Shown here: piece after piece, positions 1 through 29,368 of the stretch
Layout: every line of letters starts with the position of its first letter
Position numbering within the stretch: position 1 is the stretch's first letter
Assembly: GCA_903918555.1 (NCBI GenBank)
Contig: CAIXEV010000627.1
Location: forward strand, 1-29,368
Reading direction: 5' to 3'
Length of the DNA: 29,368 bases
Source: an uncultured bacterium
GTDB taxonomy: Bacteria; Planctomycetota; Phycisphaerae; Phycisphaerales; SM1A02
The notes under the pieces: generated by a model
Database searches by the model: none
Told to the model about the DNA's origin: nothing
The model's input: the letters and a program-made list of their open reading frames with translations, nothing else
Program-made: the position numbers and the translations under genes

Positions 1-1
1 G

Positions 2-3000
2 ATCGGTGCGGCGGTCACCCTTGCGCTCAACGATGTTCGGGGCGGGGCGAAGGCGACGATCGACAGGACGACGCTGACCGCCGATGGCAACGTTGTCGTG
101 TCGGCGACCGAAGCAGCGTCTTTGACAGCAGAACTCAGCACCGACCTCGTGGCTACGACGCGCCCCAGCATCAAGCCGGGTACGTCGCTGGCCGTCAACG
201 CGTCCATCGCTACGAACACGGTCCTGAGCGGCGCGAGCGCGGCCATTACCGACAGCGCGGTGACGACGACGAGCGGCGGCTCGGTCGATGTCAGTGCCAG
301 CAACACGGCGGAGATCAGCGCGACCATCGCCGCCAGCACGACCTCCAGCGGCGTCTCGGTCGGCGTGACGCTGGCGTTCAACACCATCGGCTGGCAGTCG
401 CAGAACTTCCTGTTCAATACGCTCGACGCCTTGCTGGGCACGGGAATCGGGACGGCTCAGCCAGACGAAACGGTCGCCTTCATCAAGAACACGACCGTGG
501 CCGCCGATGGCGGCATCAGCGTCACCACAGACTATGCGGCAAGCATCGATGCCAGCATCGAATCGGCCTCCGTGACGCTGAAGGGCAACGTCAACGGCGG
601 CACTGCGGTGAGCGTGGGTGCGGTCATCGCGATGAACAAGATCGCCTCGCGCACGCAGGCGTACGTGGAAGGCGGCGCGACGATCTCCGCGAGTGGCGAC
701 ATCAGCATTTCCGCGACGGACGATTCGACGATCGACGCCCGGTCCGCTGCGGCGTCGACGTCAGTCGCGGCGTCGGTCACGGCTTCGACCTCGGTGTCGA
801 TCGGGGTGAGCGTCGCCCGCAACGAGATCGAGAACGACCTGACTGCGTTCATCCGCAACGCAGGGCAGGTGACCGCGACGGACGGCAGCGTGACGGTGAG
901 CGCCGAGCAGAACGCCGGCATCGACGCGACCTCCACTGCCAGCTCGGTCACCGTGGCCGTGGCCGCAGGTGGGGGCAAGGCCTTTGGCGGTGGTGGCGCG
1001 ACTGCGGTCAACTACATCCGGGGCAAGTCGAACGCGTTCATCGAGGGCGGTAGCGTCTCGGCGACCGGGACGAGTGCTGGCATGGGAGACGTGGCGATCA
1101 CCGCCGACAACACCTCCAGCATCCATGCCGAGGTGGCGGCAGTCTCGGTGTCGGCAGCGCTGGGGTCCGGTAGCTCTCCGGCTGCATCCATCGGATTCTC
1201 GCTGGCACGCAACTTCATCGGCTGGGATTCGAGCGGCGGTTCGTCGGTGGCCACGACCTACACGTCCTCGCAGAATCCCACCACGCTCAGCACCGGCCAG
1301 ACGGTCAGGATCCAGGGCGGAACGCGGGCTGGAGACATCTACGAGTATGTGGGACCGACGTTGACCGACGGCGATCCCAACACGGCTGGCAACCAGCCGA
1401 TCGACCTCGACATCCAGAACTTCCACGACAAGGGCGCGTGGAAGCAGGTCAACCTCAATGCGTCGGCGCTTGAGGTGCAGGCCTACATCAAGAACGCCAG
1501 CGTCACCGCCGCCGACGCACTGACACTGGACGCCGATTCGAATTCGAACATCGACGCCGTCGTACGCGCCGGGTCGGCTGCCTTGTCCGGGGGAGGTGCC
1601 ACCGGGCTCGCAGTCTCGGGCGCGGGCGTGTACGCGGAAAACCGCATCAAGACCTATGTCAAGTCCTATATCGACGGCGACGGGACCACCGGCATCAGCG
1701 CGCGCAGCGTTTCGCTGACCGCCGACGACGCTTCGGGCATCGATGCGATTGCCGGTGCCTCCTCGCTGGCGGGCGCGATCGGCGGCACGACGGGCGCGGC
1801 GGTTTCCATCGGCCTGTCGATCGCGTTCAACGAGGTGAGCAACGAGGTCGAGGCGTATGTGCTGAACGCCGACCAGGGCGTGTCGGCCACGGCCGGTAGC
1901 GTGACGATCGCAGCGACCTCGCAGGGACCGCATCTGTTCGACCTCACCCTTGTTGGCAGCCTGACCACGGCCAACCTGGACGATGCGGCCAAGGCCGACC
2001 AGGACGATCCGGGTACGACCGGCGCCAACGAGGCGAAGACCGATCTGGCTGCAGACATGACTTTCCTGGGTCAGCTGCGCACGGCCATGAACACCGGACT
2101 GACCGGTGTCGGTAGGGCCGCGCTCGCGATTGCAGACACGGTCGCAGCCGAATCCATGTACACCACGGGTTCCGGCTCGCGCGACCTGCGCGAAGGCACC
2201 ACGGTCAAGCTCGCCGCGGGCTACTCGGCTGGCGGGGTGGCGGGACGGGTGTACCGGTACGTGGGCGCCGACGCCAACAACGTCAACCTCGGCACGCAGA
2301 ACTACGCGACCACTGCCAACTGGGTGCTGGTCGACAAGCTCAGGCTCTCGACGCTGGTCGAAGGCGAGAGCTGGTCGCTGCTTGCGCCAGACGGCACCAG
2401 CTATCTGCTGGAGAAGAGCGGCTCGCTCCTCAAGGTTTCGAAGAACACGATCAACGTCGTTTCTTCGGCGGCGTCGTTGTCCGCGGGCTTTGGCGGGACC
2501 ACAGGCGTCGCCATCAGCGGCGCGGGAGCTGTCGCACAGAACGTGGTCCTCACCAGGACCAACGCGTTTGGCCAGAACAGCATCCTCCGCAGCTCCGACG
2601 ACGTCGCGCTGAGCGCAGCGAGCACGACCACGATCTCCTCCGGTGTCGCCGCGGCTTCGCTGGCGCTGGGTGGCGGTGGCACGACCGGTGTCGGGGTTTC
2701 GATCGGCATCGCGGTGGCGCAGAACCTCATCGGATGGACGCCGAACGCGAGCACGTCGACTCCCGCCCAGGTGCAGGCGTATCTCAAGGACACCGCGGTC
2801 CAGGCGGGCGGCGACCTTACCCAGTCTGCAGTGGCGAGGCAGACCGTCAATTCCGTGGTGTTGGCCGGGTCGGCCGCACTCGCGGCCGGCGGCACCACGG
2901 GCGTCGGGGTAAGCGGCTCCGGCGTCTACGCCGAGAACAAGATCGGCGTCGATGTGAAGAGCTACATCGACGGCGACCGCAGCAGCGGAACCGCCGGTGT

Positions 3001-6000
3001 GTCGGCCGACAGCGTCACGCTTTCTGCCTCGGACAAGTCCATCATCAATGCACAGGCGGGGGCGTCGTCGCTCGCCGCCTCCCTCGGGGGCACGGCCGGC
3101 GTTGCGGTGTCCGTCGGCATTTCGCTCGCCAGGAACACCATCACCAGCGCCGTCGAGGCCTACATCAAGAACGCCGACGGCACGGCGGCCAGCGCGACCG
3201 ACAATGGCGTCACTGCGACCGCCGGCGGTATCAGCCTGTCGGCCAGCGAAGCTGCCACGATCAACGCGACCTCGTCCGCGGCCTCGCTCGCAGCAGGCAT
3301 CGGCGGCACTGCTGGTATCGCCGTCAGCGGCGCGGGCGCCGACGCTGCCAACGTCATCCTCACCCGGACCAACGCCTATGCGCAGGGGAGCACGCTCTCC
3401 AGCACGGGCAATGTCGCCCTCGGCGCCACCAACACTGCCACGATCGACGCAAAGGTCGTCAGCGCGGCCTTCTCCGCGGCCCTCGGCGGCACCGCCGGCG
3501 TGGGTGCCTCGATCGGCGTGGCGCTGGCGCGCAACTTCATCGGCAAGCAGCTGAACGGCACCAGCGCGCCGGCCGAGGTGCAGGCCTACCTTGCCGATAC
3601 CAGCGTCAGCGCCGGGGGCAGCCTTGCGCTGACGGCAACCTCCAACCAGACCATCAGCACGAAGGTCCTGGCCGGCTCGGTGGCCCTGGCCGGCGGCGGC
3701 ACCTTCGGCGGCGCACTCGCCGGCGCAGGTGCCAGCGCGACCAACGACATCGCAGTCAAGGTAAAGGCTTACATCGACGGCGATGGCGCGAGCGGCATCT
3801 CCGCCACCGGCATCACCCTGACGGCACGGGATACCTCCTCGATCAGCGCGACCGTCGGTGCCGCCTCGATCGCCGCCTCGGTCGGGGGAACGGCCGGCAT
3901 TTCGGCCGCCGTTGGCGTCGCGCTCGCGCGCAACACCATCGCCAACCAGGTGGAGGCGGTGATCAGGAACGCCGACACCGGCGTGACCGCCACGGCCGGG
4001 GCGATCGTGCTGGATGCCGACCAGGTGGCCACGATCACCGCCTCGTCCGGCGCGGCAGCGCTCGGCGCCGCGGTCGGCGGGGTCGCGGGCATCGCCATCA
4101 GCGGTGCCGGCGCGGAGGCGACCAACGTTATCCTCAACAAGGTCAACGCGCACGTCGATGCGAGTCGGCTGACCGCATCCGGTGCGGTGACCCTGACCGC
4201 GGACGATGCCTCGACCATCCTCGCGCAGGTAATCGCCGCCTCGGCCTCGATCTCGGTTGGCGGCACGGCCGGCATCGGAGCGTCGATCGGCGTCGCACTG
4301 GCGCGCAACCTGATTGGCAGGCAACTCGACGGCACCAGCGCCCCGGCCGAAGTACAGGCCTATCTCGTCGACAGTAGCGTCAGCGCCGGTGGCGTTCTCG
4401 CGCTGACGGCAACCTCCAACCAGAACATCAGCACGACCGTGCTGGCCGGCTCGGTGGCCCTGGCCGGCGGCGGCACCTTCGGCGGCGCACTCGCCGGCGC
4501 AGGTGCCAGCGCGACCAACGACATCGCGGTCAAGGTAAAGGCTTACATCGACGGCGATGGCGCGAGCGGCATCTCCGCCAGCGGCATCACCCTGACCGCA
4601 CGGGATACCTCCTCGATCAGCGCGACTGTCGGTGCCGCCTCGATCGCCGCCTCGGTCGGGGGCGTGGCCGGCATTTCCGCGGCGGTCGGCGTCGCGCTCG
4701 CGCGCAACACCATCGCCAACCAGGTGGAGGCGGCGATCAAGAACGCCGACACCGGCGTGACCGCCACGGCTGGGGCGATCGTGCTGGATGCCGACCAGGT
4801 GGCCACGATCACCGCCTCGTCCGGCGCGGCCGCGCTCGGCGCCGCGGTCGGCGGGGTCGTGGGCGGCATCGCCATCAGCGGTGCCGGCGCAGAGGCGACC
4901 AACGTCATCCTCAACCAGGTCAACGCGCATGTCGATGCGAGCCGGCTGACCACATCCGGCGCGGTGACCCTGACCGCGGACGATGCTTCGACCATCCTGG
5001 CGCAGGTGATCGCCGCCTCGGCCTCGATCGCGGTTGGCGCTACGGCCGGCATTGGTGCCTCGATCGGTGCTTCGCGCTCGCGCAACCTGATCGGCTGGAA
5101 GCTGGACGGCACCAGGCAGGAGGCGCAGGTCCAGGCCTACGTCCTCGATTCCAGCATCGCGGCGGGCGGCGACCTGCAGATGAAGGCGACGGCGCGCGAA
5201 ACCATCAACGCCAACGTGCTCACCGGCTCGGTGGCGGTCGCCGGCGGCACCGTGGGCGTCGCGGCGAGCGGCGCGGGCTCGGAGACCGAGAACCGGATCG
5301 CCACGCTGGTGAAGGCCTTTATCGATGGCGATGGCGCGACCGGCATCAGCGCGCGCGACATCACGCTGACGGCCGACGATCTCTCCACGATCGGGGCGAG
5401 CGCCGGCTCGGCGTCCGTCGCAGCCGGGTTCGGCGCCGCGGGCGTTGCGGTATCGGTCGGACTCGGGCTTGCGCGCAACGAGATCAGCAACGTCGTCGAT
5501 GCATACATCCGGAATGCCGACGGCGCGCCGGGCAACGCGAATGACGGCGTGGTCACGCATTCCGAGGGCAGCATCCGCATCGAGGCGATCAACGCCGCGA
5601 CCATCACGACGACTGCCTTGGCAGCGAGCGCAGCGGTGGGCGGCGGCCTGGTGGGCGTCGGCTTCAGCGGCGCGGGTGCCGATGCGAGGAATTCGATCCT
5701 CACCAAGACCCGCGCCTACGTCGAGGACAGCGACCTGGTCGCGGACGACGGCGACACGACCCGGACCGAGCGGGTGACGATTTCGGCGCGAGACACCTCC
5801 ACCATCACGGCGCAGGTCCTCGGCCTGTCGGCGGCGGTGGGCGGCGGCCTGGTCGGGGGCGCGGTCTCCATCGGTTCCTCGACGGCCCGCAATTTCATCG
5901 GCTGGACCCTTGCCGGGACCGAGTCCCCGGCCGAGGTACTCGCTTTCGCGAAGAACGCGCGTATCGCCGCCGCAGACGCGCTCAGCATCAGCGCGACCGA

Positions 6001-9000
6001 GAGTGCCACGATCAGCGCGAAGGTGGATGCCGCTTCGGTGGCGCTGGCTGGTGGCGCGGTCGCGATCGCCGCCAGCGGGGCGGGCGCCGATGTGCAGAAC
6101 AAAGTCTCGACGAAGGTACAGGCCTATGTCGACGGCTCGCGCGGCGCCGGTGTGGTTGCCGGCACCGGTGGCCTCACCATCAGTGCGCAGGACACCTCCA
6201 CGATCACCGCGCAGGCCTTCGCCGCGTCGGTCTCCGGGTCGGTCGGGCTCGTCGGCGGCTCGGCGGCCATCGGCGTCGCGCTGACGAGCAACAGCATCGG
6301 CAACGACGTGCGGGCCTTCGTGCGTTCCGCGACGGTGAGCACTACTGGCAACATGACCGTGCAGGCCATCGAGTCGGCCTCGATCACGGCCGTGTCGCAG
6401 GCAGCCGCCGTGTCGGCCTCCGCCGGACTGAGCGTCTCGCTGTCGGGCGGCGGCGCTTCCGCCTCGGCGAACGTGACCACCGCCACCCGCGCCTTCGTCG
6501 AATCGAGCACGGTCACGGTGACCGGGGATCTCGTCATCAACGCGCAGGTCGTCGCCACCGCGGTGGCGCGGGTCGATGCGACCGCGGCCTCGTTCGGGCT
6601 CATTTCGGCGGCCGCCGCAGGATCGGTGGTGTCCGCGACGGTCAACCCGACCGTGGAGGCGCGGCTGTCTGGCTCAACGGTGAGCGCGCGCGACGTGACG
6701 GTCAGCGCGAGCGCGCAGCCCAAGGCCGATGTGCAGGCGAGCGGTTTCGCCGTCAGCAGCGGAGTCTCGGTCGGCGTTTCCAGAGCGGACGTCACGCTGG
6801 CCCCTGTTGTCACCGCCACCGCCGGCGGCACGATGACCGCGAACAGCCTGAGCGTTTCCGCCAGGCATCTGCTGCCTGCGAGCGGAAAGTCCGCGAACGC
6901 CTATGCCGCGGCCAGCACTGGCGGCTTGCTGATCGGTGTTTCCGCGACGATCGCCCGAGCGTCCAACAGCGCCCAGGTCGTGGCGGCGATCGCCAACAGT
7001 TCGAACCTGAACATCACCGGCAACGTCAGCGTCGCGGCCAGCAACAGCACGCGGCAGGACGCCGAGGCGACCGCGGTTGCGGGCGGTGTGCTTGCAGCAG
7101 GCGTCGCGGATTCGAGGACCACTTCGAACACGTCGAACACCGCCACCCTGGGCACGAACGTGACGTTGACCGCGAGCAGCCTGAGCATCGGCGCCACGGG
7201 GCACGACGCCAACTACGCGACCACCACGGCCGGCAGCGGCGGCGTCGCCGCGGGTGCCTCGGCCAAAGCCGCCACCTCGGGCACAAGCAACACGCTTGCC
7301 TCGATCGGCGCGAGCAGCAACGTCAACCTTTCCCTGCGCGGCACGGGTGAATTGAGCCTGTCGGCCGAGCACACGGCCGCCCTCAACACACTGCAGATCA
7401 CCAGCGCGGGCGGCGTCATCGCAGGCGCGGGCGTGTCCGTGGACAACGAGGTGATCTCGGCGGTGGACGCAACCATCGGCGCGTCCGCCACGGTCCTCGC
7501 TCGCGAAATCGACCTCTCGGCGACGAACAACGTCGACAAGCCGACCTTCGCCGACATCCCCAACCCGAACCCCCTGCTGGGGTTGTTCATCCCCACCGTC
7601 TCGGTACCCAACGTGAAGGGCTCGACCGGCGGTCTCGCGAGCGGTGCGGGCATCTCGAGTGATTTCCGCATCACCCTCAATACCAACGTCACCGTGGGCG
7701 CATCGGCCAACGTCCAGACGGTCGGTGTGATCACCGACGATACCCTGATCAGGATGCGGGCGTTCAACAGTATCGTCGCGCAGGACAAGGTGTCGTTCCT
7801 GTCCGGCGGCGCTGTCGCAGGCGCCAGCGCCGACGCGAAAATCCGCACGCTCGCCGATGTCGCGCGCGTCACGATCGGCGATGGCGTGACGCTGCTCAGC
7901 AAGGGCGCGCTCGAGCTCTCGGCGCGCGGCACGGGCAACGTGGTGCAGAAGATCAGCGTCGATGTGTTCGGCGCGGGCACGCTGGTCAAAGGCGAGTCCC
8001 GCATCGACATCAATCCGCTCAATGAGGTGACGATCGGAAGCGCCGCGATCACCGCCTACGGCGACCTCAAGATCTCCGCGGGGCGCGACACCGACTTCAA
8101 CTCCGACCGCTACAGGCTTGAGGCGCGCTACGACGGACTCGCGGGCAGCCTCGTGCCCATCGACAGCGTCGACGGCAAGGCGTTCCTGATCCAGGAGAAC
8201 CGGATCAACATTGGAACCGGCGCCCACCTGAGGACCGCCGGCCAGGCGAAGCTGCACGCCGAGCGCGACAGCATCAACGACCTGACGGCGAAGGCGAAGA
8301 TCACGAGTTGGACGAGCGCGATCGGCGACGGGCTGCTGGCGCTCACCGGCGGCGGCGCCGACCAGTACAACGGTCACCTGTTGCAGGAGGCGCATGGCAC
8401 GGTAACCAACAACGGCACGGTCGAGACAGGCATTACGCGCCGTGTGATGCTCTCCCTCAACTCCTGGAATGCCCAGGCCGGCACCGTGACCGGCACGCCG
8501 AGCGACGGCGTCACCTTCACCACCTCCCAGGAGATCCAGAACAGCACGCTCGGCACCGATCTGGCGAACGCGAAGGATCTGCTCGCCAAGTACGGTTCGA
8601 TCGACGCCAAGCTGCAGGCGTACTACTCGAGCGAAGTGACCCGTATTCAGCAGGAGATGTTGGCCAAGAAGCTCGGGTTCTTCCAGAGCGACGGCGTCAC
8701 CTTCACGCCGGTCACGAGCTATGTGATGACCGTGACGGTGGATCCGATCCGGGCGCAAGCCGGGCGCATCGATGTGCGTGGCGACCAGCTGGTGGGCGAA
8801 AGCAACGGCCGCTGGATCGCGCCGACCGACGCGAGCGTGACGATCACCAACAACACGCCGGCGTTCCTGAACCTGAAGGGCATCACGATCCCCGACGAGG
8901 TCGGCCGCCTGTTCTTCAACGGCGGGCTGGTTGGCACCAATGCCGCGATCAAGGCGGAGAATCAGCGGAACGTCGACGACGACAATTCGCGTTCTTCCGC

Positions 9001-12000
9001 CTACGCGGATACCACCGCGCAGACGCCCGTGATCCCGACCTTCGGTCTGCTGCCCACCGATGCCACGAGCGGATTCGCCGAGCCGACCATTACGGTGACG
9101 AACGCGCTTGACGTGGATGACGTCACCGACGGCAATACCTACGTCCAGCCCAACATCACGGTGCTCGGCCCCAGCCGCGGCGGGGTCGGAATCAGCAACC
9201 TGAGCGGCAACGTGATCATCAATTTCGGCGGCGGGGCCTTCGTCGCCCAAGGGGCCGTGACGGCGAAGAACCTGATCGTCACCGGCACCGGGAACGTCTA
9301 TATCGACGGCGTGGCGCAATTCGCGCTGGGGGAGCCCTCGTCGGTCTGGGGCGGAGTGACCTACGGCACCACGGGTGGCGTCACCGCGAGCGGGGTTATC
9401 AACGCCAACGTCAACCCCGCAAACGTGGCCAACCTGCTCGCCCAGGGGCCGACCGCGACGGGCAGCATGATCGCGCGGCAGATATTCATCCGCGCCAACA
9501 TCATCAACGTCAACGGCCTTATCCAGAGCGGCAAGGACGCCTACGAGCTCAACCTGGACGCCAACGCCGCCAACGAGGTGCGCACGAAACTCAATCAGGG
9601 TTTCGGCGGCACCTTCAAGCTCGACCAGACGTCGGCCGCGACCGGCGGCGACTTCAACGTCTGGTTCAACACCGCGACGCAGAGCTTCGAGGTGCGGGAC
9701 GTGACGGTCGCCGGCGGCAGCGTGACGCTCGAGGGCAAGATCGTCAACACCGGCAACGGCAAGATTCGCGTTCTGTCCGGATACGGCCAGATCAAGGTCC
9801 TCAATACCACCGCCTACGGGGTGGAAGTCAGGAAGCTCGACGCTGCGCAGCGGGGCCAAGGCACGCTGGTGATCATCGACAAGGCCAAGCCTTCGGGGGG
9901 TAATCCGCACACCGCCACTACTTACCAGCGGAACGGTGTCGTCGGGAACGAAACCTACGCGCCGTCTGCCGACATGCGCTATGGCTGGGCGGTGTCCTGG
10001 GGCACGCGGACCGTGGAGAAGATTCACCGCGAGAGCAGCAATTGGCTTGGCCTCGTCAACCTCGGTTCCTTTGACGAAACCGGCAAGACGGTAGAGAACA
10101 TCGCCGCGCCGGCGCTGGAGGGTGGCGCGGGCTACTACTACAGCGAGACGAACTCGTCGTTGCAGAACGCCACCTACAACTACAGCCAGGCCACGTTCCA
10201 GACGAATAGCACCGACCCCGAGGCACAGTGGCGGGAGGTCAGGCACGAGGTCCGATCCTCCTGGTACGGCAAGAAGACCTACATCACCGACTACCAGAAG
10301 CGGGTCGACAACAAGACCGTCGCGCGTCACGACATCAGTGCGCACCGCAACATCGCGATCGAGTTCTTCGGCGGCGCCGAAGCGAGCGTCGTCGTCTCCT
10401 CCACCAGCAGCCGCGATGTGGTGATCGGCAGCATTCTCAATACGAGCGGTACGACCACTGTCTCGTCGGGCGGCGCTATCCGCATGGCCGGCGCGGATGG
10501 CGCGATCGGCGGCCGTCGCGTCGTGCTTACGGCCCTTGCAGGCATCGGCACGGACCAGCGCGCGGTCACCACCAACGTCACCGATTCCTCCACGTCGAGC
10601 CTGTACGCGGTCACCACGAACGGAAACGTGAACATCGTCGAGCGTTCGGACGACCTCGCGATCGACCAGGTCAAGGCAACCGCCGGCGGCAACGTCAGCA
10701 TCGTCGTGCCGGAGAACCTGCTCGTTGCCGCGACCTACGAGGGCCTGGTACAGGGCAGCCGCATCAACATCGACACCTCGGGCGGCGCCACCAGCCAGGG
10801 CGGCGGCGTGGGCAACAGCACAACCGCGCCGCTGGTGGTCGAGTCGGGCAACCAGTTGAAGGACACGGTGACCGTGAACGCGAACGGCAACGTGTTCCTC
10901 AAGGAGAAAACGGGCAACCTCCATCTCAAGCAGATCGACGCTGGCGGTGGCACGGTGTGGGTGAACGTTGCCGCGGGCGGCCTGATCGATGCCAACAACT
11001 CCCAGACGGTGGACGAGCGCATTCGCTCCGAGCTGGAGGGTGGCCTGTGGAGCGAACTCGGCCTGACCGAGAACACCGGTGCCAACCAGAAGGTGCTGGA
11101 TGCGATTGCCGGCTTCAAGACGACGAAGGAAACGGAGTACCGCACCTACTGGAAGTACCGCGGCCAGCAGGCCAACCCGGCGGTCTACGACGAAACCTTC
11201 AATGTCAACCTGAGCGCCGACGACGAGGCCTACTATCGCGACGTGCTCGGTTACGACAGCCCGGCGATCACCACGCTCAAGAACAAGCTCACGCAGGAGT
11301 ACGGCGATCTGCACACGCGGTACGGCAGCTACGGCAACAGCTTCAACGCGGCGTTCTCGTACACCCTGACATCGGCTGAAGACACCGCCTTGCGCGGCAG
11401 CATCAGGATCTGGACCGCGGAAGAACTGCTGTTCTCGATGAGCGGCGGCGTGCTCAAGGCGACGGCGGACACGGTGTCGGTCCTCGAGGATCCGAACATC
11501 AAGGGCACGGACGTCACGATCATCACCAGCCAGGGCATCGGTAACACGACCGGCAAGGTGGTGATCGACATCGCGACCGTGCAGGCGAGCGGCCTGACCT
11601 CGGAAGAGCGGATTGCCTTCTCCGCTGCGGACCGACCGGACATCACCTACATCGTCGGCAATATCGTGGGCAGCAGCGCTTCGCCGGTGAGGTTCAACTT
11701 CACGCAGGGGGCGTCCGACACCATTACCCGGCTCGACGGCGGGAATTTCATCACCGACGGCTTCTCGGTCGGGCGCAAGGTCTACGTCGAAGGCATCTCG
11801 CTCAATGCCACGGCGAAGGGCGTGTTCTACGAGGTGGCGTCGGTCACCGCGAGCACGATCACTTTGACGACCGGCGTGCGGCTGGTGGCCACCGAAGCCT
11901 CGATGGTTGCCGTTCTCTCCCCGGTGATCGCCGATCCCACCGGCCAGTTTGCGAGCGTCCTGAAGATCGGCATCGACCAGCGCGACGACGTTAATCTCAA

Positions 12001-15000
12001 GGCCTCCGGCAATGTCAATGTCACGGCAGGTACGAACATCTATCTGGGTACGCTTGACGGCTTCAAGGTTCAGGCCGTCACCGCCGCCGACGCTGTGCGC
12101 ATCAAGGCGAAGGACGACATCGTCAACGCGGCGTCCTCGGGCGCCAACATCACCTCGAGCGACCTGATTCTGGAGTCCGGTCAGGGTGGCATCGGGACTT
12201 CGGCGAAGAGTTTCAGCGTCCTGCTTTCCTCCTCGGGAGGCCTGCAAGGCACCCTCACCGCGCGGGCGCTGAAAGACGTCTATATCAGCAGCGCCGTTAC
12301 GCTGAAGATCGCGGGCGTGCAGTCGCAGAACGCGGGCGTCTACCTCACGGCGGGCGGTTCGATCGTCGACGGGCTCTCCAGCGACGCGCCCAAGCTCGCC
12401 GGGAGCGTGATCTCGCTGTCGGCCGCCGTGGACATCGGCGCGTCGGCGAACTGGCTGGAGACCGACCTCACCGCGACCGGCACGCTCACCGCCACTGCCG
12501 GCGGCAGCATCTGGCTGCGCGAAGTGGCCAACAACATGAACGTCGACCGGATCACCTCGACCGGCGGCGACGTGAACCTGCGCGCCCACCAGTCGATCGT
12601 CGACGCGTCCACGGCCACCGGTGAGCCGGCGAGCAAGCCGGGCATCGATGTCAAGGCGAAGGCGAACATCAACCTCGCGTCGGACTTCGGGGCGATCGGT
12701 ATCTCCGGCAACGATCTCGACATCGACAGCGACACGAGCGCCACCGACGGTGTCACCGGCACGCTGACGATCAGCAGCTTCCTCGGCGCGAACCTCATCG
12801 AGGTGGCGGGCGACCTCGCCGTCGACACGATCACCGCCGGGGCGGGCTACACCGCCTTCATCGCGGCCCCGGACGGCCGCATCCTGAACGGCCGCGCCTC
12901 GGGCAGCAACGTGGTGTCGGGCAAGGCATTCCTGTTCGCGAAGAACGACATCGGGACCTCCGCCAAGGCCTTCCTCACGCAGGTGGGGAACCTCGAAGGC
13001 CAGTCGACGCTGGGCAGCGCCTACATCACCAACACCGGCGCGATGACCGTCGGCGGCGTCACCGCCAGTGCGGTCGGCATGAACGTCAAGGGCGCGGTGA
13101 CCCTCACCACCCTGAGTCCGATCGCGGTGGTCTCCAGCATCCGGTCCGAGGGCGACATCACGCTCACGGCTACCGATGCCGCCGGCGACGGCGACACGCT
13201 GGACGTCGGCTACGACGGCTCGGGCAACCCGGTGTCGGGGGTCGAGATCGAATCGACCGGCGGGCGCGTGCTGCTGGTCTCCGGCGACCGCTTCCGGCTG
13301 GGCGCCAGCGCACTGCTGCGCGCGGGCACGGTCGAGATCCGCACCGACGACAGCGCGACGAGCGGGCTCGATGGCGGCGGTTCGATCGCGATCTACGGCA
13401 CGATCGACGCTGCCGAGACGATCCTCGCCGGCGGTGCAGACAACGACGTGTTCATGATCACGGTGTCGGCGACCCGCGCGGGCAGCACGACCTTCGTGCG
13501 CGGCGGGCTTGGCGCGGATCTCATCCACGTCGGCAGCAATGCCACGCCCACCACCAATACCGGCGGCACGGTGAACGGCATCGCGCAGCGGTTGGCCATC
13601 GATGGCGAGGGCGGCAGCGACGTGGTGATCGTCGACGAGACCGGCGAAACGGTGGCGACCAGCCTCGTCTCCGACCGCGAGACCCTCGGCGGCGCGCCGT
13701 ATGGCCGCCTGACCGGGCTCGCCGCGGGCAACATCCTCTACCGCAGCGCGGAGATAATCGACGTCAACCTCGGCGCGGGCGACGACACGGCCCAGATCAA
13801 GGCGACCGAGTCCGGCACGACGATGACGCTGCGCACCGGCACGGGCAACGATACCGTGACCGCCGGCAGCACGACCGCGGATGCGACGAGCACGGTGAAC
13901 GACCTGTCCGGCGCGCTGGTGGTCGATGCACAGGGCGGCGCCGCCGATGTGCTGCGCATCAACGACTCTGGGGATGCCGCCGCCAACACCGGCACCCTGA
14001 CGGCCACCACCCTCACCGGGCTGGGTACGGCGGGCATCACCTACACGAACGTCGAGACGCTCAACCTCGACCTGGGCGGCGGTGGTGACGCGTTCACGAT
14101 CGCGAGCACCCACGCCAACCGCACCAATCTCAGATCGCAGGGTGGCGTCGACGGCATCCTCGTGCAGACCGTGGCCGGGCGGACCACGATCGACACCGGG
14201 CTCGCCGCCGACCTGATCACCGTGGGCGATGCGACCCACGACCTCGCCGGCATCGTCGGGCAACTCGACATCGCCGGCGGCGGCCAGACGGGCGACACGC
14301 TCAACGTGGACGCCCGGGTCGCGACCAGCGCGCTGACCGGCCGCACTTACACCGTGGGCCTTGTCGCCGGAACAGCCGGCGTGTCCGGTCTCGGCATGAC
14401 GATCGGCCTCAACTACACCGGCATCGACGCGTTCAACCTCACCCTGGGCAAGGGTGGGGATAACCTGTTCGTCGAGGGCACGAACACCGCGACGCACGTC
14501 ATCGACGCCTACCTCGGCGACGACGTGATCAATATCGGCTCGATCTCCGGCGTCACCCGGGTCTACGGCGATCGGATCACCGACGCGAGCGGTGCGACCG
14601 AGAAGGGCTTCGGCGGCAAGGACAGGATCCGCGTCAACTACGGACAGGACGGCAGGCAGACCTTCGCCAACGGGGTGGCGGCGCTGCTTACGGTCGGCGG
14701 TGGTGAGGACGACGATCTGATCGAGATCGGCCTGTCGGGCAAGCTGTCGAATCCGACCACGACGCCGCCGCAGTCGCGCATCAAAGTCGAGAGCGCGTCG
14801 GCGTACCCGACCGACCCCGGTTCTGACCGCCTGAATGTCTACGGAACGAACGACAGCGACCTGTTCCTGTTCCGGCCGGGCGCGATCATCGCGCTGCAGA
14901 CCGATGCGAATGGCGACCGCGTCGCCGGTGGCGGAGTCGAGCGCATCGACTACGCGACGGTGAGCGGCGGCATCACGGTATTCGGCCGCGACGGCGACGA

Positions 15001-18000
15001 CACGTTCGCGATGGATTCCACCAGTTCGGCGCTGACGGTCTACGGCGATGCGGGGGCGGATCGCTTCCAGGTGGGCCAGATCTTCAAGTCGCCGCGCGAC
15101 GCCGACGCGGGGCTCGTGGGCGAAGACCGGTTCGCGACCACGCTCACGACGCGCGGCTACCTGAGCGACGGGGTCAACTTCGACGCCTTCCTCTATGGCG
15201 GCGCGGGCAACGACACCTTCACCATCTACCGCAACAAGGCGAACGTCTTCCTGTACGGCGAGGAGGACGACGATACCTTCACCGTGCGCGCCTTCGTGGC
15301 GGTGGACCCGAACGACCCGCTCAAGCCGATCACCAATATCAACGGCGGCAAGGGCAAGGATCTCATCACCTACACGGTGAACGCACCGGTGAACATCGAC
15401 GGCGGCGACGGGTCCGACACCCTGATCGTCGTCGGCACCGAGTTCGCGGACAAGATCGTGGTCACCGACGCCGGCGTCTATGGCGCCGGGCTGTTCGTCA
15501 CCTACACCTCGCTCGAGAACATCGTCGTCGATGGACTGGAGGGTAACGACCAGTTCTTCATCGCCAGCACGCCGGCGGGCGCGACGGTCAGCACGATCGG
15601 CGGCAAGGGCAGCGACACGTTCAACGTGGCGGGCAACGTCACCGCCGAGCCGATCGACGTGGTGAGCAACGACCTGCTCGGCCACAGCGGGATCATCGAC
15701 CTCGCCATCCCCTCGGCCAACACGACCGATGCCGGGTACCAGAACCGCTTCATCGGGGATATCTCGGCGAGCGTGATGGACAACGAGTCGGCCGGCATCG
15801 CGCTCACCATGCTGGGCGGGGTGCTGCGCGTGTTCGAGGGCAACAGCAGCAGCACGCTGACGCGCAGCCGCTATTCGGTGGTGCTCACCCGCGCGCCCCA
15901 GGAAGACGTGCGCGTGACGGCCTCGCCGGCGACGATCCGACAGGCCGATGCGCTGGCCGGTGGCAAGGGCATCGCACTCAACGGCAGCGAGGCCGGTACC
16001 ACGCTGCGGTTCGACCGTACCAACTGGTTCATCCCGCAGATCATCGAGGTGACGGCGCCGGCCGACACGCTCGCCGAAGGCCGCCGGGCCATCAACATCC
16101 AGCACACGGTGGTGCAGGGGGCGGACCTCGGCGATGGCGGCGAATACGATTCGCTCGCGCTGCCGTCGCCGGTGGTCGAGGTATTCGACGACGACGCGGC
16201 GGGCGTGGTGATCACACCCGCCTCGAACGGGCAGGTGATCGTCAACCAGGACAGTTCGGTCAGCGTCGGCAGCGACGCCAACGCCTACTACGTATCGCTG
16301 GCGCGGCAGCCCACGGGCGACGTGGAGATCAACCTTGCCGTTCAGCCCGACGACAACGGCGTCGCCCAGGTCTACACCGACGCCCAGGTCTACCCCGCCG
16401 GCGTCTACGCAGGCATCCCCCATCTCAGCTTCAACACCACCAACTGGGCGACCCCGCAAACGGTGAAGGTGACGGCGAAGCCCGACCCGACGGGGGTACT
16501 GCAGGGCACGCAGTTCGTGCGTATCCAGCACAGCGTGGCTGCGGAGAGCGTCAACAACTTCTACGGGCTGAGCCTCGATGACGTGGCGCGCGGTCTTGCT
16601 GCAAAGGTGGCCGGCGACCTGACCGGGCAGTACACCGCGACGGCGACCGGGACCACCGTCACGATCACCGGCAAGGCGGCTTTCACTGCCACGAGTCCCG
16701 ACAGCAGGGTCACCGTCGTGGGCGCCGAGTCCGCGTACAGCGTGGCCCATATCACGCCGGCGGGGGCGGTGGCCGCAGGCGACCGCTACACGCTGTCGGT
16801 AAACGGCCGCCAGTCGGTCTATGTCGCCGGGGCCAACGGGGATGAGCTCACGCTCGCAGCCGTCGCGCAGGGCATCAAGGCCGCGTACGACGCCAGTGCG
16901 CTCGCCGGGGTGACCGCAAGCATTGCCAGCGCCGGTACGGTCACGTTCACCGGCCAGACGAGCGTCATCCCGGCCTTCACTGCCCGTTTGGTCCAGTCGA
17001 ATGCGTCGACGGCGACGGTGACCGGTACGACAGTTGACGGCCGCTTCGGCAAGGTCACCGTCACCGTAGCCGAAGAGGTGAAAAAAGACGAACTCTGGAC
17101 GCTGAAGCTCGGCGACTCGACCTACCGCTACGTAGCCGGGAAGAACGGCGAGATGACGGCGCTGCCGTCGATCGATGTCACGCTGACCGACAAGGATTCC
17201 GCCGGCGTGCTGGTCACCCAGTCGGGTGGAGACACCCGGGTGATCGAGCCGACGGATCTCGTGCTGCTGGGCGCAGCCGAGGTGACCGGAACGGCGACTC
17301 CGGGACAGGGTCTGAGCATCGCCAGCGCGGACGCGGTGCGGCTCGAAGTCTTGATTGCCGAGGCGCCGACCGCGACGTCGGTGTCGTCCGGGCGAGCGAC
17401 CGTCAGTGGCACCCAGGTGTGGACGCAGGCCGACATCACGCTATCCGGCACGGTGGTCGCCGGAAACACGTGGAGCGTCCGGATCGAGGGCCGCAACTAC
17501 GCCTATGTCGCCAAGGATACCGACACCACTCTGGCGCACATCGCGACCGGGCTGATGACCGTACTCACCGCCCCCACCACCGCCCCCACCCCCGGCCTCG
17601 GCGGCAGCTACGCAGTGAGCCTGCCCGAGGGTTCGAGCGGTGTGGTGGCGGTGTCGAAGGCCACTGGCTTCACCGTGCAGGTGCTGAGCGGCAACGGCGC
17701 GCTCACCGGCACCAGCGCCTGGCGCAATCCGGTCATCGCGCTGAGCGGTACCCCGGGCAACTCGGAAACCTGGACTGTTCGTGTCAACGGCACGAACTAC
17801 AGTTACGCCACCCCCGCGACCGGCGCCGTGACACTGTCGATGGTGGCCGACGGCATCAAGACCGCGCTGACCTCCGGCGGTACGCCCGCGTTCGCGTCCG
17901 CAGCGGTCACCAAGGTTGCCCTGACCCAGTTCATCGCCAACTTCGGTGCGTCGGAAATCAACGAGGCCGCCGGCCGCAAAGACTCGATCTTCACCGCGCA

Positions 18001-21000
18001 GTCCCTCGAAGTCGACGTCTGGAACCGCCAGCCCAACGCCAACATCCTCAACGCCGATACCCGACCGCATGTCACGGTTCGCGGCACCGGCGACGGCACC
18101 ACGGACGTCTACAAGTTCGTCGTTACCAACGAGATGCTCGCAACGGGGTCGGTGACGGCCACCTTCGATATCGACAAGGGCCTGGACTACTTCGACAGCA
18201 TCTTCTGGGCAAGCCAGCTCAACCTCTACAACAGCAGCGGGGCGCTGATCGCAAGGGGGCTTGGCTACTCCAACCCGTCAGACCCATCGAAAGGCGCGGG
18301 CGGCAGCACCACCTGGCTCGATGACTTCCTGACCTACACCTTCACGACTGCGGGCACCTACTTCGTCGAGATCACGAACTGGATTCCGCTGGGTACCAAC
18401 TCGAACGGCATCCCCAAGGGCGCCGACTACGAGCTGCAGGTCTCGATCGATCGGCACAAGACGGCCGAGTTCGTGCTCGAGGCGGCGCCAGTGCTCAAGC
18501 AGGGCGACACCGTCCAGAACGTCGACGCGGCGGGCAACTGGTACACCTTCCTCGATCCGACCATCGGCAACGGCACCGACATCGGCTCCAGCACGCCTTA
18601 CGTGAAGATCAGCGCGCTGGGCGACGACACCGTCGACCGATACTCGTTCGTGGTGTCCGCGGCCAATCTGTCGCAGGCGGGAGGCACCTCGGGCACCACC
18701 GTCGGCGAGACGCCCGCCCGCACGTACTACACCAGCGCCGATGTGCAGCTGACCGGACGGGTCAAGGCGGGCGATGTCTGGACGGTCAGGCTGAGCGGCC
18801 TGGATTACACCTATACCGTCAGCGCCGCCGACGTCACGGCGGAGACCGGCGCGTCCGGTGCGGGCCTGGCGAACATCGCGAGCGGACTCGCGGCAAAGAT
18901 CACTGCCCGCACGACAACCAATACCGACGGTGTGGCCGACATCACGCAAGGCGCGACGTACAGCGCGGCGGTGTCGGCCGACCCGAAGACCCTCCGCATC
19001 ACCGATCCGAACGGCTTCTGGTTCGCACTCGACCATCAGATCGACGACGCGGCCGTGGTGCTGCGCGAGGGCGCGGTGCAGGGCAATTCGACGCTGCCGC
19101 TGACCCGCGCCGATGTCGTGTTCTCGGGCACGGTTACCGTTGGCGACGTCTGGACGGTCACGCTCAACGGCACCCCGTACGTCTACACGACGACCACCGC
19201 GAGCCTGGACGATGTGGCGGCGGGTCTGGATACCGCCATCGGTACCGTCGCCGGGGTGTCGGTCGCCGCGAGTGGCAGCACGCTCGGCTTCACCGCGACC
19301 GGCAGCAACAGCTTCACGCTCGCCGTGAAGGAGAGCGGCCAGACCGCCGACGGCGTCGCGAAGTTCACCAATGTCGCCACCCGCGCTGCCTACCAGCAGG
19401 CCGATGTCGCGCTGAGCGGCACCGTGACGGCGGGCAATACCTGGACGCTCAGCCTGCGCGACCAGGCGGACATCGCGACCGACTACACATTCACCGCGAC
19501 CACGACGAGCCTCGCCGATGTTGCGGCGGGCCTGGTGAGCACGTTGAACACGACCAAGCCGGGAACGGCGACCTACGCCGCCACGCAGTACGGCCAGGTG
19601 GTACGCATCACGGATGCCGGGACCGGCAAGTTCTTCACGGCGTCGATCGCAAGTTCCGGCACGGGTAGCGGCACGGTGAACGGGATCGCCGTGCAGACCG
19701 CCGCCCAGGATGTCAAGTGGACGAACGCAGCGCTTGCACTCACCGGCACCTTCAGGGCGGGCGATACGTACGCGGTCACGGTCAACGCGGGCACCGCTTC
19801 CGCCTATACCGCGACCTACGTGGCGGGGGCGGCGGGCACCGCCGGTACCACCGGCACGACGACCACCTACGCCGCGACGCTCGAAGGCGTGGCGCTGGCG
19901 CTGCGCGACGCGATCAACAACATGGCGCCCGCCGGCAAGACCTACGCGGCGACGGCAAGCGGCACCACGCTGACGATCGCTGATCCGGCTGGCGTCACGT
20001 TGACCTATGGGGTCACCGGCGCAGCCTCGGCCGGCACCCTGGCCAGCGCGAACGCGTGGACGAAGTCGCTCGCGTTCGCCAACCCGGTGGCGGGTGACGC
20101 GGGCAGAACCTACACGGTCGCCGTCGACAACGTCTATTTCAACGCAACCGCGGACGCCACGCCGACGGCGGCGGAAATCCTCGCCGCGTTGAGCACGGCG
20201 ATCAACGCGAACGCCAGCTACGCCGCCACCTACGACACCGACGCGACACGCGGGTCAGGCGTGCTCACGATCGCGAAGAAGGACCGGTCGGCGATCGTCG
20301 CGCGGCTCGAGCAGGGAAGCGTGTCCACGCCCTCGGCGGCGGTCGCGGACGCGGCGAAGGTAGTGACCATCGGCACCCCGACGGCCGACCAGGTGCACAC
20401 GCTGATCCTGAAGGAAACGTCGAGCGGCACGGTACGCGCGTTCACCTACCACGCCGATGCTTCGCCGACGGCGGCCGAAGTGGCGACAGGCCTGGCGGCG
20501 GCGGTGAACGCCGGCTCGGCGACCCACAAGTTCGCCGTGTCTCGCAGCGCGGACGTTGCCGATACGCTGCTGATCACCAACACCGATGGCCTCGCGTTCA
20601 CGGCGGATACCACCCGAGGGAGTACAAGCGTGGTGTCGGGGACCTCCGCGTACACCTACCGTCTGTCCGGTACTGTGACCGCCGGCGAGGTGTACTCGGT
20701 GACGCTGGTGCCGGCGAGCGGCAGCGCGAGCGTGTTCGCGTTCGAGGCCGCGACCACGGCCATCGACGACGTGCTCGCAGGCCTTGCCGCAGCGGTCAAC
20801 ACGGCGGGGAGCGGCTACACCGCGACCGCCCGCACCGCAAGCGACACGCTGACGATCGTCAACAATGCCGGTGCCACCTTCAGCGTCAGCACGACCCGCG
20901 GCACGGCCGCCGCCGACGCGGGCGCGGCGAGCGCAAGGCTCTCCGGTGCGGTGAGCATTGGCGACGTGTTCACCGTCGCGCTGAAGCGCGGCGCGTCGAC

Positions 21001-24000
21001 GGAGTACTACTCCTATGCCGCGACGACCACGTCGATCGACGATGTCCTGACCGGTCTGAAGACCACGATCGGCACGACGAACTACGCGGTGACCGCCGAC
21101 GCCACCAGCGGCACGCTGACCGTGGTGCGCAACAGCGCCGGCGCGCTGACGATGAGCGTGGACCGCGGCACGGCGAAGGATATCTCGTCGTGGGCTGCCT
21201 CGATTTCGGTGGGCGGCACCGGCATCGCGGATGGCGATACGGTGACCGTACGCGTGGCCTACGGGTCCGGTCCGACGACCAAGGACTACGCCGTGACGGT
21301 GAGCGGGATTACTGTCGACATGACGGACGTACAACGGCAGCAGACCGTCGCCGGACTCATCGCCACTGCGATCAATACCGACTCCCCGGCACTCTTCTAC
21401 GCCGATGTCGAATCCGGCAGCGCGGTGGTGAACGTCTTCAGCGCGGCCAAGGTCGACGCGACCACGGCGATCGTGTCTGTGACGAAGCAGGCTGGCGCCG
21501 CATCGATCACCCTCGCGCCGGTGACGAACGCCACTCAGTCGGTGCAGGTGACCGGCACCGCCGCAGCGGGCAAGGTCTGGACCATCGGCCTGCCGAACCC
21601 GACCGCTGGCACGGACTACTACAGCTTCGCCGCTACCACCGCGAACCTCGCGGACGTGGTCACCGGCCTGGTCGCGGCGATCAATGCCAGCACCGTCACC
21701 TCGGGCTTCTCGGCGGTGGATTCGTCGCATAACGGAGCGACCGTGCCGTCGCTCACGATCACCCGGAGCAGCGCGATCGCGTTCACGGCCTCGGTGGCGA
21801 ACCCGGCGGCGAGCCTGGCGGATTCGTCGGGCTGGACCGAGACGCTGAAGCTTTCCGGGACGGTCGCGACGAACACCGCCTGGGTCCTGTCGGCGAAGAG
21901 CGGCACGACCTACGCGACGTTCGGTTACGCGGCGACGAGTTCCGACACCACGCTCGCAAGCGTGGCGTCCGGGCTCGCCGGCGCCGTCACGGGGGCGAAC
22001 TACCGCGCGCTGGACACCGGCAACGACACGGTCACGCTGTTCCGGATCGACAGAGCGACGACCACCGTATCGACGACAGCACCGGTCGCGACGCTGGTCG
22101 ACGCCGCCGCCTGGACCGAAACCCTCCGGCTGGCCGGCACGCCGACCGAGGGCATGGTCTACGCGGTGGGCACCAAGGACGCCGTCCCCACGCCAGCGTA
22201 CGAAACATACAGCGTGGTCGCGGGTTCGACCCCCGACCTGGCGACCCTCACGACAGCGCTGGCGACTGCGCTGGATGCCTCCGCAACCTACGATGCGATC
22301 GCGACCGGCAACAACACCATCACGATCCTGCGCGGCGCTGACACGAACGCCTTCAGCGCGCTGACCACGCTCGGGGCGAACCCGTCCGATGCAGCCGCCT
22401 GGTCCAAGGCGGTGCAGGTCTCGGGCACCGTGGCCACCGGCAAGATCTACACCGTCGCGCTGACGACGGCATCCGGAGCGCCGACCTACTTCAACTACAC
22501 CGCGAGCGCGACCGACACGCTGGACTCCGTGACGACTGCGCTGTCCGGGCTGATCGACGCCAGCAGCGGTTACGCCACCCTGGTCACCGGCGCCTCCGGC
22601 AGCAAGGTGATCCACGTGCTGCAGCAAGGCGGCATCACCGGCATCACGTCGTCGACCAGCCTCGCTGCCCCGGCCACGGACGCCGCCGCCTACGCCGAGA
22701 CCGTCGAGGTCGGCGACACGGTCGGCGGCACGGTGGTGGCGCGTGAGACCTGGAACATCACCCTCACGCCATCGAGTGGCTCGCCCGTCACCTTCAGCTA
22801 CGTGGCCGGGTCCGGAGCGGATATCGCGGACGCGCAGACCGTCGCCCAGCGCCTCGCCGCGCAGATCCATGCGAACGTTTCGTACAACGCCACCGCCTTC
22901 CAGACCGCCGCCGGCACCTGGGTGGTGGCGATCAGCGCGCAGGGCGGGACGGGCGGATTCACTGCGACCCAGAGCGTGTCGGCAGCCGCGCCTCTGGTAC
23001 GACCGACCCTTGGCGGCGAGGCGAAGGTCGCGTGGACGCAGCAGGTCACGCTTGCCGATGGCGCCGGCTTAGATGACGTCTGGACGGTGCGCCTCGATGG
23101 CACCAGCGGCCTCAGCAACTATCAGCTCACCGGCAGCACCGACACCAGCGCGACGGCCGCCGCGGCGCTCGCCGGCTCGACCGGTTACGTGGACCTGGGT
23201 ACCACCGGCAACGTCGCGAAGTTCCGGCAGGTCAACTCGAACTTCGTCACGATCGGGCAACGCACCTGGATCGATCGCCTGGCGCCGACCGCGACGACCG
23301 CCCCCGCTGCAGACAGCGTCGCCGCGTCGGCACGGCTCACCGAGTACAACTTCACGCTCGCCGGCAAGGTCAGTGTCGGCGATGTCTGGGCCATCAAGCT
23401 CAACGGTATCGAGTACAAGTACACCGCCGCCGCAGGCAACAACCTCAACGCCGTCTCGATCGGACTGCGCGCGGCCATCAACGCCGGCGGGCTGTTCACG
23501 GCCGCGGGCAGCGGTGCGGACATCAAGGTCACCATCAAGCCAGGTGCCTGGTTCACCGGCTTCACGCAGAACCTGTCCCAGGGCGGCGGCAAGGTCAGGG
23601 CAGTGCTGGATATCGACCGCACCCGCGTCATGCAGGGGGTCCAGACCTTCCTGCAGACGAACTATGTCCCGGTGTACTACTTTGGGTTCTTTGGTGGGTA
23701 TCAAGTCGTCACCACCGCCGTCAACGTCAGCTACATCGACACGCCGGTCGTGACGCTGAGGGACGCGTCTGGCAATGTCGTCTTGCCGGTGAGCACGAAC
23801 GCAGGCGCGACCACGCCGGATGCGGGCAGTACCCTGCTTACCGACCCGCTGCAGACCTACGAACTGTCCGCCGCTGGCACCTACACGGTCGAGGTCATGG
23901 CCTCCCGTCAGTATCTTCAGGCGAATCCCTTCGCGAGCAACGGACTGGTGGGTATCGCCAGCGGGCAGCCGTACGCCCTCAACGTGTCGCTCCAGCGCCA

Positions 24001-27000
24001 TGCGGTCAACGAGGATGCGATCAACCTCGTCGGCAAGCAGGTGACGCTGACCACCGGCACCAACCGCGGCACCACCGCGCGCATCCTCGCCTACGACGCA
24101 CCGAGCAAGACCTACACGCTTGACCGGGATACGACCGTCGGCAGCGGCAACCGCTTCGACATCCAGTACGACATCACCTCGGAGTACCCGGCCTACGCGG
24201 CGAGTTCCGACACCTTCCAGGTCGTGCTGACCCGGGCGCCGACCGCGAATGTCACGCTCGACGTGACGCCGCAGGTTACCGCGACCTACAACTCAGACCT
24301 GGCCTTCTCGGCACGTGACAACTACGGCCAGACCGAGGGCATCCAGGTTGACACGGCCACCCCGCAGGCGAAGATCGAACTGACCGGAACCCCGGTCGCG
24401 GATCAGGTCTGGCGCCTCGCGCTGGGCGGCGTGAACTACGACTACACCGCATCGGCTGCGCCGACGCTGGCGAGCGTGGCCACCGGCCTGAAGGGCGTGA
24501 TCGACGCCGCCAACGCGGGCTATACCGTCACCGTCGCCAGCGGCACGCTCACCGTGAGCCGCTACGCGGGCGATGGCGCCGCGTTCACCGCGCTGCTGTC
24601 GATCCTGCCGTACTCCGAGGGCAGCGTCGCGATCACGCAGCTCGCCGCGACGCCCTGGAAGGCGGCGCTCGCGTTTGCCGGTCCGGTGCGGCAGGGCGAG
24701 GAGTGGAAGGTCAGGCTCAACGACGTCGACTACGCCTATACCGTGCAGTATGGCGACGACCTGGGCGCGGTAACGCTAGGGCTGTTCGAGCAGCTCAAGG
24801 CAGTGACGAGCCTGCGTGTCTCGCTCACCGGCCTGGAACTCACCGTCGCCACTGCCGATCGCACGACGCTGCTCGCCGCCAGCTACACGATCAAGGCCGC
24901 CGGGACGCCCGCGGTGGTGCTGCCTGCGGCGACCGCCGGCGCGACCGTGACCTCCCAGCTCGTCTTCTCGAGCGACGCGTTGCACGGGAACGGTTGGAAC
25001 AAGCAGCAGACGGTCACGGTCACCGCGCGTGACGATCGCATCCTCGAGGGGCACGACCTCAAGGTATTCCCGGCGATGGGCGAGCGGATCAACACCATCC
25101 GCGGTCCGCTGTTCATCGACGGCGGTGCGCAGTACTCGGATGCGAACGCCCTGAACGAGCCGTTCATGACGGCGGGCGAGACCAACCTGGTCCGGCCGAA
25201 CAGCACGATCGCCGCCTTCGGCACCACGACAGCGACGATCAACGGGCAGGCGACCACGGTAGCGACGCTGACCGATACGCGGATCACGCACGTCGATGCG
25301 GCGCGCGGCGAGATGCCGGGTCTCGATCCGCGCATGAACGATTACGCGTACCAGATCACGGTGATCAATTCGCCGGGCGTGGGCACGCCGATGGATCTGC
25401 TGCTGGGTGGTCTGAAGGGCGACACGCTGGCGGTGAAGGCCGAGGATGGCACCAGCACGCTGCAGGTGGTGTCGTTCAACGGCCCGGCGGGTGCCTCGGT
25501 CTCGGTGAAGGGCCGCGGCGACGCCGGCACGCTGTACTCGAAGGCGGATATCGTCCTCAAGGGCGACGTGTTCAAGGACAGCGTCTGGGAACTCAATGTC
25601 GGCGGCACTGCGTTCTCGTACACCGCGGGCAGCCGGCCGGGGGGCGCGACGGCGGACGACGCGCTCACGCTCGATATCGTCGCGCTGCGCCTGGGCAACG
25701 AGATCGCGGCGGCGGGGTTCACGGTCGTGCGCACCGGCTTCCTGCTCGAGATCAGCCGCGCAGCGTCCTTTGCCGCGAGCTTCACGCCGGGCAAGGGCAA
25801 CGCGACGATCCTCGGGACCCCGGCCAGCGACACCGGCGTCAGCTGGGCGGTGGCCGAGGTGAAGTTCGCGATGACCCAGCCGATCACGGCCGGCCAGGTC
25901 TGGAGCGTCACCCTGCTCAAGTCGGGCGGTGCCGAAACGAACCAGACCTACACCTACACGGCGCGTACCGGCGACGACCTGACGGCGGTCATCCTGGGCC
26001 TTGCCGACCAGATCGACATCAGCTCGCGTTACCACTCGGACATCAAGTACGAAACCGCCACGTTCACCACGAACTGGCCGGCGAGTCCCGCGGTGGCCAA
26101 CGGGCTGGGCTACTACATCACCCCGCTCAACCGCAACTTCCTGGCGGTCGAGGCGGACCAGGTCGACGTGCTCAATCTTTTCAACCGCGCGAGCGTCTCG
26201 GACGACGCGGGCGTGCTGACCGACTCGCGCCTCACCGGCTTTGGGATGGGCGGCGACACGGTGGTCGCCGGCAAGGCGGTTAAGGGTGGCATCAGCTACC
26301 AGGGGCTCGAGCAGCTGAACCTGATGCTGGGGTCCGGCAACGACCGGCTGACCGTCGAGTCGACGCATCTGGGCTCGACCACGATCACCAGCGCCGGCGG
26401 CAACGACACCATCACGATCAAGACGGTTGCCGGCCACACCTTCGTGGATACGGGCGCAGGCAGCGACGTGGTGAACGTCGGCAGCGACCTGAACGTGGTC
26501 GACCAGATTACCGGCTTGCTGGTGATCAGCCAGGGCGGCGACGGTGCCGGCGATGTGCTCAACGTGGTCGATTCCGGCGATGAGAACGCCAATACGGCGA
26601 CCCTGACCCAGAGCACGCTGACCGGTCTGGACATGCCCACGGTCGCGGAGGTCCAGACCATCCGGGTGCAGGCGAAGGAGGGCACGTTCCGCCTCGGCCT
26701 CGCGCCTGAACTGTATGTACCTGGCGCGCCGTACGGCGAGGCACAGACCATCACCTACGACAAGTCCGGTAGCGGCGCCGGCGTGTCTGACATCCAGACG
26801 AAGCTGCGCGTCCTGTATGGCACTTCCGACCTGATCGTGACCGAGGTCGGCCGCGAAATCGCGGCGGGAGAGACCGACGCGCGAGCGATCACCTACGCCC
26901 TTACCTTCACCGGTGCGAAGGCCGGCGTCGACATGCCGAAGGTCGTGTGGGCGGAGGCGCGCGCCGCGATCGACGTGTCGGCGCAGAAGCCACTCACCAA

Positions 27001-29368
27001 CCTCCTTGCCTACGACAGTGCGTCGGTCGACGTGAATGTCGTCACCAAGCGCGAGGGCTCGGTCACGCCGACGGTTGGCAACGTGCAGACCTTCGCGGTC
27101 GACGCCACCGGTGGCACATTCCGGCTGACGGTCAACGTGCCGCAGCCCGGCAGCACCACGGTGCTTGCCCAGACCACCGCGGCCATCGCCTGGAATGCCA
27201 CGGCCGAGCAGATCCGCACGGCGCTCGATCCGATCCTGAACCCGAACGGGTCGATCCTCGATCCGTTCAATCCGCGCAACGACAATTCCAGGCCGTACAC
27301 CAACAACGTGGCGGTGACCCGCGCGGGCAACGTGGTGACCCTCGCCTTCCAGGGCGAGCACCGCGGCAAGGCGGTGACGGCGGTCGACACCACGGCGCTG
27401 ACCGGCGGCGCGGCGACCATCGACGTGGCGACGCGCACGAGCGGCATCAACTACTACGGCGTCGGCACGCTGAACATCACGTTGGGTTCGGGCGACGACC
27501 TCTTCAATGTCCAGGGCACCAGCGCGGTCACCAACCTGAACACGAAGGGCGGCGCGGACCGGATCTACGTCTCGTCGACCGCGGACGTGAACGCGTTCAC
27601 CGGGTCGAGCGGTTTCATGGCCGGCAACGTGGTGAGTTTCAGCGGCGATGATCGTCCGGTACTCCAGTTCGAACTCGCCGAGTCAGCCACTTCGGTCAGC
27701 ATCGAAATCCGCAACGCTGCGGGTACGGTGGTGCGTACCGTGGCGCTGGGCGCCTCGGCCGCCGGCAACCATCTGCCGGCCTGGGACGGCAAGGACACTG
27801 CCGGCAACGTGGTGGCCGCGGGCGCCTACAGCTACAGCGTCACCGCGACCCGCGCCGACGCCTCGACGTTCGCCGGCACGACGGCGATGCGCGGCACGCT
27901 CGACCGCGTGACCGGTACGCTCAACATCGACGCCGGCAGCGGCATCAACGCGCTGATGGTGAGCGATGCAGGCTCCCGCACCGCCGACACGGCGGTGCTC
28001 GTTACCAGGGACCGCATCAGTGGCCTCGCACCGGCGGTCGTCAATTACGTCACCACCGGCACGGATACCGACGGCAACGGCGGCACCTACGCCGGCGGCA
28101 TCACGATCTGGAGTGGCTACGCCGCGGATACGGTCACGGTCACCAGCACGCGCCGGGACAGCGGGCCCCTCGTGGGCGACCTTGCCGTGCGCACCGTGAC
28201 GTCGCTCAATACCGGCCTCGGGGACGACCGCGTCACGGTATCGCTGTCCGCCGCTACCGACGGGTTCTTCGCGGTCAATACCCAGGGTCCGTTCGACCAC
28301 GATTACCTCGGCACCGCGCGCACCGACGACGACACGGTCGTGGGGTCGGGCTCGTCGCTGCCGCTGATCGTGTTCGGCGGCCAGGGCAAGGACGACATCA
28401 CCGGCGGCAGCGGCGACGACATCCTGTTCGGGGATCGCGGCCGGGTCGAGTACAAGAACGCGTCTGGCACTGCGGTCCAGGTGCTGGGTTGGGGCGGCCT
28501 GGGCGACATGACCGACGGCCTCGCCCGCATCGTCAGCGTGGCGCGCACGGCCGACATCGCGGTCGGCGGCAACGACTTCCTGCTGGCCGGTGAGGGCAAC
28601 AACATCGTCTTCGGCGGTGCCAACGGCGGCGGGGCGCTCGCCAACGCGGCGGCGGCGGGATTCATTGGCGATTACCTGCAGACCGGCGCGGGATCGGACA
28701 TCCTGTTTGGCGACAACGGCACCGTCGAGTTCGTGCTGCCCGGCCTGCCAGGCGCCGGCAAAGCGCTGCGCTACCAGACCACGGACACCCTCGCCGCCAC
28801 GGGTGGCAACGACAAGCTGCTCGCCGGCGCCGGCACGAACACCATCCTTGGCGGGATGGGGGCTGACACCATCGTCTCCACCGACGCCACCGGTACTCAC
28901 GTCGATACGATCCTCGGTGATAACGGTCTCGTCGAGATGGATGCGCAGGGCGGCAACTACGCACTGGTGCGCACCTTGTCGCGGGCCTCGGCGGGCGGCT
29001 CGCTCGTCGACCTTGGCGGTAATGACCAGATCACGGTCAGCGGCAACCGCGCGGCTGTGGTCGTTCTGGGCGGAGACGGCACCGACACGATCGACATCCT
29101 GGGCGCGGGCAACCGGACGATCCTGGGCGACAACGGGATCGTGACCTACGTGGCGCTGGGCCAGGTTGGCGCAGGCCGAGCGTTGAAGTACGAGACGACG
29201 GACACGCTGCTGTCGACGAGCGCGGGCGGCACGGCGGGTGCGGACACGATCACGGTGACCGGAGACGGCGACAACACCGTGCTGGGCGGCCTGGGTGGCG
29301 ACACGATCGCGCTGAAGAACGGCCGCGACACGGTGCTGGGCGACAACGGCATCGTGCAGATGGATGCC
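2..29368 (+). CDS. Giant secreted repetitive RTX-type adhesin/surface protein, internal fragment of at least 9,789 aa (5'- and 3'-partial)
   Basis: Hand translation of frame +2 begins IGAAVTLALNDVRGGAKATIDR..., ends ...VLGDNGIVQMDA, and showed no stop. The ORF track lists + strand ORFs only in the other two frames, although frame +2 has ATGs from nt 632 onward, which fits no in-frame stop. GC-rich third positions, coherent protein repeats throughout, many GGxGxD motifs. Confidence 0.96.
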   Translation, partial: MGAAVTLALNDVRGGAKATIDRTTLTADGNVVVSATEAASLTAELSTDLVATTRPSIKPGTSLAVNASIATNTVLSGASAAITDSAVTTTSGGSVDVSASNTAEISATIAASTTSSGVSVGVTLAFNTIGWQSQNFLFNTLDALLGTGIGTAQPDETVAFIKNTTVAADGGISVTTDYAASIDASIESASVTLKGNVNGGTAVSVGAVIAMNKIASRTQAYVEGGATISASGDISISATDDSTIDARSAAASTSVAASVTASTSVSIGVSVARNEIENDLTAFIRNAGQVTATDGSVTVSAEQNAGIDATSTASSVTVAVAAGGGKAFGGGGATAVNYIRGKSNAFIEGGSVSATGTSAGMGDVAITADNTSSIHAEVAAVSVSAALGSGSSPAASIGFSLARNFIGWDSSGGSSVATTYTSSQNPTTLSTGQTVRIQGGTRAGDIYEYVGPTLTDGDPNTAGNQPIDLDIQNFHDKGAWKQVNLNASALEVQAYIKNASVTAADALTLDADSNSNIDAVVRAGSAALSGGGATGLAVSGAGVYAENRIKTYVKSYIDGDGTTGISARSVSLTADDASGIDAIAGASSLAGAIGGTTGAAVSIGLSIAFNEVSNEVEAYVLNADQGVSATAGSVTIAATSQGPHLFDLTLVGSLTTANLDDAAKADQDDPGTTGANEAKTDLAADMTFLGQLRTAMNTGLTGVGRAALAIADTVAAESMYTTGSGSRDLREGTTVKLAAGYSAGGVAGRVYRYVGADANNVNLGTQNYATTANWVLVDKLRLSTLVEGESWSLLAPDGTSYLLEKSGSLLKVSKNTINVVSSAASLSAGFGGTTGVAISGAGAVAQNVVLTRTNAFGQNSILRSSDDVALSAASTTTISSGVAAASLALGGGGTTGVGVSIGIAVAQNLIGWTPNASTSTPAQVQAYLKDTAVQAGGDLTQSAVARQTVNSVVLAGSAALAAGGTTGVGVSGSGVYAENKIGVDVKSYIDGDRSSGTAGVSADSVTLSASDKSIINAQAGASSLAASLGGTAGVAVSVGISLARNTITSAVEAYIKNADGTAASATDNGVTATAGGISLSASEAATINATSSAASLAAGIGGTAGIAVSGAGADAANVILTRTNAYAQGSTLSSTGNVALGATNTATIDAKVVSAAFSAALGGTAGVGASIGVALARNFIGKQLNGTSAPAEVQAYLADTSVSAGGSLALTATSNQTISTKVLAGSVALAGGGTFGGALAGAGASATNDIAVKVKAYIDGDGASGISATGITLTARDTSSISATVGAASIAASVGGTAGISAAVGVALARNTIANQVEAVIRNADTGVTATAGAIVLDADQVATITASSGAAALGAAVGGVAGIAISGAGAEATNVILNKVNAHVDASRLTASGAVTLTADDASTILAQVIAASASISVGGTAGIGASIGVALARNLIGRQLDGTSAPAEVQAYLVDSSVSAGGVLALTATSNQNISTTVLAGSVALAGGGTFGGALAGAGASATNDIAVKVKAYIDGDGASGISASGITLTARDTSSISATVGAASIAASVGGVAGISAAVGVALARNTIANQVEAAIKNADTGVTATAGAIVLDADQVATITASSGAAALGAAVGGVVGGIAISGAGAEATNVILNQVNAHVDASRLTTSGAVTLTADDASTILAQVIAASASIAVGATAGIGASIGASRSRNLIGWKLDGTRQEAQVQAYVLDSSIAAGGDLQMKATARETINANVLTGSVAVAGGTVGVAASGAGSETENRIATLVKAFIDGDGATGISARDITLTADDLSTIGASAGSASVAAGFGAAGVAVSVGLGLARNEISNVVDAYIRNADGAPGNANDGVVTHSEGSIRIEAINAATITTTALAASAAVGGGLVGVGFSGAGADARNSILTKTRAYVEDSDLVADDGDTTRTERVTISARDTSTITAQVLGLSAAVGGGLVGGAVSIGSSTARNFIGWTLAGTESPAEVLAFAKNARIAAADALSISATESATISAKVDAASVALAGGAVAIAASGAGADVQNKVSTKVQAYVDGSRGAGVVAGTGGLTISAQDTSTITAQAFAASVSGSVGLVGGSAAIGVALTSNSIGNDVRAFVRSATVSTTGNMTVQAIESASITAVSQAAAVSASAGLSVSLSGGGASASANVTTATRAFVESSTVTVTGDLVINAQVVATAVARVDATAASFGLISAAAAGSVVSATVNPTVEARLSGSTVSARDVTVSASAQPKADVQASGFAVSSGVSVGVSRADVTLAPVVTATAGGTMTANSLSVSARHLLPASGKSANAYAAASTGGLLIGVSATIARASNSAQVVAAIANSSNLNITGNVSVAASNSTRQDAEATAVAGGVLAAGVADSRTTSNTSNTATLGTNVTLTASSLSIGATGHDANYATTTAGSGGVAAGASAKAATSGTSNTLASIGASSNVNLSLRGTGELSLSAEHTAALNTLQITSAGGVIAGAGVSVDNEVISAVDATIGASATVLAREIDLSATNNVDKPTFADIPNPNPLLGLFIPTVSVPNVKGSTGGLASGAGISSDFRITLNTNVTVGASANVQTVGVITDDTLIRMRAFNSIVAQDKVSFLSGGAVAGASADAKIRTLADVARVTIGDGVTLLSKGALELSARGTGNVVQKISVDVFGAGTLVKGESRIDINPLNEVTIGSAAITAYGDLKISAGRDTDFNSDRYRLEARYDGLAGSLVPIDSVDGKAFLIQENRINIGTGAHLRTAGQAKLHAERDSINDLTAKAKITSWTSAIGDGLLALTGGGADQYNGHLLQEAHGTVTNNGTVETGITRRVMLSLNSWNAQAGTVTGTPSDGVTFTTSQEIQNSTLGTDLANAKDLLAKYGSIDAKLQAYYSSEVTRIQQEMLAKKLGFFQSDGVTFTPVTSYVMTVTVDPIRAQAGRIDVRGDQLVGESNGRWIAPTDASVTITNNTPAFLNLKGITIPDEVGRLFFNGGLVGTNAAIKAENQRNVDDDNSRSSAYADTTAQTPVIPTFGLLPTDATSGFAEPTITVTNALDVDDVTDGNTYVQPNITVLGPSRGGVGISNLSGNVIINFGGGAFVAQGAVTAKNLIVTGTGNVYIDGVAQFALGEPSSVWGGVTYGTTGGVTASGVINANVNPANVANLLAQGPTATGSMIARQIFIRANIINVNGLIQSGKDAYELNLDANAANEVRTKLNQGFGGTFKLDQTSAATGGDFNVWFNTATQSFEVRDVTVAGGSVTLEGKIVNTGNGKIRVLSGYGQIKVLNTTAYGVEVRKLDAAQRGQGTLVIIDKAKPSGGNPHTATTYQRNGVVGNETYAPSADMRYGWAVSWGTRTVEKIHRESSNWLGLVNLGSFDETGKTVENIAAPALEGGAGYYYSETNSSLQNATYNYSQATFQTNSTDPEAQWREVRHEVRSSWYGKKTYITDYQKRVDNKTVARHDISAHRNIAIEFFGGAEASVVVSSTSSRDVVIGSILNTSGTTTVSSGGAIRMAGADGAIGGRRVVLTALAGIGTDQRAVTTNVTDSSTSSLYAVTTNGNVNIVERSDDLAIDQVKATAGGNVSIVVPENLLVAATYEGLVQGSRINIDTSGGATSQGGGVGNSTTAPLVVESGNQLKDTVTVNANGNVFLKEKTGNLHLKQIDAGGGTVWVNVAAGGLIDANNSQTVDERIRSELEGGLWSELGLTENTGANQKVLDAIAGFKTTKETEYRTYWKYRGQQANPAVYDETFNVNLSADDEAYYRDVLGYDSPAITTLKNKLTQEYGDLHTRYGSYGNSFNAAFSYTLTSAEDTALRGSIRIWTAEELLFSMSGGVLKATADTVSVLEDPNIKGTDVTIITSQGIGNTTGKVVIDIATVQASGLTSEERIAFSAADRPDITYIVGNIVGSSASPVRFNFTQGASDTITRLDGGNFITDGFSVGRKVYVEGISLNATAKGVFYEVASVTASTITLTTGVRLVATEASMVAVLSPVIADPTGQFASVLKIGIDQRDDVNLKASGNVNVTAGTNIYLGTLDGFKVQAVTAADAVRIKAKDDIVNAASSGANITSSDLILESGQGGIGTSAKSFSVLLSSSGGLQGTLTARALKDVYISSAVTLKIAGVQSQNAGVYLTAGGSIVDGLSSDAPKLAGSVISLSAAVDIGASANWLETDLTATGTLTATAGGSIWLREVANNMNVDRITSTGGDVNLRAHQSIVDASTATGEPASKPGIDVKAKANINLASDFGAIGISGNDLDIDSDTSATDGVTGTLTISSFLGANLIEVAGDLAVDTITAGAGYTAFIAAPDGRILNGRASGSNVVSGKAFLFAKNDIGTSAKAFLTQVGNLEGQSTLGSAYITNTGAMTVGGVTASAVGMNVKGAVTLTTLSPIAVVSSIRSEGDITLTATDAAGDGDTLDVGYDGSGNPVSGVEIESTGGRVLLVSGDRFRLGASALLRAGTVEIRTDDSATSGLDGGGSIAIYGTIDAAETILAGGADNDVFMITVSATRAGSTTFVRGGLGADLIHVGSNATPTTNTGGTVNGIAQRLAIDGEGGSDVVIVDETGETVATSLVSDRETLGGAPYGRLTGLAAGNILYRSAEIIDVNLGAGDDTAQIKATESGTTMTLRTGTGNDTVTAGSTTADATSTVNDLSGALVVDAQGGAADVLRINDSGDAAANTGTLTATTLTGLGTAGITYTNVETLNLDLGGGGDAFTIASTHANRTNLRSQGGVDGILVQTVAGRTTIDTGLAADLITVGDATHDLAGIVGQLDIAGGGQTGDTLNVDARVATSALTGRTYTVGLVAGTAGVSGLGMTIGLNYTGIDAFNLTLGKGGDNLFVEGTNTATHVIDAYLGDDVINIGSISGVTRVYGDRITDASGATEKGFGGKDRIRVNYGQDGRQTFANGVAALLTVGGGEDDDLIEIGLSGKLSNPTTTPPQSRIKVESASAYPTDPGSDRLNVYGTNDSDLFLFRPGAIIALQTDANGDRVAGGGVERIDYATVSGGITVFGRDGDDTFAMDSTSSALTVYGDAGADRFQVGQIFKSPRDADAGLVGEDRFATTLTTRGYLSDGVNFDAFLYGGAGNDTFTIYRNKANVFLYGEEDDDTFTVRAFVAVDPNDPLKPITNINGGKGKDLITYTVNAPVNIDGGDGSDTLIVVGTEFADKIVVTDAGVYGAGLFVTYTSLENIVVDGLEGNDQFFIASTPAGATVSTIGGKGSDTFNVAGNVTAEPIDVVSNDLLGHSGIIDLAIPSANTTDAGYQNRFIGDISASVMDNESAGIALTMLGGVLRVFEGNSSSTLTRSRYSVVLTRAPQEDVRVTASPATIRQADALAGGKGIALNGSEAGTTLRFDRTNWFIPQIIEVTAPADTLAEGRRAINIQHTVVQGADLGDGGEYDSLALPSPVVEVFDDDAAGVVITPASNGQVIVNQDSSVSVGSDANAYYVSLARQPTGDVEINLAVQPDDNGVAQVYTDAQVYPAGVYAGIPHLSFNTTNWATPQTVKVTAKPDPTGVLQGTQFVRIQHSVAAESVNNFYGLSLDDVARGLAAKVAGDLTGQYTATATGTTVTITGKAAFTATSPDSRVTVVGAESAYSVAHITPAGAVAAGDRYTLSVNGRQSVYVAGANGDELTLAAVAQGIKAAYDASALAGVTASIASAGTVTFTGQTSVIPAFTARLVQSNASTATVTGTTVDGRFGKVTVTVAEEVKKDELWTLKLGDSTYRYVAGKNGEMTALPSIDVTLTDKDSAGVLVTQSGGDTRVIEPTDLVLLGAAEVTGTATPGQGLSIASADAVRLEVLIAEAPTATSVSSGRATVSGTQVWTQADITLSGTVVAGNTWSVRIEGRNYAYVAKDTDTTLAHIATGLMTVLTAPTTAPTPGLGGSYAVSLPEGSSGVVAVSKATGFTVQVLSGNGALTGTSAWRNPVIALSGTPGNSETWTVRVNGTNYSYATPATGAVTLSMVADGIKTALTSGGTPAFASAAVTKVALTQFIANFGASEINEAAGRKDSIFTAQSLEVDVWNRQPNANILNADTRPHVTVRGTGDGTTDVYKFVVTNEMLATGSVTATFDIDKGLDYFDSIFWASQLNLYNSSGALIARGLGYSNPSDPSKGAGGSTTWLDDFLTYTFTTAGTYFVEITNWIPLGTNSNGIPKGADYELQVSIDRHKTAEFVLEAAPVLKQGDTVQNVDAAGNWYTFLDPTIGNGTDIGSSTPYVKISALGDDTVDRYSFVVSAANLSQAGGTSGTTVGETPARTYYTSADVQLTGRVKAGDVWTVRLSGLDYTYTVSAADVTAETGASGAGLANIASGLAAKITARTTTNTDGVADITQGATYSAAVSADPKTLRITDPNGFWFALDHQIDDAAVVLREGAVQGNSTLPLTRADVVFSGTVTVGDVWTVTLNGTPYVYTTTTASLDDVAAGLDTAIGTVAGVSVAASGSTLGFTATGSNSFTLAVKESGQTADGVAKFTNVATRAAYQQADVALSGTVTAGNTWTLSLRDQADIATDYTFTATTTSLADVAAGLVSTLNTTKPGTATYAATQYGQVVRITDAGTGKFFTASIASSGTGSGTVNGIAVQTAAQDVKWTNAALALTGTFRAGDTYAVTVNAGTASAYTATYVAGAAGTAGTTGTTTTYAATLEGVALALRDAINNMAPAGKTYAATASGTTLTIADPAGVTLTYGVTGAASAGTLASANAWTKSLAFANPVAGDAGRTYTVAVDNVYFNATADATPTAAEILAALSTAINANASYAATYDTDATRGSGVLTIAKKDRSAIVARLEQGSVSTPSAAVADAAKVVTIGTPTADQVHTLILKETSSGTVRAFTYHADASPTAAEVATGLAAAVNAGSATHKFAVSRSADVADTLLITNTDGLAFTADTTRGSTSVVSGTSAYTYRLSGTVTAGEVYSVTLVPASGSASVFAFEAATTAIDDVLAGLAAAVNTAGSGYTATARTASDTLTIVNNAGATFSVSTTRGTAAADAGAASARLSGAVSIGDVFTVALKRGASTEYYSYAATTTSIDDVLTGLKTTIGTTNYAVTADATSGTLTVVRNSAGALTMSVDRGTAKDISSWAASISVGGTGIADGDTVTVRVAYGSGPTTKDYAVTVSGITVDMTDVQRQQTVAGLIATAINTDSPALFYADVESGSAVVNVFSAAKVDATTAIVSVTKQAGAASITLAPVTNATQSVQVTGTAAAGKVWTIGLPNPTAGTDYYSFAATTANLADVVTGLVAAINASTVTSGFSAVDSSHNGATVPSLTITRSSAIAFTASVANPAASLADSSGWTETLKLSGTVATNTAWVLSAKSGTTYATFGYAATSSDTTLASVASGLAGAVTGANYRALDTGNDTVTLFRIDRATTTVSTTAPVATLVDAAAWTETLRLAGTPTEGMVYAVGTKDAVPTPAYETYSVVAGSTPDLATLTTALATALDASATYDAIATGNNTITILRGADTNAFSALTTLGANPSDAAAWSKAVQVSGTVATGKIYTVALTTASGAPTYFNYTASATDTLDSVTTALSGLIDASSGYATLVTGASGSKVIHVLQQGGITGITSSTSLAAPATDAAAYAETVEVGDTVGGTVVARETWNITLTPSSGSPVTFSYVAGSGADIADAQTVAQRLAAQIHANVSYNATAFQTAAGTWVVAISAQGGTGGFTATQSVSAAAPLVRPTLGGEAKVAWTQQVTLADGAGLDDVWTVRLDGTSGLSNYQLTGSTDTSATAAAALAGSTGYVDLGTTGNVAKFRQVNSNFVTIGQRTWIDRLAPTATTAPAADSVAASARLTEYNFTLAGKVSVGDVWAIKLNGIEYKYTAAAGNNLNAVSIGLRAAINAGGLFTAAGSGADIKVTIKPGAWFTGFTQNLSQGGGKVRAVLDIDRTRVMQGVQTFLQTNYVPVYYFGFFGGYQVVTTAVNVSYIDTPVVTLRDASGNVVLPVSTNAGATTPDAGSTLLTDPLQTYELSAAGTYTVEVMASRQYLQANPFASNGLVGIASGQPYALNVSLQRHAVNEDAINLVGKQVTLTTGTNRGTTARILAYDAPSKTYTLDRDTTVGSGNRFDIQYDITSEYPAYAASSDTFQVVLTRAPTANVTLDVTPQVTATYNSDLAFSARDNYGQTEGIQVDTATPQAKIELTGTPVADQVWRLALGGVNYDYTASAAPTLASVATGLKGVIDAANAGYTVTVASGTLTVSRYAGDGAAFTALLSILPYSEGSVAITQLAATPWKAALAFAGPVRQGEEWKVRLNDVDYAYTVQYGDDLGAVTLGLFEQLKAVTSLRVSLTGLELTVATADRTTLLAASYTIKAAGTPAVVLPAATAGATVTSQLVFSSDALHGNGWNKQQTVTVTARDDRILEGHDLKVFPAMGERINTIRGPLFIDGGAQYSDANALNEPFMTAGETNLVRPNSTIAAFGTTTATINGQATTVATLTDTRITHVDAARGEMPGLDPRMNDYAYQITVINSPGVGTPMDLLLGGLKGDTLAVKAEDGTSTLQVVSFNGPAGASVSVKGRGDAGTLYSKADIVLKGDVFKDSVWELNVGGTAFSYTAGSRPGGATADDALTLDIVALRLGNEIAAAGFTVVRTGFLLEISRAASFAASFTPGKGNATILGTPASDTGVSWAVAEVKFAMTQPITAGQVWSVTLLKSGGAETNQTYTYTARTGDDLTAVILGLADQIDISSRYHSDIKYETATFTTNWPASPAVANGLGYYITPLNRNFLAVEADQVDVLNLFNRASVSDDAGVLTDSRLTGFGMGGDTVVAGKAVKGGISYQGLEQLNLMLGSGNDRLTVESTHLGSTTITSAGGNDTITIKTVAGHTFVDTGAGSDVVNVGSDLNVVDQITGLLVISQGGDGAGDVLNVVDSGDENANTATLTQSTLTGLDMPTVAEVQTIRVQAKEGTFRLGLAPELYVPGAPYGEAQTITYDKSGSGAGVSDIQTKLRVLYGTSDLIVTEVGREIAAGETDARAITYALTFTGAKAGVDMPKVVWAEARAAIDVSAQKPLTNLLAYDSASVDVNVVTKREGSVTPTVGNVQTFAVDATGGTFRLTVNVPQPGSTTVLAQTTAAIAWNATAEQIRTALDPILNPNGSILDPFNPRNDNSRPYTNNVAVTRAGNVVTLAFQGEHRGKAVTAVDTTALTGGAATIDVATRTSGINYYGVGTLNITLGSGDDLFNVQGTSAVTNLNTKGGADRIYVSSTADVNAFTGSSGFMAGNVVSFSGDDRPVLQFELAESATSVSIEIRNAAGTVVRTVALGASAAGNHLPAWDGKDTAGNVVAAGAYSYSVTATRADASTFAGTTAMRGTLDRVTGTLNIDAGSGINALMVSDAGSRTADTAVLVTRDRISGLAPAVVNYVTTGTDTDGNGGTYAGGITIWSGYAADTVTVTSTRRDSGPLVGDLAVRTVTSLNTGLGDDRVTVSLSAATDGFFAVNTQGPFDHDYLGTARTDDDTVVGSGSSLPLIVFGGQGKDDITGGSGDDILFGDRGRVEYKNASGTAVQVLGWGGLGDMTDGLARIVSVARTADIAVGGNDFLLAGEGNNIVFGGANGGGALANAAAAGFIGDYLQTGAGSDILFGDNGTVEFVLPGLPGAGKALRYQTTDTLAATGGNDKLLAGAGTNTILGGMGADTIVSTDATGTHVDTILGDNGLVEMDAQGGNYALVRTLSRASAGGSLVDLGGNDQITVSGNRAAVVVLGGDGTDTIDILGAGNRTILGDNGIVTYVALGQVGAGRALKYETTDTLLSTSAGGTAGADTITVTGDGDNTVLGGLGGDTIALKNGRDTVLGDNGIVQMDA
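1259..1450 (+). other. Small aromatic insert module 1 (Y...G.TV.I..G..AG.IYEYVG...IDL..QNF.D...W)
   Basis: Translation YTSSQNPTTLSTGQTVRIQGGTRAGDIYEYVGPT...IDLDIQNFHDKGAWKQV interrupts a beta-helix unit and is paralogous to 2159-2332. Confidence 0.7.
2159..2332 (+). other. Small aromatic insert module 2
   Basis: YTTGSGSRDLREGTTVKLAAGYSAGGVAGRVYRYVGADANNVNLGTQNYATTANWVLV has the same Y/G/YVG/L/W pattern as module 1. Confidence 0.7.
3557..5075 (+). repeat. Near-identical in-frame tandem duplication with a 774/777-nt period
   Basis: Long shared DNA stretches, e.g. gccggctcggtggccctggccggcggcggcaccttcggcggcgcactcgccggcgcaggtgccagcgcgaccaacgacatcgc, occur near 3671 and 4445. Copy 2 has one extra codon (GVAG vs GVVGG). 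Boundaries are approximate. Confidence 0.92.
8500..8706 (+). repeat. Perfect 21-nt direct repeat gagcgacggcgtcaccttcac (8500-8520 and 8686-8706)
   Basis: Read directly from the sequence. Both copies encode SDGVTFT, lie 186 nt apart and flank a helical-looking segment. Confidence 0.9.
10380..13400 (+). repeat. Haemagglutinin-like beta-helix repeats, second type
   Basis: Recurring IG...(L/F).(V/T)D....L.A.(A/G)(G/N).I.(L/I).E..G.(L/M).(V/I)..I.(A/S).GG.V.L.A..SIVD, e.g. DIGASANWLETDLTATGTLTATAGGSIWLREVANNMNVDRITSTGGDVNLRAHQSIVD. Confidence 0.7.
13425..15634 (+). repeat. RTX-like glycine/aspartate (Ca2+-binding type) beta-roll region 1
   Basis: GGADND, GGLGAD, GEGGSD, GAGDD, GTGND, GGAGNDTFTI, GEEDDDTF, GGKGKD, GGDGSDTL, GLEGND, GGKGSDTFNV. 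The GGxGxDxxx nonapeptide is the hallmark of type I secretion substrates. Confidence 0.85.
15779..16195 (+). other. Calx-beta/cadherin-like Ig-fold domain 1 (intact)
   Basis: DNESAGI...YSVVLTRAPQEDVRV...LRFDRTNWFIPQIIEVTAPADTLAEG...IQHTV...YDSLALPSPVVEVFDDD. The L.F...NW..PQ.V.V.A.DD...EG pattern is typical of Calx-beta-related domains. Assigned by eye. Confidence 0.65.
16190..17197 (+). other. Calx-beta-like domain 2, split by a 196-aa insert (16571-17158)
   Basis: YYVSLARQPTGDVEI...LSFNTTNWATPQTVKVTA...IQHSV...FYGL, then the insert, then ALPSIDVTLTDKD. This aligns with YDSL-ALPSPVVEVFDDD of domain 1. Confidence 0.65.
17954..18457 (+). other. PPC-like (pre-peptidase C-terminal type) beta-sandwich domain 1 (intact)
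   Basis: EINE...DSIFTAQSL...PHVTVRGTGDGTTDVYKF...ATFDID...SQLNLYNSSGALIA...GSTTWLDDFLTYTFTTAGTYFVEI...DYELQVSIDRH. The D.Y.F / DID / L.L...G / D.....F..AGTY.V / Y.L.V pattern fits PPC-type domains. Confidence 0.65.
18503..24001 (+). other. PPC-like domain 2, split into 18503-18685 and 23570-24001
   Basis: N-half: QNVDAAGNWY...PYVKISALGDDTVDRYSFVVS. C-half: RAVLDID...DTPVVTLRDASGNVV...GSTLLTDPLQTYELSAAGTYTVEV...YALNVSLQRH. Together they are collinear with domain 1. Confidence 0.7.
26636..27442 (+). other. Two 'EVQ'-type domains inserted in a beta-roll unit
   Basis: AEVQTIRVQAKEGTFRLGL...DIQTKLRVLYG...YALTFTG and GNVQTFAVDATGGTFRLTV...TTAAIAWNATAEQIRTAL...VTLAFQG. They sit between LTGLDM and GINYYG, which are adjacent in other units. 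Confidence 0.65.
27623..27895 (+). other. FlgD (flagellar hook-cap) Ig-like domain embedded in the giant protein
   Basis: GNVVSFSGDDRPVLQFELAESATSVSIEIRNAAGTVVRTVALGASAAGNHLPAWDGKDTAGNVVAAGAYSYSVTA matches the FlgD_ig signature F.L...A..V.I.I....G.VVRT..LG...AG.....WDG.D..G.....G.Y...V.A. Confidence 0.8.
28420..29368 (+). repeat. '(I/V)(L/F)GD(N/R)G' RTX-associated repeats, ~70-aa period, running off the window end
   Basis: The GD(N/R)G Gly codon lies at 28430, 28709, 28916, 29126 and 29339. Two subtypes alternate: GAG(K/R)AL(R/K)Y(Q/E)TTDTL and GDNG(L/I)V(E/Q)MDA. Confidence 0.85.

What the first reader, a model, noticed from the sequence alone, without database searches (positions are those of the whole stretch)
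2..29368. A single stop-free reading frame of at least 9,789 codons fills the window and is absent from the ORF track
Seen: frame +2 is open end to end and gives coherent repeat protein throughout. No frame +2 ORF is listed despite in-frame ATGs from nt 632. Established: GGxGxD nonapeptides mark type I secretion (RTX) substrates. Inference: since both ends lie outside the window, the full protein exceeds ~1 MDa and is among the very large bacterial proteins. Such genes are easily mis-annotated as antisense hypothetical ORFs.
Basis: partly seen in the sequence, partly recalled or inferred. Interest (0 to 1): 0.8.

Follow-up and report, generated by a model that had tools for sequence, protein, structure and literature searches.

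The report
Fragment of a 15,000-residue secreted fibre protein
The window is a real, uninterrupted 9,789-codon piece from the middle of a roughly 15,000-residue calcium-binding surface-fibre gene. The gene probably belongs to a betaproteobacterium rather than the planctomycete genome it was binned with, and its relatives sit beside an untested secretion gene set, not a classical type I system.

Summary
Frame +2 is open over all 9,789 codons (chance about 1e-94) and GC3 is 0.89. The ORF track missed it only because ORFs open at both ends are not listed by default. The window is a whole 29.4-kb contig.

Collinear orthologs at 60-89% identity on long contigs of Burkholderiales and Sulfuritalea MAGs are 15,301 and 14,390 aa. 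The window matches their residues about 2,851-12,813. The full protein is therefore about 1.5 MDa.

Anatomy of the fragment:
- no cysteine, pI 4.55;
- 2,650 aa of LktA_tand_53 repeats;
- a conserved ~2,000-aa beta-rich core with no solved structural match;
- 23 copies of a rare ~100-aa module;
- an FlgD-type Ig domain;
- the first units of a C-terminal RTX array.

The classical-T1SS/LapG reading is only partly supported. Orthologs lie between SapC-TolC and GAF-HlyD, PqqD/M50-HlyD, a short SecA-like ATPase and a small adaptor, with no ABC transporter or LapG nearby. They start with a LEPR-XLL leader.

This scan had already met that cassette on other DNA, and a 2015 paper noted it. The rest of the MAG is Phycisphaerales, so the contig is probably mis-binned. 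Verdict: a new member of a known kind, of moderate interest.

The parts
2..29368 (+). Internal fragment (9,789 codons, 981 kDa, no Cys, pI 4.55) of a giant secreted fibre gene. It matches residues ~2,851-12,813 of the 15,301-aa ortholog on G041:C10.
2..7951 (+). aa 1-2650: array of LktA_tand_53 repeats (NCBIfam NF012206, 21 stretches, E 1e-132). It continues upstream of the contig in the orthologs.
3485..5399 (+). The only DNA-level repeat: a tandem 774-nt (258-aa) unit, with copies 1 and 2 at 85-89% identity. The window has one more unit than the three orthologs G041, G044 and G045, so this is a lineage-specific duplication. At 85% identity it is not an assembler-made copy.
7952..13201 (+). 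aa 2651-4400: non-repetitive conserved core. It is 75-89% identical in orthologs and 30-40% identical in 11-13 distant giant proteins from other phyla. No Pfam or NCBIfam family matches. The AF2 model of aa 2950-3750 (nt 8849-11251) is beta-rich, with very long hairpins, a beta-helical stretch and a helical insertion.
13502..15616 (+). aa 4501-5205: first cluster of five dispersed GGxGxD motifs. No Pfam match.
16574..25915 (+). aa 5525-8638: 22 copies of a ~100-aa module (three strands, a helix, four strands; consensus ...LSGTVxxGxxWTVxL...YxY...LxDVAxGLxxAI...YxA...LxI...). A 23rd hit lies upstream at aa 4775-4855. Two non-module inserts interrupt the array (about aa 5950-6150 and 7820-8030). 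No Pfam or NCBIfam family matches.
27623..27859 (+). aa 9208-9286: FlgD-type Ig-like domain (PF13860, E 4.8e-20).
28319..29368 (+). aa ~9440-9789: the first units of the C-terminal RTX-type array (HemolysinCabind; GGxGxD every ~70 aa). It is cut by the contig end. In the G041 ortholog the array runs about 2,100 aa further and is followed by a ~320-aa tail.
6674..16750 (-). The largest of several antisense 'shadow' ORFs (3,358 aa; others at 761-5560, 20255-22870 and 24776-27361). Their codon position 1 lies opposite the sense position 3 (GC1 0.87-0.90, GC3 about 0.6), so they are not genes.

Best explanation
SHOWN: the window is the middle two thirds of one real gene for a modular, cysteine-free, acidic, beta-rich extracellular fibre protein of about 15,000 residues. 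From N to C, complete orthologs carry: a LEPR-XLL leader; DUF4347; about 5,000 aa of LktA_tand_53 repeats; a conserved ~2,000-aa beta-rich core; dispersed Ca-binding motifs; about 22 copies of a rare ~100-aa alpha/beta module; an FlgD-type Ig domain; a ~2,400-aa RTX-type array; and a conserved C-terminal tail. In the two orthologous loci with full flanks the gene sits in one fixed neighbourhood: methyltransferase, unknown, radical SAM, SapC, TolC, GIANT, GAF-HlyD, PqqD/M50-HlyD, short SecA-like ATPase, small adaptor.

INFERRED: the protein is made unfolded in the cytoplasm. Its N-terminal LEPR-XLL leader is recognised, and probably cut, by the PqqD-like/M50 protease-adaptor fusion. The SecA-like ATPase, whose Walker A (GEGKT) and DEVD motifs are intact in the ortholog, drives it out through a HlyD-adaptor/TolC duct. 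Outside the cell, Ca2+ binding to the RTX and GGxGxD units folds it into a long surface fibre used for adhesion, matrix building or cell-cell contact.

The host is most likely a Sulfuritalea/Rhodocyclaceae-like betaproteobacterium. In that case the contig was mis-binned into a Phycisphaerales MAG.
For: Real gene:
- No stop in 9,789 codons, GC3 0.89, chance about 1e-94.
- Collinear orthologs at 45-89% identity in five independent MAG assemblies.

Size:
- Uninterrupted ORFs of 15,301 aa (G041:C10, a 669-kb contig) and 14,390 aa (G043:C11). The window maps to residues 2,851-12,813 of the former.

Anatomy.

Secreted-fibre character:
- 0 Cys in 9,789 residues, pI 4.55.
- HemolysinCabind matches.
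- LEPR-XLL (NF012209, 23.4 bits against a cut-off of 17) in the ortholog, and the same motif at the start of 10 of about 12 distant homologs with a full N-terminus.

Export neighbourhood:
- Identical 12-gene synteny in G041 and G043.
- In 10 of the 11 loci with visible upstream sequence among the 12 fetched with the M50-HlyD protein, a Cys-poor ORF that runs off the 5' edge (9 of them with RTX-like motifs) ends just upstream of GAF-HlyD.
- No ABC_membrane gene on the 669-kb contig; LapG-like genes lie elsewhere.
- SecA-like keeps GEGKT and DEVD; M50 keeps HEFGH and about 6 membrane segments.
- The module was described computationally by Kamneva et al. 2015 (PMC4452313, read).

Host:
- The MAG's housekeeping SecA is 96% identical to Planctomycetota/Phycisphaerales MAGs.
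- The giant's 75-83% orthologs are all on Rhodocyclales, Sulfuritalea or Burkholderiales records.
- None was found in 24 same-genus genomes.
- No cassette gene and no remainder of the gene was found anywhere in the MAG.
Against: - Nothing in the window itself shows the leader, the tail or the export genes. All of that rests on orthologs at 60-89% identity.
- No component of the cassette has been tested experimentally (Kamneva 2015 is purely computational).
- The C-terminal RTX array is the classical hallmark of ABC-driven, C-terminus-first type I secretion. The ortholog's genome holds an orphan HlyB-like ABC plus a HlyD pair on another contig.
- In 121 genomes of the ortholog's family, the giant's core was found in 7 and the cassette in about 41. 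Only 4 of the 7 have both, which is not significant.
- Mis-binning is not proven. Codon usage is inconclusive. Giant genes are known to be strain-specific and to deviate in tetranucleotide usage (Reva & Tummler 2008, as cited in PMC11573180). The contig's outlier status (97th of 98) and its absence from congeners are therefore not diagnostic. No read coverage could be examined.
Confidence: 0.6

Rival explanations
1. One reading: a classical RTX adhesin. It would be exported C-terminus first by an ABC transporter / HlyD / TolC type I system, possibly with LapG/LapD-type surface retention.
For: RTX-type repeats lie in the window's last 350 aa and in the ortholog's C-terminal 2,499 aa. The protein has no Cys and is acidic. 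A TolC of the type I class (TIGR01844, 307 bits against a cut-off of 225) and SapC, a gene first seen in the Campylobacter fetus sap type I locus (own knowledge; also stated in bioRxiv 10.64898/2026.03.19.712371), lie directly upstream in orthologs. An orphan HlyB-like ABC (TIGR01846, 574 bits, below its cut-off of 725) and a HlyD (TIGR01843, 316 bits, above its cut-off) with no linked substrate sit on G041:C8.
Against: No ABC exporter lies on the 669-kb contig that carries the ortholog. In G043 the nearest ABC is an MsbA-related 598-aa protein that is not conserved in the G041 locus. LapG-like genes are unlinked. The N-terminus is LEPR-XLL plus DUF4347 rather than a retention module. The GGxGxD motifs are about 70 aa apart, not tandem nonapeptides. 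The fixed downstream partners are the SecA-like cassette.
Confidence: 0.25
2. The contig truly belongs to the Phycisphaerales genome, and the gene was acquired recently by horizontal transfer from a betaproteobacterium.
For: Giant genes are typically strain-specific and compositionally deviant. The SecA_DEAD module occurs in Planctomycetes and was inferred to spread by HGT (PMC4452313). A same-order genome (G037) has a distant 4,850-aa homolog. The contig's GC (0.68) matches the MAG's (0.69).
Against: The core is 81-83% identical at the protein level to copies binned in three different betaproteobacterial MAGs. It was not found in 24 same-genus genomes. No cassette gene, TolC/SapC partner or remainder of the gene is in the MAG. 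The MAG is 82% complete with 4.6% contamination. Leu codon preference (CTG over CTC) matches the betaproteobacterial flanks and not the rest of the MAG.
Confidence: 0.2
3. The open frame is an artefact: a chance open frame in GC-rich DNA, a collapsed or chimeric repeat assembly, or a pseudogene.
For: High GC produces long spurious ORFs; there is an antisense ORF of 3,358 aa here. The contig ends in repeats, and reads could not be examined. One ortholog (G042) carries a frameshift.
Against: Chance is about 1e-94 and GC3 is 0.89, against about 0.6 in the antisense ORFs. The frame is collinear over its whole length with independently assembled orthologs, including uninterrupted 14-15k-aa ORFs on 117-kb and 669-kb contigs. 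The longest exact DNA repeat is under 99 nt, and the only repeat pair is 85% identical.
Confidence: 0.03

Closest known systems
LEPR-XLL giant proteins (NCBIfam NF012209 'LEPR-8K' with NF012206 'LktA_tand_53'), e.g. the 7,971-aa 'type I secretion target repeat protein' of Oceanospirillum sp. MED92 (P0003)
   Same: The same LktA_tand_53 array, the same conserved ~2,000-aa core (33-40% identity to P0003), few or no cysteines, RTX repeats, and in orthologs the same N-terminal LExLEPRxLLSAD leader.
   Different: About twice as long (14.4-15.3k aa). It carries 22-23 copies of a ~100-aa module that a sequence search found in only 16 representative proteins out of 1.84 billion. The leader itself is not in the window.
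'Secondary SecA_DEAD' / type-I-related conserved locus (Kamneva, Poudel & Ward 2015, PLoS One, PMC4452313)
   Same: Orthologs are followed by exactly that set: a GAF-HlyD protein, a Peptidase_M50-HlyD protein, a SecA_DEAD protein lacking the wing/scaffold domain, and a further HlyD-type adaptor.
   Different: In the passages read here, the paper did not name a cargo. Here, and in earlier notes of this scan on other DNA, a giant LEPR-XLL gene sits immediately upstream, with SapC and TolC before it. The window's own MAG has none of these genes.
Classical giant RTX adhesins exported by type I secretion (LapA/LapBCE with LapG-LapD; own knowledge of the family)
   Same: A huge, repetitive, Cys-free, acidic, Ca-binding protein with a C-terminal RTX region, and dependence on a TolC-family channel is likely.
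   Different: No linked ABC transporter, no linked LapG, and a different N-terminus. RTX motifs are dispersed at about 70-aa spacing.
Giant epibiont proteins Cag_663/Cag_665 of Chlorobium chlorochromatii (bioRxiv 10.64898/2026.03.19.712371)
   Same: Giant beta-helical proteins flanked by sapC and tolC homologs and lacking known transport signals. That paper reports limited VgrG/FhaB-like similarity. Here part of the core model matches a DUF2345 (VgrG-associated) entry in AlphaFold DB at E 4.5e-10.
   Different: Sequence homology to those proteins was not tested here, and the organism and ecology differ. That paper proposes a sap-type type I route, not the SecA-like cassette.
Omnitrophota giant proteins (West-Roberts et al. 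2023, bioRxiv 10.1101/2023.11.21.568195)
   Same: Giant genes that fragment short-read assemblies. They are associated with a SecA DEAD/preprotein-binding domain that lacks the wing/scaffold part, which that paper proposes acts in the giant's own export.
   Different: There the SecA-like domain is fused into the giant protein, which also has many transmembrane segments, and the neighbours are type II/IV-like. Here SecA-like is a separate 664-aa gene and the giant has at most one weak hydrophobic segment in 9,789 residues.

Membership tests
RTX / classical type I secretion substrate | Glycine- and aspartate-rich GGxGxDxUx calcium-binding repeats near the C-terminus | tested here: met
   PF00353 E 6.6e-12 (45.6 bits, cut-off 23) in aa 9290-9789, and E 4.9e-36 with 9 stretches in the ortholog's last 2,499 aa. 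Caveat: the motifs are about 70 aa apart rather than tandem.
RTX / classical type I secretion substrate | A dedicated ABC transporter with an MFP and TolC encoded next to the substrate | tested here: not met
   TolC is adjacent (TIGR01844, 307 bits). No ABC_membrane gene lies on the 669-kb ortholog contig. The ABC near the G043 locus is MsbA-related and not conserved. An orphan HlyB-like/HlyD pair sits on another contig. Linkage is usual but not obligatory for this family.
RTX / classical type I secretion substrate | An uncleaved secretion signal in the last ~60 residues | not testable with these tools
   The C-terminus lies outside the window. Orthologs share a conserved tail (W-L-D ... I-D-W-G) of unknown role.
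LapA-type adhesin with LapG/LapD control | A LapG (Peptidase_C93) gene linked to the adhesin | tested here: not met
   PF06035 matches in G041, G042 and G043 all lie on contigs other than the giant's. None was found in G000.
LapA-type adhesin with LapG/LapD control | An N-terminal retention module and a linked LapD gene | not tested
   The ortholog's first 2,633 residues match only LEPR-XLL, DUF4347 and LktA_tand_53 in Pfam and NCBIfam. No retention-module model and no LapD model were searched.
LEPR-XLL giant proteins (NF012209 / NF012206) | A tandem LktA_tand_53 repeat array | tested here: met
   NF012206 E 1e-132, 432 bits (cut-off 50), 21 stretches in aa 1-2650.
LEPR-XLL giant proteins (NF012209 / NF012206) | An N-terminal LEPR-XLL motif | not testable with these tools
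   The N-terminus is not in the window or anywhere in the MAG. It is met in the 15,301-aa ortholog (23.4 bits, cut-off 17) and in 10 of about 12 distant homologs with a full N-terminus.
Cargo of the secondary-SecA_DEAD / M50-HlyD / GAF-HlyD module | The giant gene lies directly beside the module | tested here: inconclusive
   Met in orthologs G041 and G043, and in 10 of the 11 loci with visible upstream sequence fetched with M50-HlyD. Not observable for the window: no module gene was found in the 82%-complete MAG. Genome-level co-occurrence was 4 of 7 against about 37 of 114, which is not significant.
Two-partner-secretion / autotransporter haemagglutinins (FhaB-like) | An N-terminal TPS (Haemagg_act) domain or a C-terminal autotransporter barrel | tested here: not met
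   Pfam scans of the ortholog's first 2,633 and last 2,499 residues, and of the whole window protein, found neither. AlphaFold-DB matches to FHA or autotransporter entries were weak, at E about 1e-2.

The most novel reading that the evidence does not exclude
The ~15,000-aa protein is at the long end of the cargoes reported so far in this scan's notes for an undescribed, ABC-less secretion route. In that route an N-terminal LEPR-XLL leader is read and cut by a PqqD-like/M50 protease fused to a HlyD adaptor, and a truncated SecA motor threads the unfolded, cysteine-free chain through a TolC duct. Its 6,000-plus residues without any family match (a conserved core and a rare 100-aa module repeated 23 times) would then be new extracellular folds.
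Probability: 0.45. Interest if true: 0.8.

Novelty: new member of a known kind. Interest (0 to 1): 0.45.

Why it matters
The case shows how a 1.5-MDa gene looks in short-read metagenomes. It appears as a contig that is nothing but open frame. It is invisible to ORF lists that drop open-ended frames, it is shadowed by kilobase-long antisense ORFs, and here it probably ended up in the bin of the wrong phylum.

Biologically, it adds a very large member (14.4-15.3k aa in orthologs) to the LEPR-XLL giant proteins. Their fixed neighbours form a TolC-linked, SecA-like, ABC-less gene set whose function has never been tested. If that set is their exporter, it would be a new way of moving megadalton proteins across two membranes.

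Two thirds of the protein has no family assignment, so it is also a source of uncharacterised extracellular domains.

Tried and rejected
1. Extending the contig. The window is the whole contig C627. BLAST of its ends, of its protein, and of the ortholog's missing N- and C-terminal parts and neighbour genes found nothing else in the MAG.

3. Complex prediction of the PqqD-like domain of M50-HlyD with the LEPR-XLL leader, each supplied as an alignment of 11 rows. The result was no verdict (score 0.31, mark 0.32). This counts neither for nor against binding.

4. My impression from reading that aa ~5950-6150 and ~7820-8030 are pre-peptidase-C-terminal-like domains and that aa ~5230-5530 is Calx-beta-like. 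Pfam found nothing even at E <= 1, so the idea was dropped.

5. ESM Atlas feature search with aa 2900-4400. The best score was 0.77 to an unnamed cluster, which is uninformative.

6. Foldseek against PDB.
- The module model had no match at E <= 1e-3. The best weak rows were phage tail-sheath and flagellin/FliD outer domains (about 104 residues, rmsd 3.7-4 A). This is a lead only.
- The core model had no match better than E 0.04.

7. Codon usage (RSCU) as a binning test. Distances to the rest of the MAG (1.05) and to betaproteobacterial flanks (0.99) are alike. Only the Leu codons lean towards the betaproteobacterial pattern.

8. Genome-level co-occurrence of core and cassette in 121 genomes. 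It was not significant.

9. The first attempt at a repeat alignment used overlapping segments and came out staggered, so it was discarded.
Full report
OBSERVATION

Frame +2 of the window (nt 2-29368) translates to 9,789 residues without a stop. With open ends allowed, the ORF list shows it as open at both ends. Its first alternative start is at nt 98 (GTG) and its first ATG is at nt 632. The other frames hold 9-518 stops. From base composition, the chance of such a frame is about 1e-94. GC by codon position is 0.60/0.54/0.89.

The long antisense ORFs (up to 3,358 aa) all lie in the frame whose first codon position faces the sense third position (GC1 0.87-0.90, GC3 about 0.6). They are shadows of the real gene.

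THE WINDOW IS A WHOLE CONTIG

C627 is 29,368 bp, identical to the window, and is the longest of 731 contigs in a 3.3-Mb MAG (82% complete, 4.6% contaminated). Three searches of the other contigs found nothing:
- the contig ends;
- the protein in 600-aa pieces;
- the missing N- and C-terminal parts and all neighbour genes taken from an ortholog.

At the DNA level the window has a single repeat, a 774-nt tandem unit whose first two copies are 85-89% identical. No exact repeat reaches 99 nt. The window has exactly one more of these 258-aa units than three orthologs. At 85% identity this is a true duplication and not an assembler-made copy.

ORTHOLOGS AND TRUE SIZE

The non-repetitive core (aa 2700-4400) finds seven loci in the species-representative genomes. 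Their identity is 75-83% on Rhodocyclales, Sulfuritalea and Burkholderiales MAG contigs and 49-60% on four more.

Two of them are long contigs with the complete gene:
- G041:C10 (669 kb) carries an uninterrupted 15,301-codon frame, 15,258 aa from the first start and 1.53 MDa.
- G043:C11 (117 kb) carries one of 14,390 codons.

The window protein is collinear with both over its full length and matches residues 2,851-12,813 of the first. About 2,850 residues are therefore missing upstream and about 2,490 downstream.

Two other short-read contigs (26.5 and 28.5 kb) are also nothing but this frame. All three break inside the N-terminal repeat array. At the other end they break in the RTX or module arrays. 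This explains why the gene is never completed in such assemblies. One ortholog (G042) carries a frameshift.

ANATOMY

- The fragment has no cysteine, a pI of 4.55 and a mass of 981 kDa.
- Residues 1-2650 are LktA_tand_53 repeats (NF012206, E 1e-132, 21 stretches).
- Residues about 2650-4400 form a non-repetitive core. It is conserved at 75-89% in orthologs and at 30-40% in 11-13 giant proteins of 5,800-8,000 aa from Oceanospirillum, Pirellula, Thermodesulfobacteriota and others.
- An AlphaFold2 model of aa 2950-3750 (15-row alignment, pLDDT 78, pTM 0.69) is beta-rich, with 20-residue hairpins, a beta-helical stretch and a helical insertion. It has no PDB match (best E 0.04). In AlphaFold DB its C-terminal part matches a DUF2345 (VgrG-associated) entry at E 4.5e-10, and its N-terminal part matches an uncharacterised protein at 2.3e-7.
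- Residues 4501-5205 hold five dispersed GGxGxD motifs.
- Residues 5525-8638 hold 22 copies of a ~100-aa module, found by an iterated HMM; a 23rd hit lies at aa 4775-4855. A full phmmer pass over 1.84 billion representative proteins found only 16 proteins with E <= 1e-3.
- The module model is confident for one full unit (pLDDT 85-98) and shows three strands, a helix and four strands. Its best PDB rows are weak matches to outer domains of phage tail sheaths and of flagellin/FliD.
- Residues 9208-9286 are an FlgD-type Ig domain (E 4.8e-20).
- The last ~350 residues begin an RTX-type array (PF00353, E 6.6e-12). In the ortholog this array continues for about 2,100 residues with a GGxGxD every ~70 aa (E 4.9e-36).
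- About two thirds of the window protein has no Pfam or NCBIfam assignment.

THE MISSING ENDS, FROM ORTHOLOGS

The N-terminus carries the LEPR-XLL motif (NF012209, above its cut-off) followed by DUF4347 (E 2e-48). The same LExLEPRxLLSAD motif opens 10 of about 12 distant homologs that have a full N-terminus. E, R, L and S are invariant in an 11-row alignment. The C-terminal ~60 residues share a W-L-D ... I-D-W-G tail in ten related loci, but not in the distant homologs.

NEIGHBOURHOOD AND EXPORT

G041 and G043 share the same order of genes:
- O-methyltransferase;
- an unknown 290-aa protein;
- radical SAM;
- SapC;
- TolC (TIGR01844, above its cut-off);
- the giant gene;
- a GAF-HlyD adaptor;
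- a 715-aa PqqD-like + M50 (HEFGH, about 6 membrane segments) + HlyD fusion, whose best NCBIfam match is the daptide intramembrane metalloprotease (E 1e-47);
- a 664-aa SecA-like ATPase with DEAD, preprotein-binding and P-loop domains, intact GEGKT and DEVD, and a length about 200 residues short of the SecA models it matches (NCBIfam SecA profiles of ~790-810 positions);
- a short adaptor;
- two small genes.

Twelve loci were fetched with the M50-HlyD protein. In 10 of the 11 with visible upstream sequence, a Cys-poor frame that runs off the 5' edge, with RTX-like motifs in 9 of them, ends just before GAF-HlyD.

No ABC exporter gene lies on the 669-kb contig, and the LapG-like genes are on other contigs. 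The ABC 2.4 kb beyond the G043 cassette is MsbA-related and is missing from the G041 locus.

This gene set is the 'secondary SecA_DEAD' locus described computationally by Kamneva, Poudel and Ward in 2015. In the passages I read, they proposed a secretion-related role and named no cargo (PMC4452313). Earlier notes of this scan, on other DNA, describe the same cassette beside LEPR-XLL giants. I used them as leads and re-derived the adjacency here.

The classical route cannot be excluded. An orphan HlyB-like ABC/HlyD pair without a linked substrate sits on G041:C8. Co-occurrence of core and cassette in 121 genomes of that family was not significant. A complex prediction for leader and PqqD-like domain gave no verdict.

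HOST

The MAG's housekeeping SecA (C726) is 96% identical to a Planctomycetota MAG and 82-92% identical to Phycisphaerales MAGs. By contrast:
- the giant's close orthologs are all on betaproteobacterial records;
- 24 same-genus genomes lack it;
- the MAG has no cassette gene;
- the Leu codon choice of C627 resembles the betaproteobacterial flanks.

The contig is a tetranucleotide outlier (97th of 98). That is expected of giant genes anyway. I put mis-binning at about 0.75-0.8 and recent transfer at about 0.2.

VERDICT

The gene is real and is among the largest bacterial genes, though far from the record: the literature read here reports predicted bacterial proteins of over 30,000 aa. It belongs to an already catalogued kind, the LEPR-XLL / LktA_tand_53 giants, which are often annotated as type I secretion targets.

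The added value is threefold: the full-length estimate, the domain map with two uncharacterised parts, and the link by orthology to the untested SecA-like, ABC-less TolC cassette. The contig is probably mis-binned as well.

Noticed in passing
G000 contig C726 (L023:12133-14772) versus the window: The MAG's housekeeping SecA is 96% identical to Planctomycetota/Phycisphaerales MAGs, while the giant ORF's close orthologs are all betaproteobacterial. The MAG's longest contig is probably a mis-binned foreign contig.
   Followed up: partly
L072-L083 and G043:C11, last ~60 codons of the giant genes: A conserved C-terminal tail, G-A-[IV]-E-x2-A-x2-W-L-D ... I-D-W-G, is present in 10 related loci and absent from distant homologs. 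It could be an export, anchoring or SapC-binding signal.
   Followed up: partly
G041:C10 226537-229473 and 286661-290974 (L013, L016); also L073 and L074: Methyltransferase and radical-SAM genes are conserved on both sides of the locus: O-methyltransferase, an unknown protein and radical SAM upstream; an unknown protein, a DVU1556-like methyltransferase and a B12-binding radical SAM downstream. This hints at post-translational modification linked to the PqqD-like/M50 protein.
   Followed up: no
G041:C8 261959-265465 (L084:7959-11465): An orphan HlyB-like ABC (703 aa) and a type I HlyD adaptor sit with no substrate gene beside them; the neighbours are ribonucleotide reductase, a response regulator and hut genes.
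   Followed up: partly
window 3485-5399: There is a lineage-specific extra copy of a 258-aa unit within the LktA_tand_53 array, relative to G041, G044 and G045. So repeat copy number varies between close relatives.
   Followed up: yes
G042:C58 about 106,670-106,830 (L070): The Sulfuritalea MAG2 ortholog changes frame here (3,942-aa and 8,259-aa frames overlap). This is either an assembly error or a pseudogene.
   Followed up: no
G117:C29 and G083:C55: Two further genomes of the ortholog's family carry homologs with open frames of 14,979 and 10,417 aa on the same contig as an M50-HlyD gene. In G117 the cassette lies on the other side of the giant gene.
   Followed up: no
window 16574-25915 (model m644c8322a2ce): The ~100-aa module's best, though weak, structural neighbours are the outward-facing decoration domains of phage tail sheaths and of flagellin/FliD D2-D3.
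   Followed up: partly

Follow-up and report, generated by a model that had tools for sequence, protein, structure and literature searches.

Does the giant protein encoded at this locus carry its domains like beads on a string, or are they nested inside one another within a single loop of a beta-solenoid spine, as the initial annotation proposed? The window analysed here (29,368 nt) makes up all of contig C627 in a MAG of 731 contigs. A single frame without stops (frame 2, + strand) runs through its whole length for 9,789 codons and is open on either side, i.e. the gene is truncated by both contig ends. A close orthologue measures about 15,260 aa; it has DUF4347 at the N-terminus and RTX repeats at the C-terminus, and its gene has a TolC-like gene upstream and HlyD-family genes downstream. 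We consider it very likely that the product of this frame is part of a giant beta-roll protein that is secreted, binds calcium and has nested split domains.

The spine is made up of ~119-residue modules, and the motif of the normal unit lies at aa 4500-4547 (nt 13499-13642). One 119-position module is broken twice, in the order S1, insert 1 (3,150 aa), S2, insert 2 (339 aa) and S3 (Table 1). The initial annotation places all its quoted motifs correctly: the normal unit, GGKGSDTFNVAG (up to aa 5211, nt 15634), RINTIRGPLFIDGG (aa 8362-8375, nt 25085) and QVDVLNL (aa 8720, nt 26160). Its insertion of ~3,150 aa into one loop of the unit is supported: the distance from GGKGSDTFNVAG to RINTIRGPLFIDGG is exactly 3,150 aa, and S1 (mean column identity 75% among 11 homologues) and S2 plus S3 cover complementary stretches of one module profile (3-48 and 74-118). 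Spliced together, S2 and S3 give one alignment of 22.5 bits, compared with at most 11.2 bits for 2,000 random pairs. The RTX beta-rolls of serralysin and CyaA superpose on S2, S3 and the next module as one roll that starts with S2 (AF2 model, VIA; Z 10.4-10.8; 153-167 residues aligned over the model range 354/358..1157, inserts 2 and 3 forming loops outside the alignment). The similar fold and the GGxGxD-like turns are shared with serralysin-type proteases and CyaA; in contrast to these, the rungs here exceed nine residues, are arranged as a ~119-aa super-repeat and have no PF00353 match between aa 4400 and 9500 (Pfam), canonical PF00353 repeats being found downstream in the window protein, from aa 9594.

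S1 might nevertheless end one beta-roll and S2/S3 start another, so that the inner nesting (C2, C3, PPC2) would be real and insert 1 would be a 3,150-aa multi-domain linker with no continuous solenoid. By itself, S2 reaches 5.9 bits on the module profile and its pLDDT is about 30 in a single-chain AF2 model without S1, as this alternative would have it; insert 1, moreover, is never missing among the homologues. A two-chain prediction of S1 with aa 8350-8890 gave an ipSAE of 0.60 (best control 0.00) and the tool's verdict 'weak support', in a calibration in which 58/80 solved complexes and 2/110 mismatches reach the mark, 7/80 solved complexes and both passing mismatches doing so at 0.60 or below. 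Since the controls were not beta-rolls, the score may also reflect non-specific end-to-end stacking of solenoids. However, the predicted contact is exactly that of the last rung of S1 (aa 5186-5213) on S2 (aa 8354-8376) and the first strand of S3 (aa 8720-8728), reproducibly over three runs, with linker residues 5215-5222 also touching the S2-bearing chain. Also against two separate rolls speak the complementary profile ranges, the S1/S2 junction sequences kept in 45 genomes, and a second module with the same pattern: the module profile aligns across the FlgD_ig insert (positions 2-118, 78-81 bits), and this insert is missing in 6 of 10 homologues (P0003, P0004, P0007, P0008, P0009 and P0010), where the module is uninterrupted. 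We therefore regard two rolls as improbable; profile and model evidence support the reading that S1, S2 and S3 would form one spine module split by inserts.

Table 1. Features of the split spine module, its inserts and the neighbouring module loops
Feature	Position (nt)	Residues (aa)	Strand	Evidence
S1, N-terminal half of split spine module, ends in GGKGSDTFNVAG	15497..15634	5166-5211	+	module-profile positions 3-48, 46 bits
Linker opening insert 1, with PIDVVSND strand-like motif	15635..15751	5212-5250	+	low pLDDT (AF2)
C1, intact Calx-beta-like Ig domain	15752..16195	5251-5398	+	VIA fold match
C2a, Calx-like domain 2 minus last strand	16196..16573	5399-5524	+	profile positions 4-124, 61 bits
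C2 insert: repeat C-half, one full repeat, repeat N-half	16574..17149	5525-5716	+	repeat profile
C2b, final strand of Calx-like domain 2	17150..17197	5717-5732	+	CBD12 alignment, splice
C3a, first piece of Calx-like domain 3	17198..17257	profile piece 5724-5752	+	profile positions 3-28, 20 bits
Two ~92-aa repeat copies	17402..17926	5801-5975	+	repeat-profile matches 5807-5906, 5907-6001
PPC1, intact PPC-like jelly-roll domain	17927..18481	5976-6160	+	VIA fold match
PPC2a, N-terminal third of second PPC-like domain	18482..18688	6161-6229	+	PPC1-profile positions 22-76, 23 bits
Array of 16 diverged ~92-aa repeats, innermost layer	18728..23608	6243-7869	+	repeat profile
PPC2b, rest of second PPC-like domain	23609..24013	7870-8004	+	profile positions 99-183, 43 bits
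X, small conserved beta domain	24014..24184	8005-8061	+	four strands (AF2)
C3b, second piece of Calx-like domain 3	24185..24295	8062-8098	+	profile positions 36-60, 20 bits
Two repeats between C3b and C3c	24362..24925	8121-8308	+	profile matches 69 and 52 bits
C3c, third piece of Calx-like domain 3	24935..25084	8312-8361	+	profile positions 91-114, 20 bits
S2, one rung of split spine module	25085..25129	8362-8376	+	module-profile positions 74-88
Insert 2: conserved ~120-aa beta domain and two repeats	25130..26146	8377-8715	+	looped out of beta-roll alignment
S3, final part of split spine module, begins near QVDVLNL	26147..26251	8716-8750	+	module-profile positions 91-118
Insert 3: two ~100-aa domains in loop of next module	26633..27442	8878-9147	+	looped out of beta-roll alignment
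FlgD_ig domain, inserted in same module loop as insert 1	27578..27886	9193-9295	+	Pfam PF13860, E 5.5e-21

Within insert 1, C1 is followed by C2, with its permuted repeat insert, and by C3 in three pieces; the first gap of C3 holds two repeats, the intact PPC1, the split PPC2 and domain X, and PPC2 is in turn split by 16 copies of the ~92-aa domain. Nesting up to four levels deep had been claimed, and every level passed an independent test. What is demonstrated is how the domains are nested, that this nesting is conserved and which fold classes they belong to, the pairing of the halves being read from alignment ranges of AF2 models. The names Calx-like, PPC-like and RTX-like find no backing in Pfam but do so at the level of the fold (AF2 and VIA). 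C1 has the fold of NCX1 and CALX CBD1 (VIA Z 9.6, 108-115 residues aligned), and C1-C2 superpose on tandem CBD12; unlike there, domains 2 and 3 are discontinuous here, and Pfam Calx-beta has no significant match to C1 or to the window's other Calx-like domains. Tandem CBD12 structures can be aligned with model residues 133..601-606, i.e. spanning the C2 insert (AF2, VIA), and the splice of C2a and C2b carries the alignment through to the profile end. The C2 insert (pLDDT 80-90, AF2) runs through the repeat profile as 35-78, 1-91, 3-..., a circularly permuted order common to most of 10 homologues (in P0007, with just one permuted copy). Calx-like domain 3 is split as described before, into three pieces rather than two: spliced a+b+c it scores 62.4 bits (1,000 random triplets reach at most 9.7 bits), and the pieces join into a single alignment in native order only, never in wrong orders. 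In the profile search, no match of C3 was detected over the 36 positions at the profile end (final strands). C3a is present in all homologues, and between C3b and C3c we find 0 to 3 repeats; with 0 copies, as in L022 and L032, C3b and C3c are contiguous.

The matches of PPC1 (VIA, Z 8.1-9.3) are the collagen-binding domains of ColG and ColH, the C-terminal domain of Tk-SP and the N-terminal domain of DeCLIC. For the PF04151 superfamily (ColG 1nqj, ColH 3jqw, Tk-SP 3afg) the jelly-roll match has a Z of 8.1-8.2 (rmsd 2.5-2.7 A, 89-99 residues aligned); in contrast to this superfamily, the domain here is longer, about 185 aa, its sequence match is insignificant (Pfam PPC, best E 0.3, in 1/11 sequences), and all family members examined have the second copy interrupted after its first third. 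This break, at profile position about 73-76, recurs in all 11 large homologues and about 50 genome loci, and the splice of PPC2a and PPC2b yields one alignment of 59-72 bits (controls at most 28 bits), which bears out the earlier reading of PPC-like domain 2 as split inside C3. The count of 16 innermost tandem repeats also holds, as 15 profile matches and, at aa 7069-7176, one further copy that has diverged. With four strands, a helix and three strands, the ~92-aa repeat is structurally closest to phage sheath and nozzle insertion domains (AF2, VIA; Z 10-12.7), those of the cyanophage A-1(L) sheath (8kee), PhiTE (9cba) and T7 gp12 (8e4g) superposing on about 90 residues with rmsd 2.1-2.4 A and 9-23% sequence identity. 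There, too, the domain is a guest within another fold; here, in contrast, it is arrayed in 1 to about 20 copies and occurs at one site in permuted order. The N and C termini of the repeat domain would be adjacent, so any copy number may fit in a loop; ahead of PPC1, homologues have 0, 1 or 2 copies. Domain X is 33-48% identical in nine homologues.

None of these domains is recognised by Pfam, and single pieces score only 6-43 bits, as would be expected if the 'halves' were small domains, either decayed or independent, that never come together again, their likeness being a relic or due to chance. This beads-on-a-string reading is largely refuted and we consider it very unlikely: the pieces always fall on separate stretches of the profiles and in the right order, once spliced they far outscore random splices of the same protein, about 50 genomes from many phyla keep the same break positions, some homologues have contiguous C3b and C3c, and the alignment of tandem CBD12 to the AF2 model spans the C2 insert. 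Of the initial proposal of a spine with a branched arm, the nested topology thus stands, by profile splices that work in native order only.

Domain order is kept in 10/10 giant homologues. Among species-representative genomes we found 59 loci, 45 of which, from many phyla, have the order S1...S2, with an insert 1 of 1,884-3,641 aa. Sub-inserts differ in repeat number or are missing in some homologues; no homologue was found without the whole 3,150-residue insert 1 or without the PPC2 insert, so that the comparison with insert-free homologues succeeds for the C3b/C3c and FlgD_ig inserts but not for these two. From paralogues only, we infer ancestral unsplit states of the insert 1 host and of PPC2. 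A chimeric contig, joining repetitive gene pieces of a fragmented MAG, would fit an assembly of 731 contigs and a gene that exceeds both ends of its contig. Such an artefact is, however, extremely unlikely: protein-level identity among the repeats is only about 30%, no DNA-level tandem repeat or long-period DNA repeat that could be mis-joined was found in the window, the 16-repeat array included, base composition is even along the window, and the same junctions occur in independent assemblies, contigs of 0.6-6.9 Mb among them.

The initial annotation called this an 'unusual adhesin design', which is overstated: split domains are known from the RTX adhesins Aeromonas hydrophila AhLap, Vibrio cholerae FrhA and Marinomonas MpIBP (PMC12077191, PMC10865825), and an insert within a vWFA domain within a beta-roll, i.e. 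two nested levels out of the solenoid, is already published (PMC12077191). The present case is therefore a new, much deeper variant, an extreme and widely conserved instance of the 'split domain' design. Like RTX adhesins, which are giant, calcium-dependent, fibrillar proteins, it has a host domain (there Ig-like or beta-roll) that is interrupted, a guest that buds out and a chain that returns to complete the host. In contrast to them, the insert comprises 3,150 aa and about 28 domains, where that of AhLap has about 250-330 aa, the nesting goes one to two levels further, one of the host domains lies in three pieces and one insert is circularly permuted, the guests (Calx-like, PPC-like, phage-sheath-type repeat) are unrecognised by Pfam, and the spine consists of ~119-aa modules instead of tandem Ig extenders. 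The neighbourhood differs as well, since the export genes near the orthologues include a SecA-like ATPase and the 10 kb downstream of the gene showed no ABC transporter.

By the 'split domain' principle, guest domains would be displayed through insertion into module loops. Each layer would close by joining pieces 200 to 3,150 residues apart, so that the side arm would leave and re-enter the spine at one loop. The protein may be exported through a TolC-type outer-membrane channel and then fold outside the cell in a calcium-dependent manner, and the arm might serve surface binding or display.

Beyond what the initial annotation described, Calx-like domain 2 is also split, and the spine bears three further inserts (insert 2, insert 3 and FlgD_ig). 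Insert 2 ranges from 115 to 656 aa in 40 genomes, its repeats missing in many. Insert 3 is flanked by a canonical module (aa 8762-8877) and the module at aa 9148-9342, and its second domain resembles the Bxb1 tail-tip protein (Z 10.1, 27% identity).

A single reading frame without stop codons fills the window (plus strand, frame 2, 9,789 codons, open at both ends). The window is the entire contig C627 of a MAG with 731 contigs; none of the other contigs carries a continuation of the gene, both ends of which are missing from C627. The G/C content is even (0.64-0.71), and no long-period tandem repeats were found in the DNA of the window. On the minus strand, long ORFs reach up to 3,358 aa; they resemble shadow frames of this G/C-rich gene. 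We parsed the nested region by self-comparison and with profiles built in this analysis, converting coordinates as aa = (nt-2)/3+1. The motifs from which the initial annotation had read a long insertion in one RTX-like unit all lie where it had placed them: aa 4500-4547 hold the normal unit, GGKGSDTFNVAG ends at aa 5211 (nt 15634), RINTIRGPLFIDGG occupies aa 8362-8375 (nt 25085) and QVDVLNL lies at aa 8720 (nt 26160). In our parse, successive pieces of one beta-roll spine module (S1, S2, S3) are separated by insert 1 and insert 2; insert 1 carries Calx-like domains (C1-C3) and PPC-like domains (PPC1, PPC2), partly in pieces (a, b, c), together with copies of a ~92-aa repeat. Upstream of the beta-roll lie ~4,400 residues of Gly/Ala/Ser/Thr-rich repeats (nt 2-13200, aa 1-4400), and a Pfam search of these first ~4,400 aa gave zero matches.

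Parse of the split spine module and the domains nested within it
Feature	Position (aa)	Position (nt)	Strand
S1	up to 5211		+
Linker	5212-5250		+
C1	5251-5398		+
C2a	5399-5524		+
Insert in C2	5525-5716	16574-17149	+
C2b	5717-5732		+
C3a	up to ~5752		+
Two repeats, between C3a and PPC1	5801-5975		+
PPC1	5976-6160		+
PPC2a	6161-6229		+
16 repeats, in PPC2 gap	6243-7869	18728-23608	+
PPC2b	up to 8004		+
Small domain X	8005-8061		+
C3b	8062-8098		+
Two repeats, between C3b and C3c	8121-8308		+
C3c	8312-8361		+
S2	8362-8376		+
Insert 2	8377-8715		+
S3	8716 onward		+

Using a profile of 186 positions built from the intact PPC1 of 11 proteins, we found PPC2 as two complementary pieces in all 11, with a break at about position 73-76: the pieces cover positions 11-73 and 74-181 in the giant homologue P0003, and in the window they match positions 22-76 at 23 bits and 99-183 at 43 bits. 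Splicing PPC2a to PPC2b in silico yields a single alignment of 59-72 bits, compared with at most 28.4 bits for PPC2a joined to 286 random segments, and thus bears out the earlier proposal that PPC-like domain 2 is split. For C3 we used a Calx-like profile of 150 positions (alignment A2), of which the pieces match positions 3-28, 36-60 and 91-114 at 20 bits each. In their native order they join into a single alignment of 62.4 bits, on par with C2a (61 bits), and in any non-native order they stay apart as three fragments; ordered triplets drawn at random from this protein (1,000 draws) reach at most 9.7 bits. Since the three complementary pieces join only in native order, C3 consists of three pieces rather than two, which confirms and refines the split proposed in the initial annotation. 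Nothing in C3 matches the last 36 positions of the Calx-like profile. The last strand was sought with a strand-level profile in aa 5212-5230, aa 5240-5261, S2 and the region after insert 2; this profile is without power, as the true last strand of C2 scores 1-3 bits and the background up to 10.5 bits.

At the level of the spine, a profile iterated from the canonical module (119 positions) matches S1 at positions 3-48 (46 bits), S2 at positions 74-88 and S3 at positions 91-118. Spliced, S2 and S3 give a single alignment of 22.5 bits, and 2,000 random pairs from within insert 1 reach at most 11.2 bits. The comparison of spliced with unspliced sequence, suggested in the initial annotation, thus returned one joined alignment each for PPC2, C3 and S2+S3. 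At the two places where the split module takes up 3,150 and 339 residues, the canonical module at aa 4583-4674 takes up 12 and 2. Another module (aa 9148-9342) holds a FlgD_ig domain in the loop equivalent to that between S1 and S2, between profile positions 50 and 73, and the profile runs straight across it at 78-81 bits; because FlgD_ig is missing from 6 of the 10 homologues, this type of loop is a proven insertion site in the family. A second natural insert-free form is seen at the C3b/C3c site: in L022 and L032, two homologues from species-representative genomes, C3b and C3c are contiguous, with a single Calx-like profile alignment over positions 33-115 or 9-114. Both sites allow the proposed comparison with homologues lacking inserts. 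A conserved all-beta domain of ~120 aa (aa 8377-8500, nt 25130-25501) always lies between S2 and S3, with or without repeats.

We also predicted S1 (aa 5040-5225) and aa 8350-8890 as two chains, each with its orthologue alignment. The ipSAE was 0.60 (runs 0.61, 0.55 and 0.60) versus 0.00 in all three controls, a result that the tool rates as 'weak support': in its calibration, 58 of 80 solved complexes and 2 of 110 mismatches attained the mark, and those that did so with an ipSAE of 0.60 or under were only 7 of the 80 solved complexes and both passing mismatches. The confident part of the predicted interface sets aa 5186-5213 and 5215-5222 against aa 8354-8376 (S2) and 8720-8728 (the first strand of S3). 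The model thus lends weak support to the very contact that nesting predicts. The same interface may reflect non-specific end stacking, since none of the controls was a beta-roll.

By sequence, few of these domains belong to a recognizable family. Pfam, searched with ten pieces of 1,000 aa and with orthologue alignments, identified in the window FlgD_ig (PF13860, aa 9208-9286, E 5.5e-21, full-length over all 79 profile positions) and, starting at aa 9594, RTX nonapeptides (PF00353 at aa 9594-9624 as well as other stretches, E 2.7e-08), and nothing else; RTX repeats at the C-terminus of an orthologue match at E 5.4e-21. The Calx-like, PPC-like and spine domains gave nothing significant in Pfam, whether as pieces or as orthologue alignments, and profile searches of PDB sequences gave zero matches. 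C1 does not match Calx-beta (PF03160) at E up to 10, and just 2 of the 16 alignment members do (E 0.0012); the best PPC (PF04151) match, E 0.3 in 1 of 11 orthologues, is not significant.

Fold comparison was more informative. AF2 models were built with 11-row alignments for aa 5130-6240 (mean pLDDT 64) and aa 8003-9200 (mean pLDDT 70) and compared by VIA alignment, for which the tool states a background of Z 7-8. The C1 fold resembles Calx CBD1 (Z 9.6 to both 2dpk and 3e9t, with 108-115 of ~115-124 residues aligned). The tandem CBD12 aligns over residues 133 to 601-606 of the former model; as this alignment spans the 192-aa insert, C2 is predicted to close across it. The PPC1 jelly-roll resembles the collagen-binding domains of ColG and ColH, Tk-SP and the N-terminal domain of DeCLIC at Z 7.9-9.3; the values for ColG (1nqj, Z 8.2, 89 of 96 residues, rmsd 2.6), ColH (3jqw, Z 7.9) and Tk-SP (3afg, Z 8.1) are modest, close to the background of 7-8. 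Serralysin-type and CyaA RTX beta-rolls align with the aa 8003-9200 model over 153-167 residues within the range 354/358 to 1157 (Z 10.4-10.8). In this model, where S2 has a pLDDT of ~30, S2, S3 and the next module are predicted to form one roll from which inserts 2 and 3 are looped out. The second domain of insert 3 (aa 9023-9144, nt 27068-27433) resembles a domain of a mycobacteriophage Bxb1 tail-tip protein (Z 10.1, 27% identity, rmsd 2.5 A).

The ~92-aa repeat, for which there is no Pfam family, superposes on insertion domains of phage tail sheath and nozzle proteins (cyanophage A-1(L), PhiTE, T7 gp12), with Z scores of 10-12.7; its structural match to the outer domains of flagellin is weaker. 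In the PPC2 gap, a 92-position repeat profile detects 15 copies and, in addition, a diverged one, in agreement with the 16 tandem repeats counted earlier. Profile matches per site in the homologues number 0-2, 1-3 and 9-15, odd numbers included. As the counts vary this freely, an obligatory out-and-back pairing of repeats, which would demand even numbers, can be rejected. In the giant homologue P0008 a single repeat stands alone in the loop between C3b and C3c. The insert in C2 is circularly permuted, comprising the helix (C-terminal) half of a repeat, one full repeat and the strand (N-terminal) half; most homologues keep this order, and in P0007 the insert is down to one permuted copy (95 aa). 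The lone copy, the permutation and the phage insertion-domain fold suggest that the N and C termini of the repeat are adjacent, so that any copy number would fit a loop. The sequences flanking the PPC2 insert, NLSQAGG (nt 18665-18685) and NLSQGGG (nt 23570-23590), match at 15 of 21 bases. The NLSQxGG motif had been noted at both PPC2 junctions, but a comparable pair occurs in 0 of 10 homologues, which rules it out as a general junction signature; the pair is probably not a general insertion scar.

All elements occur in the same order in ten giant homologues (35-48% identical, 5,549-7,912 aa). Scanning one genome per species, we found 59 family loci in many phyla, which puts the number of species representatives carrying the family at 59 or more. 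The nearest members are in Pseudomonadota (Rhodocyclales/Sulfuritalea, 68-72% identity), and further taxa by label include Verrucomicrobiota, Planctomycetota, Elusimicrobia, Methylomirabilota, Rokubacteria, Actinomycetota, Desulfobacterales, Spirochaetota and Acidobacteriota. An intact PPC1 followed by a split PPC2 is present in ~50 loci. S1 through C3c-S2 occur in order at 45, across which lengths range over 1,884-3,641 aa for insert 1, 682-2,118 aa for the PPC2 insert and 115-656 aa for insert 2. Among small family members, L031 and L038 have a PPC2 insert of ~680-770 aa, and in P0011 a complete PPC2 with its insert (2440-3622) takes up less than 1,200 aa. This conservation across many genomes excludes an assembly error as the source of the nesting and indicates that the nesting is old and maintained. 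A distant relative from Alteromonas (L053) has two PPC-like domains, both unsplit.

Since the contig ends inside the gene, its neighbours were read in orthologues. In a close one (L002, Burkholderiales MAG) the gene measures ~45.8 kb and encodes ~15,260 aa, with DUF4347 close to the N-terminal end and RTX repeats close to the C-terminal end. Beside it (genome G003, L060:10096-17224, L061:2695-4044) a TolC-like OEP gene lies upstream, and downstream follow in order genes for HlyD-GAF, for HlyD with an M50-like region, for a SecA-like ATPase of 664 aa and for another HlyD, i.e. three HlyD-family genes with a SecA-like ATPase among them; no ABC transporter was seen within 10 kb downstream. A short SecA paralogue (664-717 aa) adjoins the giant gene in 3 of 3 genomes checked (in the other two at G001:C1:5901796-5902941 and G002:C10:482037-483182); all three also encode a normal SecA. 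This neighbourhood may represent an undescribed export system, and we infer that the protein is a putative secreted, calcium-folded surface fibre displaying binding modules. Six loci (L012, L015, L018, L019, L056 and L058) are in MAGs labelled Actinomycetota (Gaiellaceae, Solirubrobacteraceae, Acidimicrobiales), lineages in which TolC-dependent export would be unexpected.

In RTX adhesins, split domains from which ligand-binding domains project are well established; the RTX beta-roll of AhLap is interrupted by a vWFA domain, which in turn is interrupted by a 9-kDa insert (PMC12077191). With adhesins of the LapA/MpIBP/AhLap type the window protein shares both C-terminal RTX nonapeptide repeats and split domains from which others project. 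It follows the same principle as AhLap at about ten times the size and one to two levels deeper; unlike AhLap, it has a three-piece host domain, a permuted guest and an unannotated family. Our literature searches turned up no account of nesting this deep, nor of the family. The window protein extends the 'split domain' rule from single ligand-binding domains to whole trees of ~28 domains. In one reading, which we consider unlikely, this would be a previously undescribed family across many phyla in which the natural nesting of discontinuous domains may go deeper than any observed so far. One beta-roll rung would bear three Calx-like domains closed into a ring, the third permuted and taking its last strand from the segment after S1 (aa 5215-5224 or 5251-5261); a PPC-like domain on this ring would project phage-sheath-type domains, 7 to 20 in number, as a brush of variable size; and export would proceed by a TolC/HlyD machine with a SecA-like ATPase in place of an ABC transporter. 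For annotation, Pfam sees almost nothing in ~9,000 residues, and linear parsers would call the halves linkers or novel domains. Because pieces of one domain up to 3,150 residues apart must meet after export, the family offers a natural system for studying the folding of discontinuous domains, its order, and whether this order is determined by vectorial secretion and calcium. Experiments are possible since one carrier, Pseudaquabacterium inlustre DXS22W (locus L034), is cultured.

Follow-up and report, generated by a model that had tools for sequence, protein, structure and literature searches.

How a small domain can be begun, interrupted by an array of repeats and finished again, and whether a motif at both edges of the interruption records how it arose, is the question raised by this locus. 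The window, i.e. the whole stretch of 29,368 nucleotides analysed, represents an entire 29-kb contig of a metagenome-assembled genome (MAG) of 731 contigs and consists of a single open frame (plus strand, frame 2; 9,789 aa, 0 stops). As the contig is open at both ends, the frame is longer than 9,789 aa and both gene ends are absent from it. A first-pass annotation had proposed that the second of two PPC-like domains is split by tandem repeats, and that the motif NLSQ-x-GG at both junctions resembles a target-site duplication in decay, or microhomology, dating from the insertion event. The split has been borne out by the present analysis and the scar has not. It is highly probable that aa 6163-8004 form a single β-sandwich of the PPC fold, a paralogue of the intact upstream domain that is used as a 'split domain', presumably with a folded-back array, and that the NLSQ pair is no relic. 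The relevant features are as follows.

aa 5498-5555: partial copy of the repeat family upstream of domain 1 (repeat HMM)
16751..17917, plus strand, aa 5584-5972: four complete repeats of the family, upstream of domain 1 (repeat HMM)
17975..18469, plus strand, aa 5992-6156: domain 1, modelled as an intact PPC-fold β-sandwich, the reference copy (AF2, Foldseek, Pfam matches of relatives)
18488..18685, plus strand, aa 6163-6228: N-half of domain 2, with N-terminal segment, strands 1-2 and the short 'ML' turn, here NL (hhalign, near-invariant columns)
18686..23569, plus strand, aa 6229-7856: insert of 16 tandem diverged modules of ~100 aa each (repeat HMM)
23570..24013, plus strand, aa 7857-8004: C-half of domain 2, NLSQGGG followed by PPC strands 3-8 (hhalign)
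24374..26065, plus strand, aa 8125-8282 and 8517-8688: four more copies of the repeat family downstream of domain 2 (repeat HMM)

Towards the 3' end of the window, Pfam reports RTX nonapeptide repeats (PF00353, HemolysinCabind; E 3e-7) within aa 8800-9789 as well as a FlgD_ig domain, and relatives are labelled 'Ca2+-binding RTX toxin-like protein' by the source databases. No peptidase domain was detected in the window, and the PPC-type domains are internal (aa 5992-8004), not C-terminal in the precursor of a secreted peptidase.

Domain 1, which is contiguous, provided the reference. Its AF2 model (m297476992658) comprises 8 strands, with pLDDT values per 10-residue block mostly of 88-98 over residues 1-160 and three blocks at 80-88. 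The best Foldseek matches were 3afg, the C-terminal domain of Tk-SP (E 2.3e-6), the ColG collagen-binding domain 1nqd (E 3e-5, TM by target 0.64), also 2o8o, and the B. anthracis PPC domain 5sv5 (E 7e-5); domain 1 thus models as a β-sandwich of the PPC / collagen-binding-domain fold. The Pfam PPC family PF04151 gave no match at E ≤ 1 to domain 1 or to either half of domain 2, Pfam returned nothing relevant for the repeats, and PDB sequences searched with the A2 profile yielded no meaningful match. The A2 profile defines a PPC-related family of 1,153 representatives at E ≤ 1e-3 and covers members unreported by Pfam, the domains of the window included. Family members reached with it exceed the PF04151 cut-off of 25.9 bits (P0008, 46.3 bits; P0047, 36.2; P0120, 31.4; P0152, 30.3), at coordinates inside the A2 matches. 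By this transitive evidence, the window domains belong to PPC at the superfamily level.

Comparison of domain 2 with domain 1 supports the proposed split. When the whole protein was searched with domain 1 by BLASTP, two collinear matches were detected: residues 33-64 match aa 6199-6230 (E 0.012), and residues 84-167 match aa 7917-8004 (E 6e-6). In hhalign comparisons with the domain 1 profile, the N-half covers positions 7-58 (probability 98.3%, E 1.5e-14); positions 59-164 are covered by the C-half (probability 99.3%, E 2.1e-20), the two being exactly complementary. The joined halves aligned with domain 1 from end to end (33% identity over 161 positions); such spliced sequences were used in local alignments and the tree only. 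The break falls into the loop between strands E44-50 and E60-67 of the domain 1 model, which varies from 2 to 9 residues in orthologues of domain 1.

Modelled without the C-half, the N-half displayed no proper strands and little secondary structure. This might be explained by two halves that are not one domain, domain 1 having been partially duplicated with the N-half as a degenerate leftover, and the C-half being a truncated PPC domain finished by other strands. However, the N-half columns (P, Y, G, D, F) are near-invariant across 51 sequences from several phyla, a conservation equal to that of domain 1, and the complementarity of the halves on domain 1 is hard to reconcile with a leftover. 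In addition, solved PPC structures superpose on both halves jointly in a model of a homologue, and we regard separate halves as improbable. The model in question represents the natural split domain of protein P0059 with its 7 repeats (P0059:4535-5440; mean pLDDT 79.8, pTM 0.52, 18-row alignment); it stands in for the spliced window domain whose structure prediction had been suggested, and the evidence for reassembly is that of this homologue, the window's own split domain measuring 1,842 aa. When the C-half was included in this way, the N-half strands E38-44 and E50-56 were present. VIA-align superposed 5sv5 (99/105 residues, 2.6 Å, Z 8.5), 3jqw (102/117 residues, Z 8.7) and 1nqd (101/111, Z 7.9), the solved domains spanning the model range 1..891-895. 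Judging by these aligned ranges, the two halves of P0059 appear to be brought together in the model.

The inserted part consists of 16 repeats, as first counted, of which 15 were found by the repeat HMM and one is a divergent unit in a double-length gap. Between the motifs it measures 1,628 aa, the 1,635 first given including one motif copy. Each module of ~100 aa is built of three strands, a helix and further strands. The core of R1 was modelled with pLDDT 87-95 per 10-residue block and a dip to ~61 in a loop (model residues 311-330). The best structural matches of the module are decoration domains of phage tail nozzles and sheaths (T7 gp12 6r21, 8i4m, 8kee; Z 10.8-12), together with the flagellin FliC of P. 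aeruginosa (4nx9, Z 8.6) and the LPMOs CbpD/GbpA (7sqx, 8gul; Z 7.4-8.1). Four close orthologues carry 16, 18, 20 and 18 repeats, P0059 carries 7 and P0026 carries 9. With these two odd numbers, the idea that an even repeat number enforces a strict hairpin was dropped. One-to-one orthologous repeats are 50-74% identical compared to 30-45% among the repeats within one protein, and the terminal repeats R1-R2 and R15-R16 are kept in all orthologues. In the P0059 model, matches to repeat 3 (residues 278-362) also include residues near 565-574, which may be a hint that the array folds back.

The order of intact domain, N-half, 7-20 repeats and C-half is common to relatives. It was found in three orthologous assemblies, with inserts of 1,828, 2,053 and 1,795 aa (n = 3) and 54-70% identity, and in at least 14 divergent giant proteins; sources include Methylophilaceae, Thermodesulfobacteriota and Prosthecobacter. 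Spliced domain 2 sequences form one clade (support 0.995). Judged from this distribution, the insertion is ancient and common to the orthologues and at least 14 divergent representatives of several phyla. A search with the C-half among sixty relatives of the MAG gave no match in those searched; giant genes are often left unassembled. Locus L009 (Acidobacteriota) was rejected as a homologue, as it encodes a TonB-receptor-type protein sharing just a GTYTVEV-like strand, and P0100 and P0105 were not used as short-insert splits, since their FDID strand already lies in the N-part, which is a different arrangement.

Misassembly is common in repeat arrays, and since the window is the whole of one 29-kb contig among 731, the split might be an artefact in which unrelated pieces were fused within a repetitive gene. 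Such an artefact is hardly credible, as the repeats are diverged (30-45% identity to each other) and the order of the parts is identical in the three other assemblies, one of which (G061) carries a 15,301-aa open frame on a 669-kb contig. The same order recurs in the at least 14 distant proteins, and the C-junction is reproduced in the ENA protein P0002, which is 96% identical.

Does the motif pair then record the insertion? The observation itself is correct. The 9,789-aa frame contains exactly two copies of NLSQ, one at nt 18665 (aa 6222) and the other at nt 23570 (aa 7857); they are 4,905 nt or 1,635 codons apart and in frame. NLSQAGG (nt 18665-18685) ends the N-half and NLSQGGG (nt 23570-23590) starts the C-half, so that both directly flank the insert; they agree in 6/7 residues and 16/21 nucleotides. 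No other 7-mer of the protein matches NLSQAGG at ≥5/7, and when 12-aa windows of it are paired at random, 6/7 is reached with a frequency of ~4e-4. These findings would be accounted for by a target-site duplication that has since decayed, or by microhomology, from the event that brought in the repeats. A weaker similarity of [ST][QR]xG[GA] to SQGGG is moreover retained in the three orthologues (p ~0.002, for sequences that are not independent), and in the same gene a perfect 21-nt direct repeat flanks a 62-codon insert (nt 8500/8686).

Relatives argue strongly against this explanation. The insertion is older than the divergence of many lineages, which have no junction motif in common: the N-junction reads ML in ~45 relatives, mostly ML-N-P and more widely ML-[NSTDEK]-[PRQ], and the C-junction follows [RQ]GxGT. 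ML is also present in domain 1, and apart from ML...G the domain 1 loops share nothing with the junction motif. ML is therefore the ancestral state of the N-junction and the N of the N-side NLSQ, found in the window alone among ~50 aligned relatives, is derived, as is the S. The similarity of the junctions has thus grown in this lineage and not decayed, and it amounts to 6/7 in the window compared to 4/7, 3/7 and ~1/7 in the orthologues. In nine distant homologues it was indistinguishable from shuffles (p ~0.5). A family-wide 'GT-hydrophobic' duplication at both junctions was also considered and rejected, shuffling being not significant in the distant homologues. Homologues without the insert were to be inspected for a single NLSQ-like motif; in P0145, the sole unsplit relative with a D2-type domain, the loop reads DSASPESP-IHVVMDID and contains no NLSQ, ML or GG-like motif. 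P0145 lies on a short contig with frameshifts, and a metagenome scan for better copies returned only a contig identical to it. The two DNA copies of the motif differ at synonymous sites, which rules out recent gene conversion.

Comparison with target-site duplications of mobile elements leads to the same result. In this one sequence a short direct repeat of 7 codons directly flanks the insert as it would there, but the insert consists of in-frame coding repeats of a family present elsewhere in the same protein, has no element ends and no transposase, and the direct repeat neither is ancestral to the insertion nor occurs in the unsplit relative. An origin of the motif pair in the insertion event is consequently unlikely, and the likeness of the two Gly-rich connectors is due to coincidence or convergence specific to this lineage. 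An attractive but wrong reading of the motif is thereby removed.

Convergence could have a structural reason: at the base of the array the connectors may pair as a Gly-rich neck or hinge, their sequences having been drawn together by selection in this clade. Both junction segments are Gly-rich in most relatives, the N-side connector of the homologue model forms a short strand (E68-72) just ahead of repeat 1, the final strand of the last repeat (E742-748) lies just ahead of the C-side connector, and the strand preceding the C-junction (AWFTGFTQ) is unusually conserved among orthologues. Matched junctions are, however, missing in distant homologues, so that any such constraint is not general, and chance still suffices for a motif that was chosen post hoc. 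We therefore consider a selected neck possible but rather doubtful.

Taken as one split domain, aa 6163-8004 suggest the following architecture. The chain would build the PPC domain from its N-terminal segment through strands 1-2 up to and including the short ML turn, exit via the loop of naturally variable length, traverse 16 tandem modules, each of ~100 aa and of a mixed α/β fold like that of flagellin outer domains and phage-tail decorations, and come back to complete strands 3-8. A single loop of one small domain anchors the array at its two ends, so that the point of departure is necessarily also the point of return, and the array would consequently project as a folded-back loop or hairpin branch. 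Its length would vary as internal repeats are gained and lost (relatives have 7-20), and we infer that it provides an RTX-type giant adhesin with a surface projection of tunable length. More speculatively, the split PPC domain might act as a molecular clasp from which the 7-20-module array runs out and back, giving a length-tunable branch of double thickness or a closed loop; this would be a conserved cross-phylum route to giant surface fibres with branches, and its single-loop domain insertions of up to 2,053 aa would be the largest noted so far.

Three known systems resemble parts of this architecture. The domains share with PPC PF04151, to which the ColG/ColH collagen-binding domains belong (1nqd, 3jqw, 5sv5), the same β-sandwich by Foldseek and VIA-align and a common signature (GDG-x-D-x-Y-x-F, x-FDID and G-x-Y-x-V-x-V strands), and the tandem of domains 1 and 2 is reminiscent of the tandem CBD s3a-s3b (5iku). 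Unlike PF04151 domains, the window copies score under Pfam's reporting level, have an additional N-terminal segment of ~40 aa and reside inside a giant protein instead of C-terminally in a secreted peptidase, one of them being split. The inserted module superposes on outer (D2/D3) domains of flagellin, the FliD cap, CbpD/GbpA and the decoration domains of phage tail nozzles and sheaths, with T7 gp12 residues 147-248 among them (Z 7.4-12, rmsd 1.9-2.8 Å, 81-93 residues), all of which are surface-exposed decoration modules of filaments or tails. The likeness is structural, with an identity of just 12-24%, and in the window the modules form long tandem arrays inside a domain loop.

The closest parallel is found in RTX adhesins, in which split domains project inserted domains (PMC12077191; bioRxiv 10.1101/2025.09.30.679566) and the hosts, from which ligand-binding domains bud, are Ig-like split extenders, β-roll, vWFA and CBM domains (PMC12077191, PMC10865825, bioRxiv 10.1101/2025.09.30.679566). 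There as here, a small β-rich host is begun, the chain leaves and returns to finish the host fold, and the setting is a giant Ca-binding secreted protein of the RTX type; splits nested within other splits are likewise known from RTX adhesins. The window contains the C-terminal RTX nonapeptide repeats of this class (PF00353) on a contig that ends short of both gene ends, where the retention module and T1SS signal are expected. The window case is best read as such a split domain with a PPC fold carrying the entire repeat array. Split domains currently serve as flags for ligand-binding domains in RTX adhesins; a PPC fold can evidently be a host as well, and the projected part can be a whole array of repeats, 0.7-2 kaa in length, whose conservation extends from Burkholderiales to Thermodesulfobacteriota and Verrucomicrobiota. 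This raises the questions of how an array of 16-20 modules returns to its origin, how a domain of this kind folds during C-terminus-first type I secretion and whether gain and loss of repeats tunes its reach. Two differences set the window apart from the RTX adhesins: its host, a PPC fold split after strand 2, is not among the types described in PMC12077191, PMC10865825 and bioRxiv 10.1101/2025.09.30.679566, and in place of a single globular ligand-binding domain whose termini are adjacent, its insert is a tandem array of 16 modules (relatives, 7-20; 1.6-2.05 kaa), whose ends must meet at the host loop.

The window of 29,368 nt reads as a single open frame on the plus strand (frame 2) of 9,789 amino acids, open at both ends, and represents one entire contig of a MAG comprising 731 contigs.

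Features of the open frame (all plus strand)
aa 5992-6156: domain 1 (D1), intact PPC-fold domain
aa 6163-6228: N-terminal half of domain 2 (D2)
aa 6229-7856: insert within D2
aa 7857-8004: C-terminal half of D2
aa 8800-9789: RTX nonapeptide repeats (PF00353), close to the window's 3′ end
nt 27623-27895: FlgD_ig domain (PF13860), strong match (E 7e-21), near the 3′ end

In a Burkholderiales MAG, a contig of 669 kb (G061:C10) carries an orthologous open frame of 15,301 amino acids. Together with the RTX repeats and the FlgD_ig domain, it places the split domain within a giant RTX-type secreted protein. The C-terminal part of this longer frame contains many tandem copies matching window aa 9580-9789 (around 268959-276650, loci L010 and L011).

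The first-pass annotation had proposed that a PPC-like domain is split by the insert. BLASTP, a joined alignment and profile-profile comparison confirmed this and identified D2 as a split copy of D1. In a BLASTP comparison of D1 with the whole protein, D1 residues 33-64 matched aa 6199-6230 (E 0.012) and residues 84-167 matched, collinearly, aa 7917-8004 (E 6e-6). Joining the halves of D2 resulted in an end-to-end alignment with D1 (33% identity over 161 positions), in which the GDG-x-D-x-Y-x-F strand, the ML turn, the x-FDID strand, the GST..D segment, the G-x-Y-x-V-E-V strand and the closing Y-x-L-x-V-S-x-x-R-H are common to both. In the profile-profile comparison the N-half fell on D1 positions 7-58 (probability 98.3%, E 1.5e-14) and the C-half on positions 59-164 (probability 99.3%, E 2.1e-20); at the level of sequence, these exactly complementary stretches are decisive. 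D2 is interrupted at the position of the loop that joins strands E44-50 and E60-67 in the D1 model; this loop varies from 2 to 9 residues among D1 orthologues and is thus tolerant of insertions and deletions. The D2 host domain comprises ~210 residues compared to 165 for the intact D1, and the whole split stretch 1,842.

No Pfam match was reported for the window's own D1 and D2 copies. At E ≤ 1e-3, a profile built from D1 and both D2 halves (A2) retrieved 1,153 cluster representatives, among which there are members that exceed the cut-off of Pfam PPC (PF04151), with coordinates lying within the A2 matches. In an AlphaFold2 model (51-row alignment, mean pLDDT 86) covering D1, the N-half and repeat 1, D1 is predicted to form a sandwich of eight strands. 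Its best Foldseek matches were the C-terminal domain of Tk-SP (3afg), the collagen-binding domains of ColG/ColH (1nqd, 2o8o, 3jqw) and the pre-peptidase C-terminal domain of B. anthracis (5sv5). Profile relatives and predicted structure support the designation PPC at the level of fold and superfamily.

Reassembly of the halves was modelled on P0059:4535-5440, a natural homologue whose insert is the shortest (7 repeats; 18-row alignment, mean pLDDT 79.8, pTM 0.52). The N-half strands E38-44 and E50-56 were present in this model, and no proper strands were formed in the model without the C-half. An exhaustive VIA-align search superposed solved PPC domains, as a whole, on residues 1 to ~891-895.

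Superpositions on the P0059 model
5sv5: 99/105 residues, 2.6 Å, Z 8.5
3jqw: 102/117 residues, 2.6 Å, Z 8.7
1nqd: 101/111 residues, Z 7.9
PliG 4dzg: 104/114 residues, Z 9.7

As superpositions this compact require both halves to share one sandwich, the homologue prediction, read via the aligned ranges, provides good but indirect support for their reunion.

The same order of parts was found in three orthologues with 54-70% identity.

Inserts of the close orthologues
Burkholderiales MAG (L005/L008): 1,828 aa, 18 repeats
Rhodocyclales MAG (L006): 2,053 aa, 20 repeats
Sulfuritalea (L007): 1,795 aa, 18 repeats

Among the best 150 of the 1,153 profile matches, at least 14 divergent proteins consist of a full domain, an N-half, a gap of 700-1,600 aa and a C-half, the gap being filled by 7-20 copies of the window's repeat family; many shorter fragments among these 150 end after the N-half. 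Named sources of split proteins include Thermodesulfobacteriota, Prosthecobacter (Verrucomicrobiota) and Methylophilaceae, and the proteins are annotated as "hypothetical", "beta strand repeat-containing" or "Ca2+-binding RTX toxin-like". The 13 spliced D2 sequences formed one clade (support 0.995) in a 190-domain tree, for which one ancient insertion is the economical reading. The split PPC domain is real and ancient, and as such apparently new to description. What stands out is not the junction motif but how large the insert is, with 1.6-2.05 kaa placed in a single loop, and that it is conserved across phyla.

One protein with an unsplit domain (P0145) was placed inside the split clade, and downstream of this domain the same domains follow as in the window. 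Its loop reads DSASPESP before IHVVMDID. The contig (L012, 3,524 nt, from a JGI metagenome) contains at least two frameshifts, a second contig (L013) is 100% identical over these 3,524 nt, and only the last ~27 residues of D1 are left, directly after a truncated repeat. Frameshifts and truncation on a 3.5-kb contig call for caution. The contig may hold a gene copy in decay or result from poor assembly; the clean PPC loop could not have been invented by an assembler.

As annotated, the protein contains NLSQ at two positions only, aa 6222 (nt 18665) and aa 7857 (nt 23570), 4,905 nt or 1,635 codons apart. The 7-mers NLSQAGG and NLSQGGG agree at 6/7 residues and 16/21 bases, others matching at ≥5/7 were not detected in a scan of the whole protein, and a 6/7 match occurs between random pairs of 12-residue windows of this protein at a frequency of ~4e-4. 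The motif pair had been interpreted as a decayed target-site duplication or microhomology left by the insertion, which the junctions of relatives do not support. In about 48 relatives the N-junction is [TS]-x-x-M-L, most often followed by N-P, with M replaced by N in the window alone; ML is also present in D1 of all four orthologues. The close orthologues carry MLTQSGG, MLTQPGG and MLTRSGA on the N side and NLSQGGG, DRSQGGG and DVSQGGG on the C side, so that the likeness of 6/7 in the window compares with 4/7, 3/7 and about 1/7. Distant homologues show ML-N-P-... at the N-junction and [RQ]-G-x-G-T at the C-junction, and in nine of them junction similarity equalled that of shuffles (p about 0.5, fixed-offset BLOSUM comparison), becoming significant only once the three close, non-independent orthologues were added. 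This pattern indicates a late origin of the likeness within a single clade, with derived M-to-N and T-to-S changes making it strongest in the window; a relic would show the reverse trend. Recent gene conversion of the two copies was excluded by their synonymous-site differences. What remains is chance, the motif having been chosen post hoc, or a mild convergence between the two Gly-rich connectors at the insert's neck.

The 16 repeats counted between the junctions were recovered with an iterated repeat HMM as 15 units, with a further, divergent unit occupying a gap of double length. Beyond the insert, the HMM detected four full copies and one partial copy before D1 and four after D2. Terminal repeats are one-to-one orthologous across the close orthologues, gain and loss being confined to internal repeats; the inserts of the window and L005 differ by one block of two adjacent repeats. 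Repeat numbers are even in all four close orthologues including the window (16, 18, 20, 18), possibly by chance, since distant homologues have odd counts. The 96% identical ENA protein P0002 lacks DTVG inside repeat 14 (window aa 7565-7585), an in-frame microindel between close strains. In the models, the modules resemble surface decoration domains, among them P. aeruginosa flagellin, the gp12 nozzle domain of phage T7 and tail-complex and sheath proteins of cyanophages (8i4m, 8kee). The LPMOs CbpD/GbpA match as well (all within Z 7.4-12) and, more weakly, the FliD cap.

Other insertions were also observed. In P0006:784-1108 and P0004:761-1056, two proteins retrieved with the A2 profile, a complete PPC-like domain is nested within another, between an N-part extending through the FDID strand and the remaining strands; this site, after strand 3, is unlike that of the window. 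A perfect 21-nt direct repeat (window 8500-8520 and 8686-8706) encodes the peptide SDGVTFT twice around a 62-codon helical segment. All three orthologues share this insert, L006 retaining both peptide copies and L005 and L007 having diverged copies; for a feature this old, perfect nucleotide identity points to local homogenisation or constraint.

As both of its ends are tied to one loop, the array would have to leave the PPC host and return to it, forming either a hairpin-like branch or a closed loop. In the P0059 model, structures that match repeat 3 (278-362) also take up residues near 565-574, the start of repeat 6, a hint from the model that favours such a course. We infer this geometry, and likewise any putative adhesive role. 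In RTX adhesins, "split domains" are Ig-like extenders, beta-rolls, vWFA domains or CBMs from which the inserted domain projects off the fibre axis, at times in nested form (PMC12077191; bioRxiv 10.1101/2025.09.30.679566). D2 of the window fits the same logic of a projected insert, but differs in having a PPC fold as host, interrupted after strand 2, and an entire array of 16 modules as insert.

What the first reader, a model, noticed from the sequence alone, without database searches (positions are those of the whole stretch)
27623..27895. FlgD-like flagellar hook-cap domain inserted mid-chain in an RTX-type protein
Seen: a strong FlgD_ig signature (VVRT..LG...AG....WDGKD.AG..V.AG.Y) sits between RIYVSSTAD...GFMAG and MRGTLDRVTGTLNIDAG, i.e. 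in the loop where other units have only a few residues. Established: FlgD caps the growing hook, and FlgD_ig-like domains also occur in non-flagellar secreted proteins, often near the C-terminus. Inference: the flanks (GNVVSF before, G(T)LDRV after) also resemble FlgD's neighbouring strands, which suggests capture from a genuine flgD gene.
Basis: partly seen in the sequence, partly recalled or inferred. Interest (0 to 1): 0.65.

Follow-up and report, generated by a model that had tools for sequence, protein, structure and literature searches.

The report
FlgD-type domain nested in giant adhesin
A complete copy of the small beta-sandwich domain known from the flagellar hook-cap protein FlgD sits inside one loop of a giant secreted RTX-type protein. 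This is a real, old and conserved example of the known "split-domain" design of bacterial adhesins, and the domain did not come from the host's own flgD.

Summary
Nt 27623-27895 (aa 9208-9298 of one open frame of at least 9,789 aa) encode a full-length FlgD_ig domain (PF13860, 77-81 bits, E about 1e-21).

- **Insertion.** The domain interrupts a beta-roll-like scaffold unit. Related giants show a clean presence/absence pattern: mostly 15 residues without it, and 103-116, 194, 280 or 367 residues with 1, 2, 3 or 4 tandem copies.
- **History.** Insert-bearing proteins form one clade on the scaffold tree (98/98). They occur in Verrucomicrobiota, Beta- and Gammaproteobacteria and this Planctomycetota-like bin, so the insertion was old and the gene then moved between phyla.
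- **Structure.** The predicted fold matches FlgD crystal structures (Z 12-14.7, rmsd 1.3-2.0 Å).
- **Origin.** This is only partly resolved. The insert scores on the genuine-FlgD side of FlgD and non-flagellar profiles (18 of 18 copies). The trees are unresolved and AU tests reject neither placement.
- **What fails.** No Tudor or FlgD N-terminal part was captured. The "G(T)LDRV" flank belongs to the scaffold. The host's FlgD has no Ig domain.

Closest known design: passenger domains budding from split domains of RTX adhesins. FlgD_ig would be a passenger type not mentioned in the two split-domain papers I text-searched. Function is inferred, not shown.


The parts
2..29368 (+). Single open frame of at least 9,789 aa (fragment of a giant secreted protein; both ends lie outside the contig)
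   Evidence: no stop in frame +2. Homologues of 5,500-14,390 aa.
27437..27622 (+). N-terminal half of the split scaffold unit (aa 9146-9207, TSGINYYG...VSSTADVNAFTGSSGFMA). The last ~16 aa (nt 27575-27622) form a low-confidence linker.
   Evidence: Conserved in homologues with and without the insert. AF2 pLDDT is 83-88 for the rungs and below 50 for model residues 72-78 and 81-85.
27623..27859 (+). FlgD_ig core as delimited by Pfam PF13860 (aa 9208-9286)
   Evidence: 77-81 bits, model positions 1-79 of 79.
27623..27895 (+). Whole nested domain (aa 9208-9298, 91 aa), including the last strand TFAGTTAMRG
   Evidence: These are exactly the residues missing from insert-less homologues. AF2 model residues 84-174 have pLDDT about 77-89. 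FlgD structures align over model 83/84-172 with Z 12-14.7.
27896..28036 (+). C-terminal half of the split scaffold unit (aa 9299-9345, TLDRVTGTLNIDAGSG...ISGLAPA)
   Evidence: Contiguous with the N-half in 26 insert-less homologues. pLDDT 84-93.
28373..29368 (+). RTX-type GGxGxD nonapeptide repeats running off the contig end (best Pfam stretch nt 28781-28873)
   Evidence: PF00353 at 24.1-27.9 bits against a cut-off of 23. Sequence read.

Best explanation
A complete FlgD-type fibronectin-III/Ig-like domain (91 aa) is nested in one inter-rung loop of a calcium-binding beta-roll-like scaffold unit. The unit lies about 500 aa from the end of the window, in the C-terminal region of a giant RTX-adhesin-like protein that is probably exported by a type I system.

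Shown:
- The scaffold unit is contiguous in many relatives and is interrupted here at one precise point.
- The insertion is shared by one subfamily of these giants, consistent with one old gain. One insert-less member, from Mariprofundus, falls inside that clade.
- The domain then multiplied in place by tandem duplication to 2-4 copies in some members. The window has one copy and its nearest relative has three.
- The gene family is spread across several phyla.
- Only the Ig domain is present, without FlgD's N-terminal or Tudor parts.
- In sequence and predicted fold it is of the flagellar-FlgD type.
- It cannot come from this host lineage's flgD, which has no Ig domain.

Inferred:
- As with the passenger domains that bud from 'split domains' in RTX adhesins, the domain projects sideways from the solenoid in the cell-distal, ligand-binding part of the fibre. 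There it would serve as a binding or spacing module whose reach or valency changes with copy number.
- In FlgD the same domain is itself an insert in the Tudor domain, so it may be well suited to loop insertion.
For: - Domain identity.
- Clean presence/absence with conserved junctions.
- Scaffold tree: the 14 insert-bearing rows plus Mariprofundus form one clade at 98/98, and the insert state needs 2 changes.
- All insert domains are monophyletic (SH-aLRT 99). The extra tandem copies are nested inside that clade and match each other by position between proteins.
- Fold: AF2 model with mean pLDDT 76. The top 17 Foldseek hits are FlgD structures (3osv rmsd 1.3 Å over 86 columns). VIA-align gives Z 12-14.7 for FlgD, against 8.2 or less for anything else, and Z 7.5 for the scaffold against a CyaA RTX block.
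- FlgD-likeness. In genome scans, 68 of 71 matches in 151 Pseudomonadota genomes and the top 28 matches in 81 Desulfobacterota genomes lie in FlgD-sized frames.
- Not the host's flgD.
- RTX repeats.
- An ABC transporter and three HlyD-family genes lie directly downstream of the Sulfuritalea homologue.
- Independent lake-water assemblies reproduce the arrangement.
- The split-domain principle is described in PMC12077191, PMC10865825 and bioRxiv 10.1101/2025.09.30.679566.
Against: - No experiment bears on function.
- I could not inspect model coordinates, so 'projects sideways with adjacent termini' is inferred from the sequence topology and from FlgD's known nested architecture.
- The N-terminus, the extreme C-terminus and the neighbouring genes lie outside the contig. 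Retention module, T1SS signal and export genes are therefore untested for this copy.
- Pfam finds no Ig-like extender array in the 9,789 aa, so the protein is not a textbook Lap-type adhesin.
- Host assignment is uncertain. The contig is the second-strongest tetranucleotide outlier of the bin. The 24 congeners searched lack the segment. The closest relative sits on a 1.3-kb contig binned as Actinomycetota.
- A single gain needs one secondary loss (Mariprofundus).
Confidence: 0.7

Rival explanations
1. One reading: the Ig domain alone was cut out of a genuine flgD gene of some bacterium, long ago, and inserted into the scaffold loop. This concerns origin only and is compatible with the main explanation.
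For: - The insert profile scores genuine FlgD far above non-flagellar domains.
- All 18 inserts fall on the FlgD side of a cross-validated two-profile test.
- The best pairwise hit is a Desulfobacterota FlgD: 43% identity over all 91 aa, 79 bits. The best non-flagellar hit scores 59 bits over 86 aa.
- Inserts share with FlgD the N-terminal 'GN.V' strand and the G...aG loop, which the non-flagellar consensus lacks.
- LG+G4 trees put the inserts beside or among FlgD.
- FlgD structures stand well above all other folds.
Against: - The inserts are never nested within FlgD with support.
- The tree with all FlgD held as one clade excluding the inserts has a higher likelihood than the free tree (p-AU 0.60).
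- The C20 mixture model places the inserts with non-flagellar domains, though with 17/0 support.
- No Tudor or N-terminal remnant is present.
- The inserts' margin (+13 bits) lies between those of the two classes. This would also fit a slowly evolving non-flagellar lineage.
- FlgD sampling covered mainly Pseudomonadota and Desulfobacterota-like sequences.
- The PDB search turned up no non-flagellar FlgD_ig structures, so the fold search cannot discriminate.
Confidence: 0.4
2. The domain was shuffled in from another non-flagellar secreted protein carrying (tandem) FlgD_ig domains. Its FlgD-likeness reflects slow divergence from the family's common ancestor.
For: - FlgD_ig is abundant in large multi-copy surface proteins: 6,175 library hits, and nearly all of the 150 top-ranked proteins are 370-6,600 aa with several copies.
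- The mixture-model tree groups the inserts with such domains.
- 'F one clade' is not rejected.
- Some non-flagellar domains reach 42-51% identity to the insert over 61-86 aa.
- The inserts themselves form tandem arrays like those proteins.
Against: - Every profile-based comparison puts the inserts nearer to genuine FlgD.
- Within Desulfobacterota, FlgD-sized frames outscore large multi-copy proteins: up to 76.7 bits against 44 or less. In the one genome with both (G474) the FlgD scores 53.2 against 44.1.
- The grouping with non-flagellar domains has no bootstrap support (17/0).
Confidence: 0.35
3. Capture from the host's own flgD, which is the reader's literal suggestion to compare with the host gene.
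For: The host is flagellated. It has six flagellin N-domain hits and an flgD-flgE locus.
Against: - The host FlgD is 149 aa, with PF03963 plus a weak Tudor hit and no FlgD_ig.
- All 120 listed relatives (Planctomycetota/Phycisphaerae names) carry only PF03963.
- In 81 genomes of the host phylum, no FlgD-sized frame has FlgD_ig.
- The insertion predates the spread of the gene across phyla.
Confidence: 0.02
4. Assembly chimera or chance similarity.
For: The bin is a fragmented metagenome assembly (731 contigs, 82% complete).
Against: - E about 1e-21 over the full model.
- The same junctions occur in 14 homologues from independent projects.
- Three other studies' contigs span the region colinearly.
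Confidence: 0.01

Closest known systems
Fibronectin-III/Ig-like domain of the flagellar hook-cap protein FlgD (PDB 3OSV, 3C12, 7EH9/7EHA/7BHQ, 4ZZF)
   Same: Same Pfam family over its full length. 29-34% identity to the Pseudomonas, Xanthomonas and Salmonella structures. Predicted fold superposes at rmsd 1.3-2.0 Å over 85-90 residues, Z 12-14.7. In FlgD the domain is also a nested insert, inside the Tudor-like domain (my knowledge of the published FlgD structures).
   Different: No FlgD N-terminal region and no Tudor domain. It lies in a protein of more than 9,789 aa with RTX repeats, not in a ~150-260-aa protein of a flagellar operon. It occurs as 1-4 tandem copies.
Split-domain / passenger-domain design of RTX adhesins (Aeromonas hydrophila AhLap, Vibrio cholerae FrhA; PMC12077191, PMC10865825, bioRxiv 10.1101/2025.09.30.679566)
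   Same: A small folded domain emerges from an interrupted host domain near the C-terminal RTX region. Beta-roll domains are documented as split hosts. The host unit is intact in relatives that lack the passenger.
   Different: The passenger is a FlgD_ig domain, which gets zero text matches in the two split-domain papers I text-searched. Its copy number in the loop varies from 0 to 4. No Pfam-detectable Ig extender array or retention module is seen in the window. Carriers are environmental Verrucomicrobiota, Proteobacteria and a Planctomycetota-like bin, not the studied pathogens.
Non-flagellar multi-copy FlgD_ig proteins ('FlgD immunoglobulin-like domain containing protein' in NCBI annotation)
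   Same: Same Pfam family, secreted or surface context, tandem arrays. NCBI already names two relatives of this giant that way.
   Different: Those domains score lower against the insert profile (mean 34.6 bits, against 46-63 for FlgD). They fall on the other side of the two-profile test. There they are beads on a string, not a loop insert.

Membership tests
Pfam FlgD_ig (PF13860) | Score above the gathering threshold over the whole model | tested here: met
   76.9-80.7 bits against 27, model positions 1-79 of 79.
Pfam FlgD_ig (PF13860) | Beta-sandwich fold of the FlgD Fn-III-like domain | tested here: met
   On a predicted model only. FlgD structures give Z 12-14.7 and rmsd 1.3-2.0 Å; the next fold gives Z 8.2.
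Genuine FlgD hook-cap protein | N-terminal FlgD region (PF03963) upstream of the Ig domain | tested here: not met
   No PF03963 hit anywhere in the 9,789 aa. The host's real FlgD is elsewhere, on contig C474.
Genuine FlgD hook-cap protein | Tudor-like domain (PF13861) wrapped around the Ig domain | tested here: not met
   No hit on the 137-aa segment with flanks, even at E<=10. The flanks are scaffold sequence shared with insert-less homologues.
Genuine FlgD hook-cap protein | Small protein (~150-400 aa) in a flagellar gene cluster | tested here: not met
   The domain lies at aa 9208 of an open frame of at least 9,789 aa.
RTX adhesin with split-domain passengers | C-terminal RTX nonapeptide beta-roll | tested here: met
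   PF00353 at 24-28 bits against a cut-off of 23, at aa 9594-9624, with visible GGxGxD repeats to the contig end.
RTX adhesin with split-domain passengers | Passenger domain interrupts a host domain that is contiguous in relatives | tested here: met
   The spacing between anchors is 15 aa in 22 of 26 insert-less homologues, against 103-367 aa with 1-4 Ig copies.
RTX adhesin with split-domain passengers | Type I secretion signal and adjacent ABC/MFP export genes | tested here: inconclusive
   The 3' end and neighbouring genes are outside the contig. In the Sulfuritalea homologue, an ABC transporter and three HlyD-family genes lie directly downstream.
RTX adhesin with split-domain passengers | N-terminal retention module | not testable with these tools
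   The 5' end of the gene lies outside the window.
RTX adhesin with split-domain passengers | Long array of Ig-like extender domains | tested here: inconclusive
   Pfam reports no Big or cadherin-type family in the 9,789 aa. Divergent extenders often escape Pfam, and I did not model them.
T9SS C-terminal sorting domain (CHU_C / Por_Secre_tail clan) | Score above the cut-off and position at the extreme C-terminus | tested here: not met
   CHU_C scores 16-18 bits against a cut-off of 27. The domain is mid-chain, followed by about 490 more residues in the window.

The most novel reading that the evidence does not exclude
The domain was taken from a flagellar hook-cap gene and still uses FlgD's interaction surface. 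The giant fibre could then bind flagellar axial proteins (hooks or rods) of neighbouring cells, or self-associate like the FlgD cap. Copy number (0-4) would tune avidity, and the whole gene would move between phyla.
Probability: 0.06. Interest if true: 0.65.

Novelty: new member of a known kind. Interest (0 to 1): 0.35.

Why it matters
- It adds a passenger type, a flagellar-type FlgD Ig domain, to the split-domain design that is used to locate ligand-binding modules in RTX adhesins.
- It gives a clean natural series (0, 1, 2, 3 and 4 copies in the same loop) for testing how nested domains are tolerated in proteins thought to be exported unfolded, C-terminus first.
- It shows a giant adhesin gene family shared by Verrucomicrobiota, Proteobacteria and a Planctomycetota-like lake bacterium.
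- It is also a caution for annotation. A 'FlgD immunoglobulin-like domain containing protein' label on such fragments says nothing about flagella.
- It is not a surprise at the level of mechanism.

Tried and rejected
I therefore could not read the gene neighbourhoods of P0002-P0005 or P0014. I used the search for related loci and the fetch from genomes instead.
- No Tudor-like signal in the flanks at E<=10.
- No flanking direct repeat at the junctions. The only long repeat (15 nt, 27620 and 27800) encodes AGNVV twice, once at the start of the domain and once inside it. A 9-nt match at 27575/27900 is out of frame and unremarkable in 68%-GC DNA.
- No orthologue of aa 9008-9498 in the 24 congeners or 16 same-order genomes searched. 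This is absence in those searched only.
- Three ML trees of the ~91-column domain gave conflicting, unsupported backbones. AU tests rejected neither constraint. I did not test 'insert nested in a named FlgD subclade'.
- TIGR01843 (type I HlyD) hits near the giants were below the cut-off. Pfam on the Sulfuritalea locus gave HlyD-family and ABC genes.
- Contigs laid on the region showed no copy-number variant or joint. Contigs drop rare variants, so this says nothing about minor forms.
- The CHU_C and DUF2271 hits are sub-threshold clan cross-matches.
- I did not run complex prediction, because no binding claim is made.

Full report
**1. Observation**

The 29,368-nt window is a whole contig (C627) of a 3.3-Mb, 731-contig, 82%-complete metagenome bin. 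It is filled by one stop-free frame of 9,789 codons, open at both ends.

Pfam finds exactly one FlgD_ig domain in it. The hit covers model positions 1-79 of 79 at nt 27623-27859, with 77-81 bits against a cut-off of 27 and E about 1e-21. It is the only FlgD_ig match in the whole assembly. RTX nonapeptide repeats (PF00353) follow from about aa 9458 to the contig end.

**2. It is an insertion in a loop**

Paralogous scaffold units in the same protein (aa 4561-4700, 4661-4800, 8741-8890) have 3-10 residues where this unit has about 105.

The giant has homologues of 5,500-14,390 aa. Five of the first ten homologous proteins carry the insert. The other five read straight through as 'VSSxAxxxxGTx-TDFLxGHLDxxxGxLNID'.

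Over 40 homologous segments from proteins and genome loci, I measured the spacing between the two flanking anchors:

| Ig copies | Spacing (aa) | Where |
|---|---|---|
| 0 | 15 in 22 of 26 (range 2-20) | insert-less homologues |
| 1 | 103-116 | window and others |
| 2 | 194 | Sulfuritalea L017 |
| 3 | 280 | P0014, the window's closest relative at 78-80% identity |
| 4 | 367 | L018 |

**3. History**

A tree of the flanks alone puts all 14 insert-bearing rows, plus the insert-less Mariprofundus sp. EBB-1 protein, in one clade (98/98) against 25 insert-less rows. The insert state needs two changes, for example one gain and one loss.

The carriers are binned as Verrucomicrobiota, Beta- and Gammaproteobacteria, an 'Actinomycetota' 1.3-kb fragment, and this bin. 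Insert-less relatives occur in at least eight phyla.

All insert domains are monophyletic (SH-aLRT 99). The extra tandem copies form a subclade inside them and match each other by position between proteins. They therefore arose by duplication in place. The window lineage, with one copy, either lost the extras or never gained them.

Near-identical sequence is present in lake-water metagenomes of eight studies. Contigs from three further studies span nt 27200-28300 colinearly, with 11-18 substitutions and no indel.

**4. Where did the domain come from?**

*Not the host's flgD.*
- The host has flagellar genes.
- Its FlgD (L002, 149 aa) has only PF03963 and a weak Tudor hit.
- Its 120 listed relatives, named Planctomycetota, Phycisphaera or Phycisphaerales, carry only PF03963.
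- In 81 genomes of the host phylum, FlgD_ig occurs only in open frames of roughly 500-3,700 aa or contig-end fragments, never in FlgD-sized frames, at 44 bits or less.
- The bin assignment itself is shaky. The contig is the second-strongest tetranucleotide outlier, and the 24 congeners searched lack the segment.

*Not a whole-gene or Tudor capture.*

*But the domain is of the FlgD type.*
- A profile of the inserts scores 206 genuine FlgD domains at 46-63 bits on average (max 83.8). It scores 991 non-flagellar domains at 34.6 bits on average (max 63.8). The gap holds when the terminal strands are removed.
- In a cross-validated test of a FlgD profile against a non-flagellar profile, held-out FlgD gives +28.3 bits (55 of 55 positive). 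Held-out non-flagellar domains give -18.1 (21 of 22 negative). The inserts give +13.4 (18 of 18 positive; the window copy scores 85.4 against 68.6).
- In evenly drawn genomes, 68 of 71 matches in 151 Pseudomonadota, and the top 28 matches in 81 Desulfobacterota, lie in FlgD-sized frames, at up to 76.7 bits over the whole profile.
- In 101 Verrucomicrobiota genomes, only large proteins match, at 52.5 bits or less.
- The best pairwise hit is a Desulfobacterota FlgD, at 43% identity over 91 aa.

*Phylogeny does not settle it.* With about 91 columns the backbone has no support.
- LG+G4 trees put the inserts beside or among FlgD.
- The C20 mixture tree puts them with non-flagellar domains, at 17/0 support.
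- AU tests reject neither 'all FlgD one clade' (p 0.60; the constrained tree is 4 log-likelihood units better than the free one) nor 'inserts + FlgD one clade' (p 0.47).

I read this as three groups whose root is unknown. Derivation from some ancient flgD gets odds of about 0.4, and derivation from a conservative non-flagellar lineage about 0.35.

**5. Structure**

An AlphaFold2 model of aa 9125-9424, built on a 20-row alignment, has mean pLDDT 76. Confidence is about 77-89 for the insert (model residues 84-174), 84-93 for the re-joined scaffold, and below 50 for the 16-aa linker before the insert.
- The top 17 Foldseek hits are FlgD structures (3OSV at rmsd 1.3 Å over 86 columns; 3C12; 7EHA; 4ZZF).
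- VIA-align gives Z 12-14.7 for FlgD. The next best are Z 8.2 for an unrelated Fn-III-like domain and Z 7.5 for the scaffold against a CyaA RTX block.
- These searches turned up no non-flagellar FlgD_ig structures, so they confirm the fold but not the origin.

**6. How it most likely works**

The arrangement fits the published 'split domain' principle of RTX adhesins. Ligand-binding domains bud out of interrupted Ig-like, beta-roll, vWFA or CBM domains in the region just before the C-terminal RTX/T1SS module, with their N- and C-termini adjacent (PMC12077191; bioRxiv 10.1101/2025.09.30.679566). FlgD gets no text match in either of those two papers.

The Sulfuritalea homologue is followed on the same strand by three HlyD-family genes, a SecA-like gene and an ABC transporter. 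This is consistent with type I export for the family.

I infer that the FlgD-type domain is a sideways-projecting surface module, for binding or spacing, in the distal part of the fibre. Copy number would modulate its reach or valency. Neither the geometry nor any ligand was tested.

**7. Verdict**

Relatives are already auto-annotated as 'FlgD immunoglobulin-like domain containing protein', and the design is known. This is a new member of a known kind, of moderate interest.

Noticed in passing
L187:6740-8734 (-) = G045:C11, downstream of the Sulfuritalea giant: A 664-aa SecA-like ATPase (SecA_DEAD, PP-bind, P-loop) sits inside the cluster of three HlyD-family genes and an ABC transporter that follows the giant gene. 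That is an unusual companion for a type I export locus.
   Followed up: no
L187:10906-12756 (-): The HlyD-family membrane-fusion protein directly after the giant gene carries an N-terminal GAF domain. This suggests small-molecule control of export.
   Followed up: no
P0131, P0174-P0187 (390-410 aa): These are genuine FlgD proteins with a duplicated module. P0131 has two FlgD_ig stretches and a Tudor hit in two pieces. The others have matching lengths and the same Pfam families. Relatives are named Desulfobacterota. They are among the FlgDs most similar to the insert.
   Followed up: partly
L002:461-907 (host contig C474): The host's FlgD is only 149 aa, without an Ig domain. No FlgD-sized frame with FlgD_ig was found in 81 genomes of the host phylum. 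Short Ig-less FlgD seems to be the rule in Planctomycetota-like genomes.
   Followed up: partly
window 1-29368 (contig C627): This is the longest contig of the bin and its second-strongest tetranucleotide outlier. Its GC (0.677) is within 1 SD of the bin. The 24 congeneric genomes searched have no orthologue of aa 9008-9498. The closest relative, P0014, is on a 1.3-kb contig binned as Actinomycetota. Host assignment of this giant gene is therefore uncertain.
   Followed up: partly
L032 (Mariprofundus sp. EBB-1, NZ_RCFQ01000023.1): The only locus whose record title marks a pure culture carries an insert-less protein that branches inside the insert-bearing clade (91/83 with the L015/P0005 group). 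This implies either a secondary loss or a second gain elsewhere.
   Followed up: no
window 27620-27634 and 27800-27814: An identical 15-nt string GCCGGCAACGTGGTG encodes AGNVV twice, once at the start of the insert and once in its WDGKDTAGNVV loop.
   Followed up: partly
window 6674-16750 (-) and other long antisense frames: Very long spurious-looking ORFs lie on the opposite strand (3,358 aa, 1,599 aa). This is typical of 68%-GC repeat-protein DNA. They overlap the frame that has real homologues.
   Followed up: no
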